A stretch of DNA of 64,000 nt, from the NCBI GenBank assembly GCA_041650835.1, contig JBAZKL010000003.1, positions 227,682 to 291,681 of the forward strand. Reading direction: 5' to 3'. The DNA is from Candidatus Omnitrophota bacterium (GTDB lineage: Bacteria > Omnitrophota > Gorgyraeia > Gygaellales > Profunditerraquicolaceae). The notes under the pieces were generated by a model. The model worked only from the letters and a program-made list of their open reading frames with translations. It had not been told where the DNA came from and made no database searches. The position numbers were made by a program, and so were the translations under genes. Shown piece after piece: positions 1 to 64,000 of the stretch. The stretch's first letter is position 1. The number at the start of each line of letters is the position of its first letter.

Positions 1-848
1 GAATTATGGTGCGGCTGGCGCAAGGTCTGAAAAAACTCCTCCCGGGTTTTATTCACATCGCCTATCGACCATATTTCTTTGCCGCTTGATAAATCAAAAC
101 AAAATAACCGGTGCTCATTCCTCATCAACGCGACATTACCGAAGCATACGGGGAACAGGGGATTTTCTTCGTACGACTTTAACCATTGCCGGAGGGTAAA
201 TAAAAAATCATTCGTATGATCCTCTCGCAATTCAAAAACCCATTGCTTTACGGGAGCCAGGCGCGCCGTTGCAAGGACGGGAAAATGCCCAAAAGAAGGA
301 ACATCATCGCCTTGACCCCATGCGGACTTCTGTCCAACCCAGAGTTGCCGCGTTTTTCTGGTTAGATCGTAACGCGTGTAAGGAAGCTTCAAATTGGGAA
401 AATAAAGATACTCCGCCTCCGGCTTGAGGCTTGTGATATAAAAATCCCCGCGGCCCGTTCCATTAAAAGGGCGTTCGTCAAGAGACGGGGCAGTATTGAT
501 GCCATTATCTTCCACAAGGATAAACCCGTCTTCCTGCTTCTTCCAAATGATCACTTTTTCCGCCAGTTTCTTTAAATGAGCGACTGCCCGTACTCCTTCC
601 AGGCGCTGGCGGAAAGCAATAAGCTCCTCTGCCGGCAATATATTAAGTTGTTCGGAAAGCGCGAAATATTCCCAAACGTTAGTGTCTGTGGCATAGCGTT
701 CCAGCAAAACAGTATCGTGATCTTTGAGACCGGGCAAAGGCGCCAGGCGCTCATCTTCACATCGCAGGCCCTCACCCAAAGGGATACCGAACAATCCGGC
801 CGCCACGAGCACATAAAACATTTTAAACAAAAAGTTACGCAAGAACAT
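1..848 (-). CDS. hypothetical secreted protein, N-terminal part only (C-terminus lies beyond window start)
   Basis: Open minus-strand frame from ATG at 848 (AGGAGG 5 nt upstream) to position 1 with no stop; signal-like N-terminus MFLRNFLFKMFYVLVAAGLFG. It is absent from the ORF track because it has no in-window stop. It supersedes the short ORFs at 572-866. Confidence 0.55.
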   Translation of the reverse strand, partial: MFLRNFLFKMFYVLVAAGLFGIPLGEGLRCEDERLAPLPGLKDHDTVLLERYATDTNVWEYFALSEQLNILPAEELIAFRQRLEGVRAVAHLKKLAEKVIIWKKQEDGFILVEDNGINTAPSLDERPFNGTGRGDFYITSLKPEAEYLYFPNLKLPYTRYDLTRKTRQLWVGQKSAWGQGDDVPSFGHFPVLATARLAPVKQWVFELREDHTNDFLFTLRQWLKSYEENPLFPVCFGNVALMRNEHRLFCFDLSSGKEIWSIGDVNKTREEFFQTLRQPHHN

Positions 849-933
849 CTTCCTCCTGCTTCTTGAGCCTGCTGAAGAAATTAAATGACCGCCGCTTTTT
901 TCCGTTGCCCGGGAAAGGTTTTTTCAAAACGCC

Positions 934-1833
934 TTACAATCCGTCGAATTTTAAATTCAGTTTATCGGCCAAAGCCCGCACTCCGGGGTCCTTCAAAAGT
1001 TCCGGGTCGGGTTTATATTCGGAATAGATGAGTTTTTGGGAATGGATGATCTTGATCAAAAGATGTTGTTCAATATAAGACAAAGGGACCAACTCGCTGT
1101 TTTTGATCTTTCTCAGCTGCCGGCTATACCAATTATAGACATACGGCCCGATTACCGAACACCGTTTATCGGAATACCGGACATCTTTTTTCCTGATAAC
1201 AACCTGCCGCCCTACCGTGGAAACAATATCAAGGTAATTACGGTACGCGGAAAGGAACGTATCAATGGCCATTTCAGGCCTCAACTCTTCAGGCCAAAAC
1301 TGATAATAGGGTTCATAGTTATCAAATATCATGGTACCGTTCTTTTTCAACAAGGGCCAGCAGCTCACCGCGTCCGCTAAGACATCATCGGCAGTATGCG
1401 AACCGTCGATATAAATGATATCGAAGGAATCCACCGGTAATTTGCGCGCTTCCAGATGAGAAAACCCTGTTATCAACTCTACCTTGCGCTCGTAACCGGA
1501 GACCCGGAGATTCTCTGCGCATCGCTCCTTTAGGTCTTTGGGAAAAATATCTATGCCGGTGGCACGAGCCGTATCATGGGTCAGGATATTTTCAAGCATC
1601 CATATGAGCGAACGCCCCTCGAACACCCCGATCTCAAGGTACCGCACTCCCTGTTTACCCTTATAAGAAGCTAATACGGTATCCCAATACTCCAGATGTT
1701 CCCGTTTGAAAGTATCGGTAAAGACATATGCGGGTTTAGTTGCCTGAGGAACGGCGGAAAAACTGCTTCCTCTATTAACCGTTACTATCAGCGCCATCAA
1801 AAGCAAACCGCGGAAAACCCCTGGACTTTTCAT
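934..1833 (-). CDS. class I SAM-dependent methyltransferase (TylF/MycF-like, Methyltransf_24-type) with N-terminal signal peptide
   Basis: 299-aa ORF; Rossmann motif LEIGVFEGRS and IIYIDGSHTADDV motif typical of the macrocin-O-MTase family; hydrophobic N-terminus. Confidence 0.6.
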   Translation of the reverse strand: MKSPGVFRGLLLMALIVTVNRGSSFSAVPQATKPAYVFTDTFKREHLEYWDTVLASYKGKQGVRYLEIGVFEGRSLIWMLENILTHDTARATGIDIFPKDLKERCAENLRVSGYERKVELITGFSHLEARKLPVDSFDIIYIDGSHTADDVLADAVSCWPLLKKNGTMIFDNYEPYYQFWPEELRPEMAIDTFLSAYRNYLDIVSTVGRQVVIRKKDVRYSDKRCSVIGPYVYNWYSRQLRKIKNSELVPLSYIEQHLLIKIIHSQKLIYSEYKPDPELLKDPGVRALADKLNLKFDGL

Positions 1834-1907
1834 CTTACCTCCTTAATGACAATAGTACTTCTCGCGCATCAACCAAAAACGCACCTCAGGACACCTGCGA
1901 AATCACC

Positions 1908-3545
1908 TTAAGGATACGGGATAATGGAACGCTCCCGCGAATCCCTGTTCGCTCCTGGCGAGCGCCCGGCTTCCTGTTTATTATCCCACAAGACCAGCTT
2001 CTCTTTCAGCATTGCGGCTACTTCAGGGTAGGCCGCTGCCACATCAGTCCGCTCGAAAGGGTCCTGCGTTAAATCATACAGCTCAATTTCCTTCCGGGAG
2101 ATATTTTTTCCGCTGATAAATCCCCACCAGGATATTTTTTCCTGAAGCGCGGGGTCTTTTCTCCAGAGTAATTTCCATCGGTTCGTCCGTATGGCGATAT
2201 CATACGGCGGATACCGGTACTCAGGAAAAGTGCCGAAATATTCTTTGAGCATTTCCGGGTAGTGCTTTTTACTTTCGATCTTCGTGAAAACCTGGGGCAT
2301 AGCGATCATCTGATACCATTCCAATAAATACCGGCTCAGAACGAATTCCCAAAGAGGTATCCGTGAGGTATAGGCGAATTCATTTATCTGCGAAACATCA
2401 GTATTTTTGATAAGTGCCGTCACACTGCGGCCCTGGAACGATTCATCAAGGGGGATCTGCAAATAATCCAGCAACGTCGGCACAATATCTATACCCTGCA
2501 CCTGATGAAAGATCCTTTTCCCCCTGAATTTATTCCCGGGGAATTTAATGAGCAGCGCATTCTTAACCTCGGTGTCATAGATATCGTAATGCTGAAAATA
2601 ACCGTGTTCTCCCAGGTCCTCCCCGTGAACGGAATGCAGTATGATCAGGGTTTTATCCATCAGATCTTGCTTTTCCAACACAGACAACAACCGCCCGATA
2701 AACATATCGGTATACCGGATACCAGCGTCATACCGGGCGATGATAAATGCCACGTCTTCTTTGGTGAGGCGGTGCGCCGGCGAGAAATCACAATAATACT
2801 CCCCCCGGTAAATCCGGGACAGGATACCGATACCCATATAATCTTTATTCGCGTTTGGAAACGCGCCATACTTTCTGAAAAAGGGAGAATACCGGGGGGG
2901 GTCGAAAACTTTGCGATCGGCTTCCGGAACCATCCAACTGTAAGGCCAATGCACCGACCCCAGAGGCAGCCACAAAAAGAATTTTTTCTCTTTGTTGCGC
3001 TTGATCCATCCCAACGCATCCCAGGGAATGTCCCCATTCTTCCGAGTCGGTTCATACACGTCAAAATGCTTCTCGAAAACGCTGCGCGCAGGTATTAAAG
3101 CCCCGGTCCGGGATAGTTTAACATTCTTATAGAACTCTATAGAGCTTAAGAACGCGGCATTATAATAATCATAATACTTCAGGATTTCCGGCAGCCGCCT
3201 TCCGGTCACGTCTGCTTCAGAAGATTCAAACTCGATCATACCGTTCGCGCGGGGGTATTGCGCGGTAAGGATACTCATCTGGCTGATCGGCGTCAGATTC
3301 GCCTGGGTAATAAAATTTTCAAAAAGCACCGCCCGCTTGGCAAGGCGGTCGATATGCGGGCTCGTCTTGCGCCGGTAACCATAACATCCCAAATGATCAT
3401 TTCTTAACGTATCGATCGATATTAATATTACATTGGTGTATTCATGGACGGGAGTATTCACCAGGGCAGGCTCACCGGCAGTGACAGCTGCGCAGCCGCA
3501 GATAAAAAAAGACACGATAACCAAAAGGATGCCTTTTGCCATCAT
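1908..3545 (-). CDS. sulfatase-like hydrolase/transferase (alkaline phosphatase superfamily, Thr-nucleophile type), lipoprotein
   Basis: 545 aa; N-terminal FICGC lipobox-like signal; SIDTLRNDHLGCYGY metal-binding motif; Thr (TPISQ) replaces the Cys/Ser-x-P-x-R formylglycine motif. Confidence 0.65.
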   Translation of the reverse strand: MMAKGILLVIVSFFICGCAAVTAGEPALVNTPVHEYTNVILISIDTLRNDHLGCYGYRRKTSPHIDRLAKRAVLFENFITQANLTPISQMSILTAQYPRANGMIEFESSEADVTGRRLPEILKYYDYYNAAFLSSIEFYKNVKLSRTGALIPARSVFEKHFDVYEPTRKNGDIPWDALGWIKRNKEKKFFLWLPLGSVHWPYSWMVPEADRKVFDPPRYSPFFRKYGAFPNANKDYMGIGILSRIYRGEYYCDFSPAHRLTKEDVAFIIARYDAGIRYTDMFIGRLLSVLEKQDLMDKTLIILHSVHGEDLGEHGYFQHYDIYDTEVKNALLIKFPGNKFRGKRIFHQVQGIDIVPTLLDYLQIPLDESFQGRSVTALIKNTDVSQINEFAYTSRIPLWEFVLSRYLLEWYQMIAMPQVFTKIESKKHYPEMLKEYFGTFPEYRYPPYDIAIRTNRWKLLWRKDPALQEKISWWGFISGKNISRKEIELYDLTQDPFERTDVAAAYPEVAAMLKEKLVLWDNKQEAGRSPGANRDSRERSIIPYP

Positions 3546-3568
3546 GAAAAATATTCTTTCCCTTTCTT

Positions 3569-5026
3569 TTACCGGGGAGCCTGTGAATCATAAACAGGAT
3601 AACATCCCGTTTCCCAGTTTCCCGACAAATCCCGGCCCATTGATTTAAAATAAGCAAAAAGCCGCTGCTCCAGCTCATAAGCCAGGCGCGCCTCTTTTTC
3701 CGCCAGGTTATTGCGTTCTCCGGGGTCATTTCTAAGGTTGTACAGCTCTTTTTCCCCGCTCTCAAGGGTATAAATGAACTTCCAGCCGTCTGAGGTCCTC
3801 AGAGCCCGCTTATAGGTATACCGGCGGTAATCAGTTTCGGAATAAACTTCCCGGGAAACAGTCCTTGCGCGCATAGCCTCAACCAGACTTATACCCCGCA
3901 GTTGGCTCCTGAGAACAGGCGATAGCTCTATTTGAAGCAGTTCCAGGATCGTAGGCATAATATCGATCGAACTAACTTGATCCCCTATTTGCCTCCCCCT
4001 GCCTCCTGCCGGCACCTTGATCAACAGCGGGACATGAATGAGCTCTTCATATAAACTAAACCCGTGATCGAACCTTTGATGCTCGTATACTTCGGTGCCG
4101 TGGTCTGAGGTGACGCAAAGAATGGTATTACGCATCAGGCCGAGATCATCAACCTCCCGCAGGAACTCCCCCAATTTCCGGTCAAGCCGATTGATCTTTT
4201 CATCATAAACGGCTCTCCAGAAATCGACATCCTCCTGCCTCAACTCTACTTTACCGTTCGTAAGCCCTTCCTCTCTCAAAGCTTCTTGCTCCTTCTTGGA
4301 TCCCGTATAAGTGCCATCGTATCCCCGGGACACATATCGATAATCAAAACCTTCCGAAGGTTCACATTGGCCATGGACATCATATCCATGCAGAAAAAGA
4401 AAAAACTTTTTATCCTTATTGTCTTTAAGCCACTGCAACGCTTTCGGGACGGTATATTCCATTGAGCCGAATTTAACGTCATCAACATACCTGTCAAAAC
4501 CACGGTTGAATCCAAAAATACCGCTGACTCCCGCGCCCCCGGTAAAAGCGGCGGTAGCATACCCCTGCTCTTTGAGGATTTCGGCAAGCGTTATCAAATT
4601 CGGAGATAATTCTTTCAGCCGGGAGGGTATCTGACGGGGAGGATCGTAAAAACTGAATTTATTGACGACTTTGTGTTGTGACGGAAGAACGCCCGTGAAC
4701 CACGACATCGAAGCGGGAACCGTCCATGAGGAAACAGAAACGGCATTGGTAAAATTGTAATTTTCCCGCATCAGGCGGTCGATAACCGGAGTAACATCCT
4801 TCGGGTACCCCAACGCGTGCACGTGGCCGGCCTGTAACGCGTCAAGGCTGACCATGATCACGTTCGCCCCTTTGAAGCGCGCGTTCAATTCCGGGGGCTC
4901 TTCGATTTTTACCTTTGAGCGTATTTGCCCGTGTGTCGAACACCCCAAAATAAAACTACAGGTAATTACTATCCCCGCCTTCAAGGACTGGATAATCTCC
5001 GCCGATAAAGAATATTTATTATTCAT
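3569..5026 (-). CDS. sulfatase-like hydrolase/transferase (alkaline phosphatase superfamily, Thr-nucleophile type), lipoprotein
   Basis: 485 aa; ILGCS lipobox-like signal; MVSLDALQAGH motif; TVPAS in place of CxPxR; paralogous to the upstream gene. Confidence 0.65.
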   Translation of the reverse strand: MNNKYSLSAEIIQSLKAGIVITCSFILGCSTHGQIRSKVKIEEPPELNARFKGANVIMVSLDALQAGHVHALGYPKDVTPVIDRLMRENYNFTNAVSVSSWTVPASMSWFTGVLPSQHKVVNKFSFYDPPRQIPSRLKELSPNLITLAEILKEQGYATAAFTGGAGVSGIFGFNRGFDRYVDDVKFGSMEYTVPKALQWLKDNKDKKFFLFLHGYDVHGQCEPSEGFDYRYVSRGYDGTYTGSKKEQEALREEGLTNGKVELRQEDVDFWRAVYDEKINRLDRKLGEFLREVDDLGLMRNTILCVTSDHGTEVYEHQRFDHGFSLYEELIHVPLLIKVPAGGRGRQIGDQVSSIDIMPTILELLQIELSPVLRSQLRGISLVEAMRARTVSREVYSETDYRRYTYKRALRTSDGWKFIYTLESGEKELYNLRNDPGERNNLAEKEARLAYELEQRLFAYFKSMGRDLSGNWETGCYPVYDSQAPR

Positions 5027-5073
5027 TTTAAAAAGCAGTGTATCATCGCCTTATGTCGCTGTAAAGCAGATTC

Positions 5074-6240
5074 TCACCTGTTTTTCCAATATGGACGGAT
5101 ATCCTCAATCCCCAAAAGTTCCCTCATACCGCCGCAGGCTATCTGGCATAATTCGATCGAAAACGCGGTCAACGCCTCCAGGGCGACTATAGCGTCCTTT
5201 GTCACCGCAACATCCCATCCCAGGTATGGGAAATCAACGGTTTTTTCCGCCGCCGCCAAAACAAACTCCTTTATTTTCCGCCACTCAGCTACGGTGAAGC
5301 CCGTAAAAATAAAGCCGGTATCCGGATGCGCCCGGAAATATCCGCATGTTAAAGACCGGGCCTGCTCAGCAACCGCCCCGGTTTCTAAATCGACCCTGAC
5401 AAAAATACCTCCCTGCCCGGCATTATCAACCTGCTCCCCCCCGCGCCCCATGCGTAAGAGCGCGCAAACAATACGGACATCCCCGCCCTTATTTTCCGTA
5501 ACGATACGCAGCGTATTGACCGAATGCGGATATATTTTTGAAAAAGCCTCAACCTGATCCAGTCCGGGCTGTATGATATAATCGTTATTGGCCGCTATTT
5601 TCTGAAGCAGGCTTTCCCCCCATGATTCGTTATTCTTACTGACATACCTGCCGCAGGCGGTCTTATTTAAAATGTATATTCCGCGCGCGCAATGTTCCTG
5701 CCGCGGTTTAATGAATATTTTCCGGAACTTTCCTTCGGCAACAGCCTGGTTTACCGCGGCAAAGCTCGTCGGTTTAAGCTCATTGGTGTAAAGCCGCCTG
5801 TTTATTAATTTACATAAGGTCACCGGTTGCGCGATCCCTAAGCTCCTGAAATACTGCTCTTCGATAAGTTTATCGTTAACCAGGACATCTTTTTTCGCTG
5901 AATTATGATACTCCCAGAACAATACCAGGAAGAAATAATGGGGGATATAATTGATAAGCTGCCCTTCTGAAAGCTTCTGATCGGCCCGATAGAGGTCGTA
6001 TAACAGATAATGCGTAGGATGACACCCCCAATATTTTTTACACAGGGACATTTCTTTTTTGATCTGAGAGAGCGGTTTCTTTTCGCTGCATTCTTTGTAA
6101 CGGCAAAACGCCGCGCGATAGACCGGGCGCAGCAGCGGTAATTGCCTCTCAAAGAGCTTCTCCTGCAACTTTAAACCCCAGGGAGTCCTCCTGAGCCTTG
6201 TGACAAACGATTCTATCCGATAGGCATGTTCAAAAGACAT
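5074..6240 (-). CDS. ATP-grasp domain protein (sugar-transfer-associated ATP-grasp type)
   Basis: 388 aa; family-level resemblance to PF14397-like alpha-L-glutamate-ligase-related ATP-grasp proteins (recognised from sequence, no HMM run). Confidence 0.5.
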   Translation of the reverse strand: MSFEHAYRIESFVTRLRRTPWGLKLQEKLFERQLPLLRPVYRAAFCRYKECSEKKPLSQIKKEMSLCKKYWGCHPTHYLLYDLYRADQKLSEGQLINYIPHYFFLVLFWEYHNSAKKDVLVNDKLIEEQYFRSLGIAQPVTLCKLINRRLYTNELKPTSFAAVNQAVAEGKFRKIFIKPRQEHCARGIYILNKTACGRYVSKNNESWGESLLQKIAANNDYIIQPGLDQVEAFSKIYPHSVNTLRIVTENKGGDVRIVCALLRMGRGGEQVDNAGQGGIFVRVDLETGAVAEQARSLTCGYFRAHPDTGFIFTGFTVAEWRKIKEFVLAAAEKTVDFPYLGWDVAVTKDAIVALEALTAFSIELCQIACGGMRELLGIEDIRPYWKNR

Positions 6241-6257
6241 ATGAATTCTCCATGTTC

Positions 6258-7949
6258 CTATTTATGGCAACAATAGGGGCCTACGCATAACACTTCGATC
6301 GGTGAATTCTTGAATACCGCAAGAGCATCATCGGGAGAATCAACGATCGGTTTCCCCCTTAAATTAAACGAAGTATTTAATACCATCGGGACCCCCGAGA
6401 TCTTATCAAATTCGGAAATAAGATGATAGAAGAGCGGATTTGCCTGCCGCTCTACAGACTGTGGCCTGGCAGTGCCGTCCTTATGGACACAAGCGGGGAC
6501 CTCATCTTGTTTGGTTTCTCTAAATTCATTCGTGTATAACATAAAAGGCGACCGCCATGGTTCTTTGAAATAATCATGGAACCTTTCCGCTAAGACCGCC
6601 GGGGCAAAAGGCCTGAACCACTCCCGGTGTTTTATATGCGCATTGATATGTTCCCGCATGGAATTCTCGCAAGGCGAAGCTAAAAGGCTTCTATTACCCA
6701 ATGCCCGCGGCCCCATCTCGGCGCGCCCCTGGAACCATGCGACAACTTTGCCTTCGGCCAGATAAGCCGCAGCCGTTTTTCCCACATCAGGGCAGTACTG
6801 AAAATTAAAATCGTGTTTACGTAAACTCTGCTCGATTTCATCGGCGTAGAACTCTCTTCCAAGATACGGATTAACAAAATCCTTACGCGGCGTATTTAAT
6901 CCGGTATTTTGAACATGCCACAAAAAACCCGCCCCAAAGGCAGTTCCCACATCATTCATCGCGGGCTGCACATAGATATTCTTAAAAAGCCCTGATTTCC
7001 GGATCACGCTGTTGAGCGAGCAATTAAGGAAGACACCTCCCGCCAAACACAAATTATCGCCACCAACCGCTTTTTTAAGCCAATCGAGCATCAACAAAAT
7101 ATTCTTTTCAAGCGTTACCTGGGCTGCTGCCGCGATTTGACAATGACGCGTTTCAAGCTTACCTCCTGCAACACGCGGCATTCCGAACTCACGTTCAAAT
7201 TTATTTGACCAGCGTTTGCTTCTCTGGTCATAAAAGGTGAAATAACGCATATCCAGCTGCAGCAAACCATTCTTATCGGCCTTTATGAATTTATCAAACC
7301 GGGGGCAATATTCTTTATCCCCATAAGCTGCCAATGCCATAACTGTCCCTTCGCCTGCATGAGGGGTAAAACCGAGATATTCGGTGATCGTGGTATAGAA
7401 TTTCCCCAGTGACGCCGGATAGTGTATCTCCTTGATCTTGCGCAAAGATGCTCCTTGCGCGTGCGCGTAGAGGACAGTAGCGCTCTCTCCGTTGCCGTCA
7501 GCGGTCAATATCGCCGCGCCTTCGAAAGGCGAAAGGAAATATGAACTTGCGGCATGACAGAGATGATGCTCAAAGAATTTGACGCGGGGCCAAATAAGCT
7601 TCAGGCACGAAGGGAAACACTTCTCAAAGTTCTTTTGGAGCCTGCGATAGAAAGAACAATAATAGACCGTCCGCCAAAAAAGCTTTCTCGCAAGGTGAGG
7701 CGAAGCCCAGTATTTCAACGAATCCAGACAAAAGACTTTGACCGGGTCATGGTTAACCGCGACAATATCGATATCCTTGATCGTGATGCCGGAAAAACGC
7801 AAGCACTCTCCGATAGCCAACTCCGGAAAGAAACACCTGTTCTTTACCTTGCGCAGACGATCCTCCTCAAAACAAGCGATAAGCTCACCGTCTTTAAGAA
7901 GCGCGGCCGCGGAATTAACATGATCTGTCGCTATCCCCAGCACATACAT
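6258..7949 (-). CDS. carbamoyltransferase (NodU/CmcH family)
   Basis: 563 aa; N-terminus MYVLGIATDHVNSAAALLKDGELIA...EEDRLRKVKN is typical of Carbam_trans_N; length matches family. Confidence 0.75.
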   Translation of the reverse strand: MYVLGIATDHVNSAAALLKDGELIACFEEDRLRKVKNRCFFPELAIGECLRFSGITIKDIDIVAVNHDPVKVFCLDSLKYWASPHLARKLFWRTVYYCSFYRRLQKNFEKCFPSCLKLIWPRVKFFEHHLCHAASSYFLSPFEGAAILTADGNGESATVLYAHAQGASLRKIKEIHYPASLGKFYTTITEYLGFTPHAGEGTVMALAAYGDKEYCPRFDKFIKADKNGLLQLDMRYFTFYDQRSKRWSNKFEREFGMPRVAGGKLETRHCQIAAAAQVTLEKNILLMLDWLKKAVGGDNLCLAGGVFLNCSLNSVIRKSGLFKNIYVQPAMNDVGTAFGAGFLWHVQNTGLNTPRKDFVNPYLGREFYADEIEQSLRKHDFNFQYCPDVGKTAAAYLAEGKVVAWFQGRAEMGPRALGNRSLLASPCENSMREHINAHIKHREWFRPFAPAVLAERFHDYFKEPWRSPFMLYTNEFRETKQDEVPACVHKDGTARPQSVERQANPLFYHLISEFDKISGVPMVLNTSFNLRGKPIVDSPDDALAVFKNSPIEVLCVGPYCCHK

Positions 7950-7979
7950 TGTATACCTTTCCTCTCCTCAACGAAAAAA

Positions 7980-9170
7980 TTATTCCGCCCCCGCCTCACT
8001 CGATATGCTTTTGTTAAGAACACTTCTTACTATCGTAAAGAAACGCACACAATGCGGCAGGCAGTCATCCAGCGATATTTCGCAGGAGGCCTTATGCAGC
8101 CCCCTGAATGCCTGAAGCTTATTTGGCGCCCTCAAAAGATAGAATAGTTCATCATATAATATCCAACGGAATTCCTTTCCTTCCGGAAAATCAGGCCCCG
8201 GGTTCACCGGCTCATCCAAAGCCTTCTGGAAGAGCATGCCGGGAAAATCGATGCCGGATGCGATCGCGAATTCTATAGTGCTCCAGAATCTTGGATTAGC
8301 ATCGATCAACTTAAGGGTATTATCCCTGCGATCATGTATATACTGGATATCGACAATACCATTCCAGCCCAGGGGGCGCAGCAAAGACAGGGAAATATCT
8401 TGAAGCGCGCCGTGCTTAATTGACCGCGCCGCGATACTATGTCCAAACGGCAGAGGGTAACTGCGTATTGTTTTCGTCGTAAAAAAAGCCTTGAGCGCGG
8501 AATGATCGAAATAGCCGTAAAAATTAAGCACTTCCCCGTCGATATATTCCTGGATAAGCGGCCTGCGGGTATCGAAGAAAACTTCAGGCGCGGACGAAAT
8601 TCTTTGCTCCGCATTTGACAAGCGGCCATAGAGCGCGCAGAGCTCCGAGGGAGAAGCAGCACAACGGATACCGAGGCCGCCCCACGACAAGCGAGGCTTA
8701 AGAAGCACCGGATATTTGAGTTTCCCGGCGATACTCCTTACTTCCAAAGCGTTCTCCGGGAAAAAAGTATCCGGCACCGGGATTTTATTTTCCCGGGCCC
8801 GCAAAAACAAAGTTCCCTTATCTTGAAGCTCGGCAAACGCAGTCCGGCTCGGCAATGGTATCAGCCGGGTATACTCCCGGTACTGATCCTGATATTTCAG
8901 GATCACGCTGAATGTCCGGTCAAACAACGGCATCAGCACATCAGGCTTGAATCTTTTAACAGCGGACAGTATGGCCGCGTGCATCTTTTCGCCGTTTTCA
9001 TCAACGGGGTAGAGAAAATGAGCGGCGCAATATCTTGAGAAAAACGCCTGCGACAAACGAGAATACCCTCCGGCGAAAACTTTCACCCCGCGGGCGCCGA
9101 AGCTCCGGGTAAGAGCGAGTGCGGCGCGATTGTCCGCGTCTAAGATCATAACGCTTAGTGGATGATTCAC
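7980..9170 (-). CDS. ATP-grasp carboxylate-amine ligase
   Basis: 396 aa; N-terminal pre-ATP-grasp region MILDADNRAALALTRSFGARGVKVF and ATP-grasp core. Confidence 0.55.
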   Translation of the reverse strand: MNHPLSVMILDADNRAALALTRSFGARGVKVFAGGYSRLSQAFFSRYCAAHFLYPVDENGEKMHAAILSAVKRFKPDVLMPLFDRTFSVILKYQDQYREYTRLIPLPSRTAFAELQDKGTLFLRARENKIPVPDTFFPENALEVRSIAGKLKYPVLLKPRLSWGGLGIRCAASPSELCALYGRLSNAEQRISSAPEVFFDTRRPLIQEYIDGEVLNFYGYFDHSALKAFFTTKTIRSYPLPFGHSIAARSIKHGALQDISLSLLRPLGWNGIVDIQYIHDRRDNTLKLIDANPRFWSTIEFAIASGIDFPGMLFQKALDEPVNPGPDFPEGKEFRWILYDELFYLLRAPNKLQAFRGLHKASCEISLDDCLPHCVRFFTIVRSVLNKSISSEAGAE

Positions 9171-9204
9171 TGTTTCCGCCTTTGCAAAAAGGTACCGAAA
9201 AAAA

Positions 9205-10287
9205 CTATAGCTTGATTTTTCTATCTATTATTACCGTATCCTCCCGGAACCAAAAGACCCGCAGCTCAGAAAGCCCGCGGAACCTATAATAGGCGAGCGC
9301 CCTATTAACTTCTTCGGCCGAAGGGAGATGCTCATAAAAACAGGCTGCCCGCAAGCTTCCTCTCTCAACAAACATAAAGGGATTGCGTTTTAAAAAATGC
9401 CTGACCGCCTGGCCGGCGGCGGCGCACGTAACCAGGAACATCTTTTCCCCTGATTTCTTATATGAGAGTACCGGGGACCATTTTTTCTTGAACCTGATTA
9501 CACCGTCGTTGAGGAACGGCCTTGAAGCCCCCAGATCAACGGCCTTAAAACCTCTCTCCCTGAAAGCGCGTATTGAAAATTGGAAGAGCGCCTGGACAAC
9601 ACCCCGGTTAACATGATCTCTACTGCCGTCTTTAACTCCGAGGAGCCAAATCCGCAAGCTCCCCCCCCGCGTGAAAAATATCTGCCCTCCCACGATCTCA
9701 TTACCCTGCCTCAAGACCCCAAGGCCGCAACGGGGGCCTGCCGCCAAGAATTTCTTTTGGATATCGCTGTATTCTCTTATAAAAGCAGCTTCTCCATGCG
9801 CCTTTTTTATAAATGGCACATACAGGCAATGATAGAAGTAACGCAAACACTCGGCATCACGCGTAATTTCAAAAGAAAACCGGTGCTTTTTAATCCTGCG
9901 CATATCGTTTTTAAGGCTTTTATTCTTTTCATACCCATGATCACCGTCGGTAAAGGTGACTATTGAAGACACCCATGAGGGGACCACGAAAGAAACGCGC
10001 CTTAAAAGGAACCGGGACAGGAAATAATACGATTCCATGATGAACAGCGAATCGTTGTTTTTCCGTAGCCTGCGGGAAGCAATATTGTCCCAAAACCATC
10101 TCCTGCCTAAAGACCTCTCCCGGTAACCGCCCTGATACGCCAGAGAAGCGATATAACGCATGCCCGGATGGCTTCCGGCGTAGTAGATCAGCAGCGAACC
10201 CGGTGAGCCGCGCTTGAGCCCGCGCATCATCCAAAATTCAGGCTTAATATTCCCGTAAATCTTGTTTAACAAATCCCTTGGCTTCAT
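9205..10287 (-). CDS. hypothetical protein, possible FemAB-like / GNAT-fold (Acetyltransf_6) aminoacyl-transferase
   Basis: 360 aa; weak family-level resemblance only; stop overlaps the start of the downstream gene. Confidence 0.3.
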   Translation of the reverse strand: MKPRDLLNKIYGNIKPEFWMMRGLKRGSPGSLLIYYAGSHPGMRYIASLAYQGGYRERSLGRRWFWDNIASRRLRKNNDSLFIMESYYFLSRFLLRRVSFVVPSWVSSIVTFTDGDHGYEKNKSLKNDMRRIKKHRFSFEITRDAECLRYFYHCLYVPFIKKAHGEAAFIREYSDIQKKFLAAGPRCGLGVLRQGNEIVGGQIFFTRGGSLRIWLLGVKDGSRDHVNRGVVQALFQFSIRAFRERGFKAVDLGASRPFLNDGVIRFKKKWSPVLSYKKSGEKMFLVTCAAAGQAVRHFLKRNPFMFVERGSLRAACFYEHLPSAEEVNRALAYYRFRGLSELRVFWFREDTVIIDRKIKL

Positions 10288-11759
10288 TCGTGTAAAACAC
10301 TCCGCGGGAAACCGCGCGCTTTGAGGTGTTTTTTCCAGGAGCGCCCCAGGCCGATCAATCTGAAATAGTCAAAACGCTGCTGCAGCTTCTCCCTTAAAAC
10401 AATGGAAAACCTCCTCAAAGACCTTGTTTTTCCCAAAAAAGACACCAAAAGGAACAAAGATTCTAAATATATATGTATCCTGCCGAAGTATTTTTTTCGC
10501 ATAACGGCATAAACCGGATATATGAGCTTCTTAAGCCAGAATAGTTCGGAAATAATCCCTTTATCTTTGGCTTCCCGGTAGAGGACTGTGCCGGGGAAAA
10601 TGATCAAAGGCGTAATTTTGAAATAATAAGGATTTAATTCGTTTAAAGCGCGGGCTGTTTCTAATACGGCACGGTATCCCTGCCCGGGCCATCCCACAAT
10701 TACATTGGCCCTGGTCATGATACCCAAACGCTTAGCCTCATACACCATATCACGGGCTTTGTCAAAAAGAAAACGGCGATTGACGGCTTGCAAAACCCCG
10801 GGAGCGCCCGACTCAAGGCCGAATATGATATGAGATACTCCCGCTTCTTTCATTTTCCTTAAAAGGCCCTTGTCCAGAAGATCAATCCGCGCGTCAATGT
10901 AGAAGCGAAAGTTAAAATCTTCACGACTGACCAAATCAAACAATTCATGGCTATGCTTCAAATCAGCGGTTAAACAATCGTCATTAAAAACAATCTCGTG
11001 CGGATTAAATGTATTTTTCAAATAACGAAGTTCCGCAACAATATTTTGTGCCGAGCGCCTCCTCCAGCGGGCCCCGAAAAAATCAGCTGCCGAGCAAAAC
11101 GAACAAGAATACATGCAGCCCCGAGAGGCAAGGACATTAAAACGCCTCACCGCGCCGCCGATCGCAGCGATATCATCATAACAGGGAAAAGGGAGGCTAT
11201 CCAAATCGCTGATACATTCCCTGAGCGGTCCTTCGGATACTCTGCCTCGGGGATCCCTTCCTGAAACGCCGGCGATCTCTCGCGGGCAGCCCGCCGTTGA
11301 CAAATGGTCTAAAAGCCGCCTGAAGCTCTCCTCCCCTTCACCGCGCACGATATAATCGATAAACGGGTATTCTTTCAGGATTTGTTCACGAAGATACGTG
11401 GCATGTTGGCCGCCAAGAACCACCAGAATCTTTGGATCATACATTTTTACGGCCTCAGCCATGGCAAAAGAAGAAAAACGGTAACCGGTCAAACAGGGAA
11501 TTCCCACGACATCGGGGCGGATCTCTTCAATAAACCCGAGAAGCTCCATTTGGCCTGATCGAGAGAGCCGCCGGATAAATGTCCCGGGATAATCATGCCG
11601 CTTCAGATACGCCTGAAGGTACATGAGCCCCAAAGGAAAGAAACCCTGCGCCCGTAATTCTCCCGGCGGTTCAATCAAAAGTATCTTCATTGATACCAGT
11701 CCCCTTGTCTTTACGAAAAATAAATTTACCCGTGTTTTACTGATCAGTAACGAGTACAA
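10284..11759 (-). CDS. B12-binding domain radical SAM protein (putative C-methyltransferase)
   Basis: 491 aa; N-terminal cobalamin-binding-like domain (MKILLIEPPG...GLMYLQAYL), CxxxCxxC cluster CMYSCSFC. Confidence 0.75.
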   Translation of the reverse strand: MYSLLISKTRVNLFFVKTRGLVSMKILLIEPPGELRAQGFFPLGLMYLQAYLKRHDYPGTFIRRLSRSGQMELLGFIEEIRPDVVGIPCLTGYRFSSFAMAEAVKMYDPKILVVLGGQHATYLREQILKEYPFIDYIVRGEGEESFRRLLDHLSTAGCPREIAGVSGRDPRGRVSEGPLRECISDLDSLPFPCYDDIAAIGGAVRRFNVLASRGCMYSCSFCSAADFFGARWRRRSAQNIVAELRYLKNTFNPHEIVFNDDCLTADLKHSHELFDLVSREDFNFRFYIDARIDLLDKGLLRKMKEAGVSHIIFGLESGAPGVLQAVNRRFLFDKARDMVYEAKRLGIMTRANVIVGWPGQGYRAVLETARALNELNPYYFKITPLIIFPGTVLYREAKDKGIISELFWLKKLIYPVYAVMRKKYFGRIHIYLESLFLLVSFLGKTRSLRRFSIVLREKLQQRFDYFRLIGLGRSWKKHLKARGFPRSVLHE

Positions 11760-11871
11760 CGCGCCTCGATGCCCTTACCATTAACTCTTGTCCGGGAACT
11801 ATCGGCTATTGGCTCCCGGCATCTTGCGCTCAGGCTCTACCGTCCCCCCTCTACCATCCAATCGATCGAGC

Positions 11872-13239
11872 CTATGTAAAATCGCACCGCAGATAACTAT
11901 CCCGGATATATTTCAACGCCGAGTGAACCCTCACCCACGAAAGCATGGAGAATCTCCTCCAAGACCTTGTCTTGCAGAGAAAAAACAGCATCAAGAAATA
12001 ACTTTCAAGCATTAAAATAACCGCTCCCCACAAACCGCTTTCCATGATGCCATACACAGGATAAACCGGTTTTTTAAGCCAAAACTCTTCCCTAATAATC
12101 CCCTTTTTTTTAGATTCCTCATAAAGGGCTGAACCGGGAAGTATAACTAAAAGGTATGTTCTGAAATAATAGGGGTTTAGTTCACATAACTGGCGGGCCG
12201 TTTCTATAAGAGACTGCCAATCTCTCTGCGGCCAGCCGACGATAACATTAGCGCACGTCATAATACCGAGTCGAGCGGTTTCCTTGAGCGCCGACTTTGA
12301 TTCCGCGGAAGGAAGATTGCGATTCACCTTTTTTAATATACGAGCGCTGCCGGATTCAAGGCCAAACGCCAAATGGACCACCCCCGCCGCTTTCATCAAC
12401 CGCAAAAGTTTCTTATCCAAGAAATTATAGTGGGTTTGAACTTCAAACTCGAAACCGAAATCTTCACAGGCTATAGCTTCAAACAATTCGCAGCTATGGC
12501 GCATATTTGCCGTCAGCAAATCATCGTTAAACGTGATCCGTTTTACCTTAAAATTCTGCTTCAAATAGCTTAGCTCCGCGACAACACTTTTCACGGACCG
12601 GAACCTTCTTTGATAGCCATAGAAGGCGGTCGCGGAACAAAAAGTGCAGTGAAACAAACATCCTCGAGAAGTCAGGATACTGAAGCGCGGCAAAAACCCT
12701 CTCCGAAGGCAGATATCGTCATAACAGGGGAACGGCAGGCGATCCAAATCCACGATAGATCCTCTCACCGGCCCATCAAGGAACTGGCCGCGATGATCCC
12801 GTAACGAGATGCCGGGGATAGCCTCAAAAACATTTTTTTCCAAGCGTATATGATCGAGAAGCTCTTTTAAACTGACCTCGCCTTCCCCTTTAACGACATA
12901 ATCAACAAATGGATACGCGCCAAGAATTTGTTGCCGGAGGTAGGTCGCATGATGCCCTCCCAGAATAACCCGTATTCGCGGATTATATGCCTTAGCCTCC
13001 CGGGCCAGCGCAAGTGTCAGGAATCGAGAACCTGACAAGCAGGGGATACCCAAAACATCGGGGTCAAGTGTTTTGAGAAGCTTAAGGAATTCTTTTCTTT
13101 TTATATTATTTACCCATCTTAAAGAAGTCAACGGATAACCGTTTTGTTTAAGATACGACTGGAGATACATTAATCCTAACGGCAGGTAGGATTTTGTTGC
13201 GCCGGCAGTACCATGAGGATCTAATAATAAGATTTTCAT
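11872..13239 (-). CDS. B12-binding domain radical SAM protein (paralog of upstream gene)
   Basis: 455 aa; MKILLLDPHG...GLMYLQSYL, CxxxCxxC cluster CLFHCTFC; clear paralogy with 10284-11759. Confidence 0.75.
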   Translation of the reverse strand: MKILLLDPHGTAGATKSYLPLGLMYLQSYLKQNGYPLTSLRWVNNIKRKEFLKLLKTLDPDVLGIPCLSGSRFLTLALAREAKAYNPRIRVILGGHHATYLRQQILGAYPFVDYVVKGEGEVSLKELLDHIRLEKNVFEAIPGISLRDHRGQFLDGPVRGSIVDLDRLPFPCYDDICLRRGFLPRFSILTSRGCLFHCTFCSATAFYGYQRRFRSVKSVVAELSYLKQNFKVKRITFNDDLLTANMRHSCELFEAIACEDFGFEFEVQTHYNFLDKKLLRLMKAAGVVHLAFGLESGSARILKKVNRNLPSAESKSALKETARLGIMTCANVIVGWPQRDWQSLIETARQLCELNPYYFRTYLLVILPGSALYEESKKKGIIREEFWLKKPVYPVYGIMESGLWGAVILMLESYFLMLFFLCKTRSWRRFSMLSWVRVHSALKYIRDSYLRCDFT

Positions 13240-13336
13240 TCGGGATAATTGCGACTTTTATTAAAGAAATATCATCTGATAAACAAGACATACTGCCGAT
13301 AACGACAGTATACACAAACAGCGACGGTGAAGTATC

Positions 13337-14128
13337 CTACTTTTTCCGGGCATTAAAGATCAGGAACCAGGCAGTGATATAATGAACTTTTGTTTTACCC
13401 AGGCTGTACCGGTTGAGCCGGCCGATCAGTATCCTGCACAATCCTTTAAGACCTATTTTATTCAAAAATTTGATAGTGCCGTTAAAAAACGGCGGAATAT
13501 GGACTATGGGTTCATGTGATTGCACACAAAATCCCGCCTCCTCCAGAAAACTGCTCAAACCGGCTGCCGTATAGCGGCTACTCACCGGAAACGGGATCTT
13601 GCGGATAAAAAATGAAATTTGGCACAATAATTTAAATAAAAGGTTGTGCCGGTTATTGACCGAAATAACTAAAATACCTCCCGGTTTGAGAATTCTATAC
13701 GCTTCTTTCAGCCCCCTGCGAATATCACGGCTGCTTAAGTAACCGTAGGTATTGGAAGAAACAACCAGGTCAAATACCGAATTTTTAAAAGGCGTATCGG
13801 CCACATCGCACGAAACCCAGGAAATCGCCGGAGAGCAAAATCTTTCTTTTGCTTGAGCTGCAATTTGCGGAGATATATCCACGCCGACAGTACTGCGGCT
13901 ATGCGCCCCTAACCAATCTATGATATGATCCGCGCCAAAAGCCTCTTCAAAAGCATCTGTTTTGAGAACGCGGTCAAAAAAGCCTCCTCCCCACTGTTCC
14001 AGGAGACGGAAAAATTCCCCTTGCTTATATCGGCCAAGGCCGGGATCAATGTAATAAGCTCTCCGGCGCATCATTGCCTGACACACGCTGTCCCAGAATT
14101 GCGATCCTCTTTTCCCGGAACCCCTCAT
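13337..14128 (-). CDS. class I SAM-dependent methyltransferase
   Basis: 263 aa; motif LKPGGILVISV and glycine-rich SAM loop. Confidence 0.6.
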   Translation of the reverse strand: MRGSGKRGSQFWDSVCQAMMRRRAYYIDPGLGRYKQGEFFRLLEQWGGGFFDRVLKTDAFEEAFGADHIIDWLGAHSRSTVGVDISPQIAAQAKERFCSPAISWVSCDVADTPFKNSVFDLVVSSNTYGYLSSRDIRRGLKEAYRILKPGGILVISVNNRHNLLFKLLCQISFFIRKIPFPVSSRYTAAGLSSFLEEAGFCVQSHEPIVHIPPFFNGTIKFLNKIGLKGLCRILIGRLNRYSLGKTKVHYITAWFLIFNARKK

Positions 14129-14190
14129 ATATAACCCTTTATTGTATTAATAATACGGCAGATAATACACGGCCCACGGATGGCCATGAA

Positions 14191-15135
14191 CTATTGACCG
14201 TGAGTTGCCGGCCGGACATTAACACACTGATGATATTGATTTTGATGCATCTGCTTCCAGAGGCGGGAGAACGAAAGCTCCAGGAGATTCCCGCTTTTAT
14301 GATGAATGAACGGACAGGGATAAAGATCTCCGTAAGGACTGATATAAACCTTCTCCGTTCCCGCCGGACAAATACCTTTGCGGTAACAGGTTTCAGTATC
14401 CATGGTAATGAATTTTTTCTTAAGCCATTGCTTTACTAACGAATAATCTTTTTGGTCGAGCATTACAGGATCATGCCTCCACCCGCCGACTTGCGCCGGG
14501 AGCACAAGCGACAAGAAACAAGCATTCTCAGACGCTATTTGAGCCAGATCTTTCAATCTGCGCGAATTCAATACTTCTTTTGTCACAACCACATTCAGAA
14601 GGACTTCTATATTAAGACCCTTAGCCCGGCGAATACGCGACAAGAGCGTATCAAAACTGCCTTCGATGCCGGTTTCACGATCGTGTTCTGCGGCGGAGGA
14701 GCTGGAAATCCCGAATTGAATAACATCAAGGCCTGCATGCTTCAACCGCTCAAAAAGCGCGTCATCCAGGAGCAGTCCGTTGGTAGCAAGAGAAACAATT
14801 ACCGGCATCCTGCTTAAATCTGCCACAATATCCGCTATATCCGCCCTTAATAAAGGTTCGCCGCCGGTCACATTAATAAAAATACACCCCAACCCCACCA
14901 TCTCCCGGCAAACCGCAATAATAGATCCCCGTGTCATCTCCTGCCGGCGCCCGTCAACCAATGTCCGGCAGGAGCACTTGCTGCAGTGCGCCTGACAACG
15001 ATATGTCACTGCTATTTCCGCCCCGCGCAGGACCTTCTTGCCGAAAACATTGGTTTTGATCATCCCTTTTATCGCGGGGAACGCGATCGCGGGCTTTCGA
15101 GAGGCAAGTGCGATATATTTCAACATCCGTTCCAT
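14191..15135 (-). CDS. radical SAM / SPASM-domain protein
   Basis: 314 aa; CQAHCSKC (CxxxCxxC) near N-terminus; C-terminal Cys-rich CYRKGICPAG...YPCPF segment typical of SPASM/twitch auxiliary cluster. Confidence 0.7.
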   Translation of the reverse strand: MERMLKYIALASRKPAIAFPAIKGMIKTNVFGKKVLRGAEIAVTYRCQAHCSKCSCRTLVDGRRQEMTRGSIIAVCREMVGLGCIFINVTGGEPLLRADIADIVADLSRMPVIVSLATNGLLLDDALFERLKHAGLDVIQFGISSSSAAEHDRETGIEGSFDTLLSRIRRAKGLNIEVLLNVVVTKEVLNSRRLKDLAQIASENACFLSLVLPAQVGGWRHDPVMLDQKDYSLVKQWLKKKFITMDTETCYRKGICPAGTEKVYISPYGDLYPCPFIHHKSGNLLELSFSRLWKQMHQNQYHQCVNVRPATHGQ

Positions 15136-15136
15136 T

Positions 15137-15820
15137 TCAATTCTTTTTGAGGACCAGGAAAATAGTTAACAAAGCTATATTCCCGTTTTCAAGTATATTA
15201 AATCCGTTAAAAAGCCGCGCGAGCCCTTTAAGGTTAAAGACGCTCACATGGCCGCAGTGATATTTATAGTATTCATCCTTATCTTTCCACCACTTGAATC
15301 TGCACCATAAAGGAAAAATGAACTGCCAGAGCCCCGGGAGCTTCCCGTAGGGGACAGAAACTATCAAAATCCCGTCTTTTTTAAGGACACGAAACACTTC
15401 ATTAATAATACAAGCATGGGATTCCAGGTGCTCTAATATTTCGGTCATGACCACAATGTCTATACTCGCGTCCTTCAAAGGCACCGAGTTGAACACGTCG
15501 GCATTAACCGGGAAGAAGTGTTTAACATGGTCTTTATTATAGCACAACATCGATTCGCAGATATCAATACCGATCACCGGTACTTCACCGGTGTTCCACA
15601 GGCAATTACCGCACCCAATATCAAGGACGAGACCTCCCGGGCGGTAATATTTTTTAACTAACCTTCGCGTCTTAAGTTGTCTTTGTTTAAACCATGCGCC
15701 TCTTAAACCGCCGCGGGACATTTGTTGAAGGTAATAGGTTGCCGGCTGGACAGAATACATTGATTTATGCATACGCTTTTTAGAATTCAAACAAATCGAC
15801 GGTGATACCGTCAATTTCAA
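15137..15820 (-). CDS. class I SAM-dependent methyltransferase
   Basis: 227 aa; VLDIGCGNC SAM-binding motif. Confidence 0.65.
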   Translation of the reverse strand: MKLTVSPSICLNSKKRMHKSMYSVQPATYYLQQMSRGGLRGAWFKQRQLKTRRLVKKYYRPGGLVLDIGCGNCLWNTGEVPVIGIDICESMLCYNKDHVKHFFPVNADVFNSVPLKDASIDIVVMTEILEHLESHACIINEVFRVLKKDGILIVSVPYGKLPGLWQFIFPLWCRFKWWKDKDEYYKYHCGHVSVFNLKGLARLFNGFNILENGNIALLTIFLVLKKN

Positions 15821-17363
15821 AAGTCTTTATTTTCCGACAACACCGCGACATAAAGGACCTCACCAAAAAAGCATTAGCGGTATGCTCCACAGCCTGCCCT
15901 CGGTACCAGGTAGTAGTCACCAGCCAATACCGGGATATCCCCTCTCTTTTATTACCCTCCAACCAACCCTCACTCAGCACCTGCATACTCGCTTCTTTAG
16001 AAAATTTGGCGGCGATACGAGATTCAAAAAAATTCTTGGCCATAAATTCAGGCACACAAACCAACTTATGCGTCATTTCATCTTTTGACGCTCCCCTATT
16101 ATTATTAACAAAAAAACTATAGTACTGGAACGGCAAGGGAAAATCCCTGTTTGAGAAAAGAATACACTCATGCCTCTGATAATGGCCGGTTAGAAATCTG
16201 ACGGCAGCCTGGTAAGGATGCTTAAAGGGGACTCCCACATGCATGCGGCTCCAGAATTCACCCGCCCGGAGACATCGCTCTTCATTGGTATCAGTATAAT
16301 AGAAGATAGCCGCGGCAATTAACGGCAGAAAAAGCGCCGCAAAAAGGGCCTTCTTCAAAAACAGGTTCTTTAAACTATTCAACGACAGTATTAATCCCAC
16401 ATAGAAAAACGGAGAAATAAAAGCAAAAAACCTGTCAACATAGATCGAAACGGATAATTTTGAAAAAACGAAACCGAAAACAACAGGCAGGAAAACAAGG
16501 GACTTGATCATTCCCATACGCGGGCCATGAGCCAGCCCAAGTATTATCAGTAAAACCGCGGTCAAGCTTAAACTTATGGAATTAAAAAAGGGGAGCCGGT
16601 TATAGCCGAATAACATATTGTTAAAAGTGATCAGCGGGCTTATCCACAGCGGAACGGGCGCCCAAAAGGAAATCTGTTTAAAAAAATCAGCCTGCGCCAT
16701 AAAAACACGCAGGCATAATACCAGGCTCACCAGCAATGCCGCCATGCAGAAAAACGCCAGCCTTTTATCAAGGCTCCGAAAATGCAGGACAACAAAAAAC
16801 AACAGAAAAAACCCAAGCCTATAATCAGTACAGACGGATAGGACTAAGACAAAAAAACAAGAATAGGCGTATCGTATGCGAGGAGCGGCCACATAACGCG
16901 TAAACACATACCAAAACAAAATTGCTTCAAAAATAATAAACGAGTAACTGCGCGCCTCCTGGGAATACCATATCTGAAACGGTGAAAGTATAAAGATCAG
17001 GGAAACCAGCCACGCGGCTTTCCTGTTTCCCACCATAGCAACCAGCCGAAACAAAGGATAAAGAGAAGCCGCGCTAAAAAACGCTGAAGGAAGGCGTAAG
17101 GAAAAAAGGCTGTTCCCAAAAAACGATGTCCAATTTTTAAGGAACCAGGGATATATAAACGGGTTAAAATCGAAAATTTGAGCGTTTTTGAAAAAACCTA
17201 TCGCCCCAAAGAAAGAATAGGCTTCATCATACCAGATATCATGAAAACTCAAACGAAACATCCTGGTACCCAAAGTGATAAGTGTCAAAATAAGAATAGC
17301 GATCTTATCATTCTGGATAAACAGAAGAAGCCTCTTGATTCGCAGGGAAAAAGAACCTTCCAT
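15780..17363 (-). CDS. ArnT/PMT-like membrane glycosyltransferase (GT39/GT83 family)
   Basis: 527 aa polytopic membrane protein; N-proximal DIWYDEAYSF (DE motif loop) characteristic of polyprenyl-phosphate-sugar dependent GT-C enzymes; AAGGAG SD before ATG. Confidence 0.6.
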   Translation of the reverse strand: MEGSFSLRIKRLLLFIQNDKIAILILTLITLGTRMFRLSFHDIWYDEAYSFFGAIGFFKNAQIFDFNPFIYPWFLKNWTSFFGNSLFSLRLPSAFFSAASLYPLFRLVAMVGNRKAAWLVSLIFILSPFQIWYSQEARSYSFIIFEAILFWYVFTRYVAAPRIRYAYSCFFVLVLSVCTDYRLGFFLLFFVVLHFRSLDKRLAFFCMAALLVSLVLCLRVFMAQADFFKQISFWAPVPLWISPLITFNNMLFGYNRLPFFNSISLSLTAVLLIILGLAHGPRMGMIKSLVFLPVVFGFVFSKLSVSIYVDRFFAFISPFFYVGLILSLNSLKNLFLKKALFAALFLPLIAAAIFYYTDTNEERCLRAGEFWSRMHVGVPFKHPYQAAVRFLTGHYQRHECILFSNRDFPLPFQYYSFFVNNNRGASKDEMTHKLVCVPEFMAKNFFESRIAAKFSKEASMQVLSEGWLEGNKREGISRYWLVTTTWYRGQAVEHTANAFLVRSFMSRCCRKIKTFEIDGITVDLFEF

Positions 17364-17582
17364 ATAATGCGCGCTCCTTAAGCTTTTGGGCCAGAGAAAC
17401 CGGGCATGACTTACAGCAGGATCGTTTGCATAGCGCTTACTAAATCATATTATTATAACACATCGGAAAGACAAAAATAAGCTTAAACAAGATCGGGATT
17501 ATCGAAGAGCCATTAAGAAACAAAAGAAGATATAACCGGAGAATACATCAAGATGTTAATACTGAACTGTGAGGAATGGATC

Positions 17583-17690
17583 ACACTACCTTTGGTTTCC
17601 GACAGTAAATAAAAAAAGGAATAATCATAAAACGACTATCCCTTTCTTTTTAAAACTATTCAACTAAACACGGCTCTGGCTCGTTCATGA
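17583..17690. repeat. ~105-bp direct repeat copy A (CACACTACC...AACACGGCTCTGGCTCG)
   Basis: About 93% identical to 18088-18192; a shorter third copy of the 5' portion lies at 17806-17832. Confidence 0.8.
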
Positions 17691-17751
17691 GCGCATAACT
17701 TACGCGACCGAAGCAAGCGTAAGTTATATGCGCGAATGAATCCCGAGCTTC
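17683..17751. repeat. hairpin element, divergent member of the ...TTCATGA...TCATTCATCCCGAGCT family
   Basis: Inverted repeat GCGCATAACTTACGC / GCGTAAGTTATATGCGC followed by GAATGAATCCCGAGCTTCCC; shares the ATCCCGAGCT tail with copies at 28671 and 30806. Confidence 0.45.
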
Positions 17752-18087
17752 CCTTTCTTTACTATCAGGAGCGAGGGATCTGCTTCATTACGCTATGGAT
17801 TACACTACCCCTCGTTTCCAACAGTAAAACGAGAGAAACTCGGGGTTAATTCCCGACAATTAAAACGCGGGGAATTAACGGGGTCGACGGGATTTTCCTT
17901 CGACGCACTCGCTTGATTCAATTACAATCACTGTAAGTCGCTCGTTTGCTCAGGATGCATCCTCTTATACAAACAAAAACTCGCTGTTTGTGCCCGAATA
18001 ATGGGCAAACGACGCGAGTTAAATTATCTCAAAACAAAAAAATATATTTGTTCAGTAGTGAGTGAGCCCCGCTTTTGGCGGGGCGCG

Positions 18088-18192
18088 TCACACTACCCCT
18101 CGTTTCCAACATAAATAAAAAAAGGAATAATCATAAAACGACTATCCCTTTCTTTTTAAAACTATTCAACTAAACACGGCTCTGGCTCGTCA
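18088..18192. repeat. ~105-bp direct repeat copy B
   Basis: Near-identical to 17583-17690. Confidence 0.8.
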
Positions 18193-18231
18193 GAGCCTCG
18201 CTCAAGAGCCGTTGTTTCTTCCCTAAATGTT

Positions 18232-18268
18232 GCGAAAAACCATCTCCTTACGGTTGATGGTTTTTCGC
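18232..18268 (-). terminator. stem-loop (13-bp perfect stem GCGAAAAACCATC/GATGGTTTTTCGC) just 3' of tRNA-Asp, nested in a 78-bp palindrome (18209-18286)
   Basis: Perfect inverted repeat; U-rich 3' arm on minus strand; outer arms CCGTTGTTTCTTCC/GGAAGAAACAACGG. Confidence 0.4.
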
Positions 18269-18283
18269 TAGAGGAAGAAACAA

Positions 18284-18359
18284 CGGGGTCGACGGGATTT
18301 GAACCCGCGATCTTCGCCGTGACAGGGCGACGTGTTAAACCGAGCTACACCACGACCCC
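18284..18359 (-). tRNA. tRNA-Asp (anticodon GTC)
   Basis: Cloverleaf: acceptor GGGGTCG/CGACCCC, anticodon arm TCGCC-CTGTCAC-GGCGA, T-loop GGTTCAAATCC; no encoded CCA. Confidence 0.9.
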
Positions 18360-18385
18360 AAAAATACAGAAATTAGATCAAAGAA

Positions 18386-18748
18386 TCAAGAGTTAAGATT
18401 ATGTAAAAGCTTACTAAGGATTTTAATAACTTCGATATTTTGCTCTTCTATAACCCTTAATGCATCTTTATCAGCGCCAATACTTTTAGAATCTTTTAAA
18501 ATCTGGAGCCAATTGTCAAGTTCGTAACTTGAACTAAGCGCTATTTCAAAATAGCTTCTTTTTTTATTAATCGAGCTAACTGCATTGCCTTCAGCAATAT
18601 TTGCTCCGACTGAAGTTGCTGAACTGGTACATTGTACCACAATCCTTGAATATTTAAAGTCAATTTTTTCGACCAACTCAATGATCTTAAGAGCATTATC
18701 ATGGGCTTTTTGCCATGCAATCAACTTTCTATAAGTAGGCTCCCCCAT
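18386..18748 (-). CDS. four-helix-bundle protein (TIGR02436-like, 23S rRNA intervening-sequence protein family)
   Basis: 120 aa; YRKLIAWQKAHDNALKIIEL N-terminus typical of family; AT-rich gene flanked by two tRNAs. Confidence 0.6.
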   Translation of the reverse strand: MGEPTYRKLIAWQKAHDNALKIIELVEKIDFKYSRIVVQCTSSATSVGANIAEGNAVSSINKKRSYFEIALSSSYELDNWLQILKDSKSIGADKDALRVIEEQNIEVIKILSKLLHNLNS

Positions 18749-18787
18749 ACTCTATATTCTTGACTCTATATTCTTGATTCTGAATTA

Positions 18788-18861
18788 ATGGGCGATAGAG
18801 GACTTGAACCCCTGACCCTCTGCGTGTAAAGCAGATGCTCTAACCAGCTGAGCTAATCGCC
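18788..18861 (-). tRNA. tRNA-Val (anticodon TAC)
   Basis: Acceptor GGGCGAT/ATCGCCC, D-loop AGCTCAGCTGGTTAGAGC, anticodon arm TCTGC-TTTACAC-GCAGA, T-loop GGTTCAAGTCC. Confidence 0.9.
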
Positions 18862-18891
18862 CTCAATTTCTCTCTCTTACAAGCCGGAAAT

Positions 18892-18934
18892 TGACTCCGA
18901 GCCTCCCGCTCAAAACTTCCCGGAGGCGAGGAGT
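18892..18934 (-). terminator. imperfect stem-loop downstream of atpK (candidate operon terminator)
   Basis: GACTCCGAGCCTCC ... GGAGGCGAGGAGTC inverted repeat (6+5 bp with internal loop); weak U-tract. Confidence 0.3.
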
Positions 18935-19016
18935 CTATATCTGCCTTTTAGGTATCCGAAGATTATAAAACAAAATCCACCCTAAAGCAAGTTTTCTTAT
19001 CGCTAAACGCTATACG

Positions 19017-19502
19017 CTAAGAACCCGCCAGCTTACCTAAAATGCCGAGAGTAAAAGCCATGACAAAAAGCGCCACGGTTTCCGTCATACCCAACACAAC
19101 TAAATAATTACCGAACCCTTTCCCGGTTTCTCCCATAGAATCACAGGCACAAGCCGCGCATTTTCCTTGCCAATACGCGGAAAACCCGATCGCTAATCCG
19201 CAAAAAGCGCCTATACCCCATAAATATTGCCCTTTAGCCGCAAGTTCATACAAACGGTTCATAACGATCATGCCGTAAATGGTCTGAGTTAACGGAGCTC
19301 CGACAAAAGCCACCAACATAAAAGAAGCTGTCTTATTCTGGGCATAGTTTTTCTTCCATGCGCCGATCGCGCTCATACCCGCAACTCCTGCCCCTGTTGC
19401 CGAACCGCAAGCCGCAAGCGCAAGCACTAAACTTAAACCTAAATCTTTGAACTGCACGAGCAAATTGGCATCCATCTTCTTCTCCTTTTTTCTTATTTTC
19501 AA
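19017..19502 (-). CDS. atpK: V/A-type ATPase subunit K (proteolipid, double-hairpin c subunit)
   Basis: 161 aa, four hydrophobic helices, conserved acidic residue in the GMTETVALFVM helix; last gene of the V-ATPase operon. Confidence 0.8.
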   Translation of the reverse strand: MKIRKKEKKMDANLLVQFKDLGLSLVLALAACGSATGAGVAGMSAIGAWKKNYAQNKTASFMLVAFVGAPLTQTIYGMIVMNRLYELAAKGQYLWGIGAFCGLAIGFSAYWQGKCAACACDSMGETGKGFGNYLVVLGMTETVALFVMAFTLGILGKLAGS

Positions 19503-19533
19503 AATACCGTTTTTTCAAGCCTAAAATCGATAC

Positions 19534-21303
19534 TTACTGTTTCAGGGGCTTATATGCCTGGCCGCTCCAGGTCACACTCGCGTGCCCCGAGAATTCCAAA
19601 ACATTAAGCCTGACCCCGTGCACTAATACCGACATCGGGCCTAAAACAATATTTAATCCATGCCCGATAATAAGGATCAAAACACTTCCCGCGCCAAGAA
19701 CAAAACTTCCTCCCCCTAAACTAGCAGCCATGATATTACATGTTTCGGCGATAGCAAGGCCTGCCATTCCGACAGCAAAAAGACGCACATACGAAACTAC
19801 ATCGGTAAAATTATTCATCAGGCTTAACGCCAAAGCCCCGAGCCCTGAACCGATACCTTTGAGCATATTCTTCCGCGGATCGGTAAACAAAACCACCAAA
19901 GACATCCCGCTCAAAAGGATCCATTGAGCAAAAGACGGAAGAGGCTCTCCTAATATCAGCATTTTCGCGAATAAAAACGCGCTCCATAAAACACCTATCC
20001 ATCCGAACTCTGCCAAAGCCGACAAAGAAGGCAGTTTCAAAGACGCCCTCCAGGCATGCGCAATGCTTAAATGCAATGCGCCGATAAAAAAACAAAATGC
20101 CTGCATGAACTTAACATCATTTAACGCGGGAACAAGCGGCCGTAAACCTATTTTGGCGCACCACACCTGGCCAAAAAACGTCCCGGTCAAAAATCCCCAA
20201 AGAATAGCGCAGGAACTTAAGATATAAAAAAGAAAAAACGGTTTTTTATCTTTGATTTTGTTTCCCAGCTTTTTCTGCATCAGCATCGTGAGCGCAAAAT
20301 AAACCAACCCATAACCGGCATCTCCGATCAAGATCCCGAAGAACATGCCGAAAAAAATGAAAAAAACAGCGCTAGTATCCAATTCACGATACCCCGGGAC
20401 TATTTCTAAAAGCTTTAAAACAGGATTGAGCAGCGATACCCACCGGGGATTACGCAATAAGGTCGGGACATCTTCATCCTCCGCCGGCTCATTGATCATG
20501 AGCCCCCACTTTTCTTTCCGCGCGGCCGCCAGCAACGCGTCTTGCGAATCATGCGGGATATAACCATTTAAGAACACGATCGTTTTTTCCCGGCCCATGC
20601 CGCGCAAGGCTTCCTGAAACTCCATTTCCTTTTCCAATTCACCTCTGATATATTGTAATTTTTCCCTCACACAGACAAACTTATGGATATCTTTACGGAT
20701 ATTTTCCATTGCCGCGTTATCCTGCGCCAGGCGCGCTTTCATTGCCGCAAGGCCCATTTTCGGCAGGATGAGCTCTTTAAAAGGAACATCCATCTTTTCA
20801 CGGGAAACGACCGCGCAATACACCAAGCCTTTTTCAACCGATACTGTCTTGACGAGCGCCTCTTTCGGCAAACGCGGCAACTCAGGAGCAGGTATTTTAT
20901 AAAGGCTGATATAAATATTCTTTTCAGCAAGAACCTTCAACTCATCGGGGTCAAAATCGCCCCACAATTCCCATTCGCTGATAGAATGTATCATACTCTT
21001 GGAATATTCCTGCAGCTGGTCCATTCGCTTGTGTAAATCAATGATATGTTTTGCCGTATACCTCCAATCAAGGGGCTCCTGCGCCAGCTCCATGCAAAGC
21101 AGATCCTTACTTTCATATTTAAACAATATCTCGATGGCTTCACTGATAAAAGCGATATCTTCCAGCAAGCTGGCAATATCTTTTCCGCGGGGAGGCTGCG
21201 CGTGGCGCACATGCACTATCCCCAAAGAACGAAGCACGCGCAACGCGGAAAGATTATCCTTTTCCTGCACCAGTAATGTGATCTTTTTCATCGGGACTAT
21301 CAT
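19534..21303 (-). CDS. atpI: V/A-type ATPase subunit I (membrane a subunit)
   Basis: 589 aa; soluble N-terminal half plus multi-TM C-terminal half; operon position between D and K. Confidence 0.8.
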   Translation of the reverse strand: MIVPMKKITLLVQEKDNLSALRVLRSLGIVHVRHAQPPRGKDIASLLEDIAFISEAIEILFKYESKDLLCMELAQEPLDWRYTAKHIIDLHKRMDQLQEYSKSMIHSISEWELWGDFDPDELKVLAEKNIYISLYKIPAPELPRLPKEALVKTVSVEKGLVYCAVVSREKMDVPFKELILPKMGLAAMKARLAQDNAAMENIRKDIHKFVCVREKLQYIRGELEKEMEFQEALRGMGREKTIVFLNGYIPHDSQDALLAAARKEKWGLMINEPAEDEDVPTLLRNPRWVSLLNPVLKLLEIVPGYRELDTSAVFFIFFGMFFGILIGDAGYGLVYFALTMLMQKKLGNKIKDKKPFFLFYILSSCAILWGFLTGTFFGQVWCAKIGLRPLVPALNDVKFMQAFCFFIGALHLSIAHAWRASLKLPSLSALAEFGWIGVLWSAFLFAKMLILGEPLPSFAQWILLSGMSLVVLFTDPRKNMLKGIGSGLGALALSLMNNFTDVVSYVRLFAVGMAGLAIAETCNIMAASLGGGSFVLGAGSVLILIIGHGLNIVLGPMSVLVHGVRLNVLEFSGHASVTWSGQAYKPLKQ

Positions 21304-21360
21304 AATTCCAACCTTTATGAACGCTTATTTTGATTATCAAAATTTCAAAAGATAAGATAG

Positions 21361-21500
21361 TATTAAAGTCTAAAGATTAAAGTTCAAATAACCAAGGAAA
21401 ATTAAAGGCTTAAGGTTAAATTTTAAAATTACCTACCTGCCGGCAGGCAGGAACCTTAGCCCTTTAACCTTCCTTTGTTATTTATACTTTAGCCTTTAAT
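21361..21500. repeat. ~140-bp AT-rich palindromic intergenic element, copy 1 (centre CCTGCCGGCAGG)
   Basis: Arms ...AACCAAGGAAAATTAAAGGCTTAAGGTTAAATTTTAAAATTACCT / AGGAACCTTAGCCCTTTAACCTTCCTTTGTT... are mutual reverse complements; same element at 28531-28747 and 37871-38004. Confidence 0.8.
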
Positions 21501-21536
21501 CTTCATCAAGAGCCTAATAATTCCTGCGTTACTTAA

Positions 21537-22148
21537 CTAATATGCTCCTGCCAATTCCGCTTCTTCGATCTTGCGCTTGGCGATCTTACTGCGGCCGACC
21601 GCGTTTGCCATCTGGTCACCGATATAGATCTTGATCAAGCGTATGGCTACTTCGGCCTCGGGGATCTTGACTTTCTCGAAAAGATTCACCCGCTGCGTAG
21701 TAACGCGTAATTCCTGCTTTAAAATCCTGACGCCGCTTTGCACTACGGCGAGCTCCTGCTGCAAAGAAACAAGGGCCTTACATGCCTCTACCGCACTATC
21801 AACCCATAAAGGGGCCAAGAACAGGTCATAGTCAAAGGCCTCAAAATCGGCGCTGCCGAACACCGGAACATCGACTCCCGCGATATTCCTGGTATCGCTA
21901 TTCACGCGCGCAAGCTTTACCAGAGAATCGACCTTGACTCCCTGGTCGGCGAGTATCCCCGCCCAGGGCTCAATAGATCTGTGTTTAAGCTCTAACGCGG
22001 CGGCCTTTTCCGCCAGACGGCTGTTCTGACGGATGATCTCTATCTGCAATTGCTGCTTTTTAAGCTGCAGCGTCGGCAGATAGCGCGCGTACTGTTTAAG
22101 CGCGTCCCGTTGCTTTTTTAATTCTCCCTTAGTTAATTTAACCTTCAT
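21537..22148 (-). CDS. atpD: V/A-type ATPase subunit D
   Basis: 203 aa coiled-coil protein MKVKLTKGELKKQRDALKQY... typical of V-type D subunit. Confidence 0.85.
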   Translation of the reverse strand: MKVKLTKGELKKQRDALKQYARYLPTLQLKKQQLQIEIIRQNSRLAEKAAALELKHRSIEPWAGILADQGVKVDSLVKLARVNSDTRNIAGVDVPVFGSADFEAFDYDLFLAPLWVDSAVEACKALVSLQQELAVVQSGVRILKQELRVTTQRVNLFEKVKIPEAEVAIRLIKIYIGDQMANAVGRSKIAKRKIEEAELAGAY

Positions 22149-22167
22149 GAATACACCTTAGCTTATA

Positions 22168-22211
22168 GTCCACGGTCAACAGTCCATAGACCATGGACCA
22201 TCGACTATCGG
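22168..22211. repeat. short tandem NGACCAT heptamer repeats between atpD and atpB
   Basis: GTCCACGGTCAACAGTCCATAGACCATGGACCATCGAC; the same GACCAT array occurs at 30950-30983 and inside pyrK (28945-28973). Confidence 0.6.
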
Positions 22212-23504
22212 CTATTTAGGCCAATATTCCTCGATCAATGATCTTTTTATCCCGGTTTCTTCCGGAGTAAAACATTCCCGCAATATCATCCATGCCTTAT
22301 CCAGGGCTTTTTCTAAAGGGATATTCAGCTTAAGCGACATCATTTCCCGCTCAAATAAAACCCCGTATTTAAGAAGCTTTTTATCCCAGTTACTCATCTG
22401 GAATCCCATTGATTGCTTCTCGCGGGTTTCCCGGTAACTGGCAAACAACTGGATCATGGTATCCATAATTACGCGATGATCGCTTCTGGTATTGCCGTTT
22501 ACCTGCTGTTTCAGGCGGCTCAGCGACCCGAACGGCTCGATAACCCCGTTCTTCAAATAAAACTGCCCTTCAGTGATATATCCGGTATTGTCGGGCACCG
22601 GATGCGTCACGTCATCCCCGGGCATGGTGGTCGCGGCAAGAATAGTAATCGAGCCTGCGGTATCAAAATCGACCGCTTTTTCATAGCGCGCAGCCAATTG
22701 GCTGTAAAGGTCCCCGGGGTATCCTCTATTGGAAGGGACCTGCTCCATGGTGATCGCGACTTCTTTTAAGGCGTCGCAAAAATTAGTCATATCGGTTAAA
22801 AGCACCAAGACCCGCTTTTTGGCAAGCGCGAACTGCTCGGCAACCGCTAAGCTTATATCCGGCACAAGCAGGCACTCGACAGTCGGGTCTGCCGCGGTAT
22901 GCATAAAAAAGATCGAGCGCGAAAGCGCGCCCGCCGCCTGCAGCGTTTCCTTAAAAGAAAGATACTCGTCATATTTAAGGCCCATTCCCCCTAAAATAAT
23001 GACATCGATCTCCGCCTGAATGGCGATACGCGCCAGTAATTCATTATACGGCTCCCCCGCGATAGAAAAAATGGGCAGCTTCTGCGATTCCACCAGCGAA
23101 TTAAAAACATCGATCATCGGAAGTCCGGTACGGATCATTTTATCGGGGATGATCCTTTTGACCGGATTGACCGGAGGCCCGCCGATATCAATAAGGTTTT
23201 CCGAAAGATGTACGCCCTGGTCCAAAGGGAGGCCGCTTCCGTTAAAGATCCTGCCGAGCAGGTTCTCCCCGCTTGAGATACGCATGGGATGCCCCAGGAA
23301 ACGGACCTTATCTCCCGTCGAAATACCCCTACTCCCGGCAAAAACCTGCAGAGAGACTTTTTTGCCGTCAAGCCTGATGACCTGGGCGAGTGAGACTTCC
23401 CGGCGGGTAGTAACTTCAGCGATCTCCATATAGCCGATACCTTCTGCTTCCACCGTGATCACGTCGCCGGCGATCTGAATGATATTCGTATATACCTTAT
23501 GCAT
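22212..23504 (-). CDS. atpB: V/A-type ATPase subunit B
   Basis: Track ORF 22212-23546 (444 aa); the likely true start is Met15 ([13 protein letters not shown]..., nt 23504), giving an 8-nt overlap with atpA; non-catalytic nucleotide-binding subunit. Confidence 0.85.
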
Positions 23505-25251
23505 GGATTGCTTCCTTCTTGTCTTTGCGCTTACCATCGATTTCAACGGTAATTTCCTGTTCTATTTTCTTGAATTCTTCACTCTGCCACTGGGAAGAAT
23601 TCCATCCTTTAAAAAGCTGCTTTACTTTTTGGAAGAATTGCAGCGCCGCCTCTTTTCCTTCAAAGGCGAATTCAGCGCCCAAGACCTGATGGATGAAATT
23701 AAAAATGTATTTTTGCCTCTCTGCGGGCGTGGCCTCATCAACCGCGTCAAACGCATTCTGCTGCAAATACACGGAATCAAAGAACTCTCCCTTGAGATAT
23801 TCCAGATAATCAGCTAAAGACGTCCCTTCTTCGCCGATAACTTTCATCATCTGCGAAACATCATTGCTCTTGAGTAAAATATCATGCCCGCGCGCGGCCT
23901 GGTCTGCCGCGACAATGCTGGGGTATTTGCTCCAACTGATCAAGGGGTCTATAGCCGGATACTTACGGGCGTTGGAGCGCTCGCGGGAGAGGCCGTGAAA
24001 AGCCCCCACGACCTTAAGGGTTGCCTGGGTCACCGGTTCTTCAAAATTGCCCCCGGCAGGGCTCACCGTCCCTCCGATAGTAACAGACCCTGTCTGAGCA
24101 TTGTATAAACGCACCACGCCTGAGCGTTCATAAAAAGAAGCGATGCGCGATTCAAGATACGCGGGGAAGGCTTCTTCTCCGGGGATCTCCTCCAGCCTCC
24201 CGGACATCTCTCTCATTGCCTGGGCCCAACGGGACGTAGAATCAGCCAAAAGCAAAACGTTCAGCCCCATCTGGCGGTAATATTCCGCGATGGTCACCGC
24301 GGTATAAACGCTCGATTCCCGCGCGGCTACCGGCATGGAACTGGTATTACAAATTATGACTGTCCGGTCGCTTAACGGTTTACCCGTGCGAGGATCGGTG
24401 ATCTCAGGGAAGGTCTTGAGCGTCTCAACGACTTCTCCCGCCCGTTCACCGCAGGCGGCGATAATAACAATATCGACTTCCGCGTGGCGGCTGGTGAGCT
24501 GCTGCAGGACCGTCTTTCCCGCGCCAAAAGGGCCGGGAATGCAATACGTGCCGCCGCGGGCAACCGGGAACAAAGAATCGATCAAACGCATCTTCGTGAC
24601 TAAAGGTTCCGTCGGCCTTAATTTTTCCTCGTAGGCCCGGATGGGGATCTTAACCGGCCAGGACTGCTTTAAATAAGCGTCATGGATTTTACCGTCACGG
24701 TCTTTTAATTGAGCGATGCTCTGGCTGAAATTATATTTCCCCGCTTTGACGATAGAAACAACTTCCTGCGCGCCGCGCAAATAAAACGGGACCATAATAT
24801 AATGAGAAAATATCTTTTCCGGGACAACCCCCAGGGCTTCTCCGGGACGAAGGCGCTCTCCCGCTTTACAGGACGGATTAAATTGCCATTCTTTTTCTCC
24901 TGACAAGGCTTCCAAATACTCCCCGCGCTTCAAGAAAAACCCCTGCTTCCGGGCAAGTAACGGCAGCGGGTTCTGTAATCCGTCGAATATCTGACCGAGC
25001 AGCCCCGGGCCCAGCTCTACGGAAAGCAGTTCATCGCTGAATTCAGCTTCATCCCCGACGAGGAGCCCCGAAGTATCTTCATAGACCTGCATTTCCGCGC
25101 GCTCGCCCCTGACGCGGATCACTTCAGCTTTCAATCGCTCCTGCCCATGAAGGATAAAAGCGACTTCGTTCTGAATAATAAACTCATTTGTTTCGACGGT
25201 AACCATATTACCGTTTATCTTTACTATTTTACCTTTTCTTTTCATTGTCAA
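23497..25251 (-). CDS. atpA: V/A-type ATPase catalytic subunit A
   Basis: 584 aa; P-loop GPFGAGKT; conserved catalytic-subunit architecture. Confidence 0.9.
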
Positions 25252-25272
25252 CCGGCCTTTGTAAGATTCGTT

Positions 25273-25821
25273 TTACGCCCGCCCTGCCTCTATAGCCTTG
25301 AGCGTTTTATCCAATAAAGCGGCCTTTTCTGCCAGGCGGATATTTTCCCAGCGCAGCAAAATCAGGAGTTTAAACGCGTATACGGCCAAAAAATCAAAAT
25401 CAAAAAAATGCCCCGCGGCTATTTCTTCTAATTTATTCCAGCGTTCCTGATCAAGCGTTCTCTCCGCTTCCAAAACCGACACATTGCGGCAGGCGGCAAG
25501 AGCGATATGGGTAATATACGGCTCCACGTATCCGTCGTCCAAACGCATATATTTGACAGGGTCGGCCTTTTTTCTCACCGCCCTGATCTTGACTAATTCA
25601 TTCCTCAAGTCCCGGTCAAATTCATACCAGGCATCAAGGGCGCCGTGGATACCGCCGTAGGGATGCTCGCCGGCATGCGGGATTTCCGCAAGTATAAGCC
25701 TTTCCCTTTCAGGGATGAACCCAACGCATAATTGCAGGAAGCCCTCATACGAAAAAGGCGGCTTAGCCCCGAATATAAGCATAGGCAAGCTTGCTATAAC
25801 ATACGTGTAATACTCTGCCAT
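25273..25821 (-). CDS. DUF2764-family protein (V-ATPase operon-associated; possible C-subunit analogue)
   Basis: 182 aa starting MAEYYTYVIASLPML, the hallmark N-terminus of DUF2764 proteins found between atpE and atpA in Bacteroidota/Chlamydiota V-ATPase operons. Confidence 0.55.
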   Translation of the reverse strand: MAEYYTYVIASLPMLIFGAKPPFSYEGFLQLCVGFIPERERLILAEIPHAGEHPYGGIHGALDAWYEFDRDLRNELVKIRAVRKKADPVKYMRLDDGYVEPYITHIALAACRNVSVLEAERTLDQERWNKLEEIAAGHFFDFDFLAVYAFKLLILLRWENIRLAEKAALLDKTLKAIEAGRA

Positions 25822-25825
25822 GTCC

Positions 25826-26431
25826 TTAAAAAATGTCCTTCATGACCGATTTCAGCGCCGGCTTTAAATAGGCGCCGATATATTCGGCAAGCGCCTTATC
25901 GGTAAAATCAAAATGGGATCTCCCCCCGTCATAACTGATCACAAACCCTCCTAAAACATCTTCCGAAGGCTTACACGTGATCCCCGCTTTAAGCTGGTCC
26001 TTAAGCTTCCCGATAAAATATTTTTCTAATGCCGCGCAGTCTTCTTTTTTCAGCGAAACGATCACCTGCGCTTTTTCTTTGCCGCTTGCTTCCTTGATGA
26101 GTGACGCCAGGATATTCGCCAGCTCTTCAGGCGAAAGCGCCTGACGGATATTCGAGACGATCAGGGCATCGAGCATAGAAGAGATCTCTTTTTTCAACCC
26201 CAGGAGCATGTCCCGCGATGCCTGCTGCAAGAGCGCCAAAGTATTTTTCTGAAGAAGCGCCCCCTCTTCTTTGGCCGCCAAAACGATCCCATGAGCTTCA
26301 ACAGAAGCTTTTTCAATGATCACCGCGGCTTTTTCAACGGCCTCTTTTTTTATTTCCCGCGCGTTCTCCTCGGCGGCCCGGATACCTTCCTGGTTTATTT
26401 TTTCTATTAGATCCTTGATCTGCTCTGCCAT
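25826..26431 (-). CDS. atpE: V/A-type ATPase subunit E
   Basis: 201 aa, highly charged coiled-coil N-terminus (MAEQIKDLIEKINQEGIRAAEENAREIKKEA...). Confidence 0.8.
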   Translation of the reverse strand: MAEQIKDLIEKINQEGIRAAEENAREIKKEAVEKAAVIIEKASVEAHGIVLAAKEEGALLQKNTLALLQQASRDMLLGLKKEISSMLDALIVSNIRQALSPEELANILASLIKEASGKEKAQVIVSLKKEDCAALEKYFIGKLKDQLKAGITCKPSEDVLGGFVISYDGGRSHFDFTDKALAEYIGAYLKPALKSVMKDIF

Positions 26432-26455
26432 ATCAATCTCCTGCTCTTAAAAACA

Positions 26456-27151
26456 TTATTCCTGACGATGTATCTCTTTGAGATATGCATCGACGGCTTT
26501 TAACGGGTCCGCGGCTTCCAGTATCGGCCGGCCGATAACCAGAAAATCGCTTCCGGCTCCAACCGCCTGCGCCACGGTCGCGGTCCTTTTTTGGTCATCA
26601 GCTGATTTTGCATCAGGGCGTATCCCGGGGGTCACGATAATAAATTGCCGCGGGATCTCTTTACGCAATAACGCGGCTTCACGCACCGAGCACACAACGC
26701 CTCCTAACCCGCATTCCAGGCTTTGAGATGCCAGCCGCAAGACTTCTCCGGGAGCTGCTTCCTGGCTTGTCAAAACAGTAACTCCCAACAAGATCGGTTT
26801 TTTTACTTTAAGTTTTTCTGATTCCTCTTCTGCCGCAGCACATGCTGCCTTAAGCATCGCCGCCCCGCCGCAAGCATGCAGCGTCATCATCTCTACCTGA
26901 AGCCTCACCGCCTGGCGGACAGCGCAGGCGACGGTATTCGGGATATCATGGAATTTCAAGTCCAAGAAAACCCCCGCCCCTTTTTTCCGGACATATTCTA
27001 CGATCGCCGGCCCCGCCTGCGTAAAAAGCTGCAAGCCGACCTTAAAGACCTTAACGCGCGGAGACATTGTATCGATAAAGGCATGCGCCCGGGCGAGCGT
27101 ATCGACATCTAAAGCGAGAATAATTTCCGGTTTTCGGGCTGCTTGATTCAT
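26456..27151 (-). CDS. pyrF: orotidine 5'-phosphate decarboxylase
   Basis: 231 aa; ILALDV...K.GLQLFT...DLKFHDIPNTV motifs. Confidence 0.9.
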   Translation of the reverse strand: MNQAARKPEIILALDVDTLARAHAFIDTMSPRVKVFKVGLQLFTQAGPAIVEYVRKKGAGVFLDLKFHDIPNTVACAVRQAVRLQVEMMTLHACGGAAMLKAACAAAEEESEKLKVKKPILLGVTVLTSQEAAPGEVLRLASQSLECGLGGVVCSVREAALLRKEIPRQFIIVTPGIRPDAKSADDQKRTATVAQAVGAGSDFLVIGRPILEAADPLKAVDAYLKEIHRQE

Positions 27152-28128
27152 AATTGCAGTGACCCTCGTAATAATGAAATGTCTAACATGTCATTCACCG
27201 CGAGGTATCGCTTGATACCTTCGATTATTTCCATACTGACGCCGGGATTAATAAAATTCGCCGTGCCTACGGCAACAGCAGTCGCCCCGGCGATCAAAAA
27301 TTCCAAAGCGCTCGCGGTATCCATAATACCGCCCATCCCGATGACCGGGATATTCACCGCGCGCGCGGTCTCCCAGACCATCTTCACCGCGACCGGCCTG
27401 ACGGCTGGGCCGCTTAATCCGGCTACCCCCGCGGCTATCTTCGGCTTACGCGCCATGACATCGATACTCATGCCGGTCAGCGTATTGATCAAAGAAACCG
27501 CGTCAGATCCCGCCGATTCAGCGGCAAGCGCGATATCACTGATACAAGTAACATTGGGGGATAATTTGGTAATCAAAGGTTTTTTGGCCACCTTACGCAC
27601 GGCCCTGACCAGATCATAGGTCGCCTTGGGGTCCTGAGAGATCAATCGCCGTTGCTTCTCTCCTTGCGGCCTGCGACCTGTATCTTGTTTACCCCGAGTT
27701 TGTCGAGGGGCGCCGTGCGACTTTACATTGGGACAAGAAATATTCAACTCAATTGCGTCAACGCCCTTGACCGAATCAACAGCATCTACGATCTTAATAA
27801 ATTCATCCAAGCCGCCTTCAGAAGCAACGCTCAAAATAACCGGGACCCCGGTATTTTTTAAAAACCCGAGTTTATCGCGCAGAAAAACATCTAATCCGGG
27901 ATTTTCCAATCCTATGGAATTAAGCAAACCCGAAGGCGTTTCACAGGTACGAGGCATAGGATTACCGCAGCGGGGCAGGAGCGTCACGGTCTTGGTGACA
28001 AGGGCCCCCAGCTTCTTCAGATCGACAAAATCCCGGAATTCCTCTCCATAGCCGAACGTGCCGGAACAAACCGTGACCGGATTCTTTAAATGCAATTTTC
28101 CTATCCTTACCGCGAGAGACGGATCCAT
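27148..28128 (-). CDS. pyrD: dihydroorotate dehydrogenase catalytic subunit (class 1B-type) with a ~22-aa Arg/Gln-rich in-frame insertion
   Basis: 326 aa; KNPVTVCSGTFGYGEEF, NISCPNVK active-site region followed by atypical insert HGAPRQTRGKQDTGRRPQGEKQRRL before ISQDPKA. Confidence 0.85.
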   Translation of the reverse strand: MDPSLAVRIGKLHLKNPVTVCSGTFGYGEEFRDFVDLKKLGALVTKTVTLLPRCGNPMPRTCETPSGLLNSIGLENPGLDVFLRDKLGFLKNTGVPVILSVASEGGLDEFIKIVDAVDSVKGVDAIELNISCPNVKSHGAPRQTRGKQDTGRRPQGEKQRRLISQDPKATYDLVRAVRKVAKKPLITKLSPNVTCISDIALAAESAGSDAVSLINTLTGMSIDVMARKPKIAAGVAGLSGPAVRPVAVKMVWETARAVNIPVIGMGGIMDTASALEFLIAGATAVAVGTANFINPGVSMEIIEGIKRYLAVNDMLDISLLRGSLQL

Positions 28129-28144
28129 GCGTTACTGATGCCCC

Positions 28145-28504
28145 CTATTTACCTATGATAAAATTAATGGCGATAAAAAGCAAAAAAATTCCGAATATGC
28201 GTTTTAATAAAGGATCCGGCACCTGCTGCACCACGCTTGCTCCCAGGAATCCTCCGATGAAAAAACCGATACAAATAAAACCCGCCATCCCCAATTTCAC
28301 GTTCCCGGCGTAATAATAACGCAATGCCGCTAAAAGCCCTATGGGCGGAATGAGTATCGCCAAAGTCGTACCCTGCGCCTGGTGCTGCGTTAACCCGAAG
28401 AAATAAACCAATGCGGGTATCAAAATGATCCCGCCGCCGATGCCGAACATCCCTCCCAAAACTCCGGCGGTTAATCCTAAGAGGATGTAGAGGAACGAAT
28501 TCAT
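28145..28504 (-). CDS. TauE/SafE (DUF81) family membrane protein, half-length (4-TM) form
   Basis: 119 aa; GGMFGIGGGIILIPAL motif; about half the usual ~250 aa. Confidence 0.5.
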   Translation of the reverse strand: MNSFLYILLGLTAGVLGGMFGIGGGIILIPALVYFFGLTQHQAQGTTLAILIPPIGLLAALRYYYAGNVKLGMAGFICIGFFIGGFLGASVVQQVPDPLLKRIFGIFLLFIAINFIIGK

Positions 28505-28530
28505 AAAAACCCCCTTACTTTAAAAAAGCT

Positions 28531-28747
28531 TAAAGGCTATAGTATAAATTTTAAAGTATAAAGTCTAAATAACAAAGGAAGGTTAAAGATTTAAGGTTAA
28601 ATTTTAAAATTACCTGCCTCACCGGCAGACAGGAACCTTTGACCTTGAAATTTCCTTTGTTCTTTGAACTTTGAATGAACCATGCCTCAGGCGCTTATGG
28701 TTCATTCATCCCGAGCTCTGTCGAGGGTTAACCTTTAGACTTTAATC
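28531..28747. repeat. AT-rich palindromic intergenic element, copy 2, carrying a nested hairpin element (28671-28727)
   Basis: Same arms as copy 1 (…GGTTAAATTTTAAAATTACCTGCCTCACCGGCAGACAGGAACC…); right arm interrupted by TTGAATGAACCATGCCTCAGGCGCTTATGGTTCATTCATCCCGAGCTCTGTCGAGGG. Confidence 0.75.
28671..28727. repeat. hairpin element TTGAATGARCC-RTGCCTCWGGCGYTT-ATGGYTCATTCA + TCCCGAGCTCYGTCGAGGG, copy a
   Basis: ~95% identical to 30806-30862; 12-bp stem TGAATGAACCAT/ATGGTTCATTCA. Confidence 0.8.
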
Positions 28748-28749
28748 CA

Positions 28750-29607
28750 TCACCATTTTACAGCGCCTGAATCAAACACCGGGCCGTCTTTACAGACGCG
28801 CTTATATCCATCGGTAGTCTTGACCACGCACCCTAAACAAGCGCCGATACCGCAAGCCATATGCTCCTCTAACGACAGCTGCGCGGGGATATTTTTCTCA
28901 CCTGCAATACGGCTTACTTCTTTTAACATCGGCTGAGGGCCGCAGGCATAGAGAGTCGACGGTCGATGGTCAATGGTCGATAGTACGGTATCAAGCAAAT
29001 CAGTAACGTATCCTTTATGCCCTAGAGAACCGTCGTCAGTAGAGATCTTCACCTCATGCCCTGATTTCTCGAATTCATTTTTGCAAAGAATTTGTTTTCT
29101 TGTTTTACCACCGATCAAAACAATTCCCTTGAAACGTTCGGCCTGCAGCCTGCGGCCGGCGGCTGATAATTGTTCCGCCAGGAAAACAAGCGGGGCCACT
29201 CCCATACCTCCCGCCACTAATATCGGGTACCGGGCATTATCTATCGTGAAACCGTTGCCTAAAGGACCAAGGATATCGCAAGAATCTCCGGGCTTTTTTT
29301 CTGCTAACGCTGCCGTACCCTTGCCGCGGATCTCATACAGAATGGTCACGGTTGTCGGTGATCGGTGATCGGTGATCGATTTTCGGCCAGCAGGGTCACC
29401 GAGTACCGAATGAATTCCGAAGGGCCTGCGTAATAACGGCGAACCGCTCTCGGAAACCTGAACTTCTAAAAATTGACCGGGGACAGCCTTCGCCGCGATC
29501 CGGGCAGATAAAAGGGACATTCTATAATAATCCTGCCCCGCCGGCGCGTTACTTATTACCCGGGCTTTTTCCTGGAACATCTTTTTCTTCATGGTCATTT
29601 CTGGCAT
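28750..29607 (-). CDS. pyrK: dihydroorotate dehydrogenase electron-transfer subunit (FAD/2Fe-2S) carrying two in-frame short-repeat insertions
   Basis: 285 aa; RPFGIHS, C-terminal CGIGACLGCV Fe-S motif; insert SITDHRSPTT encoded by (GGTGATC)x3 at 29355-29380 and STIDHRPSTL encoded by GACCAT-type repeats at 28945-28973. Confidence 0.85.
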   Translation of the reverse strand: MPEMTMKKKMFQEKARVISNAPAGQDYYRMSLLSARIAAKAVPGQFLEVQVSESGSPLLRRPFGIHSVLGDPAGRKSITDHRSPTTVTILYEIRGKGTAALAEKKPGDSCDILGPLGNGFTIDNARYPILVAGGMGVAPLVFLAEQLSAAGRRLQAERFKGIVLIGGKTRKQILCKNEFEKSGHEVKISTDDGSLGHKGYVTDLLDTVLSTIDHRPSTLYACGPQPMLKEVSRIAGEKNIPAQLSLEEHMACGIGACLGCVVKTTDGYKRVCKDGPVFDSGAVKW

Positions 29608-30410
29608 TGGGGGCAGAAATATGTTCCCCTTCCGCCCAGAGCGGTCCTTTTTACTGCTGTTTTACAAACCGGGCAGGGCTTTCCTTCCCGTCCATAAACT
29701 TTATGGTATTGAACATAATCCCCCGCCTCACCCGAAAGCTGCACATACTGGTCGATCGAAGACCCCTTATGTTGTATAGCCTCCTTCAGGGTATCGATGA
29801 TCTCCTTAAATAACAATTCTTTTTCTTTGCCGGTAAGGCTATTAGCCGGCCGCGCGGGATTGATCCCGGCCCTGAATAATGCCTCAGCCGCGTAAAGATT
29901 GCCGACACCCGAAAGAAATCCCTGATCCATTAATAAAGGCTTTATCCTGGTTTTCTTGCCGCCGAGCATTACCTTAAATCTATCGCTGTCGATATCGAAA
30001 GGCTCCGGCCCCAACCCTTGAATGAATTTCAGGGATTTCCAATCATCAATTAACCGTAACTCGCCGAAGAGGCGGCGGTCATTAAAATCAAGCAGTTTCC
30101 CGTTAGACAATTTAAAACTGACGCGGCTTTGCGCAGCGTCCCCGGGATAAACCAGTTGTCCGGTCATCTTTAAATGCACGGCGAGCGATTTGCCGCAAGA
30201 CAATTCCAGGATCAAAAGCTTCCCCTTACGCAGGATGTTTTTTATAACGCAGTTCTTTATTTCTTTGACAAAAACATCCCTGCTCGGCTCACGGATGACC
30301 CGGGGATTATTAATAATGACATCCGCGATCTTCTTCCCCAGGACCGCTTTTTCCAATTCACGCTTTATAGTTTCAACTTCAGGCAGTTCCGGCATGAGCT
30401 TACCCCTCAA
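29595..30410 (-). CDS. mutM: formamidopyrimidine-DNA glycosylase
   Basis: 271 aa; N-terminal MPELPEVE (catalytic Pro2/Glu3), C-terminal zinc finger CPVC...CPQC. Confidence 0.9.
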   Translation of the reverse strand: MRGKLMPELPEVETIKRELEKAVLGKKIADVIINNPRVIREPSRDVFVKEIKNCVIKNILRKGKLLILELSCGKSLAVHLKMTGQLVYPGDAAQSRVSFKLSNGKLLDFNDRRLFGELRLIDDWKSLKFIQGLGPEPFDIDSDRFKVMLGGKKTRIKPLLMDQGFLSGVGNLYAAEALFRAGINPARPANSLTGKEKELLFKEIIDTLKEAIQHKGSSIDQYVQLSGEAGDYVQYHKVYGREGKPCPVCKTAVKRTALGGRGTYFCPQCQK

Positions 30411-30796
30411 ATTACCTTGACCCAGATCTCCCGGTTACGAGGCCCGTCACTTTCACAAAAATATATCCCCTGCCAGGTCCCGAGCATAAGCCGGTTGTTT
30501 TCAACGATGATTGTCAACGAAGCGCCGAATAAAGAAGATTTAATGTGGCTGTCGGAATTGCCTTCTTGATGGGCATACCCGGCATTTTCCGGAATAAGCT
30601 TATTAAGCGTTTTAAGAATATCCGCCCGCACTGACGGATCCGCATTCTCATTAATAGTCAAACCCGCCGTTGTGTGCGGACAAAAAACAACACAGAGCCC
30701 GTCGCTTACCCTGCCGCGTTCGATGATACCGCCGACCGTCTCCGTAATATCAAGTAATTCAACGCGGTTATTTGTTTTTATCCTTATCTTTTCCAC
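30407..30796 (-). CDS. yjbQ: YjbQ/UPF0047 family protein (secondary thiamine-phosphate synthase enzyme)
   Basis: 129 aa; TTAGLTINENADPSVRADI motif. Confidence 0.8.
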   Translation of the reverse strand: MEKIRIKTNNRVELLDITETVGGIIERGRVSDGLCVVFCPHTTAGLTINENADPSVRADILKTLNKLIPENAGYAHQEGNSDSHIKSSLFGASLTIIVENNRLMLGTWQGIYFCESDGPRNREIWVKVI

Positions 30797-30805
30797 TTTT
30801 TTACC

Positions 30806-30862
30806 TTGAATGAGCCGTGCCTCTGGCGTTTATGGCTCATTCATCCCGAGCTCCGTCGAGGG
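30806..30862. repeat. hairpin element TTGAATGAGCCGTGCCTCTGGCGTTTATGGCTCATTCATCCCGAGCTCCGTCGAGGG, copy b
   Basis: See 28671-28727. Confidence 0.8.
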
Positions 30863-30949
30863 ATATCTCCTATCTGACATGCGACCTGAAACCTGCAGAC
30901 TGATCCTCCGATCTCCGGACACCCGATAGTCCCGGATTTCCGGTTCCCC

Positions 30950-30983
30950 GGACCAACCTTGACCATAGACCATCGACCATGGA
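30950..30983. repeat. tandem NGACCAT heptamer repeats immediately 3' of carB
   Basis: GGACCAACCTTGACCATAGACCATCGACCATGGAC. Confidence 0.6.
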
Positions 30984-32642
30984 CTACTTGCGTCTTGCGT
31001 CGAGTGACTTGCGGCTTACGGCTTTTCTACCCTGAGCTTGCCGAAAGGTGGCTATCCCCTGATATTCCTGGATCGACTTAACATCCAGATCTTTTTTAAC
31101 CAGGACCTCGATCGCGTTGACAGTCGCCTGCGCCCCGGAAATCGTAGTAGTATAAGCGATATTGTAGGTAATGACACAGGAGCGGATCTTAACTTCATCC
31201 TGACGGGGCATCCTGCCCGAAGGGGTATTGATCACCATTTGGATCTTGCCGTCTTTCATCAGGTCAAGCACATTCGGCCTGCCTTCGGCGATCTTCGGCA
31301 GGATATTCACCGCGATATCGTTGCGTTTGAGCACTGCCGCTGTCCCGGAAGTCGAATATATATTAAACTTCAGGTCCTGCAGTTTTTTCGCGATAGAAAC
31401 TATCGAACGCTTATCTTTATCCCTGACGGAAATAAAAACATTTCCGCTGCGGGGGAGCTTTTGCCCCGCGGCGAGCTGGCTCTTAACAAACGCCCTGCCG
31501 AAATCAACGTCGATCCCCATGACCTCTCCGGTTGATTTCATTTCCGGGCCCAAAATAACATCTACTCCCGGGAAGCGGTTAAACGGGAAGACGGATTCTT
31601 TTACCGCGACATGTTGCGGAACGGGCTCACGGGTAAAGCCTAAATCCTTCAATTTCTGCCCCAGCATGACCTTGGTTGCCAGCTTTGCCAGCGGCACACC
31701 AATCACCTTAGAAACAAACGGGACAGTCCGTGAAGCGCGAGGATTGACTTCTAAGACATAAACTTTATCGTCTTTGATAGCGTATTGCACATTCATAAGC
31801 CCTAAGACACGCAGCTCCCGGGCCATCTTGCAGGTAGCTTCCCTGACCTTATCCAGCAGCTCTTTGGACAGGGTATATGTCGGAAGAGTCATCGCGGAAT
31901 CCCCCGAATGGATCCCGGCTTCTTCAATATGCTCCATGATCCCTCCGATAACAAAGTCCTCTGCGTCACCGATCAAATCCACATCGACCTCGATCGCATC
32001 TTCCAGGAATTTATCTATTAACACGGGGTGGTCGCCGGAAACACGGGCAGCCTCAACGATAAACTTTTCCAGCATACTTTCTTCATAAACGATCTCCATT
32101 GCCCGCCCGCCCAGGACATAGGAAGGCCTGACCAGGACCGGGAATCCGATCTTCCGCGCCACGGAAAGCGCTTCTTCATAATTAAACGCCGTACCGTTCT
32201 CCGGCTGTAAAAGATCCAGCTTTTCAAGCATCTGCTTAAATCTTTTTCTGTCTTCTGCTATGTCAATGGCGTCGGCACTGGTCCCGAGGATATTGACCCC
32301 TGCCTTACGCAGCGGTAGCGCTAAATTAAGAGGCGTCTGTCCGCCGAACTGAACGATCACCCCCATCGGTTTTTCCGCTTCGAGGATAGTCATAATATCT
32401 TCAAAGGTAAGCGGCTCAAAATAAAGGCGGTCTGAAGTATCGTAATCGGTCGATACGGTTTCGGGATTACAATTAACCATGATGCTATCGACACCCTCTT
32501 CCCGCAGCGCGTAAGCGGCATGGCAGCAGCAATAATCAAATTCGATCCCCTGGCCGATACGATTCGGCCCGCCGCCTAAGATCACAACCTTCTTTTTGGG
32601 GGTATCGTTTAATCCTTTATTATTTTTATATTGATCCTGCAC
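30984..32642 (-). CDS. carB: carbamoyl-phosphate synthase large subunit, C-terminal half only (split CarB: second ATP-grasp + MGS-like domain)
   Basis: 552 aa beginning [32 protein letters not shown]...[23 protein letters not shown], which aligns to residues ~550 onward of canonical 1070-aa CarB; no N-terminal half is adjacent. Confidence 0.85.
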
Positions 32643-32703
32643 TCAATCCTCCCGACAAAGCAATTTATTATAATTTGGCAACAATATTATTAAGGCAAAT
32701 TTA

Positions 32704-32775
32704 TGCGCCTGGCGGGAATCGAACCTGCACACCCAGCTCCGGAGGCTGGTGCCCTATCCTTTGGGCCACAGGCGC
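32704..32775 (-). tRNA. tRNA-Arg (anticodon CCG)
   Basis: Acceptor GCGCCTG/CAGGCGC, anticodon arm CCAGC-CTCCGGA-GCTGG, T-loop GGTTCGATTCC; 72 nt, one A-C mismatch in T-stem. Confidence 0.8.
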
Positions 32776-32867
32776 ATTATTTAACTTATATCCGCCTCGT
32801 GGTGAGCTTAGTCGAACCACAGGCGCATTAATTTAGTTGACCTTATTTACCCGATAAAAATCCATAT

Positions 32868-34109
32868 TTAAAACAAACTTAACTGCTGATCATGGCTTTC
32901 CTGATTCGAATCTTGCTCGCCGAAAATCGAGATAATGCCATACTCTCCGTCATAACCTGCCTTGATATTTACTTTTCCTTCACGCACCCGTAACACCCCT
33001 TCGGCAATGCGTTTAGGCAGGCCTCTTTGCAGGTCTTCCCCGGAAGCTCTCAACAATATATCGAATTCCGTCCCGAATTTTGCCACCAGGCTCATATATT
33101 CACGCTCGACAGAAACAGCGCCTTTAGCTACCCCTTTTGCCTCCGCGATGATCTCATCGAACGGGATCATGCGCTTAAAGGGAACGCTTGTTTCCGGCAC
33201 AATCCCTTCCGGCCGGTCCGCGAGCTGCGCGACGCGATTCATTACCCCGACCGTCACCGGCTTGCCGCATTTCGGGCACTTGCCGTTATTCTTTTTAGTC
33301 TCTTGCGGCGACAAACGGCTTTCGCACAGGCGATGCCCGTCATAATGATACTTGCCTTCTTCCGGGAAAAATTCTATCGTGTATAAAAACCTTTTATTAT
33401 CTTTAGTCCTCAAGACATCGCGGATCGTTCTATAATCCAGTTCGCAGTTAAAAACATTTGCCTCACGGCCTATTCTTTGAGGAGAATGTGAATCGCTGTT
33501 GGATACCAGGCTGAAGCGGTCTAAAGCGCTCAACCTCCAATTCATCGCCGGGTCACTCGACAATCCCGTCTCCAGCGCGAATATTTTCGGCGTCTGGGCC
33601 TCAAAACAATCCTCTATCCGGTCGAATCCCGACATAGAGCCGAATACTGAAAACCAGGGAGTCCAGATATGCCCGGGAATAACCATGCAATTTTCATCGA
33701 TATCAAAAACAATGCGCGCCAATTCAGCCGCATCCAATCCCAGGATCGGACGGCCGTCGGATGCCAGGTTCCCGCAGCGGGAAAGCACCTCATTGATCTT
33801 ATCGGTTGTTTTAAACGAAGGGCTCAGCACTATATTATGGACCCGATAAGTCCGGCCGTTCTTGGAATAGATACTGCTTATCTCCGATGATAAAATAAAA
33901 TAGATACCGTTATATTTAAAAAGCCCGTTTCCCAGGTCTTCAAGCTTATTCTTGAGCTCCTCCAGCCACAAGTGATAGGTAAAATCACCTGTCCCCATCA
34001 ACGTAATACCCTTAAGCTTGGCCCATTGCGCGATATGCTCAACATCCATATTGCGGCTGGTGGCCCGGCTGTATTTAGAGTGAATATGAAAATCAGCGAT
34101 AAACTCCAT
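32868..34109 (-). CDS. endonuclease Q-like PHP-domain nuclease with C-terminal zinc ribbon
   Basis: 413 aa; ADFHIHSKYSRATS, GTGD, GHIWTPW, SNSDSHSP, CPKCG motifs match archaeal/bacterial EndoQ signature blocks (recalled from memory, not aligned). Confidence 0.75.
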   Translation of the reverse strand: MEFIADFHIHSKYSRATSRNMDVEHIAQWAKLKGITLMGTGDFTYHLWLEELKNKLEDLGNGLFKYNGIYFILSSEISSIYSKNGRTYRVHNIVLSPSFKTTDKINEVLSRCGNLASDGRPILGLDAAELARIVFDIDENCMVIPGHIWTPWFSVFGSMSGFDRIEDCFEAQTPKIFALETGLSSDPAMNWRLSALDRFSLVSNSDSHSPQRIGREANVFNCELDYRTIRDVLRTKDNKRFLYTIEFFPEEGKYHYDGHRLCESRLSPQETKKNNGKCPKCGKPVTVGVMNRVAQLADRPEGIVPETSVPFKRMIPFDEIIAEAKGVAKGAVSVEREYMSLVAKFGTEFDILLRASGEDLQRGLPKRIAEGVLRVREGKVNIKAGYDGEYGIISIFGEQDSNQESHDQQLSLF

Positions 34110-34196
34110 AATCGTTATTATCGTTAGGTTCGTTAGTGCCGTTAGTTTCGTTCAACGGATTAAACGAATTTAACGGCACTAACGATATTAACGAAA
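34110..34196. repeat. tandem TAACGA(N2) octamer repeats forming the entire 87-bp spacer between Mut7-C stop and endoQ start; internally palindromic
   Basis: Minus-strand reading ...AACGAAACTAACGGCACTAACGAACCTAACGATAATAACGATT-ATG; related arrays precede pyrR (37448-37490) and rsmI (47755-47820). Confidence 0.7.
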
Positions 34197-34649
34197 CTAA
34201 CCTAATATCTCTTTTAATACACTATTTACATTTCCCCAATGTGTCCCCTGCCAATATACCCGCGAGCATTTTTCACAGATAAAAAACTTCTCTTGGGTTT
34301 GAAAAACATATTCAGGGACAAGGGCTTTTACCTCTGCTTTAACTTTAGGCTTTAAGGCCGTATTGCAGAGCGTACACCTGGTAAACATCATACCAGAAAC
34401 CGGCTCAATACTCAATGTTTTTAACAGCTCCGCGAGCTGTTCTTTAACCCGCTCATTTTTGATAACTACGGTCCTTAACCCTCTTGATGGCGCACGTTGA
34501 CGGGTCCGCGTGACAATGATCCTGCCGTCTTGTAACGCCCGGAGCATTAAAGAAGCTCTCTTATCGCCCAAAAAACATTGCGTATCGTAACCTAAGATTC
34601 TTAACCACGTTACAAGCCTGCCTAATTCTTTGGTCAGAATGAATTTCAT
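34197..34649 (-). CDS. Mut7-C RNase domain protein (PIN-like + C-terminal zinc ribbon)
   Basis: 150 aa; CTLCNTAL...CEKC zinc ribbon and N-terminal PIN-like segment. Confidence 0.65.
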   Translation of the reverse strand: MKFILTKELGRLVTWLRILGYDTQCFLGDKRASLMLRALQDGRIIVTRTRQRAPSRGLRTVVIKNERVKEQLAELLKTLSIEPVSGMMFTRCTLCNTALKPKVKAEVKALVPEYVFQTQEKFFICEKCSRVYWQGTHWGNVNSVLKEILG

Positions 34650-34694
34650 CTGCGCGAGCCCTTAAAGGAAACAAATCAAGAGATAGTAGGGATA

Positions 34695-35975
34695 TTACCC
34701 GGCGCTCTGATACGCTACTTTGCCGTTACAAATCGTATAGGTAACTACCCCTGACAGGTTCTTTCCCAGAAACGCGGAGTTTTTAGACAGGGAAGCGATA
34801 TTTTCTTTTTGCACGCTCCACTTTTGATCCGGAGAAACAACAATGATATCGGCATCGCTGCCGATCGACAATGTCCCTTTATTAACGCCTAAGATCCGCG
34901 CCGGGTTCAACGACAACGCGGCCGCCAGGGCATCCCAGCAAATAATCCCGGGAACGATCAATTCAGTGATACTCACCGCTAATTCGGTTTCCAGGCCGAT
35001 GACGCCGAATTCCGCGCGGTCGAATTCAATCGCTTTTTCATGCTCGGTATGCGGGGCATGGTCGGAAGCGATCGCGTCTATCGTTCCATCTTTTAATCCT
35101 TTTTTAACCGCCGCGACATCCTCTTTCGTGCGAAGCGGCGGATTCATCTTTAAATTCGTATCGTAGCCCAGCAAAGACTCTTCGCTCAGCGAGAAATAAT
35201 GAGGCGCTGTTTCGGCAGTGACCCTGATGCCTCTTTTTTTAGCGCGGGCGATGATCTCAACCGATTCTTTGCAGCTGACGTGAGCGATATGCACCGCGGC
35301 ATCAGCCTTCTCCGCCAGTTGAATATCCCGCTCGATGCGCGCGTATTCCGATTCCCGGGAAATACCGCGTAACCCCAGCCGTGTTGAAATACTGCCAAGA
35401 TTCACTACCCCTCCTGCGCTCTGCGACTTATCCTCGCAATGGCAGATAACCGCGACATTATTTTCCCGGGCATTTTTCAGCGCTTCCACCATGAGCGCTT
35501 CGGAATCAACTGAAGCGCCGTCATCGGAAACCGCGACAATTCCCTGCTTCTTGAGCGCGGACATATCGGTCAATTCCATGCCCAGCCGGCCTTTAGTAAT
35601 GGCGCCGCAGATAAAAACATTTGTATGCGCGGTTTTTTCAATGATCCCTTGCAAAAAAGCGATCCGTTCAACGCTGTCCATAGCGGGATTAGTATTGGGC
35701 ATCGCCAAAACGCTCGTTACTCCGCCCTTAAGCGCAGCACGAGTGCCGGAAGCGATGTTTTCTTTATCTTCGCGCCCGGGTTCCCGTAAATGCACATGCA
35801 TATCGACCAATCCCGGCATAACGATCATTCCGGAAGCGTCAAGTGAAGTATCGGCCTTTACTTTTATGCCGGAAGCGACCCTGGATATCCGGGAGCCCTC
35901 CACCAAAACATCGCGCACTTCATCTATTTTATTTGCCGGATCGACCACACGGCCGTTTTTGATCAGTAAACTCAT
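34695..35975 (-). CDS. pyrC: dihydroorotase
   Basis: 426 aa; PGLVDMHVHLREPG metal-binding motif. Confidence 0.9.
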   Translation of the reverse strand: MSLLIKNGRVVDPANKIDEVRDVLVEGSRISRVASGIKVKADTSLDASGMIVMPGLVDMHVHLREPGREDKENIASGTRAALKGGVTSVLAMPNTNPAMDSVERIAFLQGIIEKTAHTNVFICGAITKGRLGMELTDMSALKKQGIVAVSDDGASVDSEALMVEALKNARENNVAVICHCEDKSQSAGGVVNLGSISTRLGLRGISRESEYARIERDIQLAEKADAAVHIAHVSCKESVEIIARAKKRGIRVTAETAPHYFSLSEESLLGYDTNLKMNPPLRTKEDVAAVKKGLKDGTIDAIASDHAPHTEHEKAIEFDRAEFGVIGLETELAVSITELIVPGIICWDALAAALSLNPARILGVNKGTLSIGSDADIIVVSPDQKWSVQKENIASLSKNSAFLGKNLSGVVTYTICNGKVAYQSAG

Positions 35976-36904
35976 TTTTCCTGCCCCTCGCCCTGCGCTA
36001 CCAGGAAAAGCACCGCCATTCGCACCGCGATACCATTGGTCACCTGCTCCAGGATGACCGAATTCGCCCCGTCGGCGACTTCGCTGGAGATCTCTATCCC
36101 CCGGTTTAAAGGCCCCGGATGCATCACAATAATGTTTTTTTTCGCTTTTTGCAGCCGTTCTTTGGTGATCCCGAAATTCTTAAAATATTCCACCTGCTTC
36201 GGGAAGGCGTTTTGCCCGTCGCGTTCAAATTGCATCCGCAGGACATTCACGGCATCGGCGTCATGGAGGGCTTCGTCTATATCATAGGAAACCCTGACCC
36301 CCATTTCTTCGATCGCCGGCGGGATCAATATTTCAGGGGCGCATACCGTCACCTCAGCCCCCAGCTTTATCAAACCCCAGATATTCGAACGCGCCACCCG
36401 CGAATGCGCGATATCCCCGACGATACTGACCTTAAGCCCGTCTATCTTCCCCAGTTTTTCCTTTAAGGTGAACATGTCCAGGAGCGCCTGCGTCGGATGC
36501 TCGTGCCAGCCGTCCCCGGCATTGACGACGCTGATATTCAAATGCCTTGCCAGCATCATGGCCGCGCCCGAATAATTATGGCGGATCACAATGATATCGG
36601 CATTGAGCGCCTGGATATTGGTGCCGGTATCAATAAGTGTTTCGCCTTTTTTAACGCTGGAGGTCTCTGTTTCAATATTGATAACGTCGGCGGATAAACG
36701 CTTTGCCGCTACTTCAAAAGAAACCCGCGTGCGCGTTGAAGGCTCATAAAAAAGATTCACCACCGTCTTGCCGCGCAGCGCCGGGACTTTTTTGATCTGG
36801 CGGGAGGAGACCTCCTTAAACGAATCGGCAGTCGATAAAATAAGCTCTATCTCTTCCCTGCTTAGATCATCCAGCCCCAAGAGATCTTTGCGCGTCCAGA
36901 CCAT
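35972..36904 (-). CDS. pyrB: aspartate carbamoyltransferase catalytic subunit
   Basis: 310 aa; STRTRVSFE carbamoyl-phosphate binding motif, HPTQ motif. Confidence 0.9.
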   Translation of the reverse strand: MVWTRKDLLGLDDLSREEIELILSTADSFKEVSSRQIKKVPALRGKTVVNLFYEPSTRTRVSFEVAAKRLSADVINIETETSSVKKGETLIDTGTNIQALNADIIVIRHNYSGAAMMLARHLNISVVNAGDGWHEHPTQALLDMFTLKEKLGKIDGLKVSIVGDIAHSRVARSNIWGLIKLGAEVTVCAPEILIPPAIEEMGVRVSYDIDEALHDADAVNVLRMQFERDGQNAFPKQVEYFKNFGITKERLQKAKKNIIVMHPGPLNRGIEISSEVADGANSVILEQVTNGIAVRMAVLFLVAQGEGQEK

Positions 36905-36907
36905 GGA

Positions 36908-37490
<583 letters not shown>

Positions 37491-37870
37491 ATCCCTCGCG
37501 CACACGCTTGCACGCTTCGGGATATTTCGGCCATACAACTTACGTTCGCTTACGCTCCGTGCTGCTCCGCTTCCCTCGCGTTAACGCTTGAAAATTTCTG
37601 CGAAATTTTCTGCGCACGCTTCGGGATTAATTCGCAGACGGCCTTCGGCCTACACTTTACGTTCGCTTACGCTCCGTAAAGTGTCTGCTCATTAAAAAAA
37701 AACCCAACGGCTTATTATGCGGTTGGGATATGATTTTTTAAGGTCGTGAAGCATTTTTCTCTACCTTGCCGGCTTCTCATGAGCCAGCTTAAAGGCCTCT
37801 TTGTATTTAAATAAATATACCACCTCCGGGGGCGTTTGTCAAGGTAAATGACAAGGATGAGGATGACGGA

Positions 37871-38004
37871 AAAGTTTAAAGGATAAAGCTTAAAGAACAA
37901 AGGAAAATCAAAGATTAAAGGTTAAATTTTAAAATTACCTGCCGGCAGATAGGAAGTTTAAGAATTAAACCTTAGACCTTTAACCTTCCCTTGTTATTTA
38001 AACT
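37871..38004. repeat. AT-rich palindromic intergenic element, copy 3 (centre CCTGCCGGCAG)
   Basis: ...AAGATTAAAGGTTAAATTTTAAAATTACCTGCCGGCAGATAGGAAGTTTAAGAATTAAACCTTAGACCTTTAACCTTCCCTTGTT... Confidence 0.8.
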
Positions 38005-38116
38005 TTAGCCTTTATCATTACCCCTGTTGCTAAATAATAAAAAGAAGGGGTGCTCAAGAGACGTCCTATGGGGGCTGATAAACCAAAGGGCGGGAACACC
38101 CCTCCTGAACTGCTTA

Positions 38117-41100
38117 TTATTCTATTATCAACGGCTCCTTAGCCGTAAAAGCGATCCTCGCAAGAGCAACCTGCAGGTCGCCCGCCGGCTTATCCGATTC
38201 CAACAAAGCCAGGAATTCCCTGAAAGCCGCTTCTGTAGGCTTAAGCTGATCCTCTTCTAACCGCAAGATATCCGCGATACAGGAAAGTACTTTATCTACC
38301 TGCGGATTAATATCGCCTTTAACGCAGCAAGCCTGCAAATATTCCTTGATCCTGTCGCTGGCAGGAATGATCCCCGCCTGGATCATGCCCTGTATCTGCT
38401 GCCATTCTTCATCGAGATCAATATTTTCCAGGCGGTTCAAAGGCGGCATAACGCTCATTCCGGGAGTATTCATCGGCTGCGTGACAATAGGGAGTGAGCG
38501 CATATCAATACCTCCCTTTTTAATCGGGCTTGAAGATCGCGGCTGTGCCGCACTTTCAGAAGCCGCTACGGCAGTATCGAGTTGCGCCGCTATCGGGCCG
38601 AAAGACCCGTCATTTGCATTGACGATAATAGATGGCGGCTCATTATCCGGCTTTACGTTTATTCTTCCGATGAGCATATACGGTGCTGACAACTTTAAAT
38701 TAGAGAAATCCCCCCATTGATTACTTAAAAATTCAAAAACATTCGGGAATATTTGATCATTTTCTAACGCCCCGCTGTCCCGTAATTGGGATGTCAATTG
38801 ATTGCAAGCTTTTGCTGTCATTGAACCAACCATGGAATAAAAAATATTCCATTTAGCGGCTACTTGAACTTTATCCTCGGCCTCATCCACTTCACGCGGA
38901 TTATCAACATATATGCCTATATCAATATCGCTGAATTCCGAATCATTGCTCCCTTTAATAGCTTTATCTTTAAGCCTGCCTCCGGTCATATAGATCCTTA
39001 TTTCTCCGGGGCGTTGAACACCTATGCTTATAAGATACTTCTGCGCTTCTTGCGCGATCAACTGCCCGGCCCTCAATAAATGATCGCCGCTAAAAACTGT
39101 AACAAAGCTGCGGGAGGAGTTCCTGACTACCGGATCGGAGGAATCCATCTGCTTCCGGGTGAACTCGAGCATATCCTGTATCCTGGTCTTCACCGCCGCC
39201 TCTTCCTCGGGAGTTACCCCTTCAAGAAATTCAGCATCTCCCGTATTTGCCATCGGGCTGCTGCTATGAACGCTATCGGTACGGAACATGGTAAACATAG
39301 TCCGCTTCGAGGCGTCGACATCCCAATCATCGACAATAAGCTGTATGACTTTAAGCCCGGGGACAAAGAATTTCCGGCTATCCACTGTATTAGCGATCAG
39401 GGCGATCCCGACATGCGACAAATGCCCCTCTATGCCGGACAAAAGGCGCTTATAATCGGTGTCGCCTATTTCATGAGCTCCGTCAAACTTGACCTGAGCA
39501 TCATAGACCGTATTAGGAGAATTAAAATAGACGAAATCATATTCACCGGAGAGCATGTCGAATTCCCTGCCGCGCTCGACTTTATGCACGAAAACTTCCG
39601 AATTCCTGCTCCCGGGAAAAAGCAGGTCAAGGTTAAACACCGTATTATCCACCGCTTCTTGAAGTATATCGATAGTGTCCAGATGGATCTTTAAATTATT
39701 GGATCTTGCCCAGGCATACGCCGTTAATACATCGACCCCGGTCCCTGAACCGATAACTAACACCCGGATATCGTCTCTGCCCGCAGCCCGTAAGTGCCGG
39801 GCGACAGCAGCCATCGCCCGGGGGCTTTGGATGAACCTGGAAGAATGTAAAGAAAGCCCGTAATCATTGACCGGAGAATATACCGCTTTATCGCGCGCGA
39901 TCACGCCTTTACCGGTCAGGGTCATTAAAAGGCGGTAGGCCTCAAGGTCATTTACTCCTCCGACGACCTGATAGCCGTTTTCATCTATTATTTTTTCCAA
40001 AGCAAGGATCTCCTGCTTTACCTGCCCCACCGGCCGGCGAAGGATCCTGCTCACATAGCCTGAGGCGATCGGCGAGCCGGCGGAACGGGTAGAAAAACGC
40101 TTTGCCCTCCTGAGCCATTCGGAAGGCTTCTTTTGATCATTCCCGTCGAGAACTTCCACAATTGCGGAATCTTTTGAATGCACCAGCAGGATATCACCCT
40201 GGCTGCCAAGCGCCTGCAGAAAGAGGTCCCCTTGCGCTGCTTTTTGCAATTGCTCTACGCCCAAATGTATCCCCGGAACACCATTTTCCGAGATAAGGAG
40301 CGATCTTTTTCCTTGCGGATCCCAAGCTTTGAGCTTATCCACTGCCCAGGCAAAATCATCCATGGAATTGGTGTCGACGACATACCCCAGATTGCCCTGG
40401 GGAGCGGCTACCACAAAACCATAAGTAGCGACGGGGTGGCTTTTATGATTACGAAACACGATGGTGATGCCCAATCCTTTATCAACAAACTCTATCTCAT
40501 CAAAAGCGTTTTTCTCGAAAGCGTCTTCAACCGGCTCATTCGCCAATAAATCCCGCGCCCCTTGCCGGGACAAACTTTGAGCCTCCTCAAGAGGAACGCT
40601 CTCCCAGGCCTCTGCGCCAAGCAGGTAAGCCGCGATGACCTCGCTTAATTCATCTCTTACTTCCCTGGTCATAATCAAGTCGAACGCATTGATCTCTTTA
40701 TTGGCATTTCGCACGATAAAACCGATATCATTACCTCTCCCGTTCTTTATCGCTTCCTTTTTTGCTTCAGCATATTTCTCAATGATGAACTGCACAAAGC
40801 CGGCATTATGGTCGGCGTGATTATGCGTCAGTATCCAGCGCGCGGGAAGTAAATTCCTTTTTTTGAGATTCGCGTACGCTTCAAGAGAAGGATCAACAAA
40901 AATACTTTCTTTCCCGACATTAATAAGGAAATTGGTCACGTCTTCTTCCGACAAGGCGTCATGAACGCCCATGAACGTGACCGAAACTTTATCCGCGGGC
41001 CGCAGCTGATACTCCTGGAGCTGCTCCCGGGTAAAATCGCCTGTTTTATGGATATGTTCATCGGTTGAAGTATCGCGCTTACGGGAGGCGACAGCGCGGG

Positions 41101-44100
41101 CTTCCGCTATATCCCCGAGCCGCTCTACAAACTTATAATTTTCACCGTCCTTAACGACCTCAACCGCCACATCTATGCCGTCTTTACCTAAGACCGTGAA
41201 TTCACTCCTGTTTTCTAAATTAATAATATTATACGGATTGTCTTTCTCCAGCGCCACCGCGCTCATGAGCGAAGAAACAAAACCGTTACTTTTCTTAATA
41301 GCGACATCCAGGATCATCTGTACCGCTAAAGCTTCCCGCGCGTTATTGACGATAATATAGGTCGGCCTGACAGCCAAATCGCTCACCAGCCGGAACCCTT
41401 GAGCCCTTAACGACGCTTCTTCTTGTGGCATAGGCGCGATCTTCATAGCCTCATAAAACAGGTTACCAAAAACAACAAACTGCAGGTCAGCGCCGTCATA
41501 GCCCTCTCCAAATTGAGGAATAATGATCTGGGGGGTTTCTTGTATTTTGTTGGTAAAAGAGGTTAGGCCGTTTGCGACCAGAAGTTTTGAAACCGTAAGG
41601 CTCTGGCGCGACTCCCCCTCCGCCTTATTTTGCAGCGGCGAAGCGGAAGTTCCCGCTGATAGAGCAGAGCCGGCGGCAAAGGATGGCTGTTGCAATAAAG
41701 CTTCTTGATAATCTTTCAAACTTTGGATATCATCCTTAAGCATTTCTCTATCAGATGTATCTAACGAATCGCCAAACTCGCGGGATATCCTTGCCAACGC
41801 TTTCTCAAGCTTATCAATGACACGTTTAACCTGTTCGGCTTTTAAAAGTTCTCCTTGATACATTGCTTTTGGCGGCCAGCTGTTTTGGTCATATACAAAC
41901 AAAGGCTCAAGATATTCATTTTTTAATTCGCGTAACCTGCTGATCGCGACAATTGCTTTTTCTTTCTGCACAACATCTCGTTCAACGCTTTGTACCGTTT
42001 CAAGCCTCGGGGCGCTTCCGTAAATCGAAGACTTATCTCCCATGCTCAATAAACCAGGATTAAACGCCCATTCGTTATTCAATCCGGACGGATTATCCTT
42101 ACCAAATTCGCTAAAAGAAACAAACCCATCAAATGAAACGCTTAAACTGCCTCTTCCTGCGGGTAAAATCACTAACCCAACCTCGGATGAACTTTCAATT
42201 TCAGGCTCAAACTGGTCCGCAGCTGCGTCAATAATAAACCACTGAGCCCCCACTCTGAATAATCCATACGCATGATAACCCGGCTCTCCCTTATTTTTTC
42301 CCGTATTAAGCAAAACCGCGTTTTCTTTACCAAGGGCTTCCTGCAGCCACTGAATAACATCCCCGTTCCTGATCCAGCAGTCATAGCGCACCGCGCTGCC
42401 GACATCCCCATCTCTCGAATAAGCCTCTAATTTATCTTTTGTTTCTAATTTTTCTTTTACTGCCTTAAGCGCAGCCAATATCTTATCCAACGATAATTGA
42501 TCAATCCCTTTTAAAAGATCTCCCCAGCGCGCCATAAAATTATCCGGGGTAACCTTAACTCCCCGCAAAAAGTTCCCAAATGTTTGCCAATCAAGGGACG
42601 CCTCAGCAGCCTCAAAAGAAGCATTAACCGGCGAACCGGCAGAAACCTGGTTATCAACAGGGGAAGAAGCATTCTTTACGGCAAGATTGGAATAAACCGT
42701 ATCAAACAAACCGCCGGCATTAACAACGCTATCGACATATCCCGCGGGCGCCTTATCTGCCGGCTCGAACATGGCATCAATTGCCGAAGCAAGTTCGCGT
42801 ATGCTTTTTTTCAGTATTTCTCTTTCCTGAGATTGTATGGCATAAAAACCCTCCAATGCCTCAGCGATCGCCGCAGGGTCATCTTCGGCTTTCCCTGAGT
42901 CTTCAAGATAACCCTGGACATATTCTTCTTTTGTATGAGAGGCGTCGTAATCAAAAAATGAATACCCGATATCTTTTTCGGACAGCATTGTATCTCCCGC
43001 GTTATAGGTCTGCAGGAAATGATGGTCCGTAGTTACCGAATCACACACTTTATGGATTATTGCCAGCCCCGCGGCATACCGCGAAACAAAATCATCCAGG
43101 ATTATTTGGGCGGCGGTTTTTGAAGCACCTAGTGGCTGCCGCTGCTTTTCCAATACGGAGCATTTTTCCATAAAAAAGTCCTTAAAGCGCCAAAGCTCGG
43201 CGATCCGCCAGGGAGCGGCAGAGGCATAAACAAACAACCTCATGCGCCAGATATACGCATTCCAATCTCCCGAATAATCACCCGTACGAAAGGAGAGCTC
43301 CGGGAAATCCGAAAGCGGGACCAAAAACACGCCTGACGGCCCCTGCCCTTGGGTTACTTCCCAATACCCGCCCTTCTGCTGCGCCTGCCGTAAACGCAGA
43401 TCGCTGCTTAAATCTTCGTCGTTATTGCCGCTCTTATCTATCGAATCAATGATTATCTGCAGGGGGGAAATATTTAACGCGGGGGAGAAAAATATATCAT
43501 CGGCAACGACTTGCGCTTGGCCTTGTTCCCGAGCCGTCAGCCGCACTTTTTCTAAACCTTCCTGAAAGAGCCGGGCCTTCTCTGCCTGACGGATAACCTC
43601 CTCATTCATCACGCTTCCCTCGATCACATTATCGGCGTTTCTCTCGCGTAGCTCAAAGCGCACGCGCCCTTGCGTATTAGCGCCGCCGCCTTTAACGCTC
43701 ACGAATGGTTCACCGTCGCCTTCTTCATAGGGCGTGCTTTCTACGCGCTGCTGGAGGCCTCCCATCTTACTATATACCTGCAATGAAAAACAGAGCCCAT
43801 CGGCATACCCAAGGCCGGGAGGTATTTGATGGAGCCGTTTAAGCGCTTCAAAAAGCTTAGCGTTGCCTTGAATAATAACACTGCCGTCAGGCCCCTTAAA
43901 ATCAGAGATAGGAATGACCACGCCTTTTCGCACGGCGTCCCTGATCGCGGCGGTATTGTAATAATTCTCAACTTTCCCCAGGGTATAGATATTCTCGGGG
44001 ATCACCTCATGCCCGGCAATGATCAATTCTCTATAGGCCTGAGCGGAAACAACAGGGTCTTCGTTAGCGATCCGCGCGATAATTTCATTAAGTTTATCGA

Positions 44101-46507
44101 CCGTTTTACTGCCCAAAGGAGAAGACGCCTTTTCGGGTACCGACAGCGGTGAAGAACCCTTCTTTATTTTTGCCCCCGGCTTTGCCAAAGGCTTAACCGC
44201 GGCCTTTACCGGTTTTTTAACGGGCGCCTTGACGGAAGCCTTAACTGCTTTCGCGGCCGCGGGGCGCTTTGCCGCAACGGGAGCAACTTTCGCGGGAGAT
44301 TGTTTTGCCGGCGGCTTAACGGCATTATTTGCCGCCGCGGGGGGTTTCTGCTGAACAGAGGCCCCCCGCGCGTTCTTTAAACTCGCTTCAACTACGGTGC
44401 CGATAACAACATAATCACTGGTTTCCTTCGGGATCTTCTTGTTCCAGATGGTCCCAAAACCAGCGTTATAAACAGCCAAGCTCAGCTGTAAACGGGAAAG
44501 ATGCGGGAATTTTTTAATGAGGACATTAACATACCTTTGCACCCTGAAGCAGTAAATGGCCGCGCCTAATTCATAATGTGCTTTCGCGGGAAGTTTATCC
44601 ATCATCGCCCCGAAGGGATCTTGCTGTTGAGGGTTATTTTTCAGTTTTTTATATATATCGGCGTATTTTTGTAACGGCTTTAAAAGCTTATACGCTGACT
44701 TTTCCTCACTCGTCATTTTATTTTCTTTTTTCTCTTTATCATTCTTTTCTTTTTGTTCCAATTCATCTACGAACCTCATTAAGTCCCTGAAAGCTATTTC
44801 CCTGATCTGCATCAACCCCTTTGCCCCCTTGCCTGAGGTAGCGGTGAGGGACTGCGTTGAGTTTTCAATACCGGCAATGATCTCCAGATGCACAGGCTGT
44901 ACCTCTTGGTTGATCGCATTGCCTGACTTGCCTTTTTCTACCATATTCCTGAAAACTGCCCGGGCTTCATTCGGCAGCTTGCGGTTATTTACCATGCCGA
45001 TAACCGTTTGGGCCCTCTGCCGGGTGGCTATGTCCATTACGCTAAAGCTATTCGCGGGCAAAGCGGCAGCGCCTGACTGCGGCACGGGCCTTCTCAGTAT
45101 TTGATTATTTTTACCTGCCTGTTCGGCGATCGGCGCGGGAGAAAAAAGCACAGCGAGAAATAACCCGATCGCGGTAAGCTTTTTAAACTGATCGCCTATG
45201 TTTTCTAAAAATGTTTTTTGGCGTTTGTCAGGCGAACGGGAAATCGCGGAAGAACTCGCATTTGCTCCCTGAGGCGACGTATCGGGCTGTTCTATAAATA
45301 CAGGAACATCGCTTTTTAATTCAATTCGGGCCGATGGATCTTCCAATGTCCCGCCTTCCGCGAAAAATGATATGCCTTTATCATTGAAGCGGGCCAGAGG
45401 AGAACTGCCGGCGCGCGAATGCCCGACGATCGAAGACACCACAGGTGACGACGCTCCCGGGGCAGGCACCTGAAAATCGGTCAAATTCATCCCTCCGGAA
45501 AAGTAACTTCTGATCGATCGCCCCATAGGCGTAGCAACGGGGATCTTAAGATTATATTCTCCGTCTTTAAACGACCGCCGGTATTCATTAAAATAGGTGC
45601 TCTTTGACCAGGGGACCCGAGAAGACAACCCGTTTAAATTCTTTTTGTCGATCATCCAGGAATAAAGGCCGCCCTTGCCGTAAAAACGCGCTTTAAACCA
45701 TTGCGCCATGATCAATGAATAATATACCTGCCGCAAAGGCGCGTATCGTTTGGCTGTATTAACCTCTTTAGTGATTTTAGGAAGGATCTTTTCTCTGATA
45801 AGCGCTGAAGCGTATTCGTTTAAGGATTTAAGCCGTTCATCCTCAAAATTGTAAACGCTGGAGCCTTTGAGGTAATCCTGCTCCAGCATTACCTTAAGCG
45901 TTGCTTTATAGATATAGGCGTTATCGTCGGCCTCGCGGATAATGATCTCATGAGGGACGATCCACGGCCTGGTTAAGGTGGGAATGTTTATATTGTCCGC
46001 GCCTAAAAGTTCTTCCGCCTTTTTATATAATTTATCCCAGTATTCTTTTCCTTCGGGTGTTTCAGGCGAAGTATACTGCGCGGTATCCTTTTTAAGCTGC
46101 AGGTCCGCTTCCAGCAGTACCTTGCCGAGGTCGGTCCTCGCCAAAAAGGGGTCGATTATATTATCTTCGGCGTCCGGGCGTAAATTGACCCAGAATGAAT
46201 CATTAGGCAGGCTGATACCGATAAAGAAATAATTCAAAAGTGTTTTAGTCGTGTCTTCAAGGGAAGGCTTGTTTAAATTCCCGGCGTCGCCTTTATCCAG
46301 CAAAAGGTTAAAATTGTTATTCAGATTATCATACGAGAGGTAGCGTAAATGTAAGGGCCGGAATTTATCCTGAATAATTGAATTACGCAGCTGCGCGAAA
46401 TGGCCGGAAATATCCAACTGTCCGGAAACTTGCGCTAAACCGGTCTGCTCAAAGAAGAAACAAAAACAAAGCAAAAGCGAAATAAATTTAAATAATTTAT
46501 TTTTCAC
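38117..46507 (-). CDS. giant secreted multidomain protein (2796 aa): signal peptide; SLT lytic-transglycosylase domain; Ala/Pro/Lys-rich linker; Cys/His/Asp module; MBL-fold domain; NPPY-like SAM methyltransferase domain; Pol-beta-type nucleotidyltransferase domain
   Basis: Single uninterrupted frame. GLMQI (aa~564) and AVYNAG (aa~678) SLT motifs; PAKVAPVAAKRPAAAKAVKASVKAPVKKPVK linker (aa~715-800); YDCW...YHAYG...IIDAAAD (aa~1377-1427); THNHADH (aa~1895); VLVIGSGTGVDV + DFVYFNSPN (aa~2250-2332); TGGRL-x14-SDIDIGIYVD (aa~2508-2534). Confidence 0.8.
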   Translation of the reverse strand: MKNKLFKFISLLLCFCFFFEQTGLAQVSGQLDISGHFAQLRNSIIQDKFRPLHLRYLSYDNLNNNFNLLLDKGDAGNLNKPSLEDTTKTLLNYFFIGISLPNDSFWVNLRPDAEDNIIDPFLARTDLGKVLLEADLQLKKDTAQYTSPETPEGKEYWDKLYKKAEELLGADNINIPTLTRPWIVPHEIIIREADDNAYIYKATLKVMLEQDYLKGSSVYNFEDERLKSLNEYASALIREKILPKITKEVNTAKRYAPLRQVYYSLIMAQWFKARFYGKGGLYSWMIDKKNLNGLSSRVPWSKSTYFNEYRRSFKDGEYNLKIPVATPMGRSIRSYFSGGMNLTDFQVPAPGASSPVVSSIVGHSRAGSSPLARFNDKGISFFAEGGTLEDPSARIELKSDVPVFIEQPDTSPQGANASSSAISRSPDKRQKTFLENIGDQFKKLTAIGLFLAVLFSPAPIAEQAGKNNQILRRPVPQSGAAALPANSFSVMDIATRQRAQTVIGMVNNRKLPNEARAVFRNMVEKGKSGNAINQEVQPVHLEIIAGIENSTQSLTATSGKGAKGLMQIREIAFRDLMRFVDELEQKEKNDKEKKENKMTSEEKSAYKLLKPLQKYADIYKKLKNNPQQQDPFGAMMDKLPAKAHYELGAAIYCFRVQRYVNVLIKKFPHLSRLQLSLAVYNAGFGTIWNKKIPKETSDYVVIGTVVEASLKNARGASVQQKPPAAANNAVKPPAKQSPAKVAPVAAKRPAAAKAVKASVKAPVKKPVKAAVKPLAKPGAKIKKGSSPLSVPEKASSPLGSKTVDKLNEIIARIANEDPVVSAQAYRELIIAGHEVIPENIYTLGKVENYYNTAAIRDAVRKGVVIPISDFKGPDGSVIIQGNAKLFEALKRLHQIPPGLGYADGLCFSLQVYSKMGGLQQRVESTPYEEGDGEPFVSVKGGGANTQGRVRFELRERNADNVIEGSVMNEEVIRQAEKARLFQEGLEKVRLTAREQGQAQVVADDIFFSPALNISPLQIIIDSIDKSGNNDEDLSSDLRLRQAQQKGGYWEVTQGQGPSGVFLVPLSDFPELSFRTGDYSGDWNAYIWRMRLFVYASAAPWRIAELWRFKDFFMEKCSVLEKQRQPLGASKTAAQIILDDFVSRYAAGLAIIHKVCDSVTTDHHFLQTYNAGDTMLSEKDIGYSFFDYDASHTKEEYVQGYLEDSGKAEDDPAAIAEALEGFYAIQSQEREILKKSIRELASAIDAMFEPADKAPAGYVDSVVNAGGLFDTVYSNLAVKNASSPVDNQVSAGSPVNASFEAAEASLDWQTFGNFLRGVKVTPDNFMARWGDLLKGIDQLSLDKILAALKAVKEKLETKDKLEAYSRDGDVGSAVRYDCWIRNGDVIQWLQEALGKENAVLLNTGKNKGEPGYHAYGLFRVGAQWFIIDAAADQFEPEIESSSEVGLVILPAGRGSLSVSFDGFVSFSEFGKDNPSGLNNEWAFNPGLLSMGDKSSIYGSAPRLETVQSVERDVVQKEKAIVAISRLRELKNEYLEPLFVYDQNSWPPKAMYQGELLKAEQVKRVIDKLEKALARISREFGDSLDTSDREMLKDDIQSLKDYQEALLQQPSFAAGSALSAGTSASPLQNKAEGESRQSLTVSKLLVANGLTSFTNKIQETPQIIIPQFGEGYDGADLQFVVFGNLFYEAMKIAPMPQEEASLRAQGFRLVSDLAVRPTYIIVNNAREALAVQMILDVAIKKSNGFVSSLMSAVALEKDNPYNIINLENRSEFTVLGKDGIDVAVEVVKDGENYKFVERLGDIAEARAVASRKRDTSTDEHIHKTGDFTREQLQEYQLRPADKVSVTFMGVHDALSEEDVTNFLINVGKESIFVDPSLEAYANLKKRNLLPARWILTHNHADHNAGFVQFIIEKYAEAKKEAIKNGRGNDIGFIVRNANKEINAFDLIMTREVRDELSEVIAAYLLGAEAWESVPLEEAQSLSRQGARDLLANEPVEDAFEKNAFDEIEFVDKGLGITIVFRNHKSHPVATYGFVVAAPQGNLGYVVDTNSMDDFAWAVDKLKAWDPQGKRSLLISENGVPGIHLGVEQLQKAAQGDLFLQALGSQGDILLVHSKDSAIVEVLDGNDQKKPSEWLRRAKRFSTRSAGSPIASGYVSRILRRPVGQVKQEILALEKIIDENGYQVVGGVNDLEAYRLLMTLTGKGVIARDKAVYSPVNDYGLSLHSSRFIQSPRAMAAVARHLRAAGRDDIRVLVIGSGTGVDVLTAYAWARSNNLKIHLDTIDILQEAVDNTVFNLDLLFPGSRNSEVFVHKVERGREFDMLSGEYDFVYFNSPNTVYDAQVKFDGAHEIGDTDYKRLLSGIEGHLSHVGIALIANTVDSRKFFVPGLKVIQLIVDDWDVDASKRTMFTMFRTDSVHSSSPMANTGDAEFLEGVTPEEEAAVKTRIQDMLEFTRKQMDSSDPVVRNSSRSFVTVFSGDHLLRAGQLIAQEAQKYLISIGVQRPGEIRIYMTGGRLKDKAIKGSNDSEFSDIDIGIYVDNPREVDEAEDKVQVAAKWNIFYSMVGSMTAKACNQLTSQLRDSGALENDQIFPNVFEFLSNQWGDFSNLKLSAPYMLIGRINVKPDNEPPSIIVNANDGSFGPIAAQLDTAVAASESAAQPRSSSPIKKGGIDMRSLPIVTQPMNTPGMSVMPPLNRLENIDLDEEWQQIQGMIQAGIIPASDRIKEYLQACCVKGDINPQVDKVLSCIADILRLEEDQLKPTEAAFREFLALLESDKPAGDLQVALARIAFTAKEPLIIE

Positions 46508-46743
46508 TTTATTGGGCTCGCCTTCCCTGACTGACTGCCGTGCAGGCAGCGTGGCATAGTAAAAGCTTATAAAATTTTTATACCTCGATGTTTATTGTTG
46601 GTTTATCAGCCTTAAGAAAAGTATGCAATAATAAGGAAGGGAATTACCAGTTTTTTCGACGAGAAATTGAAAGCGCTTTCAGGAATTTTACAAGAAAAAC
46701 GCAGAATCGTGAGGTCACAGGTCGCAAGTAGTCAATAATTCCA

Positions 46744-46914
46744 AGATATGGTGTGAACGGGTCCTGACTTGGCTGCTTTCCTCGCAGGGACGCTCGTTTT
46801 GCCCCTGCGAGGCAAAACTTCGCTCAGGTCGGCTGCGTCGCTCTGCCCGACTTCGTTGTAGAGGGGCATCCATGCCCGCTCCTTGCCTTTATGCCCTGCT
46901 CGGGAATCAGCCAA
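46744..46914 (-). ncRNA. candidate structured RNA / IR-flanked element between rsmI and the giant gene; contains SRP-RNA domain-IV-like motif
   Basis: 20-bp terminal inverted repeats (GTGAACGGGT-GACTTGGCTG). Internal perfect hairpins CCTCGCAGGG/CCCTGCGAGG and TTTTGCC/GGCAAAA. Minus-strand CCCUGCGAGGAAAGCAGCCAAGUCAGG resembles the bacterial 4.5S consensus UCCGGAAGGAAGCAGCCAAGGCAG. Confidence 0.3.
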
Positions 46915-47100
46915 GTCACCCGTTCACTAATAAAAACACTGAGGGCACTGGAGACTGGGACACCCGGTAAACAGGGAATCCGGGTAAAAAAGCGACTTGA
47001 GCAAACAATCCAACAGGGGCATTTTGGGTAAGTTCAAGATAAACAAATAGTAAAGGGAGATCCGAGGATCAGTGAATCGGGAATACTGTGACTGGGACGA

Positions 47101-47754
47101 TCAAATAATAACTACGAACTCGCCGCGGGGCCTTTGCAGGGTAAACTGTTCTAAAAGCGTGCTTGCCGGGCCGCGTTTTACCTCTTCGAACTTCTTTGTA
47201 AGTTCGCGCGCCAGGACTACCTCTTTTTCGCCGAAGATGTCCCGGATATCCGCAAGAGTCTTTAAAATACGGTGGCAGGATTCATAAAAAATGATCGTGC
47301 ACTCCAAAGCAGAAAGCTCTTTGAGCCGGTTATGGCGGGAAACCGATTTATTGGGAAGAAAACCTTCAAAAAAGAACCTATGGCTGGGCTTGCCGGAAAG
47401 TACCAGCGCGTTAACAAAAGCCGTAGGACCGGGGATACAGGTAATTTCTATATTATTCTCTAATGCCGCGTTAATGAGGTTATAACCGGGATCGAGGATA
47501 CCGGGAGTCCCGGCATCGCAGACCAGCGCGATATTTTTCCCGTCTCTGAGCAAACCAAGAAGATACTCGCCCTTAATGATCCGGTTATGCTGGTAATAGC
47601 TGGTGGTCGGGACATGGATATCATAATGATTAAGTAAAATTTTAGTGTGGCGGGTATCTTCGCAGGCGATCAGGTCGGCTGATTTTAAAACTTCCAGCGC
47701 GCGTAAAGTTATATCCTTGAGATTGCCTATGGGGGTAGAGACGATATAAAGCAT
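47101..47754 (-). CDS. rsmI: 16S rRNA (cytidine1402-2'-O)-methyltransferase
   Basis: 217 aa; MLYIVSTPIGNLKDIT...ACEDTRHT tetrapyrrole-methylase fold motifs. Confidence 0.8.
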   Translation of the reverse strand: MLYIVSTPIGNLKDITLRALEVLKSADLIACEDTRHTKILLNHYDIHVPTTSYYQHNRIIKGEYLLGLLRDGKNIALVCDAGTPGILDPGYNLINAALENNIEITCIPGPTAFVNALVLSGKPSHRFFFEGFLPNKSVSRHNRLKELSALECTIIFYESCHRILKTLADIRDIFGEKEVVLARELTKKFEEVKRGPASTLLEQFTLQRPRGEFVVII

Positions 47755-47820
47755 CGTTGTATTCGTTATTATCGTTAGTTTCGTTATTGTCGTTTAATTC
47801 GTTAAACGAAATTAACGATC
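47755..47820. repeat. TAACGA(N2) octamer repeat leader immediately 5' of rsmI start codon
   Basis: Minus-strand: ...TAACGAATTAAACGACAATAACGAAACTAACGATAATAACGAATACAACG-ATG. Confidence 0.7.
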
Positions 47821-49659
47821 TTATTCTACGGTGACTGACTTTGCCAGGTTACGCGGCTGGTCAACGTCACAACCACGCTTCACCGCGATATGGTAGGCGA
47901 TCAACTGCAACGGAAGCACCACCAGCAAGGGAGAAAACAATTCATTGCATTTGGGGATATAAACAACTTCCCTGGTCTGCAGCTTTATCTTGGTATCATT
48001 GCTGCTGGCAATAGCGATGATCTTTCCCTTGCGGGCGCGGATCTCCTGAAGGTTAGAGATCATCTTTTCATAGACATGAGAATCGATGGTAATACAGACA
48101 ACCGCGCGGTACTCATCAATGAGCGCGATAGGGCCGTGCTTCATTTCACCCGCGGCATAGCCTTCCGCGGGAATATAAGAAATCTCTTTCAACTTCAGCG
48201 CCCCTTCAAGCGCCGACGGAAAATTCACGTTCCTGCCTAAGAACAAAAACGAGCCGAAATGTGAATGCCGGCGGGCTAAAGCGGCAATAGCATTTTGGTT
48301 CTTCAAGATCTCTTCCTGCTGCCTGGGGATACGCCGCAATTCATCGATATATTTATTGCTCTTCTCCGCCGGCAGGATATTCCTGAGCTGCGCCAGATAG
48401 ATCGCGAACAGGTACAAAGCGGTCAATTGTGCGGTATACGCCTTGGTCGAAGCGACCCCGATCTCCGGCCCGGCATGGGTATACATTACGCCGTCGGATT
48501 CCCGGGTCAAGGTCGAGCCCAGGACATTGCATACGCATAAAACAGACGCGCCTAATTTTTTAGCCTGCCTGATGCCGGCCAGGGTATCGGCTGTTTCTCC
48601 CGACTGGCTGATAGCGACGACCAGCGTGTCCTCATCGATCAAAAGGTCGCGGTAGCGGAATTCGCTGGAAACATCGACGATCGTCGGGATCGCGCAGACG
48701 GATTCTAAAACATACTTTCCCACGAACCCCGCGTGGTACGCCGTCCCGCAGGCGACAATAGCGATATTCTTGATTTTTTTAAAGCGTTCCGCAGGGATCT
48801 TTAATTCTTCAAAATATACGCGGTTAGTATCCTTCTGGATGCGGGAATTGATCAAATTCTCGACGACGCGAGGCTGTTCATTAAGCTCCTTAAGCATAAA
48901 ATGCTTATATCCCTGCTTCTCCGCCTGGGTTATATCCCAGTTGATCTTAACCGGTTTTTTAACGACCTCTTTACCGTTCAAGTCGGAGATCTTATACGCG
49001 TCTTTCGTCAGGACGGCCACTTCGTTTTCTTCCAGAAAAATGATCTCATTGGTAGAATCCAGGATCGCGGGGACATCAGATGCAAAGAAATTCTCATTTT
49101 TACCCACGCCCAGGATCAACGGGCTTCCCAACCTGATGGCAACGAGCTTATCCGGCTCTTTGTTGCAAATGGCGACGATGGCAAAAGCCCCCTCCAGCCG
49201 GGCAACGGCTTTCTTGAGCGCCTCCTCCAAGCTGCAATTCTTTAGATATTTCTCTATTAAATGGACGATGACTTCCGTATCGGTCTGGCTTTTAAAGGAA
49301 TGTCCTTCTTTGATCAATTCGGCTTTGAGCTTCGCGTAATTTTCGATGATGCCGTTATGCACCACGGCTATCTCATTGCCGCAATCATTATGCGGATGCG
49401 CGTTGACCTGATTGGGCGCGCCGTGGGTCGCCCATCGCGTATGCGCGATACCAACGCTTCCGGAAAGCGATTTTTTATGGAGCAGCTTTTCCAGGGCGCT
49501 GATCTTACCGGGCGACTTGCGGATAGAAATGGCTTTCTTGCCGGACAAAAGCACAGCGATCCCGCTTGAGTCATACCCCCGGTACTCAAGCCGCTTTAAG
49601 CCGCTGATAAGCAGGGGTTGCGCCTGCCTTTCTCCAACATATCCGACTATTCCGCACAT
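47821..49659 (-). CDS. glmS: glutamine--fructose-6-phosphate aminotransferase (isomerising)
   Basis: 612 aa; N-terminal MCGIVGY (Cys2 nucleophile), two SIS domains. Confidence 0.95.
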   Translation of the reverse strand: MCGIVGYVGERQAQPLLISGLKRLEYRGYDSSGIAVLLSGKKAISIRKSPGKISALEKLLHKKSLSGSVGIAHTRWATHGAPNQVNAHPHNDCGNEIAVVHNGIIENYAKLKAELIKEGHSFKSQTDTEVIVHLIEKYLKNCSLEEALKKAVARLEGAFAIVAICNKEPDKLVAIRLGSPLILGVGKNENFFASDVPAILDSTNEIIFLEENEVAVLTKDAYKISDLNGKEVVKKPVKINWDITQAEKQGYKHFMLKELNEQPRVVENLINSRIQKDTNRVYFEELKIPAERFKKIKNIAIVACGTAYHAGFVGKYVLESVCAIPTIVDVSSEFRYRDLLIDEDTLVVAISQSGETADTLAGIRQAKKLGASVLCVCNVLGSTLTRESDGVMYTHAGPEIGVASTKAYTAQLTALYLFAIYLAQLRNILPAEKSNKYIDELRRIPRQQEEILKNQNAIAALARRHSHFGSFLFLGRNVNFPSALEGALKLKEISYIPAEGYAAGEMKHGPIALIDEYRAVVCITIDSHVYEKMISNLQEIRARKGKIIAIASSNDTKIKLQTREVVYIPKCNELFSPLLVVLPLQLIAYHIAVKRGCDVDQPRNLAKSVTVE

Positions 49660-49795
49660 TGAGCACCTCTTGTGATTTTTTGATTGGACATTCCGCTATT
49701 CCTTCGTAGCCCTACATTGGTAAGATCCCTCGCTTCTTACAGTAAAATGAGGGAAGCTCGGGATTAAATTTTCCCGCTTTCGCGGTCAAATTTAG

Positions 49796-49870
49796 CGTCC
49801 CCAACCGGATTTGAACCGGTGTCGAGAGCTTGAAAAGCTCTTGTCCTAGGCCAGGCTAGACGATGGGGAC
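49796..49870 (-). tRNA. tRNA-Glu (anticodon TTC)
   Basis: Acceptor GTCCCCA/TGGGGAC, anticodon arm AGAGC-TTTTCAA-GCTCT, T-loop GGTTCAAATCC. Confidence 0.85.
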
Positions 49871-49993
49871 ATATCTATGTAAGTTTTAAAGATAAGATTT
49901 TAGTGCTGAGAAACTCATAAACGGCAGAATTACAAACCGATTTTATAGTATACACTATAGCCGAAAAAAAGTCAAATCGCAAAGCGCTCTTTT

Positions 49994-52426
49994 TTACTCT
50001 TCTTCATCGGGGATCACCAAGGCCACGGAAGAAACATGGTCCTTCTCTTCGAGCTTGATCAAACGCACGCCCTGGCTGGACCGCCCCGTAGAGCGGATAT
50101 CTTTGACCGCGCAGCGCAAAAAGACACCCTGGTTCGTGATCATCATCAACTCATCGCGGTCGGAAACAGCCTTTAACCGCACCGCTTCCCCGTTTTTCTT
50201 GGTCACTTTAATATTAATGATGCCCTTGCCGCCGCGGCGCTGGATCCGGTATTGTGAAATAGGCGTACGCTTGGTAAAACCTAATTCCGTAACCGTCAAT
50301 ACCGTATCGTCCTTCTCTCCCATTTCCATGGCGATAACATCGTCATTCTTAGCAAGGGAGATGCCGCGCACGCCGCGCGCCGCCCTGCCCATCGGCCGGG
50401 CCTGCGTTTCAGGGAAACGGATAGCTTTTCCCATGCGGGTCGCCAACAGCATATCTTTTTTACCGTCGGTCAACTTCACGTCGATCAACTCGTCTTTATC
50501 TTCAAGGGTGATCCCGATGATGCCGTTCTTGCGGGGATTACTGTAATCGTTGAGCGCGGTCTTCTTTATAAAACCCATGCGGGTCGCCATGACCAGGAAT
50601 TTATCTTCGCTGAACTCCTTGACCGGGATGGTGGAACTTACTTTTTCATTCGAAGAAAGCGAAAGCACGTTAACGATAGCCTTACCGCGGGAAACGCGGC
50701 TGCCTTCGGGTATCTCATAGACTTTCAGCCCGTAGACCTTTCCCTTATCGGTGAATATCAAAAGGTAGTCTTTGGTAGAGGCGACGAAAAGATGCTCCAC
50801 GAAATCCTCGTCTTTGACATCCGCCCCGGTAGAGCCTTTGCCGCCCCGCCGCTGTTTGCGGTAGGCGCTCACCGGAAGGCGCTTGATATAGCCGTTATGG
50901 CTTATCGTAATGACGACATCCTCTTCGGCGATCAGGTCCTCGATCTCGATCTCTTCAACATCTCCGACGATATCGGTCCGCCTCTGGTCACCGTATTTCT
51001 GCTTCAACGCGGACAACTCCTCTTTAATGATCCCTTCGATCTTTTTCTCGGAAGCAAGGATCGCTTTGCAAAACTCTATTTTTTTCAAGAGCTCCATATA
51101 TTCCGCGTCGAGCTTGTCCTGCTCCAGCGCGGTCAGGCGCTGTAATTGCATTTCAAGGATGGCCTGCGACTGGATCTCTGAAAGATCGAATTCCTTCATC
51201 AGGTTTTCTTTGGCGACAGGGACCGTCTTTGATTGCTTGATCACCTTGATGATGCGATCGATGAATTTAAGCGCTATCTTTAAGCCTTCCAGGATATGCG
51301 CGCGCTTTAACGCCTTATCCAGTTCAAACTGTGTCCGGCGGCGGATAATGATCTTGCGGTGCTCGATATAACAATCCAGGATCTGGCGCAGGTTCAGGAC
51401 CTTCGGGCGGTTATTGACCAGGGCAAGCATAATAATGCCGAACGTCGTCTCAAGCTGCGTGTGTTTGAAAAGCTGGTTTAAAACGATCTGCGGTTCAGCG
51501 TCCCGTTTAAGCTCGCAGATGATACGCATGCCGTCTTTATCGGATTCGTCGCGAATATCGCTGATCCCCTCTATTTTTTTATCTTCCACGAGCCCGGCGA
51601 TAGCTTCGATCAGACCCGCTTTTTGCACCTGGTAGGGGATCTCGGTGATCACGATCAGGTCCTTGCCGTTCTTCTGATGCTCGATGGTCGCGCGCGCGCG
51701 CACCGTGACCTTGCCCCTGCCGGTATGATAGGCGTCCTTGATGCCGCCCTTGCCGCAGATAACGCCTCCCGTCGGAAAATCAGGGCCCTTGACATATTTC
51801 ATCAGGTCCTTACACTCAAGCCCGGGGTTATCAAGCAGGTTCATGATCGCTTCGGCGACTTCATTGAGGTTGTGCGGCGGGATATTGGTCGCCATACCGA
51901 CGGCAATACCGCTTGAGCCGTTGACCAGCAGGTTCGGGAGTGCCGCCGGCAGCAATAACGGCTCCTGCAGGGAAGCGTCGAAATTAGGGCCGAAGTTCAC
52001 CGTCTCTTTATCAATGTCGCTGAGCATCTCATCTGAAATACCGGCAAGGCGGGCTTCGGTGTAACGCATCGCCGCCGCGGAATCTCCGTCGACAGAACCG
52101 AAGTTCCCCTGCCCGTCGACAAGCGGATACCGCAAAGAAAAATCCTGGGCCATGCGCACGAGCGTGTCATAAACCGCCACATCCCCGTGCGGATGGAATT
52201 TACCGAGCACCTCACCGACGATACGCGCGCATTTCTTATAGGGCTTGCTGTGCTCAAGGCCGAGCTCCTGCATCGCGAAAAGGATACGACGGTGCACCGG
52301 TTTTAAGCCGTCGCGCACGTCGGGCAAAGCGCGGCCGACGATAACGCTCATCGCGTAATTTAAATACGAATCTTTCACTTCATCTTCGATATAAACCGGG
52401 ATTATTTTTTCGTTTCGTGTATACAT
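49994..52426 (-). CDS. gyrA: DNA gyrase subunit A
   Basis: 810 aa; active-site region ...AAMRYTE..., C-terminal beta-pinwheel repeats. Confidence 0.95.
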
Positions 52427-52487
52427 GTCTTATTGTTTTGGTTCGCCTCAAATCGCCCTGTTCGTAACAGCAGCGAAAGCCGCGAAA

Positions 52488-55354
<2,867 letters not shown>

Positions 55355-56567
55355 CAGTGCGGATAACGCCGGGTTTTTCCGTGCCGCTCAACTCAAATTC
55401 AACTTTTTCATCGGGAAGGTTCTTTAAAACATCGATAATATAATTCGGATTAAAGCCGATCACGATCTCCTTGCCGTGGTATTCGGTCGCGACCTCTTCC
55501 CGGGATTCTCCGATATCGGGAGTCGATTTTGAAACTACAAGCTTATCTTTAAAGACCTCGTATTTTACCGCTTGATAGTCGGGCGTGGCAAGGAGCGAGG
55601 CGCGCTTGACCGCGACCAGGAACTTTTCCCTATTGATCTTTATTTTGTTTTCAGAAACAGGCGGGACCACCTGGCGGTAATCGGGAAACTCTCCTTCAAT
55701 AAGCCGGGAAATAATGATCACATTGCCGAAATCGAACAATACCTGGTTGGCGCTGATGATCAACGAAACTTCCCCTTCATCCTTAAGGTTACGGTTCAAC
55801 TCCTGGATCGTTTTAATCGGGACTATAAAATGCAGGTCTTTATTGATGTTCTGTTTTAATTTATTTTCAATGATCGCCAATCGCTTTCCATCGGTAGCGA
55901 CCAATACCAGATTATTAGGGGTGATCTTAAAAAGTATCCCGTTTAAAATATACCTTGTTTCATCGAAAGAAACGGCGAAAGATGTTAAATTCAACATCCG
56001 CTTTAAAGCATACTGTTCTAATTTTATCACCTCTTTATCTTTAAACTCCGGTAATTTCGGGAATTCTTCCGCGGATAACCCCAAGATCTTGAATTGGCAT
56101 AAACTGGTATCAATGATCACTAAATTATTTTTCTTGGTACTGATCTCTGTTTCATCATCAGGTAATTCTTTAATGATATTACCAAACCTGCGCGCGGGAA
56201 TCGTTATCGAACCCGGCTCCTTTATATCAACAGGGATTACACAACTTATCCCGATATTCAAATCTGTGGCGGTCAACCGTAAATTATTTTGATGTGTTTC
56301 AAGAAGGATGTTGGATAGTATTGGTAATGTTGCTTTTGCGGTGATAATATTTTGGATTATTTCAATTCCATTAAGTAAAATATCTTTCTTAACCTTGAAT
56401 TTCATCACTTACCCCCAGGTTCACGTTTCCCTATTTCTTTTAATTTAATAAAAGATTAAAATCGTAATAGCCTTAATAATAGTGTGACCGCTTAGCTGTG
56501 CACACAGCCGTAACTTGTATATTAAAAGGGTGTTATAAAAAAAATAAACACGGGATAACTTCTGTAT

Positions 56568-57902
56568 TTAGTGTTGAAGAACCTTGATGATCCTGTTAAC
56601 CTTGTCTAATAAGTATTCGTTCTTCTTGATCTCTGTTTTGATCTTTGAATGTGAATGTAAAACGGTCGTATGGTCCTTGCCCCCAAAAAAAGTCCCTATC
56701 TCCGGCAGGGATAATTCCGTTAACTCCCTGCTTAGGTACATCGCGACCTGCCGGGGCAAAACAATATTTTTATTGCGCTTTTTGGTTTTTAAGTCCTGCA
56801 GCGACATTCCGAATTCTTCTACCACGCAGCGCTGTATAAAATCAATGGTTATGGTTTTCTTGGTTTCTTTCAAAAGGTCTTTTAATACCTCTTTGACTAA
56901 ATCGAGCGTGATCGCCTTTTCTTCTAAAAGCGAATACGCGATCACCCTGATCAACGCGCCCTCCAATTCCCTGATGTTGGTTTTGATCAGCTGCGCTATA
57001 AAAAAGATGACTTCATCGGGGACGGTTATGGGTTCGCGTTCTATTTTCTTTTTCAGGATGGCCACGCGCGTTTCCAGGTCCGGCGGCTGAATATCCGTGG
57101 TAAGCCCCCAGCTGAACCTCGATACGAGCCGGTCCTGCAAATTGGAGATCTCCTTGGGCGGCCGGTCGGAAGATATAATGATCTGCTTATGCGCGTCGTA
57201 TAAGGTGTTAAAGGTGTGGAAGAATTCTTCCTGGGTCGATTCTTTCCCCGCGATGAAATGGATATCGTCGATCACCAGCACGTCGGCATGGCGGTAGCGC
57301 TGCCGGAACGCCGAGGTCGCGTGGTGCTGGATAGCGTCGATGAGCTCGTTGGTAAAGCGTTCGGAGGCGATATAGCAGATCTTCATATGGGGATTTTTAC
57401 TTTTGATCTGGTGGCATATCGCCTGTATTAAATGTGTTTTTCCCAATCCCACTCCCCCGTAAATAAAAAGCGGGTTATACGCTTTCGCCGGGGATTCGGC
57501 GACTGCCATTGAATAGGCGTGCGCGTGGCGGTTGGAATGCCCTACGACAAAATTTTCAAAGGTATAACGGGGATTCAGAAAAAGGCTGTCGGGAAGCTCT
57601 TGAATGGACGTTTTTATTTTTTCAAGCGTCGGCTTTACCGCGGACTCTTTTAATTTTAGATTTGTTTCGATACTAAAAGTAATATCTTCTTTGGTGGTTT
57701 GCTGGATCGCCTCCTGGATAATAAATTTATAATGTTTCTCTATCCAGTCCCGGAAAAAATTATCCGGCGCTTCCAGGATGAGCGTATGAGTGTCGCTCTC
57801 TCTCGGTTTTAAGGGGTTGAGCCATGTCTCAAAAACAGTTTCTCCCAGCTTGTTTTTTAAATATTCCGATACTGCCTTCCAGTCTTTATGGATATCGAAC
57901 AT
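56568..57902 (-). CDS. dnaA: chromosomal replication initiator DnaA
   Basis: 444 aa; Walker A GGVGLGKTHL, AAA+ and C-terminal DNA-binding HTH domain. Confidence 0.95.
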   Translation of the reverse strand: MFDIHKDWKAVSEYLKNKLGETVFETWLNPLKPRESDTHTLILEAPDNFFRDWIEKHYKFIIQEAIQQTTKEDITFSIETNLKLKESAVKPTLEKIKTSIQELPDSLFLNPRYTFENFVVGHSNRHAHAYSMAVAESPAKAYNPLFIYGGVGLGKTHLIQAICHQIKSKNPHMKICYIASERFTNELIDAIQHHATSAFRQRYRHADVLVIDDIHFIAGKESTQEEFFHTFNTLYDAHKQIIISSDRPPKEISNLQDRLVSRFSWGLTTDIQPPDLETRVAILKKKIEREPITVPDEVIFFIAQLIKTNIRELEGALIRVIAYSLLEEKAITLDLVKEVLKDLLKETKKTITIDFIQRCVVEEFGMSLQDLKTKKRNKNIVLPRQVAMYLSRELTELSLPEIGTFFGGKDHTTVLHSHSKIKTEIKKNEYLLDKVNRIIKVLQH

Positions 57903-58450
57903 AACTTTATCTCGAAGTTAGTCGTTGGCGAATGTCCTATGCACAATTTATGCACACCTTGAATAAGTCTGTGTACATCGACTAGTAACTCGGCCTGGTA
58001 ATGTTGCTTACGAGCCAATAAAAGGCGGGACACCGGGACAACGTTTGTGCAAGCCCTGCGACCTCAAAATAACGGGCTGTCAAATAACTCGTTTTGCAGT
58101 CAATCGCATACAGAATCCGCTCAAACCTTAAATCGTATGTTGTATTATACAATATTTTTTTCGGCAGTCAACAAAAATAAAAAGGCTTCCGGCTGGCGGG
58201 TGCCGGCTTAAAGGCGGCGGCGCGCGGCTCTTTTAAGAGGCCCTTTTAAAAAGGGAATTATCTTGACCTTCAGAATTTTATATGTTAGAATTGCACGAAA
58301 AGAAATATGGCTTCTTTTTTTCAGGCCTGATTTTCACTGGGATGAAACTATATGCATTGACTTATGTTATATTTGTGTTATAATTTTTGATTCATAAAAA
58401 ATCAATGCGGAATAACCCGTGTTTATCTAAACTAAAGGAGAGTTTTTAAC
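57903..58450. other. candidate chromosomal origin of replication (oriC) between divergent dnaA and rpmH
   Basis: DnaA-box-like 9-mers TATGCACAA (57938), TTATGCACA (57948), TGTGTACAT (57970), TTGTGCAAG (58045); AT-rich stretches at 58130-58185 and 58270-58440; gene orientation switches here. Confidence 0.6.
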
Positions 58451-58588
58451 ATGAAAAAACATCTTAAAACGCCGTCAAAGATTAAAGGGAAACGCTGTCA
58501 CGGTTTCCGTCAGAAAATGTCTTCCAAGGCAGGCAGGGACGTGCTTTCCCGCCGCCGAAGAAAAGGGAGAAAGAAACTCACGGTATAA
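58451..58588 (+). CDS. rpmH: 50S ribosomal protein L34
   Basis: 45-aa [48 protein letters not shown] (below ORF-track size cutoff). Confidence 0.9.
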
Positions 58589-58804
58589 ATGGCGCAAAAA
58601 CTCATTATTTATCTGCTGAGCTTTTATCAAAAGCATGTAAGTGGGTTGCTTCCTCCTTCCTGCAGGTTTATGCCTACATGTTCAGAATATACCAAGCAGG
58701 CCATAAATAAATACGGTTTTTTTAAAGGAGGCATATTGGGGGTAAAACGCTTGCTTTGCTGCCATCCTTTGAGTAAGAAGTCGGGATATGATCCTTTAAT
58801 ATAA
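58589..58804 (+). CDS. yidD: membrane protein insertion efficiency factor YidD
   Basis: 71 aa; YQKHVSGLLPPSCRFMPTCSEY motif. Confidence 0.85.
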   Translation: MAQKLIIYLLSFYQKHVSGLLPPSCRFMPTCSEYTKQAINKYGFFKGGILGVKRLLCCHPLSKKSGYDPLI

Positions 58805-58824
58805 AATTTTTCGGGAGAAACTTC

Positions 58825-60357
58825 ATGGAAAAACGCTTGTTGTTAGCTATAGGATTGTCTTTATTAGTATTAACACTTTGGTCGAATTTGATGCCGAAGA
58901 CATCAATACCTACTGTTGTTCCTCCTGCGTCTATTAATGCTCCCGCGGTTACTAAGCCGGCAGACGCCCTGCAATCGATCCAGATTGGACAAAAACAAGA
59001 TGAAATAGTTCCGGATGCGCAAGACTATTTGACTTTTTCAAGGGAATCCGGTAGCGTTGTTTTCATTGAAAGCCAGGCTGCTATTAAAGAAGTTATCTTT
59101 AACCAGTATCAAAATTTTCAATATCCTCTTAAGTACGGTGCGTTATTAAGTGAAGCTGAATATAAGTATAAGAAACAATCCTCTTCTGAAAATGAGATTG
59201 TTTTTGTCCAATCTGACGAATCTAAAAAGATTATTAAACACTTTATTTTTTCTAAAACTAATTATAGCATAGATTTAGAAATTGAAGTCCAAAATTTATC
59301 GAATAAGCCTTTAAAAATGGATTTTCCCTTGGTGCTGGGGGTTTTAGATTTTGTGCAAGATAAAGAAGAGGCTCGTTTTCAAGATGTAAGTATTGAAACT
59401 ACCGATAAAACTTTGCGGCCTAATGTTCGTAAAGATGGATTATATGGTGATGTCAGGTTTATGGGCATTCGCGGGCGTTATTTTTGCGGGATCATTGAGC
59501 CGCTTGATAAAGGATTTTCCGCTTTCGTAAAGAAGGTAAAAGCTGAAGAGTCAGAGGTAGGATTGATGCTGCCGGGAGCCGTAATTGCGCCGGGCCAGAG
59601 TCTTGTAAAAGGATTTCGTTTATATATTGGTCCGCAGGATTCCGGTATTATAAGTAAAATTAAGCCTGAATGGACCGTAGTTATGTATTATGGAACCTTT
59701 GATATTATAGCTAAGGTATTATTGCAGATCTTAGAAATTCTCTATAAGGTCTTTCATAACTGGGGTTTAGCAATAATAGCCTTAAGCTTGTTGATTTACG
59801 TAGTACTTTTTCCTTTGTCAGTCAAGCAGATGCGTTCAATGAAACAGATGCAAGCTTTACAGCCTTTAATTGAATCTTTGCGAACAACATATAAAGATAA
59901 TCCGCAGAGACTAAATAAGGAAACCTTAGAATTATATAAAAAGCATAAAGTTAATCCATTTAGCGGATGTTTGCCTATGCTTTTGCAGTTGCCGATTTTC
60001 TTTTCATTATATCAAGCTATTATGAGATTAATTTCTCTTAAGGGAGCGCATTTTTTATGGATTAAAGATCTTTCAATACCGGATCGTTTATTTACATTGC
60101 CGGTTAGCTTACCGGTTATTAGTAATGAATTTAATATTTTGCCAATTTTAATGGCGATAGGCATGTTTGTGCAGCAGAAGGCGTCTATGCAAAGCACGAG
60201 TTCGGCATCAGCTGAGCAGCAAAAAATAATGATGATAGTATTTCCTATTATGTTTGGTTTTATTTTCTATCGCATGCCTTCAGGGTTAGTTTTATATTGG
60301 TTTGTTAATAGCGCCTTGATGTTGCTGTATCAATTAAAGCTTTCTAAAGAAAAATGA
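58825..60357 (+). CDS. yidC: membrane protein insertase YidC
   Basis: 510 aa; periplasmic domain + 5-TM 60-kDa inner-membrane insertase core. Confidence 0.9.
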   Translation: MEKRLLLAIGLSLLVLTLWSNLMPKTSIPTVVPPASINAPAVTKPADALQSIQIGQKQDEIVPDAQDYLTFSRESGSVVFIESQAAIKEVIFNQYQNFQYPLKYGALLSEAEYKYKKQSSSENEIVFVQSDESKKIIKHFIFSKTNYSIDLEIEVQNLSNKPLKMDFPLVLGVLDFVQDKEEARFQDVSIETTDKTLRPNVRKDGLYGDVRFMGIRGRYFCGIIEPLDKGFSAFVKKVKAEESEVGLMLPGAVIAPGQSLVKGFRLYIGPQDSGIISKIKPEWTVVMYYGTFDIIAKVLLQILEILYKVFHNWGLAIIALSLLIYVVLFPLSVKQMRSMKQMQALQPLIESLRTTYKDNPQRLNKETLELYKKHKVNPFSGCLPMLLQLPIFFSLYQAIMRLISLKGAHFLWIKDLSIPDRLFTLPVSLPVISNEFNILPILMAIGMFVQQKASMQSTSSASAEQQKIMMIVFPIMFGFIFYRMPSGLVLYWFVNSALMLLYQLKLSKEK

Positions 60358-60551
60358 ATAAACGAACACGTGTTGAAATAGAAGGAAAGACCGTAGAAGA
60401 CGCTATTAAAAAGGCCCTCCATGAATTAAAACTGGATAGAGGCCAGGTACGAGTTGAGATACTTTGTGAAGAGGAAAAGGGATTGTTTGGAATGGCAGGC
60501 GCAAAATTAGCAAAAATAAGAGTTACCGCGCTTCATCAAAAAAAGGTTTAG
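60354..60551 (+). CDS. Jag N-terminal-domain protein (KH/R3H domains absent)
   Basis: 65 aa MNKRTRVEIEGKTVEDAIKKALHELKL... matches Jag_N only. Confidence 0.6.
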   Translation: MNKRTRVEIEGKTVEDAIKKALHELKLDRGQVRVEILCEEEKGLFGMAGAKLAKIRVTALHQKKV

Positions 60552-60603
60552 AGAGAAAGAGAAAATGTTCCGCGTGGAACATTTTGTAACCTTATAAGGC
60601 GCA

Positions 60604-61455
60604 ATGGGTAAGATAATCGCGATATGTAATCAAAAGGGAGGAACGGGTAAAACAACATCAGCAGTTAATATTGCTGTATATGTTGCTTTGAATAATAAGA
60701 AGGTTTTGTTAATTGATCTCGATCCCCAGGCGAACGCAACAAGCGGTGTAGGTATTAATAGGCATAATATTAAACAAAGTACCTATCATATTTTGCTCGA
60801 AGAGTTGGGTGTTGGTGAAGTTTTGCAGAAAACCGCGATTGATAATTTGTTCTTAGCTCCTTCGAATTTAGATTTAACAGGCGCGGAAATTGAGCTAGTC
60901 GGTACTTTGGGCAGGGAATATAGGCTCAAAAGAGCTTTGAGCAAGATCAGGGATGAATTCGATTATATCTTTATTGATTCACCTCCAACGCTTGGATTGC
61001 TTACTATTAATGGATTATGCGCTGCCGATACTTTATTGATCCCGGTGCAATGTGAATTTTACGCGTTGGAGGGATTAACGCAGCTGATGAATACTATTGA
61101 ATTAGTAAGAAATAATTTGAACCCTAACTTAACAATTGAAGGGGTTTTTCTTACTATGGCTGATTTTCGTACTAATTTAAGTAAAGAGGTAATTCAAGAG
61201 GTAAGAAATTATTTTAAAGAAAAAGTATATCAAACGGTAATTCCCAGAAGTATTCGTTTAAGCGAGGCCCCAAGTTATGGTAAGCCCATAGCATTATATG
61301 ATAAGGATTGTATTGGAGCCGTGAAATACGAAGAATTAAGCAGAGAAATTATCGGGTTGCCAATAAAATCGTCCAGATTGGACATTTCTGAAGCCAAAAA
61401 TGTTAATGAACCTCAAGAAGGGACTGGAAAATTAGATGGACAACACAACGGATAG
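60604..61455 (+). CDS. parA: chromosome partitioning ATPase ParA/Soj
   Basis: 283 aa; deviant Walker A KGGTGKTT. Confidence 0.9.
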   Translation: MGKIIAICNQKGGTGKTTSAVNIAVYVALNNKKVLLIDLDPQANATSGVGINRHNIKQSTYHILLEELGVGEVLQKTAIDNLFLAPSNLDLTGAEIELVGTLGREYRLKRALSKIRDEFDYIFIDSPPTLGLLTINGLCAADTLLIPVQCEFYALEGLTQLMNTIELVRNNLNPNLTIEGVFLTMADFRTNLSKEVIQEVRNYFKEKVYQTVIPRSIRLSEAPSYGKPIALYDKDCIGAVKYEELSREIIGLPIKSSRLDISEAKNVNEPQEGTGKLDGQHNG

Positions 61456-62302
61456 AAGGGCGTTAGGCAAGGGGATAAACGCGTTGATCCCGTTAAAAGA
61501 AGCTGTTCATGAAGAAAAAATAACTTTTTTGGCCATTGAAAAGATCAAGCCTAATCCTTATCAACCGCGGGAAGATTTTGAGCCGCAGAGCTTGGAAGAG
61601 TTAACGCAATCTATTAGAGAAAAGGGCGTAATTCAACCGATCCTGGTCAGGCAAAGCGGGGAGCAGTATGAGCTTATCGCGGGAGAGCGCAGATTCCGCG
61701 CTGCCACAGCGTTAAAATTGAAAGAGATCCCGGTTATTATTAAAAACGTTGATGACCGAGATTCTTTAGAGTTGTCCCTGATCGAAAACATTCAGAGGCA
61801 AAACCTTAATCCCGTCGAAGAAGCGCGCGCGTATCACTATCTTATTGAAAAATATCAGTTGACTCAGGACGAGGTAAGCGATGTCCTGGGAAAGTCCCGC
61901 GCTACCGTGGCAAATGTCCTGCGCCTGTTGAAATTACCTATGGAAATCCAGGATGAAATTAAAAAAGGAAGGATCTCTTTCGCGCACGGGAGAGCGCTGC
62001 TTGAGGTGGAAGATATCAATAAACAGCGTCGCCTGGTCCAGGAAATTATTGCTAAGTCGTTATCTGTCAGAGAGTTAGAGTCTTTAATCAAAACTAACAG
62101 GTCGCGAAAAACCAGGCCTCTGCCGGCAGCGCAAATAGGGGATCCTTATGTGGTGGCATTGGAAGAGCGCCTGCAGCAGTTTTTGGCAACAAAAATAAGG
62201 ATTACCAGGAAGAAAAAACGGGGCCATATTCTGATTGAGTTTTATTCTCAAGAAGATTTGGAGAGGATAATTCATACCATACAAGGAGCGGGAAAACAAT
62301 GA
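61436..62302 (+). CDS. parB: chromosome partitioning protein ParB/Spo0J
   Basis: 288 aa; ParB box GERRFRAA, HTH. Confidence 0.9.
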   Translation: MDNTTDRRALGKGINALIPLKEAVHEEKITFLAIEKIKPNPYQPREDFEPQSLEELTQSIREKGVIQPILVRQSGEQYELIAGERRFRAATALKLKEIPVIIKNVDDRDSLELSLIENIQRQNLNPVEEARAYHYLIEKYQLTQDEVSDVLGKSRATVANVLRLLKLPMEIQDEIKKGRISFAHGRALLEVEDINKQRRLVQEIIAKSLSVRELESLIKTNRSRKTRPLPAAQIGDPYVVALEERLQQFLATKIRITRKKKRGHILIEFYSQEDLERIIHTIQGAGKQ

Positions 62303-62802
62303 ATCAGGCTGTCTTAATTCTCATTAAACCGGACGGATTAAAAAAATCGTTGACCGGCAATATCCTGACGAGGCTCTCGGAAACAAAGTTGGAAATTGTT
62401 GCCGCGAAGATGGTCAGGGTTTCCAAAGCATTAGCAGAGGACCATTATCAGCATCTTAAGGATAAGCCGTTTTTTGGAGAGTTGATTCGCTATATCCAGG
62501 GAGAATTGCATAACCGCCATAAGGTCATGGCGCTTATTTACTGGGGTAAAGACGCTATTTCTAAATGCAGGGAATTGGCGGGCGCGACCAATCCCGAGGA
62601 GGCCGAGCCTACTTCTATCCGCGGTTCTTACGGCAGGATAACGACGGCGGGCCTCTATGAGAACGTGATCCATGTTTCCGCGAATCCTGCGGACGCTGAG
62701 CGGGAGATCAAATTGTGGTTTGAACCGCCGGAAGTGATCGTCGATCTCTATCCGAACAAGGAGACGGTCGTAAAAGAATTAAAGCGTATCATCTGGGCGT
62801 AA
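62299..62802 (+). CDS. ndk: nucleoside-diphosphate kinase (variant active-site motif HVSA instead of HGSD)
   Basis: 167 aa; LILIKPDG, catalytic His in NVIHVSAN. Confidence 0.75.
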   Translation: MNQAVLILIKPDGLKKSLTGNILTRLSETKLEIVAAKMVRVSKALAEDHYQHLKDKPFFGELIRYIQGELHNRHKVMALIYWGKDAISKCRELAGATNPEEAEPTSIRGSYGRITTAGLYENVIHVSANPADAEREIKLWFEPPEVIVDLYPNKETVVKELKRIIWA

Positions 62803-62834
62803 GGAGCGCAGATGAGCATGAGATAAGGAATGCC

Positions 62835-63677
62835 ATGAAGAAGACAAAAGTGATCCAGAGTATGACCGGCTTCGGCAGTAAAGAAGCGCAGATCCCGCCG
62901 TTCGGGGCGGTGAGCTTTGAGTTGCGCAGCATCAACCATAAGGGGATGGAGGTGGTCATTCATCTTCCCGACGGATACGCGTCGCTTGAAGGAAAGATAA
63001 AAAAAGAGATCGAAGCCAAGGTCCGGCGGGGGCGTATTACCTGCTCCATGCAGATCGTCGGCGGCAAAACAAGCCGCGTTTTTTTCAATAAGGAGCTGCT
63101 GAAAGAATATCTCGGCGCCTGTAAGGATATCCGCAGCCGTTTTAAGGTCAAAGGCGAAGCAAGCCTGGACACGCTCTTGCATTTGCCCGGGGTGGTGTCG
63201 CTCGTGGAAAACAAGATTTACGCGCAGCAGATGTGGCCCCGGTTAAAAAAAATAGCGGTCGCGGCGATCAACGACCTGGTGGCGACCCGCAAAAAAGAAG
63301 GGGAAGCCCTCTATAACCATGTCGCCTCGGTTGCCCGCCTGCTCGATGAGGCCCTCGATGTGATCAAGGGCCGTTTCAAAAAATCGGTAAGCGAGCGCCT
63401 GGCTAAGATCAAGACCGACGATGAGAGGGTCGGGTTCTTGAAAGATTCCGATATAACCGAAGAGGTCGAGCGGCTTACGTTCCATATTAATAATTTCCAG
63501 GACATTTTACATAAGAACGGCCCGATAGGCAAAGAATTGGATTTTATTGCGCAAGAGATGCAGCGGGAAGCAAATACTATGGCGGCAAAGTCCTTTGATG
63601 TGAGCATTTCGGCTAAAGTGATCTATGTCAAAAGCCAGATCGAGAAAATAAGGGAACAATTACAGAATATCGAGTAA
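62835..63677 (+). CDS. yicC: YicC/YloC family protein
   Basis: 280 aa; MTGFGSKEAQ N-terminus and C-terminal DUF1732-like region. Confidence 0.8.
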   Translation: MKKTKVIQSMTGFGSKEAQIPPFGAVSFELRSINHKGMEVVIHLPDGYASLEGKIKKEIEAKVRRGRITCSMQIVGGKTSRVFFNKELLKEYLGACKDIRSRFKVKGEASLDTLLHLPGVVSLVENKIYAQQMWPRLKKIAVAAINDLVATRKKEGEALYNHVASVARLLDEALDVIKGRFKKSVSERLAKIKTDDERVGFLKDSDITEEVERLTFHINNFQDILHKNGPIGKELDFIAQEMQREANTMAAKSFDVSISAKVIYVKSQIEKIREQLQNIE

Positions 63678-63681
63678 GCTT

Positions 63682-64000
63682 GTGGCGCTCCTACGAAAAA
63701 AAATAAAGAAAGGCCTTCCGGTCCCCCGCGCGCGGTCAGGCAGGATCTTCGTTATTTCCGGCCCTTCGGGGTCGGGCAAAACGACCCTGGTCAACGCGCT
63801 TTTGGCGGATGGGGATTTGCGCGGGAAATTGGTGCGGTCGATTTCATTTACGACGCGGCCGCGCCGAACGTGTGAAAAAAATAAGCGGGACTATTTTTTC
63901 ATCACTAAAAATGAATTTATCCGGATGCGTTCGGGAAAGAAAATCCTTGAATGGACCCGATATTTAGGGTATTATTACGGAACGCCCCGGGATACGACCG
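63682..64000 (+). CDS. gmk: guanylate kinase, N-terminal part (3' end beyond window)
   Basis: GTG start; P-loop GRIFVISGPSGSGKTTLV, TTRPRR motif; frame open to window end. Confidence 0.75.
   Translation, partial: MALLRKKIKKGLPVPRARSGRIFVISGPSGSGKTTLVNALLADGDLRGKLVRSISFTTRPRRTCEKNKRDYFFITKNEFIRMRSGKKILEWTRYLGYYYGTPRDTT

Follow-up and report, generated by a model that had tools for sequence, protein, structure and literature searches.

A mosaic gene cluster in an Omnitrophota chromosome and its possible role in tailoring an envelope glycan or glycoconjugate

What a dense run of radical SAM enzymes, methyltransferases, ligases and exported proteins makes, and whether these genes work together at all, is the question raised by a 64,000-nt stretch of DNA (the window) on a contig of a Candidatus Omnitrophota MAG. 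The run lies ~40 kb from dnaA/oriC with housekeeping genes around it (Table 1). A first-pass annotation, made from the letters alone, had described 13 minus-strand genes at 934-17363, and an ORF check of the window recovered 13 consecutive minus-strand ORFs with exactly these ends. Gene-by-gene assignment with Pfam models confirmed nearly every family call, although only three SAM methyltransferases are present instead of the announced four, and the list in the title of that annotation sums to 14 enzymes for 13 genes. The left edge of the window cuts the cluster: two further same-strand genes, the propeller gene g0 and a gene for a 348-aa sulfatase-fold protein, follow g1. The cluster is real, tightly packed and chromosomal and has at least 15 genes. 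A length of 17,635 nt is 100% identical in an independent assembly (Logan SRR8542065). The co-direction of the genes is unremarkable, since 934-57902 holds minus-strand genes only, and replication from oriC makes this the leading strand. All gaps had been put at 115 bp or less; the largest is 181 bp when g8 starts at ATG 11690. The g8 ORF is open back to TTG 11759 (10284-11759), but ATG 11690 is the most likely start, as it aligns to the g9 N-terminus, has an AAGGGGA ribosome-binding site and gives the 468-aa protein of public gene calls. Upstream of g13, at 17364..18282, neither ORFs of more than 39 aa nor an Rfam riboswitch was found.

Table 1. Coordinates of the cluster genes and neighbouring features (window positions unless marked L003).
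Feature	Position	Strand	Assignment and remarks
dnaA	56568-57902	minus	oriC adjoins
Upstream non-coding region	17364..18282	minus	Presumed promoter; repeats and tRNA-Asp 3′-end copy
g13	15780..17363	minus	GT-C glycosyltransferase, GT39/GT83-like, ArnT-like; PMT_2; first cluster gene
g12	15137..15820	minus	Class I SAM methyltransferase; Methyltransf_11, _31; in MT-rSAM-MT module
g11	14191..15135	minus	Radical SAM with short SPASM/twitch-type C-terminal domain with only 4 Cys; Radical_SAM + SPASM
g10	13337..14128	minus	Class I SAM methyltransferase, weakly NodS-like; Methyltransf_11 63 bits, NodS 25 bits
g9	11872..13239	minus	B12-binding (class B) radical SAM, presumed C-methyltransferase; B12-binding + Radical_SAM
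g8	10284..11690	minus	B12-binding radical SAM, g9 paralogue; B12-binding + Radical_SAM
g7	9205..10287	minus	Tandem-GNAT protein, large uncurated family; weak Acetyltransf_6, Fem-like fold
g6	7980..9170	minus	ATP-grasp ligase, CPSase-like/PylC-like; CPSase_L_D2, ATPgrasp_Ter
g5	6258..7949	minus	TobZ/NodU/CmcH-type O-carbamoyltransferase; Carbam_trans_N 197 bits, Carbam_trans_C 228 bits
g4	5074..6240	minus	'Sugar-transfer associated' ATP-grasp; ATPgrasp_ST 142.7 bits, cut-off 31.4
g3	3569..5026	minus	Sulfatase-fold lipoprotein, alkaline-phosphatase superfamily, Thr for formylglycine; Sulfatase 141 bits
g2	1908..3545	minus	Second sulfatase-fold lipoprotein, Thr-type; Sulfatase 117 bits
g1	934..1833	minus	Methyltransf_24 protein, signal-peptide-like N-terminus; Methyltransf_24 75.9 bits
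g0	1..848 (5′ part); L003 10986-14633	minus	Secreted PQQ_2/BamB-like beta-propeller, 1215 aa
348-aa gene	L003 14620-15666	minus	Secreted, weak sulfatase-fold; overlaps g0 and follows it, outside window

The cluster had also been regarded as an island flanked by att-like duplications at tRNA-Asp. The copy of the tRNA-Asp 3′-end (17877-17894 vs 18282-18299) brackets only 405 bp, no further copy occurs in the window, including the whole cluster, or in the 10 kb beyond g1, and there is no integrase at the locus. The comparison of composition that had been proposed as a check gave values like those of the surroundings: the GC value is 0.472 within the cluster against 0.482 elsewhere, and codon-usage divergence is mildly raised (0.018, against 0.006-0.013 in comparable blocks). 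A mobile island was therefore rejected.

The gene products divide into cytoplasmic enzymes and exported proteins. Among the former, g8 and g9 are tandem paralogues with 51% identity, in line with the original call of two B12-binding radical SAM enzymes; g9 has the CxxxCxxC motif at C194/C198/C201, both proteins end in a conserved hydrophobic helix, and only four homologues of g9 with more than 40% identity were found in 5.8e9 proteins. The third radical SAM protein, g11 (Radical_SAM 72 bits; SPASM 25.1 bits, cut-off 21.5), matches PqqE, the sugar decarboxylase BlsE and MoaA among PDB sequences and has no RRE/PqqD domain. It lies between the methyltransferases g10 and g12; the start of g12 is uncertain, one public gene call giving 211 aa. 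The carbamoyltransferase g5 aligns over its full length with GdmN, TobZ and NovN in the PDB (E ~1e-82), which bears out its earlier naming, and the family of g4, ATPgrasp_ST, is described by Pfam itself as associated with sugar transfer. For g7 the Acetyltransf_6 score (21.7 bits) is just below the cut-off of 22, and an exhaustive search found 2114 representatives of its family. An AF2 model (pLDDT 92) has a tandem-GNAT fold and finds FemX, aminoacyl-PG synthases/MprF and Sbb17/Sba18 as top Foldseek matches (E ~1e-9). This agrees with the FemAB-like label and places g7 closest to Fem- and MprF-type aminoacyl-tRNA-dependent transferases, although TM-scores are only 0.36-0.43 and g7 has neither the MprF flippase domain nor the FemA coiled-coil insertion.

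The membrane enzyme g13 exceeds the PMT_2 cut-off narrowly (28.9 vs 26.1 bits), and its AF2 model (pLDDT 83) has ArnT (5ezm) as top Foldseek match in the PDB (TM 0.58). D46/E47, R90, E136 and R138 are invariant across 66 homologues, and the D46-E47 pair sits in the first periplasmic loop, so that the proposed ArnT/PMT-like glycosyltransferase holds as a GT-C enzyme. The donor implied for this family (GT83/GT39) is a sugar linked to polyprenyl phosphate on the periplasmic face.

Of the exported proteins, g3 carries a lipobox (N-terminus ending ILGC), the SDHG metal motif and T-V-P-A-S aligned to C/S-x-P-x-R of S1 sulfatases, while g2, 27% identical to it, has SVHG instead of SDHG and has lost one metal-binding Asp. 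Both have Thr at the formylglycine position and no arginine of C/S-x-P-x-R. Their description as Thr-type sulfatase-like lipoproteins thus stands, whereas the suggested EptA/LtaS/MdoB role is weakened: they resemble EptA, LtaS and OpgB (MdoB) in their Thr nucleophile and in being extracytoplasmic, but are lipoproteins that lack the N-terminal polytopic membrane domain, match soluble S1 sulfatases best in sequence and score negligibly on the EptA and LtaS models. An EptA/LtaS-like role is, judged from sequence, weakly supported. The N-terminal sequence of g1 reads MKSPGVFRGLLLMALIVTVNRGSSFSA|V.

Co-localisation of the genes in related genomes, which the first-pass annotation had named as one test of its reading, is partial. 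No other locus was found with the complete set, and none of the other genes accompanies g5 homologues in 80 loci, but sub-modules recur together in other Omnitrophota. Module A, with the order g13 > g6 > g5 > g0, recurs in L018. The g13 orthologue (39% identity) has the same position as in the window, that of g6 (42%) adjoins an ELFV amino-acid dehydrogenase gene and the carbamoyltransferase gene, and that of g5 (50%) is directly upstream of a propeller gene for a 1180-aa g0 homologue (29% over 634 aa); neighbouring genes encode a CapK-like enzyme, a GT2 and an NAD-dependent sugar epimerase/dehydratase. Module B is found in L012 with g12 (45%), g11 (51%), g10 (44%) and a tandem B12-rSAM pair (47%), directly after a Wzx flippase gene and near GT2, GT4 and sulfate-activation genes, and in L100 with g12 (48%), g11 (49%), a partial g10 (38%) at the contig end and a g7 homologue. 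In both loci g12 and g11 orthologues are adjacent, and g5, g6 and g0 are missing; L018 in turn has no module B. In the window g13 and g0 of module A mark opposite ends of the cluster, with module B between them. From these comparisons the locus is most likely lineage-specific and assembled from modules shared with a few related genomes.

The neighbourhoods of homologues are of glycan type. Glycan genes occur in all four loci with g8/g9 relatives of at least 36% identity, namely GT-C in the window, Wzx, GT2 and GT4 in L012, three GT2s, Wzx and a PMT_2 gene in L013/L014, and GT2, a DegT sugar aminotransferase and an alginate-export porin in L015. Classic EPS loci, in which Wza, Wzz, Wzx, EpsI, a Wzt ABC transporter and FemAB-like genes occur, contain distant relatives of g7. 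A glycan-type substrate, as first proposed, fits these neighbours (GT2, GT4, Wzx, DegT aminotransferase, Wza/Wzz, EpsI, CapK-like). That the cluster builds a glycan, however, does not hold: it has no GT-A/B, priming phosphoglycosyltransferase, Wzx/Wzy, ABC exporter or nucleotide-sugar genes and no GT2 for a polyprenyl-phosphate-sugar donor, and is therefore limited to tailoring and transfer.

On balance we consider it probable, with modest confidence, that this mosaic locus tailors an envelope glycan or glycoconjugate. Because none of its enzymes reached a curated equivalog cut-off, we infer every substrate assignment. On the cytoplasmic side the substrate would be a sugar, probably of the uronic or amino type and perhaps already linked to polyprenyl phosphate. 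Its C-methylation may be carried out by g8 and g9, whose hydrophobic C-terminal helix suggests work at the membrane; g11 may alter the sugar by oxidation, epimerisation or decarboxylation, and g10 and g12 may perform O- or N-methylation. MoeK5 of moenomycin biosynthesis is a precedent for sugar C-methylation by a B12-rSAM enzyme, and TobZ, NodU and MoeM5 are precedents for sugar O-carbamoylation, which g5 would achieve through carbamoyl-AMP in the TobZ manner. Further B12-rSAM precedents are GenK and GenD1 of gentamicin biosynthesis (PMC4340712; PMC4039129). The ligases g4 and g6 would join amino acids to a carboxylate or amine through an amide bond, and g7 would add amino-acid substituents, possibly from aminoacyl-tRNA. 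After flipping, g13 would take the decorated sugar off its polyprenyl-phosphate carrier and attach it to an acceptor on the periplasmic side, with glycan, lipid A/LPS or protein as candidates. Outside the cytoplasm, g2, g3, the third sulfatase-fold protein, g1 and the giant propeller g0 may act on the product or together with it. Donor synthase, flippase and backbone glycosyltransferases would be encoded elsewhere in the genome. The glycan reading is weakened by the missing assembly, export and nucleotide-sugar genes and by g1, which is SAM-dependent and has a signal peptide but no obvious extracytoplasmic cofactor supply.

It is weakened further by the best characterised relatives of g5 (TobZ/GdmN/NovN), g8/g9 (for g9 TokK, 52 bits; OxsB, 39 bits; CysS, 32 bits) and g11 (BlsE), which come from small-molecule antibiotic pathways. 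They raise the alternative that the cluster makes a small molecule, diffusible or anchored in the membrane, for instance a glycoside of aminoglycoside, nucleoside or moenomycin type, rather than modifying the cell's own envelope. In moenomycin biosynthesis a B12-rSAM sugar C-methylase and a carbamoyltransferase occur along with uronic-acid amide formation, and type I PKS genes occur in the related loci L007 and L012, beside module B. The cluster, however, has no scaffold enzyme (2-deoxy-scyllo-inosose (aminocyclitol) synthase, NRPS, PKS, prenyltransferase or GT-A/B) and no exporter, resistance gene or regulator; its GT-C enzyme and five exported or lipoprotein components indicate periplasmic envelope chemistry, and homologous modules adjoin Wzx and EPS genes. 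This alternative is unlikely.

Quite unlikely, too, is a mere juxtaposition, along the leading strand in a compact genome, of two or three unrelated operons: g13-g8 for radical SAM enzymes and methyltransferases, g7-g4 for ligases and carbamoyltransferase, and g3 to the 348-aa gene for exported proteins. Shared direction and close spacing are general throughout the window, which also weakens the glycan reading; gaps are short genome-wide, with a median of 32 bp within the cluster and 61 bp outside. The two largest gaps (181 and 97 bp) both lie in the rSAM part, a hairpin is present between g10 and g9, and the modules recur apart. Against a mere juxtaposition, four gene junctions overlap or are at most 23 bp apart, and module A spans the cluster end to end with its order kept in L018 and module B inserted in the window, as expected from module exchange within one locus.

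The PKS genes beside module B leave room for a lipid or glycolipid as its substrate, and by a third alternative the radical SAM enzymes methylate or cross-link alkyl chains or hopanoid-like lipids while the alkaline-phosphatase superfamily proteins remodel head groups. The C-terminal helix of g8/g9, the match of the g7 fold to aminoacyl-phosphatidylglycerol synthases and the g8/g9 scores on HpnJ (135-144 bits), HpnR (102-108) and a ladderane-type lipid rSAM model (98-104) speak for it; yet these scores stay far under the 360-650 bits that the curated models require, genes for lipid synthesis (acyltransferase, KS, squalene-hopene cyclase, PlsA-like) are missing from the cluster, and ATPgrasp_ST, TobZ-type carbamoyltransferase and GT-C are sugar-linked families, so that membrane-lipid modification is very doubtful. 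The resemblance to RiPP clusters noted earlier, in which the three radical SAM enzymes, ATP-grasps and methyltransferases (the latter two known in RiPP pathways) would mature a ribosomal peptide, is not supported by sequence and highly improbable: the top NCBIfam matches of g8/g9, ApyD (176 and 197 bits) and rSAM_ocin_1 (113 and 132 bits), miss their cut-offs of 750 and 282 bits, an RRE/PqqD domain, a leader peptidase and an ABC exporter are all missing from the cluster, homologues are located in glycan loci, and the only ORFs in the gaps, 20-39 aa long and unconserved, lie within repeat DNA, the absence of a precursor ORF being the part of that remark that stands.

Read as a tailoring locus, the cluster would share its chemistry with sugar-tailoring steps on the way to gentamicin (GenK, GenD1, GenN), to tobramycin (TobZ) and to moenomycin (MoeK5, MoeM5 and amidotransferases), namely B12-rSAM C-methylation, N/O-methylation, O-carbamoylation and sugar amide formation. 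Its enzymes are not orthologous to theirs, g9 reaching at most ~52 bits on solved class B enzymes, and, unlike these pathways, it has exported proteins and an envelope-directed context and no genes for an aminocyclitol or phosphoglycerate-lipid scaffold. With ArnT and other GT-C envelope-modification systems g13 shares the fold and the Asp-Glu pair in the first periplasmic loop, at a sequence identity to ArnT of ~11%; unlike arnBCADTEF, the cluster lacks a GT2 donor synthase, formyltransferase/decarboxylase, aminotransferase and flippase, and no GT2 partner for g13 was found nearby, in contrast to L018, L019 and L013. Relatives of g7, g8/g9 and g11 are located in Wzx/Wzy- or ABC-dependent surface polysaccharide loci (L010, L011, L012, L013 and L015). 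Although the cluster differs from O-antigen, capsule and EPS loci in having no assembly or export genes and an unusual load of three radical SAM enzymes, its mosaic module-swapping is that of such variable surface-glycan cassettes.

The thirteen consecutive minus-strand open reading frames g1 to g13, which extend over exactly 934-17363 in the ORF listing, would, with two co-directional genes beyond the left edge of the window, tailor a sugar and then pass it to an envelope acceptor, a scheme for which we infer all substrates and the order of the steps. This reading is favoured because homologues of the genes recur in a glycan context, because sugar-linked families (ATPgrasp_ST, a TobZ-type carbamoyltransferase and a GT-C enzyme) are present, and because, of the fifteen gene products, nine are cytoplasmic enzymes, one is a polytopic GT-C and five are exported. 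The family calls of the first-pass annotation were upheld by Pfam (table), except that three SAM methyltransferases were found where four had been claimed; none of the thirteen proteins (0/13) reached a curated NCBIfam equivalog. Identical protein sequences are found on the ENA contig ERZ27247363 k141_2542458 (370 kb), and a Logan contig is 100% identical across 17.6 kb; in NCBI the proteins carry the label Candidatus Omnitrophota bacterium. The first gene beyond the left edge runs in the same direction and encodes a 1215-aa secreted PQQ_2/BamB-like propeller; it is overlapped by a gene for a secreted 348-aa protein that weakly matches the sulfatase fold, and TPR, YggT, DUF502 and other housekeeping genes come after the two. 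On the upstream side lie tRNA-Asp, a 23S_rRNA_IVP gene, tRNA-Val, a V-type ATPase operon and pyrimidine-synthesis genes. The 23S_rRNA_IVP gene (18386-18748) encodes a 120-aa four-helix-bundle protein and stands between tRNA-Val and tRNA-Asp, distant from any rRNA operon.

Positions in the window, strand and assignment of the cluster genes and of the genes around the replication origin
Gene	Position	Strand	Assignment
g1	934-1833	minus	Methyltransf_24 (Pfam)
g2	1908-3545	minus	Sulfatase fold (Pfam)
g3	3569-5026	minus	Sulfatase fold (Pfam)
g4	5074-6240	minus	ATPgrasp_ST (Pfam), 143 bits
g5	6258-7949	minus	Carbam_trans_N + Carbam_trans_C (Pfam)
g6	7980-9170	minus	ATP-grasp (Pfam)
g7	9205-10287	minus	Acetyltransf_6 (Pfam PF13480), 21.7 bits, slightly below cut-off 22
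g8	10284-11759	minus	B12-binding + Radical_SAM (Pfam)
g9	11872-13239	minus	B12-binding + Radical_SAM (Pfam)
g10	13337-14128	minus	Methyltransf_11 (Pfam)
g11	14191-15135	minus	Radical_SAM + SPASM (Pfam)
g12	15137-15820	minus	Methyltransf_11 (Pfam)
g13	15780-17363	minus	PMT_2 (Pfam PF13231), 28.9 bits, cut-off 26.1
gyrA	49994-52426	minus	oriC region
gyrB	52488-55010	minus	oriC region
dnaN	55314-56408	minus	oriC region
dnaA	56568-57902	minus	oriC region
yidC	58825-60357	plus	oriC region
parA	60604-61455	plus	oriC region
parB	61436-62302	plus	oriC region

As to the co-localisation of these genes in other genomes, on which the first-pass proposal of a single island depended, the complete set was found in no other locus, while parts of it recur as two modules. 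A genome-contig profile search with the B12-binding radical SAM genes g8/g9 yielded four loci only, none of the four with the full set, and a metagenome search with the g5 profile yielded at least 80 loci (34-42% identity), with no other cluster gene shared among the matches listed, which included neither the source contig nor the Omnitrophota metagenome contig L018 (JGI 3300037810 Ga0376277_0000608). First, module A, consisting of the GT-C gene g13, the ATP-grasp gene g6, the carbamoyltransferase gene g5 and the propeller gene, is kept in order in L018 (GT-C 39%, g6 ATP-grasp 42%, g5 50%, a 1180-aa propeller 29%), interleaved with genes for a GT2, a radical SAM enzyme, an NAD-dependent sugar epimerase/dehydratase, an ELFV amino-acid dehydrogenase and a CapK-like enzyme. 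Second, module B (g12, g11 and g10, or methyltransferase, twitch-type radical SAM enzyme and methyltransferase) recurs in locus L012, where a tandem B12-rSAM pair (47%) precedes a g12-like methyltransferase (45%), a g11-like radical SAM gene (51%) and a g10-like methyltransferase (44%), directly after a Wzx flippase gene and near GT4, GT2, CysD/CysN, a Thr-type sulfatase-fold gene and a PKS. It recurs also in L100, with g12-like (48%), g11-like (49%) and g7-like (39%) genes and the first part of a g10-like gene; the gene ahead of this group encodes a soluble 531-aa protein that, judged from its sequence, looks like a CapK-type adenylate-forming enzyme. Third, relatives of g8/g9 have three GT2s, a Wzx and a PMT_2 gene as neighbours in L013/L014 (41%); in a Planctomycetales MAG (36%), their neighbours are a GT2, a DegT sugar aminotransferase, an ATP-grasp gene, three radical SAM genes and an alginate-export porin. 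Closer relatives of g7 are found in radical SAM-rich clusters that also hold a GT2 (L007 and L008/L009), and distant ones in classical EPS loci that contain Wza, Wzz, Wzx, EpsI, FemAB-like genes and Wzt. The cluster would have been assembled by module exchange, as in variable surface-glycan cassettes.

Two kinds of comparison locus have further features of their own. Locus L008/L009 (Omnitrophica WOR_2 SM23_72; locus 431-18804) holds about eleven radical SAM genes in 18 kb, three of them with B12-binding domains, a density that is extraordinary; DUF2284, GNAT, g7-homologous and RidA genes lie in the same stretch, and a GT2 and a sugar epimerase flank it. L007 and L012 are homologous and Omnitrophota-type, each with TauE, CysD/CysN sulfate activation, a 670-aa phosphodiesterase-fold protein, a GT2, rSAM-SPASM enzymes, a B12-rSAM, methyltransferases, a GNAT-like protein and a type I PKS of ~1830-1850 aa; the Wzx flippase of L012 is extra to the set of L007. 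Their product may be a sulfated, acylated glycolipid.

The carbamoyltransferase g5 has Kae1-like N-terminal and YrdC-like C-terminal domains over its full length (197 bits to PF02543 and 228 bits to PF16861), and its residues 7-561 match TobZ, GdmN and NovN with E ~1e-82; the NodU equivalog was not reached (176 bits, cut-off 1000). Next to these matches stands the reading of the locus as a small-molecule glycoside cluster, which we consider rather unlikely given the recurring glycan context and the five exported products. That all genes from 934 to 57902 share one orientation also leaves room for a reading as adjacent, unrelated operons. Intergenic gaps have a median of 32 bp within the cluster and 61 bp elsewhere, and are short genome-wide; since short gaps and co-direction are general here, neither alone proves an operon. 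If g8 starts at ATG 11690, as is probable, the largest gap is 181 bp and not at most 115 bp as first reported. We consider such chance adjacency unlikely. Control by a cobalamin or SAM riboswitch was rejected, as an Rfam scan of the whole window returned four tRNAs alone.

The wider setting is chromosomal. Window 45000-62500 is the region of the replication origin, and the sign of the GC skew switches at ~45-58 kb, between the minus-strand dnaA/dnaN/gyrB/gyrA and the plus-strand yidC/parA/parB; this layout and the switch place the cluster on the leading strand, at a distance of ~40 kb from oriC. At 58-61.5 kb, an AT-rich stretch (GC 0.36-0.39; yidC and parA genes 0.36-0.37) probably represents the oriC region plus the AT-rich yidC/parA genes, and not a foreign island. 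A single minus-strand ORF of 2796 aa occupies 38117-46507, in line with the very long proteins described from Omnitrophota (bioRxiv 10.64898/2026.06.07.730766).

An integrated genomic island with att-like duplications, as proposed at first, was rejected for the cluster itself. The 18-nt exact copy of the tRNA-Asp 3′ end at 17877-17894, downstream of the tRNA, and the original at 18282-18299 bracket 405 bp only, no further copy occurs in the rest of the window or within 10 kb beyond g1, and neither the cluster nor its flanks contain an integrase. GC content (0.472 in the cluster, 0.482 outside) and codon-usage divergence (0.018, versus 0.006-0.013 in comparable blocks) are not distinctive. The 0.9-kb spacer upstream of g13 also holds a perfect 79-nt direct repeat (17606-17684 / 18112-18190), a 36-nt repeat family has three copies within 17581-18300, and the Logan assembly of the same strain is broken inside this repeat region, ~270 bp upstream of g13. 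The repeats near tRNA-Asp look like the remnant of a small integration/excision event or of a duplication.

For the transfer step of the favoured sugar-tailoring reading, the candidate is g13, which passes its Pfam threshold marginally. Searching the PDB by sequence with g13, g7 and the propeller yielded nothing of use, and fold searches were needed. The AF2 model of g13 (pLDDT 83) has a polytopic GT-C fold, with ArnT as the best Foldseek match (5ezm/5f15, TM 0.55-0.58), followed by STT3, PglB, ALG9/12, DPY19 and PMT; D46 and E47, just past TM1 in the first periplasmic loop, are invariant in a 66-sequence alignment. GT-C enzymes of GT39/GT83 use a polyprenyl-phosphate sugar, typically made by an adjacent GT2 synthase. 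A GT2 adjoins the g13 homologues in L018, L019 and L013, and none is present in the cluster or its flanks. A priming transferase, GT-A/B enzymes, a flippase, a polymerase and an exporter are likewise absent from the fifteen genes and their flanks. Lacking backbone glycosyltransferases, priming enzyme, flippase, exporter and donor-making GT2, the cluster cannot be self-sufficient, and the suggestion that it builds a glycan is not supported.

The protein g7 has a tandem-GNAT fold (AF2 pLDDT 92), whose best fold matches are FemX, aminoacyl-phosphatidylglycerol synthases/MprF and Sbb17/Sba18 with probability 1.0 and E ~1e-9, but with TM-scores of only 0.36-0.43. Sbb17 and Sba18 are aminoacyl-tRNA-dependent peptide synthases. 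On the modelled fold, g7 may be FemAB-like and possibly an aminoacyl-tRNA-dependent transferase. An exhaustive search returned 2114 representatives of its family at 50% identity clustering (272 with E <1e-30), tandem-GNAT proteins of 360-420 aa for which neither Pfam nor NCBIfam has a curated model; of 76 members sampled, only 16 match PF13480 and three match PF02388 (E up to 0.01). Sampled members lie in EPS loci beside FemAB-like, ATP-grasp and CapK-like genes, and the names of relatives in protein clusters are uninformative ('hypothetical protein', one 'monoamine oxidase' fusion). A separate definition of the family may be warranted.

The sulfatase-fold proteins g2 and g3 are most similar to soluble S1 sulfatases, and the S1 motif C/S-x-P-x-R is absent from both: the aligned formylglycine position reads T-V-P-A-S in g3 and T-P-I-S-Q in g2, with Thr for formylglycine and the motif Arg missing, as in the L012 homologue. 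This rules out g11 as an anSME partnered with them. The analogy drawn earlier with EptA/LtaS holds for the Thr nucleophile and fails elsewhere, since g2 and g3 have a lipoprotein signal sequence only, unlike the N-terminal multi-helix membrane domain of those enzymes, and reach neither family model (EptA 40 bits, cut-off 561; LtaS 32 bits, cut-off 970). In g2, SVHG replaces the metal-binding SDHG kept by g3 and the L012 homologue, and a C-terminal insertion of ~60 aa is present relative to g3; by its sequence, g2 may be catalytically altered or inactive.

The two B12-binding radical SAM enzymes g8 and g9 are 51% identical (PF02310 63-65 bits, PF04055 63-72 bits), and the cysteines of their CxxxCxxC motif (C194/C198/C201 in g9) are invariant. 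Neither falls into a curated subfamily (ApyD, HpnR, HpnJ, BchE, PhpK, KedN5 and others), all scores being far below cut-off (best, ApyD, 176-197 bits versus 750); g9 is similar to TokK, OxsB and CysS, which are class B methylases. At the C-terminus, both proteins and their close homologues carry a hydrophobic, conserved segment (helix) followed by TRSWRR, which suggests membrane association and a lipid-linked substrate; lipid modification as the purpose of the whole locus is nevertheless quite improbable beside its sugar-linked families. The radical SAM enzyme g11 (PF04055 72 bits; PF13186 25.1 bits, cut-off 21.5) resembles PqqE, BlsE and MoaA, and its C-terminal domain is twitch-like rather than a full 7-Cys SPASM because only 4 Cys are found there. 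The methyltransferase g1 begins with what resembles a cleavable Sec signal peptide (…SSFSA|VPQ); as an exported SAM methyltransferase would have no obvious cofactor supply, either this N-terminal stretch anchors the protein in the membrane or the domain functions otherwise. A RiPP cluster, for all its radical SAM enzymes, is highly improbable and was rejected: when the 919 bp upstream of the cluster and the 181 bp between g9 and g8 were scanned for small ORFs, no credible precursor emerged, as in the first-pass annotation; no RRE/PqqD domain, leader protease or exporter was found, and a 40-aa ORF between radical SAM genes of L012, which overlaps the end of a gene, seems spurious.

Members of the Omnitrophota are uncultured and mostly ultra-small, and they are thought to be attached to, or to live at the expense of, other cells; their surface chemistry is therefore central to their biology. 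The locus and its relatives suggest that their envelope glycans are tailored by radical SAM chemistry. A bolder and rather doubtful proposal is that Omnitrophota have an undescribed radical SAM-based decoration of surface glycans, the B12 pair C-methylating and the methyltransferase, twitch-rSAM, methyltransferase trio adding further chemistry, together with a protein-glycosylation system formed by the GT-C, ATP-grasp, carbamoyltransferase and ~1200-aa propeller quartet. In such a system, the ArnT-like g13 would put a carbamoylated, amino-acid-bearing sugar on the giant propeller, or the propeller would be its periplasmic partner; if true, the quartet would shape the surface that these ultra-small, host-attached cells show to their hosts. 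The trio and the quartet are the most promising leads and, with the tandem-GNAT family in EPS loci (>2000 representative sequences), form three target sets for enzymology; practical value is modest pending product identification. A search of the literature yielded no account of this Omnitrophota cluster, and none of B12-rSAM enzymes in loci for envelope polysaccharides. To our knowledge, B12-dependent C-methylation and twitch-type radical SAM reactions on sugars have so far been documented in antibiotic pathways only. Precedents for sugar C-methylation by B12-rSAM enzymes come from gentamicin biosynthesis (PMC4340712, PMC4039129). Compared with known systems, the locus is rated as a variant of the surface-glycan tailoring locus, a kind already known.

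Follow-up and report, generated by a model that had tools for sequence, protein, structure and literature searches.

The window analysed here, the whole 64-kb stretch of an Omnitrophota genome, carries palindromic intergenic elements, termed family A, that form a genuine dispersed family and whose likeness is not a coincidence of low-complexity sequence. We consider it reasonably probable that family A is a low-copy, lineage-restricted and structurally unstable repeat of the ERIC/MITE/REPIN kind, and that any influence it exerts on RNA would be a by-product, with no conserved device behind it.

Three copies of a palindromic intergenic element

The family comprises three intergenic copies in one orientation (Table 1), copy 2 spanning 28540-28747 in all. 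A preliminary description had listed three copies at these places, and exact 21-mer matches, an nhmmer profile and an alignment all bear this out. The 21-mer GGTTAAATTTTAAAATTACCT occurs on the + strand at 21414, 28595 and 37920, and these are its only occurrences in the window; in 100 dinucleotide-preserving shuffles it found no match even when three mismatches were allowed. Any two copies share an unbroken identical block of 23 nt, AAGGTTAAATTTTAAAATTACCT, and this core is conserved at 23/23 positions whereas the arms are 60-86% identical between copies. Across the whole aligned region the mean column identity is 65%, and the likeness of the three copies extends over ~140 nt, including parts that are not periodic, in the same order. 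The profile built from the copies recovers each of them at E = 1e-39 to 1e-44. A similarity confined to low-complexity AT runs, which the preliminary description had named, together with a lack of further copies genome-wide, as what would undo its claim, is thus excluded by the identical 23-nt core and the empty shuffles.

The limits delivered by nhmmer and a repeat search are those of Table 1, with copy 2 resuming beyond an insert and copy 1 closing at 21499. Copy 3 stands where it had been placed (37871-38004), but its end reaches further, to ~38015. The nhmmer profile found no fourth copy in the window plus a further 20 kb of flank on the same contig (~84 kb in total), within which all three copies fall inside 17 kb. 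The orientation common to the three has a chance probability of 0.25 and is not significant by itself.

Table 1. Coordinates of the family A copies, their parts and the D7 elements (positions in the window).
Feature	Position	Strand	Sequence	Remarks
Family A copy 1	21358..21504	-		Between atpD (stop 21537) and atpI (start 21303); arms ~52 nt
Copy 1 core	21412..21434	-	AAGGTTAAATTTTAAAATTACCT on the + strand, contains AATTTTAAAATT	From 21-mer matches, alignment and fold
Copy 1 apex mini-hairpin	21432..21451	-	CCUGCCUGCCGGCAGGUAGG then UAAUUUUAAAAUUU	Terminator-like, -12.9 kcal/mol
Family A copy 2, main part	28540..28672	-		Between pyrK (stop 28750) and tauE (start 28504)
Copy 2 apex mini-hairpin	28613..28633	-	CCUGUCUGCCGGUGAGGCAGG and UAAUUUU	Stem -10.3 kcal/mol
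D7, 55-nt two-hairpin element in arm of copy 2	28673..28727	-		Site empty in L027
Copy 2 outer arm remnant	28728..28747	-	TTAACCTTTAGACTTTAATC	Cut off by D7 insertion
D7, second copy	30808..30862	-		Between carB and yjbQ; 85% identical; site empty in L027
Family A copy 3	37870..38015	-		Between a hairpin after the giant gene that reads as terminator-like (~38040-38110) and the promoter of pyr (37842-37814)
Copy 3 apex mini-hairpin	37937..37952	-	UAUCUGCCGGCAGGUA	Weak, -4.4 kcal/mol; not flagged terminator-like

Periodic arms around an invariant core

Read on the gene strand, each copy consists of a 5' arm of ~40-52 nt, an apex and a complementary 3' arm, the apex being a small GC hairpin followed by the invariant UAAUUUUAAAAUUUAACCUU; without D7 the element measures ~135-150 nt. 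The intergenic regions that house the copies have a GC content of 0.30-0.35, compared with 0.47 for the window. That the flanking arms are reverse complements of each other, as originally proposed, is upheld by folding each copy as gene-strand RNA, which gave hairpins of -58.6 kcal/mol for copy 1 (z -8.5), -34.3 kcal/mol for copy 2 without its insert (z -4.0) and -53.8 kcal/mol for copy 3 (z -7.9).

A 7-nt period runs through all six arms (autocorrelation 0.54-0.65 at lag 7, z 3.4-5.4), which are thus degenerate heptamer arrays of the form TAAAGNN / NNCTTTA, in which TAA stops recur every 7 nt. Because the arms are periodic the ends of the element are diffuse; in copy 1 the outermost inverted match sets ATTAAAGTCTAAAG against ATTAAAGGCTAAAG, its reverse complement, with 13/14 positions agreeing. 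Two arm variants can be distinguished, the better conserved of which, AACAAAGGAAGGTTAAAG, is identical at 36-37 of 40 positions between copies. In the GC mini-hairpin of the apex, tetramers are likewise arrayed and mirrored, as (CCTG)2CC/GG(CAGG)2.

The invariant core, for which the predicted fold shows no pairing, includes a perfect 12-bp palindrome, AATTTTAAAATT, a sequence with no other occurrence in the 64-kb window outside the copies, and the core region as a whole holds two adjacent perfect 12-bp palindromes. The perfect centre CTGCCGGCAG that had been ascribed to the family is present in copies 1 and 3, but copy 2 has the looped CCTGCCTCACCGGCAGACAGG in its stead; relative to the core formula, copy 1 has an extra CCTA.

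Genomic setting

The window is part of a 370-kb metagenomic contig (ENA ERZ27247363) whose proteins NCBI lists under a Candidatus Omnitrophota MAG. Pfam assignments agree with the flanking genes first named, namely the V-type ATPase subunits D and I, PyrK and TauE, and the 2796-aa ORF and PyrR. Copy 1 is set in the V-ATPase cluster and copy 2 leads from pyrK to tauE-pyrD-pyrF. Copy 3 sits in a true inter-operon gap: upstream of it, by sequence reading, is a terminator-like hairpin after the 2796-aa giant gene, and downstream a consensus scan places a sigma-70-like promoter (37842-37814, 11/12 match). After that promoter comes a PyrR-binding leader, which scores below threshold yet covers the full length of its model (RF00515, 33.9 bits, E 0.009). 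What had looked like a small RNA on the downstream side of copy 3 is this sub-threshold leader and no part of the element.

The window also carries gyrB-dnaN-dnaA and a 922-nt dnaA-yidC spacer, which is presumably oriC. The copies are located 20-37 kb to one side of this dnaA/oriC region, on the co-oriented gene strand, a clustering near the origin that may only reflect the single 84-kb stretch viewed. No transposase-type, RAYT or IS200-like domain was found by Pfam among the genes of the window and its 20-kb flanks (84 kb).

Orthologous sites in related genomes

Orthologous loci were collected through homologues of AtpD and TauE. At the atpD-atpI junction the site is filled here and in the closest relative (AtpD identity >90%, coding DNA 83-93% identical at the nucleotide level), which is represented by three independent assemblies from three samples (L023, L024 and L025). 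In L021, L022 and L026, whose AtpD is 82%, 72% and 66% identical, atpD and atpI overlap by 4 nt; in L016 (84% AtpD identity) the two genes are 57 nt apart and the element is absent, the gap in L016 and L017 being 57-69 nt. The gap here is 233 nt. Because atpD and atpI in the more distant relatives overlap or are 57 nt apart, copy 1 is, on the evidence of these junctions, a derived, lineage-specific gain, and the junction that received it was once translationally coupled. The earlier reading of a dispersed element is strengthened accordingly for copy 1, which fills a site that is empty in those relatives. No duplicated flank that might represent a target-site duplication is recognisable, the alignment to the empty site of L016 being unreliable, and a terminal TA is trivially present, as the arms start with TAAAG and end with CTTTA.

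The closest relative reveals what can befall such an element after its arrival. The flanks in L023-25 are nearly identical to those here and the element is present, but its apex is inverted, fitting the antisense strand of ours better than the gene strand (alignment score 112 versus 66; nhmmer 69 versus 50 bits). In addition, 32 nt of the 5' arm have been deleted between two TTAAAGGCT repeats, and the fold of this copy 1 ortholog is no better than that of shuffled sequences (z -0.6). The core has been flipped relative to the arms among the paralogs too, since copies 1 and 3 have the AACAAAGGAAGGTTAAAG arm on the right-hand side of the core and copy 2 has it on the left.

The pyrK-tauE site was compared with that of L027, which belongs to the same relative lineage and comes from the same sample as L023. 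Family A arms are present there and form a hairpin (z -4.3), without the GC mini-hairpin and without the 55-nt D7, and the A/T core has ~3 substitutions. L016 and L028-30 have a different AT-rich hairpin between pyrK and tauE, which is probably a diverged homologue, its 5' end GTAAAGGTTAAGGATAAGAAGTTA resembling the GTAAAGGTTAAAGAATAAAGCTTA of L027. In L026, the 66% relative, the junctions are tight and the element is absent.

The second element that had been described as nested in copy 2 is real, and it recurs between carB and yjbQ (Table 1). Designated D7, it reads CCCTCGACAGAGCTCGGGATGAATGAACCATAAGCGCCTGAGGCATGGTTCATTC on the gene strand and folds into two hairpins (-22.8 kcal/mol, z -3.9); the differences between its two copies include one compensatory change in a stem. 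As both D7 sites are empty in L027, D7 is a separate, recently inserted mini-element. The argument for mobility that had been drawn from the nesting therefore holds for D7 but does not carry over to the 140-nt family itself.

Orthologous cores differ by ~2-3 substitutions, while the three paralogous cores are identical to each other, and copy 2 here has the GC module that its L027 ortholog lacks. Identical paralogs combined with differing orthologs point to gene conversion of the apex, for which the arms would act as template, or to a constraint peculiar to the lineage.

RNA-level features

The elements are non-coding and, according to the gene models and predicted folds, lie on the transcribed strand in or between operons, where they would form very stable hairpins if transcribed. 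In copies 1 and 2 a consensus scan of the gene strand flagged terminator-like sites, each a GC hairpin with a U-tract after it, the tract being interrupted (UAAUUUU). A terminator or stabilising hairpin, one of the functions suggested at the outset, is thus plausible in this genome for those two copies, but the role is not conserved, the apex being inverted and the hairpin degraded in the closest relative, and copy 3 is situated behind a canonical-looking terminator hairpin. A conserved terminator role for family A is not supported; it is plausible that its RNA-level effects are side-effects of a selfish or neutral repeat. By sequence reading, canonical-looking terminator hairpins occur elsewhere in the window.

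Several other potential signs of function were considered and set aside. The gene-strand fold is better by 8-15 kcal/mol in copies 1 and 3, an asymmetry that was rejected as evidence of selection on the RNA. On that strand G.U pairs are also over-represented (12 G.U versus 3 A.C cells), but arm typing traces this to one inherited arrangement of the arms, which is reversed in copy 2. A promoter inside the core was likewise dismissed, as TAAAAT is present but no acceptable -35 element accompanies it on the gene strand; weak 9/12 promoter matches are confined to the 3' arm of copy 2.

Searches beyond the locus and other periodic arrays

Scans with the exact core (20-mer) of GTDB representative genomes (one per species), JGI metagenomes and IMG/VR found no related element, giving at most unrelated single chance matches in coding or other contexts. 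BLASTN with copy 1 produced no match in plasmid or phage collections. Rfam 15 at the gathering threshold reported only four tRNAs in the window and no family for the elements; when E values up to 1 were admitted, the sole models to appear were generic long-hairpin miRNA precursors, far below threshold and spurious. A full-text literature search found no paper on palindromic intergenic repeats in Omnitrophota. One Logan contig from this organism stops within the first (5') arm of copy 1, which is compatible with a repeat or a polymorphism at that point and proves neither.

Other short-period arrays were seen in the course of the analysis. TCGTTA nonamer arrays reach right up to three start codons, and ATRGTC heptamer arrays occur at atpB-atpD and carB-yjbQ. 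In L021 the atpB-atpD junction has a solitary CCTG/CAGG palindrome. The 66% relative, L026, has none of the hairpins that consist of a motif array and its mirror array.

Comparison with known families

Bacterial MITE-like repeats are shorter than 200 bp, AT-rich and bounded by inverted repeats, and their transcripts form long stem-loops (PMC2229807). Family A is likewise non-coding, shorter than 200 bp and A+T-rich, with terminal inverted repeats and both filled and empty sites. The proposed MITE-like character is therefore borne out in size, inverted arms, AT-richness and filled versus empty sites; no target-site duplication was recognisable in the flanks, the termini are diffuse, and the ~84 kb hold three copies and no transposase domain. 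The best-conserved part of family A is its centre and not its termini, and this centre-weighted conservation is atypical for transposase-driven MITEs. Membership of the REP/BIME class, which had also been suggested, is not supported: the element is ~140 nt long and not 20-40 nt, its arms are AT-rich and ~50 nt in length, only the 12-20-nt apex hairpin is GC-rich, and there is no RAYT in the 84 kb.

In its architecture the family is nearest to the elements known as ERIC/IRU and Correia/NEMIS, with a conceptual likeness to REPINs as well. The 127-bp ERIC/IRU elements share with family A an imperfect palindrome along the whole length, a size of ~130-140 bp, an intergenic position inside transcription units and, if there is any effect on neighbouring mRNAs, its dependence on orientation (PMC2229807). 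ERIC elements affect mRNA stability, and NEMIS are substrates of RNase III (PMC2229807). A highly conserved centre, and larger variants that arise through internal insertions, are further points in common between ERIC and family A. ERIC sequences reportedly have a conserved central repeat and exist in insertion variants. Unlike ERIC, family A has heptamer-array arms, three copies in ~84 kb and no demonstrable TA duplication, and belongs to another phylum; the resemblance is architectural only.

The Correia/NEMIS elements of Neisseria are also AT-rich, with a length of 100-155 bp and inverted arms placed around a centre with a motif of the protein-binding type; their co-transcribed hairpins are proposed RNase III substrates, and they can carry promoter- or terminator-like signals (PMC2229807). 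Correia elements, however, have 24-26-bp terminal repeats, a TA duplication and hundreds of copies, whereas the termini of family A are diffuse, no duplication is seen and there is no IHF consensus. REPINs resemble family A in pairing two inverted units into a hairpin, in harbouring elements inside elements and in evolving as families within a genome (PMC3116915). REP units differ in being short GC-rich palindromes tied to a nearby RAYT, where family A has AT-rich arrays as arms. Small dispersed repeats (SDRs) are known as well (PMC3116915).

Copies 1 and 2 resemble intrinsic terminators in that their gene strand has a GC stem with a U-rich tract behind it; the family departs from such terminators in its interrupted U-tract, in the weak stem of copy 3, in having this module within a much longer hairpin and in the orientation of the apex, which is not conserved in the closest relative. 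Cyanobacterial STRR and SDR sequences are comparable in forming intergenic arrays with a 7-nt period and in the presence of tiny palindromic modules that insert into arrays and MITEs. STRRs are heptamer arrays, with small dispersed repeats reportedly nested both in such arrays and in MITEs. They are plain direct tandem arrays of high copy number, while family A is degenerate and mirrored, with a conserved apex.

Discussion

The reading that we favour, that of an unstable ERIC/MITE/REPIN-like repeat, rests on a sequence of events in which operon junctions with little or no spacing in relatives gained copies, and in which the inserted DNA proved unstable, the apex inverting between the arms and heptamer slippage removing segments of them. 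Other mini-elements (D7, the GC mini-hairpin) inserted into existing copies, and the identity of the apex may be maintained by arm-templated gene conversion or by constraint. Read-through transcripts are predicted to fold into a hairpin with arms of ~40-52 nt, which would be well suited as a substrate for RNase III or for protecting 3' ends. In its present orientation the apex, a GC stem followed by UAAUUUUAAAAUUU, may behave as a weak and leaky intrinsic terminator between cistrons. Any such RNA effect would most likely be a by-product, tolerated or opportunistic, of a repeat that is itself selfish or neutral.

It could be argued that the hairpins are instead intercistronic RNA structures selected by the host, serving as processing, stability or attenuation signals, and that family A is one sequence version of them, retained for the hairpin that the cell requires there and not through spread of the element. 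At the atpB-atpD junction a hairpin is present in four of the four closest lineages examined (the window, L016, L021 and L022), with sequences that are all different; the L026 junction has a weak fold (-19.9 kcal/mol over 125 nt). Similarly, an AT-rich hairpin of 110-140 nt occupies pyrK-tauE in four lineages (the window, L027, L016 and L028-30), where the sequences have diverged and the folds have been kept (z -2.7 to -4.7), and within the family 3/3 apexes are oriented like a terminator, despite the exchanged arms of copy 2. It should be emphasized, however, that in the closest relative the copy 1 hairpin is mostly lost, with an inverted apex and no compensation seen, and that distant relatives, with their overlapping atpD and atpI genes and tight pyrK junctions, have no need of a hairpin at these places. 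Conversion from arm to arm can keep the arms complementary without selection, and a generic hairpin has no need of an identical 23-nt core that is unpaired. We therefore regard host selection of the structure as rather doubtful. A further proposal is that the copies arose in situ without transposition, through heptamer arrays that were expanded by slippage, mirrored by template switching and homogenised by ectopic gene conversion. Several unrelated hairpins built from a motif array and its mirror occur in the window and in relatives, the signs of slippage deletion and conversion are clear, and neither a target-site duplication nor a transposase was found (window and flanks), all of which speaks for such an origin. 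Against it, copies 1-3 are alike over ~140 nt in the same order, non-periodic parts included, and the passage from a 4-nt overlap of atpD and atpI to 233 nt with a complete element is easier to envisage as an insertion than as gradual growth. We hold an in-situ origin to be unlikely.

The invariance of the core might alternatively reflect a protein-binding site at the DNA level, in which AATTTTAAAATT and the adjoining GC palindrome, as duplex or cruciform DNA, would be read by a nucleoid-associated protein, a recombinase or an origin-proximal factor and the arms would do no more than extrude or present the site. A core that is conserved at 23/23 positions beside far more variable arms, that survives inversion and so is independent of orientation, and that comprises two adjacent perfect 12-bp palindromes, would suit such a site, as would the position of all copies 20-37 kb from dnaA/oriC and the precedent of the central IHF site in Correia elements (PMC2229807). 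The motif, however, is found nowhere else in the 64 kb and was not recognised as matching any known operator; comparison with the CodY box, IHF and dif gave no convincing match, and in a parS-consensus search the sole site, at 60566-60581, is outside the elements. In L027 the core has three substitutions and the GC palindrome is missing, gene conversion alone yields identity of paralogs together with difference of orthologs, and the clustering near the origin may be a consequence of viewing one 84-kb stretch. A binding site of this kind is in our view very unlikely. Bolder still, and highly improbable, are the proposals that the apex, set between long inverted heptamer arrays, is an invertible switch, independent of any recombinase, between a terminator-like and a non-terminating state, or that the mirror arrays are a new self-generating class with a core-binding protein. 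If true, a flip of the apex would toggle downstream cistrons, for example those of the V-ATPase membrane subunits, and the array hairpins (heptamer, nonamer and tetramer) would be previously undescribed modular intergenic elements whose core is recognised by a dedicated protein.

The unstable repeat that we prefer to these alternatives adds a new, low-copy family to a known kind of element, and its dynamics are instructive and not surprising. It brings small palindromic repeats to light in Omnitrophota, a phylum known only from metagenomes, and the relatives display change after insertion unusually clearly, in the form of an apex flip, a slippage deletion, a nested insertion and identical paralog cores. 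The analysis suggests a clade-specific tendency, be it mutational or selected, to form intergenic hairpins from short periodic motifs, of which family A is the multi-copy example. In practical terms, such elements may break assemblies and could pass for regulatory RNAs. For the organism, family A elements widen operon junctions that are otherwise translationally coupled, and if their hairpins modulate termination or processing, the ratios of V-ATPase and pyrimidine-pathway products would shift.

Other features of the region

The palindromic intergenic repeats (family A) share the window with a number of further non-coding elements and other loci, whose positions are collected in the table.

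Additional features of the window and of related loci (window coordinates unless a locus is named)
Feature	Coordinates	Strand	Location
Nonamer arrays (TAACGANNN)n (second repeat family)	34110-34196, 37448-37495, 47755-47820	minus	
Hairpin	22149-22211; L016 9931-10000; L021 232-285; L022 296-382		atpB-atpD junction
Periodic array, ATGGTC heptamers then CCGG-rich 7-8-nt units	30900-30983	minus	carB-yjbQ gap
D7, 55 nt, two hairpins	28673-28727 and 30808-30862		
Non-coding stretch, 1 kb	17364-18385		adjoins a tRNA and a 23S-rRNA-IVP family gene
Giant ORF, 2796 aa	38117-46507	minus	
Sigma-70-like promoter and PyrR-binding attenuator match	37694-37842	minus	
GC-rich non-coding sequence, ~200 nt	37500-37690		PyrR leader to pyrR
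Replication-origin region	56568-58824 and 60566-60581		

A probable pyr leader and the replication-origin region

A strong sigma-70-like promoter with an extended TG motif (TTGACA-17-TATATT) is followed downstream by a full-length match to the PyrR-binding attenuator RF00515, which scores below threshold (33.9 bits versus a gathering score of 54) and ends in a hairpin that reads as a canonical terminator. The region is likely to represent the pyr leader of Omnitrophota in a divergent form. The GC-rich sequence that separates it from pyrR contains direct repeats of TTACGTTCGCTTACGCTCCG and CCCGAAGCGTGC, each present twice. In the replication-origin region the minus strand carries gyrB, dnaN and dnaA; a spacer of 922 nt separates dnaA from the plus-strand genes yidC-jag-parA-parB, with a parS-like palindrome, TGTTCCGCGTGGAACA, immediately upstream of parA.

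Within the 1-kb non-coding stretch, a direct repeat of 79 nt is perfectly preserved in both units (17606-17684 and 18112-18190), and several hairpins resemble terminators. For the giant ORF, Pfam gave no match at E values up to 1e-5, and its position is occupied in a relative by a gene of 3728 aa.

Intergenic repeats and hairpins

The nonamer arrays abut the ATG of three unrelated genes, encoding a 413-aa ORF, PyrR and a TP_methylase, at none of which is a Shine-Dalgarno sequence visible. Their periodicity of 9 nt scores z 4.9-6.1, and the copy at 34110-34196 is mirrored, giving a hairpin of 87 nt (-43 kcal/mol, z -8.2). The arrays could function as leaders or in the control of translation.

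D7, for which Rfam returned no match, lies at one site within the second family-A copy and at the other upstream of yjbQ; one compensatory stem change is seen between the two copies. The element looks recently mobile, as the closest relative has neither copy (L027, empty sites at ~2899-3042 and 794-909). The periodic array in the carB-yjbQ gap is conserved in part in the same relative. An independent Logan assembly of the window's own organism (SRR8542065) has a contig that breaks off in the 5' arm of the first family-A copy, 15 nt before the apex (L002, 942-993); this would fit either additional copies elsewhere or a polymorphism of the apex in the population.

A hairpin occupies the atpB-atpD junction in each of four lineages (the window and the loci L016, L021 and L022 of its relatives), with differing sequences. 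In the window and L016 it is built of ATRGTC heptamer arrays; the L021 hairpin is CCCTGCCTGCCGGCAGGCAGG, the GC palindrome that also forms part of the family-A apex; and in L022 the stem is unrelated to those of the other lineages. At this junction the structure persists while its sequence is replaced.

Follow-up and report, generated by a model that had tools for sequence, protein, structure and literature searches.

In-frame inserts in pyrD and pyrK of a Candidatus Omnitrophota bacterium are probably passengers that derive from heptanucleotide repeats, changing by whole 7-nt units, filtered by the protein loops in which they lie and accompanied on occasion by a mobile hairpin element. We give this reading a probability of about 0.7. 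An earlier note on this DNA, the 64,000-nucleotide stretch referred to here as the window, had proposed that small repeat elements invade these genes in the manner of Rickettsia palindromic elements (RPEs). Small repeats do stand in frame within both open reading frames, but those in pyrK are tandem arrays and do not reproduce a discrete palindromic element. The evidence comes from the window, from its closest relative used for comparison (L198, about 90% nucleotide identity) and from orthologues across the phylum.

Three tandem heptamer arrays in pyrK

We found three tandem arrays of a 7-nt unit in pyrK, designated sites 1, 3 and 2. The gene, its arrays and two intergenic arrays of similar units are listed below.

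28750-29607, minus strand: pyrK, electron-transfer subunit of dihydroorotate dehydrogenase B, 285 aa (match to 1ep3_B, E = 3.6e-34)
29353-29403, minus strand: pyrK site 1 loop insert LGDPAGRKSITDHRSPT, residues ~69-85, following the FAD-binding RRPFGIH strand
29349-29378, minus strand: pyrK site 1 heptamer array, on the coding strand GATCACC three times perfectly and then degenerate units (score 17 in our own scan)
29133-29163, minus strand: pyrK site 3 heptamer array, units GCCTGCR on the plus strand, encoding AAGRRLQAE (29139-29163 according to TRF)
28955-28983, minus strand: pyrK site 2 heptamer array, coding strand TCGACCA TTGACCA TCGACCG TCGAC, encoding STIDHRPST before YACGP
30959-30984, plus strand: intergenic GACCATN heptamer array, sharing its unit with pyrK site 2
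22168-22215, plus strand: intergenic heptamer array, GTCNACN/GACCATN

The PyrK protein of the window is 100% identical to an NCBI protein from an Omnitrophota MAG. At site 1, the segment TCGGTGATCGGTGATCGGTGATCGAT lies at 29355-29380 on the minus strand and encodes K-SITDHRSPTT, exactly as had been described. TRF assigns the array a period of 7 and 3.4 copies with 100% matches. The loop is 12 residues longer in the window than in L001 and L003, and alignment with L198 leaves an exact 21-nt (3 x 7) gap, the bases missing from L198 being 29360-29380. In the AF2 model the site forms a loop between strands 63-69 and 86-92, in which residues 71-81 have a pLDDT below 50. Likewise, site 3, a third array that had been overlooked, is 7 aa longer than in L003 and faces an exact 21-nt gap in L198, indicating a 21-nt insertion; the AF2 model places it in a loop following helix 134-151 (pLDDT ~65).

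Site 2 is of another kind. The segment GTCGACGGTCGATGGTCAATGGTCGATAG before ACGP is present and encodes STIDHRPST, but it spans 28955-28983, and the position previously given for it was 10 nt too low. TRF reports a period of 7 and 3.9 copies. The segment had been taken for an insertion, and this part of the claim fails, since L. lactis PyrK and almost every Omnitrophota orthologue have equivalent residues there. Its length is constant across Omnitrophota PyrK, and the unit sequence turns over: the window and L003 are equal in total length with a GACCATT GACCATC pair displaced by two units, and within one cluster of at least 90% identity every unit has changed together (RLSTIDYRLSTIY vs TLPLAICHRPLAIY). 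In the AF2 model site 2 runs, with confident pLDDT, from the last part of helix 201-211 through a short loop into the beginning of strand 218-223. We reproduced the resemblance between site 2 and the GACCATN array in the spacer at 30959-30984, with 17/18 and 17/19 matching bases (blastn E = 0.008).

Gain or loss of an element thus does not describe pyrK, which holds arrays of site-specific units that change by whole units instead. The intergenic arrays also differ in length between the window and L198, by 7 and 21 nt.

An insert next to the catalytic cysteine of PyrD

The pyrD gene lies beside pyrK and carries a single insert.

27148-28128, minus strand: pyrD, catalytic subunit of dihydroorotate dehydrogenase B, 326 aa (5ue9_A, 1ep1_A, E ~1e-74)
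27640-27717, minus strand: pyrD insert SHGAPRQTRGKQDTGRRPQGEKQRRL, residues ~138-163, between NISCPNVK and LISQDP
27692-27710, plus strand: REP-like mini-hairpin CCCC-GAGTTTGTCGA-GGGG within the pyrD insert

Comparison with L. lactis PyrDB and with insert-free Omnitrophota orthologues confirms ~21-22 extra residues after NISCPNVK. The insert starts four residues beyond the catalytic Cys, in the coil after beta-4, the loop that carries this Cys. It was placed by sequence alignment to 1ep1 and 5ue9, the AF2 model being too poor for fold searches (mean pLDDT 67.9). The insert is missing in 13 of 120 Omnitrophota orthologues, is common to the near relatives and is 17 aa shorter in L001; among the matches listed, PyrD proteins from mostly other phyla have ~300 aa and no insert. 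True in-frame insertions, which some of the close or insert-free orthologues lack, are pyrK sites 1 and 3 and the pyrD insert, but not site 2. These three inserts also fall in loops.

Insert lengths at the PyrD site show a main peak at +20 aa and further peaks at +7 and +14 aa. Multiples of 7 aa account for this pattern only in part, and insert length was dropped as evidence. We also rejected the window's own pyrD insert as a heptamer array, its period-7 signal (0.39-0.42) not being significant after multiple testing.

The insert diverges from that of L198 by 16.7%, compared with 7.3% in the rest of the gene, a 2.3-fold faster rate (p = 0.008). Its DNA contains the CCCGAG..CGAGGG motif reported for it, in the form CCCGAGTTTGTCGAGGG at 27693-27709, and the mini-hairpin is also found in the pyrD insert of L003. 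In L198 the insert peptide is conserved, whereas synonymous changes destroy the DNA motif.

Mobile hairpin elements in the window's lineage

The spacers around these genes hold the repeat kinds seen in the inserts, as the earlier note had observed, in the form of heptamer arrays and of the hairpin motif. Two full hairpin elements were located.

28668-28732: hairpin element copy 1, GAATGAACC..GGTTCATTC plus ATCCCGAGCTCTGTCGAGGG, intergenic, inside a TAAAGNN heptamer array
30803-30865: hairpin element copy 2, intergenic, 85% identical to copy 1

This ~60-nt element with its CCCGAG..CGAGGG motif is mobile in the window's lineage: both copies are lacking in the orthologous spacers of L198, copy 2 corresponding to a clean 63-nt gap. 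For the pattern CCCGAG-N(1-30)-CGAGGG the window has 6 occurrences where 0.24 would be expected, and the 20-nt motif of the element gives 108 matches across 106 metagenome contigs. Fold z-scores of the intergenic element are -3.0/-3.8. In the metagenomes the motif follows NGTC in 46 of 97 contexts and CGTC in 7 of 97; the window copies follow ATTC. Rfam at the gathering threshold returned four tRNAs and nothing else in the whole window, and scanning 27600-31100 and 17300-18300 by E-value brought up chance-level matches only, so the hairpin elements do not belong to a described RNA family.

A mobile element in the neighborhood invites the explanation that RPE- or MITE-like palindromic elements were transposed into the open reading frames, each insert being a copy of a dispersed family. 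The hairpin motif in the pyrD insert and the clear mobility of the ~60-nt element agree with this, as do the GACCATN arrays at three loci of the window. In L087 the PyrD site contains a CCTGCCTGCCGGCAGGCAGG palindrome between direct AAGTCACAAG repeats, in another lineage a hairpin-bearing 41-nt unit occurs once or twice, the difference in copy number causing a split pyrD, and REPs inside genes are documented (PMC3733652). However, a blastn-short search of the inserts against the window yields matches of 9-18 nt and no full-length copy, contrary to the dispersed family proposed earlier; the only part of the pyrD insert that recurs in the window is the 17-nt CCCGAG..CGAGGG module. The inserts as wholes fold no better than shuffled sequences (z = -0.28/-0.50 for pyrD, -0.52 for site 1 and -1.11 for site 2), and the 19-nt mini-hairpin in pyrD is the only stem-loop among them. 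Moreover, different sites of a single pyrK gene carry unrelated units, close relatives differ by whole heptamers and not by presence of an element, and site 2 is no insertion at all. We consider this model unlikely.

Period 7 at pyrK and pyrD across Omnitrophota

The window contains 4 period-7 arrays, compared with 0.1 in dinucleotide shuffles, and none with periods 4-6, 8 or 10-13. Each of the window's arrays has 3-4 units, and one is perfect. A census of 165 kb of Omnitrophota loci found 17 arrays in pyrK (9.8 kb), 6 in pyrD and 9 in intergenic DNA (22 kb), whereas 118 kb of other coding sequence in these loci had none (p = 1e-19). Density is thus 1.7 per kb in pyrK and 0.4 per kb in intergenic DNA, a difference of ~4-fold.

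The same period is seen in the peptides. Identity at offset 7 in PyrD inserts reaches 19.1% vs 6.9% (z = 16) and is likewise raised in PyrK (z = 9 at site 1, z = 14 at site 2). In PyrF, taken as the control family, 7-periodic tripeptides are about ten times scarcer. At the DNA level, orthologues show a period-7 array at almost every insert (one is instead 16-nt), with units that vary among genomes and among sites within one gene. The PyrK arrays cluster at ~6 recurrent loop positions, in agreement with the low-confidence or loop positions of the AF2 models. Across 14 syntenic genes, internal indels of at least 4 aa number one in pyrD, two in pyrK and one in the CarB tail, and all four have 7 as the best period in their longest version. 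An assembly artefact is ruled out, as the same sites bear arrays in many independent assemblies. Together these sequence comparisons indicate that the PyrK and PyrD loop sites are repeat hot spots with hypervariable inserts across Omnitrophota.

Such a concentration might reflect selection for the arrays, either as frameshift contingency switches for pyrK and pyrD or because disordered loops are useful. The contrast between pyrK and both other coding and intergenic DNA, the poverty of PyrF in 7-periodic tripeptides and the numerous perfect arrays among orthologues would all suit this idea, and broken alleles are known: L090 has a pyrD that is broken in two at the insert, and pyrK is frameshifted in L198. 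Yet the L198 frameshift, the sole one seen in pyrK, is a 16-nt deletion outside any array; every other pyrK gene in the set gathered with no selection for intactness keeps its frame, and no frameshift caused by a heptamer was seen among the Omnitrophota pyrK and pyrD genes compared. With 3-5 units the arrays are short, and for the most part they are imperfect; the insert sequences of different lineages are unrelated, and evolution is faster in the pyrD insert than in the remainder of its gene. Selection for the arrays accordingly strikes us as quite improbable.

Unit-to-unit differences concentrate at the same 1-2 positions of the unit (p = 0.0004). Variation at fixed positions is what junctions would give if the arrays were target-duplication footprints, left by repeated insertion and excision of hairpin elements, and not products of slippage. 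Site-specific units, and hairpin elements that lie inside heptamer arrays (28668-28732 within TAAAGNN units of the window, and L087), point the same way. Against footprints, no 7-bp target duplication was found at the hairpin elements, the P0073 element being flanked by just a 5-nt GTCAC repeat; no hairpin element lies near the window's new 21-nt arrays, and no transposase was identified. We regard an origin as footprints as very remote.

Proposed origin of the inserts

We favor an origin in heptanucleotide repeats. The pyrK arrays would be STRR-like repeats that arise in place and gain or lose whole 7-nt units, presumably by replication slippage or unequal exchange. Since a 7-nt step shifts the frame, the only survivors in an essential gene would be net changes of three units, which amount to 21 nt or 7 codons, and gains and losses that compensate each other. 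An array of this kind is read in all three frames successively, and would therefore yield polar, disordered peptides with a 7-residue period, e.g. ITDHRSP and STIDHRP. In pyrD, an older 66-nt insert may have settled in the flexible loop past the catalytic Cys and may now be drifting; it includes a REP-like mini-hairpin, apparently of the family that is mobile in the lineage and widespread in metagenomes. Arrays would persist only at permissive loop sites, so that the same sites are struck repeatedly in different lineages by different units. No function of the inserts need be assumed. Judging from the intact reading frames, the peptides SITDHRSPTT, STIDHRPST and APRQTRGKQDTGRRPQGEK are probably translated.

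Slippage with loop filtering does not obviously explain the enrichment in pyrK together with zero arrays in 118 kb of other coding sequence, and random decay does not predict that unit differences cluster at fixed positions. In addition, the seed for the window's new arrays is weak in L198 (ACCGACA vs ATCACCG), which leaves room for import of pre-formed arrays. One could also imagine that PyrK and PyrD are preferred targets of a dedicated heptamer-writing process, through hairpin-element footprints or slippage-prone repair synthesis. We think this doubtful. If it were true, an essential redox enzyme would be a hypervariable protein with continually rebuilt loops, and the frameshifted and two-piece alleles of L198 and L090 would be functional on/off or fission states, not accidents.

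Heptanucleotide repeats, the commonest long simple-sequence repeats (SSRs) in bacteria, are poorly understood in origin and effects and are usually regarded as intergenic. Here, units that are not a multiple of three appear to build protein loops repeatedly, by 21-nt steps, in an essential enzyme and beside its catalytic Cys. Hundreds of orthologues, with relatives at about 90% identity, form a natural series. A heptamer origin would supply a simple, testable rule for the origin of indels and disordered loops in Omnitrophota, and the 7-residue periodicity is a protein-level signature that can be searched for elsewhere. For annotation, the warning is that low-complexity loops and split pyrD/pyrK calls in Omnitrophota genomes are real. 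It is the strong and puzzling concentration in pyrK from which new biology could come.

Comparison with known repeat systems

Heptanucleotides form the most abundant class of long SSRs in many bacteria, and polymerase slippage is the mechanism put forward for them (Mrazek 2007, cited in PMC4692102 and PMC4679880). Like the cyanobacterial STRRs, the Xanthomonas GGGAATC and the Beggiatoaceae TAACTGA repeats described in these two papers, the Omnitrophota arrays consist of tandem 7-nt units in 2-6 copies; in both, period 7 is over-represented, close relatives vary and inverted pairs are frequent. In contrast, the repeats in those accounts are essentially intergenic, with one or a few units per genome, whereas the Omnitrophota units differ at every site, lie inside essential enzyme open reading frames, change by three-unit steps and are concentrated in pyrK and pyrD. 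An STRR inside a functional gene, that for cyanobacterial RNase P RNA, is named in the title of Vioque 1997 (reference list of PMC2858038).

Proteins decorated by RPEs or REPs (Ogata et al. 2000; PMC3733652) are alike in that small repeats of ~20-30 aa stand in frame at tolerated, non-core positions, and in-gene REPs encoding 20-30 aa are known (Di Nocera et al. 2013, PMC3733652). The CGTC-tagged REP superfamily is defined by a short stem-loop with CGTC at one end, high copy number and a RAYT transposase (PMC3733652). As in REP systems, the pyrD insert has a REP-like stem-loop of a dispersed family. RPEs and REPs, however, reproduce a defined palindromic consensus. The pyrK arrays have neither a dispersed full-length consensus nor significant hairpin stability, and the pyrD insert shares just a 17-19-nt module.

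A search of the literature for heptamer-repeat loops in Omnitrophota found no report. Elhai et al. are said to have described in 2008 that small dispersed repeats of Nostoc insert within heptamer arrays. These Nostoc repeats (Elhai et al. 2008, cited in PMC5861425) are mobile hairpins of ~20-60 nt, like the 60-nt element of the window, but belong to another phylum and have other sequences. In Borgs, the units of genic repeats are reportedly multiples of 3 nt, whereas the Omnitrophota unit is 7 nt, the frame is kept by three-unit steps and the peptide acquires a 7-residue periodicity. Otherwise the Borg proteins, as presented in PMC9879509, are alike, with fast-evolving, independently arisen tandem repeats inside open reading frames that add disordered polar loops.

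Heptanucleotide arrays within pyrK and pyrD

The earlier note proposed that small genomic repeats invade ORFs in frame, as Rickettsia palindromic elements (RPE) do, and are tolerated as surface loops. The three segments on which it drew, two in pyrK and one in pyrD, are all present in the window, in the following neighborhood. The sequence belongs to a Candidatus Omnitrophota genome, and its PyrD, PyrK and PyrF each have a 100% identical counterpart in an NCBI MAG.

Features of the pyrF-carB region
26456-27151, minus: pyrF
27148-28128, minus: pyrD (matches PyrD subunits 5ue9_A and 1ep1_A, E ~1e-74)
28145-28504, minus: TauE-like gene
28668-28732: intergenic hairpin element, copy 1 (fold z between -3.0 and -3.8)
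28750-29607, minus: pyrK (matches 1ep3_B, the PyrK subunit of L. lactis DHOD-B, E = 3.6e-34)
29595-30410, minus: fpg
30407-30796, minus: yjbQ
30803-30865: intergenic hairpin element, copy 2 (fold z between -3.0 and -3.8)
30984-32642, minus: carB, C-terminal part

The pyrK segment encoding SITDHRSPTT was found at 29355-29380, as reported (site 1), whereas that encoding STIDHRPST (site 2) is real but had been misplaced: it lies at 28955-28983, 10 nt higher. TRF identified both as period-7 arrays and revealed a third pyrK array, previously missed, at 29139-29163 (site 3, period 7). The resemblance of site 2 to the intergenic GACCATN unit holds, with 17/18 and 17/19 identities. Our own scan of the window detected four period-7 arrays, versus 0.1 in dinucleotide shuffles, and zero arrays of periods 4-6, 8 and 10-13. 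Two of the four lie in pyrK and two are intergenic (22168-22215 and 30961-30984), the latter both carrying the GACCATN unit. A single ORF of 2,796 aa at 38117-46507 (minus) is free of heptamer arrays.

In the DNA of nine additional Omnitrophota loci, nearly all inserts at the PyrD and PyrK sites are tandem 7-nt arrays (units such as CGCATAT x4, AAGTTCA x4, GTCRCCN x10 and CCATCGA x3.5), the sole exception having a 16-nt unit; a central palindrome is present in some Omnitrophota inserts. The arrays of a single pyrK gene, which may number four or five, all differ in unit. At site 2, seven genomes carry arrays of ~5 units in the same register ahead of TAT-GCC-TGC, built from at least five unrelated units. 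Since three heptamers equal seven codons, the protein signature of such arrays is identity at offset 7. This identity reached 19.1% vs 6.9% in 80 non-redundant PyrD inserts (z = 16), and was likewise elevated at PyrK site 1 (z = 9) and site 2 (z = 14); the remainder of PyrD displayed no offset-7 excess.

Insertion status and loop tolerance

Only one of the two claimed pyrK insertions stands. Site 1, which follows RRPFGIH, has 12 aa more in the window than in L001 and L003, two close relatives, and 75 of 116 orthologues have a 9-residue baseline there. Site 3 exceeds that of L003 by 7 aa. Site 2, judging by its orthologues, is no insertion: residues equivalent to it exist in L. lactis (NEIDFEVDALY), and nearly all Omnitrophota orthologues carry a same-length segment, often with the identical peptide.

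The extra PyrD residues after SCPNVK were confirmed, ~21 beyond L. lactis, between NISCPNVK(HG) and (I)SQDP. The Cys of this motif corresponds to Cys135 in 1ep1_A numbering, the catalytic base according to the literature, and the insert therefore begins four residues past it, in the post-beta-4 loop. Among 120 Omnitrophota orthologues, 13 have a 5-residue baseline and the remaining ones carry 1-30 additional residues of unrelated sequence at exactly the same site. The insert of the window is common to the orthologue P0002, L003 and L198 (the closest relative, ~90% nt identity); in L001 it has 17 aa fewer.

In the AF2 model of PyrK (mean pLDDT 83), site 1 (residues 70-85) forms a loop of pLDDT <50 between strands 63-69 and 86-92, and site 3 (152-161) a loop following helix 134-151. 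In the PyrD model, which is poor, residues 134-166 are coil. The arrays of 12 PyrK genes fall at ~6 recurrent gap-prone positions. Together, loop placement and recurrent positions support tolerance in loops for sites 1 and 3 and for PyrD, but not for site 2, an integral segment predicted with high confidence as a helix end, short loop and strand start (~210-218).

Arrays change by whole units

Comparison of pyrK between the window and L198 shows two clean 21-nt gaps, in the site-1 and site-3 arrays; the 21 nt at site 3 are a gain in the window, because L003 has the short state too. In the pyrK-TauE spacer, the arrays of the window and of L198 differ by indels of 7 nt and of 21 nt. Site 2 reads TACTATC GACCATT GACCATC GACCGTC GACTCTC in the window and AACTATC GACTCTA GGCTATG GACCATT GACCATC in L003, equal in length with the common GACCATT GACCATC pair displaced by two units, and within one cluster of at least 90% identity every unit of the array differs. 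An unbiased census of internal indels of at least 4 aa in 14 syntenic genes (window vs L001 and L003) yielded only pyrD (1), pyrK (2) and the CarB tail (1), all four with a best period of 7 in the longest version. Of the genes in the neighborhood, pyrK evolves fastest, at 68-72% identity vs 81-96% for the others.

Our conclusion is that evolution of the arrays proceeds in place, through gain and loss of whole units, with selection letting through only net changes in multiples of three nucleotides. The underlying mechanism would be slippage or unequal exchange, which Mrazek et al. 2007 (cited in PMC4692102 and PMC4679880) put forward for heptamer repeats.

Concentration in pyrK and broken alleles

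Across 16 Omnitrophota loci (165 kb, array score at least 11), pyrK harbors 17 arrays in 9.8 kb, compared with 0 in 118 kb of other coding sequence (p = 1e-19). Intergenic DNA has 9 in 22 kb and pyrD 6 in 14.3 kb, the pyrD count being biased upward by loci picked for carrying inserts. Distance-7 tripeptide repeats number 116 in PyrK, 64 in PyrD and 9 in PyrF, the control family. Differences between units gather at fixed unit positions (p = 0.0004).

Two broken alleles were found. The pyrK of L198 (L198:2099-2898) is called as two ORFs (162 and 106 aa) owing to a frame-shifting 16-nt deletion (AAAAATGAATTCGAGA of the window pyrK) outside any array; it may reflect pseudogenization, variation within the population or a mistake in the assembly. 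In the P0073 cluster of PyrD orthologues, from another Omnitrophota lineage (L090:1501-2470 vs L091:18-1022), the insert comprises a 41-nt hairpin-bearing unit, of which the intact gene has two copies and the split allele of L090 one. The ORFs of the split allele have 165 and 167 aa, and the second begins at the Leu codon of LISQD; the allele is either frameshifted or encodes an enzyme in two pieces. The pyrK concentration, the clustered unit differences and the broken alleles keep in play a minority reading, that a selected or targeted process acts on the arrays, beside unit gain and loss in place.

The pyrD insert and the intergenic hairpin

The CCCGAG..CGAGGG motif is indeed contained in pyrD, as CCCGAGTTTGTCGAGGG at 27693-27709; the CCCGAG-N-CGAGGG pattern occurs 6 times in the window vs 0.24 expected. 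The insert (27640-27717) holds a mini-hairpin, CCCC-GAGTTTGTCGA-GGGG, resembling the ATCCC-GAGCTCYGTCGA-GGGAT module of the ~65-nt intergenic element. As a whole it folds no better than shuffles (z = -0.3 and -0.5), and no full-length copy was found elsewhere in the window. L003 retains the motif with a longer stem; L198 has lost CGAGGG through synonymous changes (CCT CGA -> CCC CGG), leaving the peptide APRQxRG. Divergence from L198 is 16.7% in the insert vs 7.3% in the remaining pyrD (p = 0.008). Module resemblance, motif loss and faster divergence are best read as marking an old, now drifting insertion, part of which was a REP-like module. Elsewhere the same PyrD site holds a related hairpin (the P0073 41-nt unit) or a CCTGCCGGCAGG palindrome, translated as PCLPAGRQ in L087, another species.

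The two intergenic element copies are 85% identical. Neither is present in the orthologous L198 spacers: a clean gap of 63 nt stands in place of one, and the other is set within TAAAGNN heptamers. The lineage thus has this element in mobile form. It matches no Rfam family. Exact matches to its 20-nt motif ATCCCGAGCTCNGTCGAGGG number 108, in 106 metagenome contigs (GC 0.32-0.74), with 97 distinct contexts among the soil, sediment and groundwater contigs L092-L197; NGTC precedes about half of the matches and about a quarter lie within long stop-free stretches. By this distribution it is a widespread, cross-phylum REP-like hairpin, which may be located in ORFs elsewhere too.

Further repeats were observed in the window. 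The carB-yjbQ spacer (30797-30983, ~190 nt) contains heptamer arrays and hairpin copy 2; L198 has a shorter version of it, and in L001 and L003, whose carB and yjbQ are directly adjacent or overlapping, it is missing. At 30987-31030 the C-terminal tail of CarB extends into CTTGCGT heptamers. Long imperfect palindromes at 21365-21506, 28526-28680 and 37871-38019 have TAAAGNN heptamer arrays as arms and CCTGCCGGCAGG as center. Arrays of a 9-nt unit (TCGTTA plus three variable bases) lie at 34100-34201, 37447-37510 and 47751-47823, the first and last being inverted pairs that would form long hairpins in intergenic spacers. A long motif form (CCCGAGCTTCC...GGAGCGAGGG), without Rfam match, occurs at 17742-17777 (+), 17809-17844 (-) and 49727-49762 (-) near tRNA-Asp and tRNA-Glu genes, its stem bearing tandem G.A/A.G mismatches. 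A 14-nt tandem repeat (ACTCTATATTCTTG x2.4, 94% matches, 18749-18781) adjoins tRNA-Val (18789-18862). The long intergenic stretch 17363-18283, adjoining tRNA-Asp, contains two 100% identical 79-nt direct repeats (17606-17684 and 18112-18190) and an incomplete copy of the 3' part of tRNA-Asp (~17878-17900), and resembles what is left of an element that had integrated at this tRNA gene.

Relation to known systems

In the literature searched we found no description of in-frame heptamer arrays in essential enzymes changing by three-unit steps, of their recurring, with turnover of units, at identical loop sites throughout a phylum, or of strong array concentration in pyrK and pyrD. The pyrK segments fall outside the RPE/REP families: no full-length dispersed copies of them were found in the window, and their predicted folding showed no stable hairpin. 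They behave like heptanucleotide simple-sequence repeats (STRR-like). The pyrD insert joins the known class of REP-decorated proteins as defined in PMC3733652.

What the first reader, a model, noticed from the sequence alone, without database searches (positions are those of the whole stretch)
28671..28727. Second dispersed hairpin element (TGAATGARCC...GGYTCATTCA + TCCCGAGCTCYGTCGAGGG) at 28671, 30806 and (divergent) 17683; one copy nested inside the larger palindromic element
Seen: 28671-28727 and 30806-30862 are ~95% identical over 57 bp, with a 12-bp stem and a conserved 3' tail ATCCCGAGCTC(Y)GTCGAGGG. 17683-17751 has a different hairpin but the same ATCCCGAGCT tail. In copy a the element sits inside the right arm of the 140-bp palindromic element (finding above), so one element inserted into another. 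A related CCCCGAGTTTGTCGAGGGG lies in-frame inside pyrD (27692-27710).
Basis: seen in the sequence. Interest (0 to 1): 0.55.

Follow-up and report, generated by a model that had tools for sequence, protein, structure and literature searches.

The report
REP-like two-hairpin repeat element
The 57-base element is a real, dispersed two-hairpin repeat in an uncultured Omnitrophota genome, and its conserved "tail" belongs to a short palindromic repeat family (CGTC/TGTC-tagged REP type, here with a tandem G·A mismatch) that occurs in many bacterial phyla and in phage contigs and whose function and means of spreading are still unknown.

Summary
28672-28727 and 30807-30862 are two copies of one element. 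They are 51/57 identical (89.5%, not about 95%), and all six differences preserve the structure. The element is two abutting hairpins: a lineage-specific 12+3-bp hairpin (H) and a 22-nt mini-hairpin (T), AT-CCC-GA-GC-loop-GUC-GA-GGG-AT.

It is not a local duplication. A sister Omnitrophota species carries H+T at three other loci next to unrelated genes, always in the right arm of the TAAAG palindrome. The orthologous carB|yjbQ and pyrK|pyrD junctions of two relatives lack it.

T is not lineage-specific. The 20-mer hits more than 116 genome stretches (about 17 expected) in roughly 15 phyla, and 14 viral contigs. Its flanks, (T/C)GTC before and AT-closed stem after, match the CGTC-tagged REP superfamily of Di Nocera et al. 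2013. The three base pairs next to AT covary around an invariant tandem G·A.

The "third copy" shares only this architecture; its tail is a 38-nt T variant with four copies in the window. The pyrD motif lies in a 22-25-aa in-frame insertion at a hot spot.

No Rfam family, PyrR site, terminator or nearby transposase explains it. Verdict: a mosaic REP/BIME-like repeat, a new variant of a known kind; function inferred, not shown.

The parts
28672..28708 (+). Module H, copy a: 12-bp stem (28672-28683 / 28697-28708), inner 3-bp GCC/GGC helix, 4-nt bulge
   Evidence: (MFE -23.5 kcal/mol for the 65-nt H+T stretch, z = -3.8)
28708..28729 (+). Module T, copy a: AT-CCC-GA-GC-UCU-GUC-GA-GGG-(UU). REP-type mini-hairpin with a tandem G·A; the closing A-U/U-A is degenerate here
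30807..30843 (+). Module H, copy b (one compensatory A-T to G-C pair and one G·T relative to copy a)
30843..30864 (+). Module T, copy b: ATCCC-GA-GC-UCC-GUC-GA-GGGAU, complete 5-bp basal stem
28526..28750 (.). Host TAAAG-periodic palindromic element that carries copy a in its right arm. Its centre (28613-28633, - strand) is a terminator-like hairpin followed by a T-run
   Evidence: (D2-D4)
17684..17740 (+). Module H' of the 'third copy': long hairpin TTCAT-GA-GCGCATA...GCGC-GA-ATGAA, itself of the tandem-G·A type; unrelated in sequence to H
17741..17778 (+). Module T' (extended T): TCCC-GA-GCUUC-[loop with UUUACU]-GGAGC-GA-GGGA
49726..49763 (-). T' copy 32 nt downstream of tRNA-Glu, same strand as the tRNA
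17808..17845 (-). T' copy with covarying stems (CCCC/GGGG, GUUUC/GAAAC)
18895..18933 (+). T' copy with covarying stems (CUCC/GGAG, GCCUCC/GGAGGC)
27646..27720 (-). In-frame insertion in pyrD (residues about 137-161, SHGAPRQTRGKQDTGRRPQGEKQRR) containing the T-like CCCC-GA-GUUUGUC-GA-GGGG on the + strand (27692-27710). Window 27665-27725 is 87% identical over 61 nt to an intergenic stretch in the sister species (L107 2996-3056)
31031..31047 (+). T-like CCCT-GA-GCUUGCC-GA-AAGG inside the 3' end of carB (encodes ...FRQAQG... on the - strand)
32800..32819 (+). T-family hairpin UGGU-GA-GCUUAGUC-GA-ACCA between the gene at 32868-34109 and tRNA-Arg

Best explanation
The 57-bp unit is a mosaic, non-coding palindromic repeat of the REP/BIME kind.

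It joins two hairpins with no linker. The first is a lineage-specific hairpin (H). The second is a 22-nt mini-hairpin (T). T belongs to, or is a close variant of, the CGTC/TGTC-tagged REP superfamily. Its consensus in other phyla is (T/C)GTC | AT-NNN-GA-GC-GNA-G(U)C-GA-N'N'N'-AT.

Shown:
- The unit is copied to non-orthologous intergenic sites within a small Omnitrophota clade.
- It is absent from the orthologous sites of relatives.
- It travels together with the TAAAG palindrome.
- Related modules are inserted in frame in pyrD and at the carB 3' end.

Inferred:
- It spreads as selfish or near-neutral DNA through a DNA-level copying process. The enzyme is unknown; no dedicated transposase is known for CGTC-type REPs.
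- What selection preserves is the ability of one strand to fold. The invariant GA...GA on the same strand, next to covarying pairs, fits folding of the GA-bearing strand as RNA or single-stranded DNA. Duplex recognition by a symmetric dimer would instead give inverted half-sites.
- Any host effect is the usual REP effect: stem-loops inside operons (carB|yjbQ, pyrK|tauE') that alter mRNA 3'-end stability, processing or read-through.

In this window the GA strand is antisense to the flanking genes. The mRNA would therefore carry H, which folds on either strand, plus the complement of T.
For: Real repeat with structure-preserving differences.

Not a local duplication:
- H+T lies at three other loci in the sister MAG or its metagenome (L050=L126, L107=L125, L127), next to DoxX, radical-SAM/HypC and epimerase genes.
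- The orthologous junctions in L124 and L122 lack both copies.

The tail is pan-bacterial:
They span Fibrobacterota, Bacteroidota, many CPR lineages, Omnitrophota, Verrucomicrobiota, Planctomycetota, Acidobacteriota, Nitrospirota, Eremiobacterota and others.
- 14 viral contigs match, and 14 of the 16 matches carry a TGTC tag.

REP-type anatomy:
- 44/117 hits are preceded by NGTC (TGTC 29, CGTC 8; 1.6% expected) and 60/117 are followed by AT.
- This matches the published definition of CGTC REPs: tag CGTC/TGTC, stems starting with A-T and T-A, intragenic in-frame copies, no transposase (PMC3733652).

Folding under selection:
- Anchoring only on the 5' half and core, 20/39 non-ascertained sites have a fully complementary N'N'N' (0.6 expected), with 6 different triplets.
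- A GA/GA core has paired flanks in 13% of sites, against 1-5% for the 15 other dinucleotides and 2% for shifted controls.
- The four T' copies in the window show compensatory changes in both stems.

No gene association: flanking genes of 70 intergenic hits are unrelated housekeeping genes.
Against: - Copy number of H+T is low as far as seen: 2 in 64 kb here and 3 loci in the sister species. That is weak for an actively mobile element.
- No target-site duplication and no sharp ends were found.
- No transposase was seen in the 64-kb window (Pfam of called genes).
- The window copies lack the (C/T)GTC tag, because H abuts T.
- Strictly, T fails several published CGTC-REP criteria: the stem is interrupted, and loop and tail differ.
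- Orientation relative to genes is inconsistent between lineages: antisense in all 4-5 informative Omnitrophota loci, sense in the Uhrbacteria locus L005, and 38 versus 20 overall. A single RNA-level role is therefore doubtful.
- There is no bias relative to local GC skew (51 versus 47), which speaks against lagging-strand-targeted single-strand transposition.
- Function is entirely inferred; there are no expression data.
Confidence: 0.62

Rival explanations
1. Pyrimidine-operon regulatory RNA: a PyrR-binding attenuator or another cis-regulator. Both copies lie inside the pyr gene cluster, and a PyrR-like gene is nearby.
For: Copies a and b sit between carB|yjbQ and pyrK|tauE'-pyrD. A Pribosyltran/UPRTase (PyrR-like) gene heads the cluster.
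Against: - No match to the PyrR binding site or any other Rfam family on either strand at E<=10.
- The same element lies next to DoxX, hydrogenase-maturation-type radical-SAM and epimerase genes in the sister species.
- It is absent from the orthologous pyr junctions of two relatives that keep the same gene order.
- The tail occurs next to unrelated genes in many phyla.
Confidence: 0.03
2. Intrinsic (factor-independent) transcription terminator or attenuator inside the operon.
For: - Stable hairpins (-21 to -25 kcal/mol on both strands) sit in intercistronic spacers.
- In other phyla T often lies 7-50 nt after a co-oriented stop codon or after tRNAs.
Against: - No U-tract follows H or T on either strand, and the consensus scan does not call them.
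- The only terminator-like site in the region is the centre of the host palindrome (28613-28633, - strand).
- A terminator needs no conserved sequence across phyla.
Confidence: 0.1
3. Non-autonomous substrate of a single-strand HUH/Y1 transposase (a REP/REPIN-RAYT system): the hairpin plus its conserved flank is what the enzyme recognises and cleaves.
For: - The architecture of conserved unpaired tag plus imperfect hairpin parallels GTAG REPs.
- Strand-specific GA...GA conservation fits single-strand recognition.
- Inverted pairs of T occur, for example in L059 and L030.
Against: - The published survey found no transposase flanked by CGTC REPs (PMC3733652).
- Three RAYT genes fetched from Acidobacteria/PVC-type genomes are flanked by GTAG-CGGCGGTC REPs, not by T.
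- Only one IS200-like gene was found in about 1 Mb of T-containing loci, and it has its own unrelated end hairpins.
- No strand bias against GC skew.
- No Y1 gene in the window.
Confidence: 0.15
4. Site for a DNA-level host or phage process, as known for some REP-type repeats: a recombination or integration target (Neisseria dRS3 is a CGTC-1 REP used by phage integration) or a gyrase/nucleoid-protein site.
For: - T-family hairpins cluster around tRNA genes. In the window the tRNA-Asp region carries an 18-nt duplicate of the tRNA 3' end.
- L012 shows a tRNA 3'-end duplication bracketing a T copy.
- T is present in viral contigs.
Against: - No integrase or prophage is adjacent in the window.
- Most copies are between ordinary genes.
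- The non-palindromic GA...GA arrangement is not what a symmetric duplex-binding recombinase site looks like.
Confidence: 0.07
5. Chance similarity or a one-off local duplication of an intergenic segment.
For: Only two full copies in the window, 2.1 kb apart.
Against: - 0 of 100 shuffles give even one match.
- Copies exist in another species at other loci.
- The flanks of a and b are unrelated beyond about 9 nt.
Confidence: 0.01

Closest known systems
CGTC-tagged REP superfamily (Di Nocera, De Gregorio & Rocco 2013, PMC3733652; includes Neisseria dRS3 and Rickettsia RPE-4/RPE-6)
   Same: - Short stem-loop repeats with an unpaired CGTC/TGTC tag.
- Stems open with A-T then T-A.
- Present in several phyla, mostly intergenic, with in-frame intragenic copies.
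- No associated transposase.
- In other phyla T carries exactly this tag and AT start.
   Different: - T's stem is interrupted by an invariant tandem G·A (5 bp + GA/GA + 2 bp), where published stems are 8-9 uninterrupted pairs.
- T has a GNA or UCY triloop plus a bulged U, and in T' a loop of about 16 nt.
- The tail is CTC/CTT rather than CCA.
- Distribution extends to CPR, Omnitrophota, Fibrobacterota and phage contigs.
- In this window the tag is replaced by the abutting H hairpin.
E. coli-type REP/BIME and REPIN-RAYT systems (GTAG-tagged REPs)
   Same: - Mosaic combinations of short imperfect palindromes in intercistronic and 3' regions.
- Conserved unpaired tetranucleotide next to a hairpin.
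- Proposed roles in mRNA stability and termination.
   Different: - No GTAG tag.
- No RAYT gene found.
- The RAYTs examined here are flanked by a different REP, GTAGCGGCGGTCTRTGACCGCC.
Rickettsia palindromic elements (RPE) and other repeats inserted in frame in proteins
   Same: Palindromic repeat modules are inserted in frame in housekeeping genes (pyrD active-site loop, carB C-terminus, pyrK) without breaking the ORF. The same module is also found intergenic.
   Different: Different sequence, different phylum (free-living or epibiotic Omnitrophota), and shorter modules. The pyrD site is a recurrent hot spot holding unrelated inserts in different lineages.
Modular repeats such as pneumococcal BOX (boxA-B-C) and Neisseria Correia/MITE elements
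   Same: Built from separable modules that occur in different combinations (H+T, H'+T', T alone, palindrome+H+T). Low to moderate copy number, inside operons.
   Different: No terminal inverted repeats with a target-site duplication, no parent IS, and much shorter modules.

Membership tests
CGTC-tagged REP superfamily (PMC3733652) | Unpaired terminal tag CGTC (variants TGTC, CCTC) next to the stem | tested here: inconclusive
   In other phyla 44/117 T hits are preceded by NGTC (TGTC 29, CGTC 8), and 14/16 viral matches carry TGTC. In the window copies the four bases before AT are ATTC (a, b), TGAA (c) and TTTA (49764), so only a and b keep the TC.
CGTC-tagged REP superfamily (PMC3733652) | Stem almost invariably begins with complementary A-T and T-A pairs | tested here: met
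   ATCCC...GGGAT in copy b, in T' at 17740 and in T' at 49764; 60/117 genome hits are followed by AT. Copy a is degenerate (GGGTT).
CGTC-tagged REP superfamily (PMC3733652) | Uninterrupted stem of 8-9 bp, loop of 4-5 nt | tested here: not met
   The stem is 5 bp + tandem G·A + 2 bp. The loop is 3 nt plus a bulged U, or about 16 nt in T'. The published survey discarded repeats with more than one mismatch.
CGTC-tagged REP superfamily (PMC3733652) | 3-nt unpaired tail, consensus CCA | tested here: not met
   The tail after AT is mostly CTC or CTT, with CCC in 7.
CGTC-tagged REP superfamily (PMC3733652) | Dispersed, mostly intergenic, some in-frame intragenic copies, no flanking transposase | tested here: met
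   70/117 hits are intergenic; in-frame copies occur in pyrD and carB; flanking genes are unrelated; no transposase in the window.
GTAG REP / REPIN-RAYT | GTAG tag and a cognate RAYT gene flanked by the repeat | tested here: not met
   There is no GTAG next to H or T. No Y1_Tnp gene is in the window. The fetched RAYTs are flanked by GTAGCGGCGGTC-type REPs, not by T. The rest of this genome could not be searched.
MITE | Terminal inverted repeats, target-site duplication, related autonomous IS | tested here: not met
   No TSD is definable at a or b. The ends are not sharp: similarity decays over about 9 nt on the left and stops at GGG on the right. No IS was found.
PyrR binding site (Rfam RF00515) or any Rfam family | Covariance-model match | tested here: not met
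   No hit at the element at E<=10 on either strand. At gathering threshold the window shows only four tRNAs.
Intrinsic terminator | GC-rich hairpin followed by a U-tract | tested here: not met
   No T-run follows H or T on either strand, and the consensus scan does not call them.
In-frame palindromic insertions (RPE-like behaviour) | Repeat present inside an intact ORF, absent from homologues, with intergenic copies elsewhere | tested here: met
   The PyrD insertion of 22-25 aa is absent from 303-306-aa homologues. Window 27665-27725 is 87% identical over 61 nt to an intergenic stretch in L107 (2996-3056).

The most novel reading that the evidence does not exclude
The T hairpin, (T/C)GTC-AU-NNN-GA-GC-GNA-G(U)C-GA-N'N'N'-AU, may be a single, structure-constrained single-strand motif shared by at least 15 bacterial phyla and their phages. 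It has invariant nucleotides around a tandem sheared G·A. Such conservation would imply a conserved, still unidentified trans-acting partner: either a mobilising enzyme for the 'orphan' CGTC-type REPs, or a universal nucleic-acid-binding or processing protein. On this reading it is more than parasitic or structural filler, and Omnitrophota reuse it as a building block that even enters protein-coding loops.
Probability: 0.25. Interest if true: 0.75.

Novelty: new variant of a known kind. Interest (0 to 1): 0.45.

Why it matters
For annotation:
- The element and its relatives explain odd features of this Omnitrophota locus. These include spacers inside the pyr cluster, a 22-25-aa insertion in the PyrD active-site loop, and a repeat-built CarB tail.
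- They also warn that many "hypothetical" peptides and length variants in such genomes are repeat-derived.

For biology:
- The tail links an uncultured-phylum repeat to the CGTC-tagged REP superfamily, whose mobilisation and function have been open since 2013.
- The tandem-G·A variant has a fixed sequence, covarying pairs, a wide phyletic spread and a presence in phage contigs. These make it a convenient handle for finding the missing partner, by phylogenetic profiling or pull-down.
- The same handle could settle whether these repeats act as RNA or as single-stranded DNA.

The 57-mer itself is an ordinary member of this world.

Tried and rejected
- Rfam, at gathering threshold on the whole window and at E<=10 on 28500-31100: nothing at the element. 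Rfam on 19 loci from other phyla showed only incidental overlaps: T inside a cobalamin riboswitch, and tRNAs upstream.
- Gene association: Pfam on 108 ORFs flanking T in other genomes gave no enriched family.
- RAYT hypothesis:
  - tblastn with IS200, E. coli RayT and two consensus Y1 sequences written from memory against about 1 Mb of loci gave one IS200-like gene with unrelated ends.
  - Two large protein searches with those remembered consensus sequences returned genuine PF01797 proteins. The three contexts fetched carry GTAG REPs, and the second search returned only Firmicutes.
- Full-text search for the motif and for peptides it encodes (VRQAHH, PELVEG and others): only primers and unrelated hits. 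One possibly relevant 2026 preprint on mining non-coding elements could not be opened.
- Target-site duplication: none definable.
- Strand bias against local GC skew: none.
- A loose regex census in the window (4-bp stem) is only marginally above shuffles (9 versus 4.9 ± 2.4). The case for the family therefore rests on the anchored and covariation tests and on exact-pattern counts.
- Covariation statistics on the five H+T copies are not significant.
- tRNA-derived origin of T (similarity of ATCCCG...TCGA to the tRNA-Asp 3' half) was considered and dropped as too short to argue.

Full report
**Observation**

A degenerate 56-mer matches only 28672-28727 and 30807-30862, both on the + strand, and none of 100 dinucleotide shuffles gives a match. 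They are 51/57 identical, which is 89.5% rather than about 95%.

The six differences are:
- one compensatory pair (A-T to G-C);
- one A-T to G·T change;
- four changes in loops or the bulge.

All 20 modelled pairs are intact in the five known copies. With five sequences this is not statistically significant.

Each copy folds into two directly abutting hairpins on either strand, with energies of -21 to -25 kcal/mol and z-scores of -2 to -3.8:
- H has a 12-bp stem, a 3-bp inner helix and a 4-nt bulge.
- T reads AT-CCC-GA-GC-UCY-GUC-GA-GGG-AT.

**Setting**

The window is part of a 370-kb contig of a Candidatus Omnitrophota MAG (ENA ERZ27247363). The identification rests on an exact protein look-up and on the source names of PyrD homologues. 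All genes from 1 to about 57 kb are on the - strand. The origin region (dnaA, with yidC divergent) and the GC-skew switch lie at 57-58 kb.

Copy b lies between carB and yjbQ. Copy a lies between pyrK and a 119-aa tauE' ORF that precedes pyrD. Both copies have the GA-bearing strand of T antisense to the genes.

**Not a local duplication**

A 20-mer scan of one genome per species recovered the full H+T unit on two contigs of a sister MAG, GCA_964588175.1 (L050 and L107). A junction 20-mer scan of JGI metagenomes recovered these two loci again plus a third, L127. Their neighbours are DoxX, a pyridine-nucleotide oxidoreductase, radical-SAM/HypC genes and an epimerase. None is a pyr gene.

The orthologous pyr clusters were then compared:
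- In the sister MAG (L124, PyrD 83% identical) and in a further relative (L122, 82%), carB abuts yjbQ. The window therefore has a lineage-specific mosaic of about 190 nt that ends in T+H.
- In L122 pyrK abuts pyrD.
- In L124 the tauE' ORF is present, but the spacer holds different repeat modules.

Copies a and b are thus gains at non-orthologous sites, or losses elsewhere. This is the behaviour of dispersed repeat DNA.

**Nesting**

In copy a and in all three sister-species loci, H+T sits at the same junctions in the right arm of the TAAAG-periodic palindrome. Two palindromes in the window lack it. The left arm has no counterpart, so the arrangement is an asymmetric insertion. The composite has then been copied as a unit.

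Copy b keeps about 9 nt of palindrome-arm sequence to its left. No target-site duplication can be defined in this 10-nt-periodic context.

**The tail is a pan-bacterial module**

About 17 are expected for 596 Gb and 18 fixed bases (my arithmetic). The hits come from Fibrobacterota, Bacteroidota, at least ten CPR lineages, Omnitrophota, Verrucomicrobiota, Planctomycetota, Acidobacteriota, Nitrospirota, Eremiobacterota, Gemmatimonadota and others. A few are evident coding coincidences in Alphaproteobacteria.

The flanks are conserved too:
- 44/117 hits are preceded by NGTC (TGTC 29, CGTC 8);
- 60/117 are followed by AT.

Fourteen IMG/VR viral contigs carry it, with TGTC before 14 of the 16 matches and a GNA loop in nearly all of them.

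Flanking genes are unrelated housekeeping genes. Seventy of the 117 hits are intergenic, and the upstream gene is co-oriented in 38 against 20. The hairpin is often 7-50 nt after a stop codon or after a tRNA. In one case it sits in a peripheral stem of a cobalamin riboswitch.

**Structure under selection**

Three tests support selection on folding:
- Anchoring only on the 5' half and the core (CAT-NNN-GAG[CT]...G(N)C-GA), and excluding the ascertained pattern, gives 39 sites. Twenty have a fully complementary triplet downstream (0.6 expected), with six different triplets, and 15 of the 20 are followed by AT.
- Cores with GA/GA have paired flanks in 13% of cases. The figure is 1-5% for each of the other 15 dinucleotides and 2% for shifted controls.
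- The window holds four copies of an extended variant, T' (38 nt: 17741-17778 +, 17808-17845 -, 18895-18933 +, 49726-49763 -). They show compensatory changes in both helices around the invariant GA/GA and share a loop core UUUACU.

GA...GA on the same strand is not a duplex palindrome. It is what a tandem sheared G·A in a single-stranded hairpin looks like; that 5'-C-GA-G-3' contexts form such pairs in both RNA and DNA is established knowledge. The conserved property is therefore folding of the GA strand, as RNA or as ssDNA.

**The 'third copy'**

17684-17740 is a different long hairpin, itself of the tandem-G·A type (TTCAT-GA-GCGC...GCGC-GA-ATGAA). It is followed by T' rather than T. It shares the architecture and the first ten and last six bases of the tail, but it is not a divergent copy of the 57-mer.

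**pyrD**

CCCCGAGTTTGTCGAGGGG lies in a 22-25-aa in-frame insertion just after the conserved ISCPNVK. Pfam splits the domain there. Omnitrophota PyrD homologues carry 0-35 unrelated, basic, low-complexity residues at exactly this point. Window 27665-27725, which covers most of the insertion, is 87% identical over 61 nt to an intergenic stretch in the sister species.

A T-like hairpin also forms part of the carB 3' end, whose tail differs between the three relatives. This is RPE-like behaviour.

**Comparison with what is known**

Di Nocera et al. 2013 (PMC3733652) sorted REPs into GTAG- and CGTC-tagged superfamilies. CGTC REPs have these features:
- an unpaired CGTC/TGTC tag;
- stems that start with A-T then T-A;
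- 8-9-bp stems, 4-5-nt loops and a CCA tail;
- presence in five phyla;
- frequent positions downstream of ORFs, and in-frame intragenic copies;
- membership of Neisseria dRS3 and Rickettsia RPE-4/6;
- no associated transposase.

T shares the tag, the AT start, the genomic behaviour and the lack of a transposase. It fails the uninterrupted stem, the loop and the tail. That survey discarded repeats with more than one mismatch, so such variants would have been missed. I therefore file T as a variant of that kind, not as a member of one of its four families.

**Rivals**

- PyrR or another riboswitch-type regulator is excluded.
- Intrinsic terminator: there is no U-tract. The only terminator-like site nearby is the centre of the host palindrome.
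- RAYT substrate:
  - No Y1 gene is in the window.
  - One IS200-like gene in 1 Mb of loci has unrelated ends.
  - Three RAYT genes fetched from other phyla are flanked by GTAGCGGCGGTC REPs instead.
  - T shows no strand bias against GC skew.
  - This lowers the hypothesis but does not exclude it, because whole genomes could not be searched.

**Conclusion**

This is a real, low-copy, mosaic REP/BIME-like repeat. Its H module is specific to a small Omnitrophota clade. Its T module is a tandem-G·A variant of the widespread CGTC/TGTC-tagged REP type.

Mobility is supported by the comparison of orthologous loci. The copying mechanism and any function (mRNA 3'-end or processing effects, or ssDNA-level recognition) are inferred only.

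Noticed in passing
window 56568-60357: Replication-origin region: dnaA (-) and yidC (+) are divergent, with dnaN, gyrB and gyrA downstream of dnaA. The GC skew changes sign at about 57 kb. All genes left of it are co-oriented with replication.
   Followed up: partly
window 17580-18300: An 18-nt copy of the tRNA-Asp 3' end (ACGGGGTCGACGGGATTT) lies at 17878-17895, as well as in the gene at 18283-18300. The region is a mosaic with a 79-nt perfect duplicate (17606-17684 = 18112-18190) and half-copies of the T' hairpin. It looks like the remnant of repeated insertion or integration at the tRNA.
   Followed up: partly
window 27646-27720 (pyrD); alignment A3: The PyrD loop right after the catalytic ISCPN motif is a hot spot in Omnitrophota. 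Homologues carry 0 to about 35 unrelated basic low-complexity residues at the same point.
   Followed up: partly
window 28958-28985 and 30958-30985: A GACCATCGACC-type short repeat occurs in frame inside pyrK (encoding ...STIDHRPST...) and again just 3' of carB. A second similar stretch in PyrK (ITDHRSPTT) suggests more in-frame repeat insertions.
   Followed up: no
window 28145-28504: A 119-aa ORF matching only the C-terminal half of TauE/SafE is inserted between pyrK and pyrD. It is well conserved in the sister species (L124) and absent in L122, where pyrK abuts pyrD.
   Followed up: partly
window 21359-21500, 28526-28750, 37871-38014: The TAAAG-periodic palindromic elements have a central CCTGCC...GGCAGG hairpin followed by a T-run on the gene-sense strand (for example 28613-28633). 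It looks like an intrinsic terminator, and sigma-70-like hexamers lie just downstream.
   Followed up: partly
window 34100-34181, 37447-37510, 47751-47823: Arrays of a 9-nt periodic unit (..TCGTTA..) lie at three intergenic sites. This is another simple-repeat family of this genome.
   Followed up: no
window 18386-18748: A 23S-rRNA-IVS-type four-helix-bundle protein gene sits alone between tRNA-Val and tRNA-Asp.
   Followed up: no
window 38117-46507: A 2796-aa ORF with no Pfam hit on record.
   Followed up: no
L070 3921-4097; L012, L034, L048: In other phyla the T hairpin sits inside a peripheral stem of a cobalamin riboswitch (L070) and shortly downstream of tRNA genes. In L012 a duplicated tRNA 3' end brackets a roughly 70-nt insert ending in T.
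   Followed up: partly
L135-L148 (IMG/VR contigs): Sixteen T matches in 14 viral contigs; 14 carry the TGTC tag and nearly all a GNA loop. Phages may carry and spread the motif.
   Followed up: partly
L128, L132, L134: REP-associated tyrosine transposase genes from three other uncultured genomes (found with a PVC/Acidobacteria-type consensus query) are flanked on both sides by GTAGCGGCGGTCTRTGACCGCC hairpins. This is a textbook GTAG REP-RAYT arrangement.
   Followed up: yes
L005 (Candidatus Uhrbacteria): Almost every intergenic spacer in this 8-kb stretch holds a tandem-G·A hairpin (ttattGCCT-GA-GCTTGTC-GA-AGGCtgtaa), oriented with the genes. It often lies 35-50 nt upstream of the next start codon.
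   Followed up: partly
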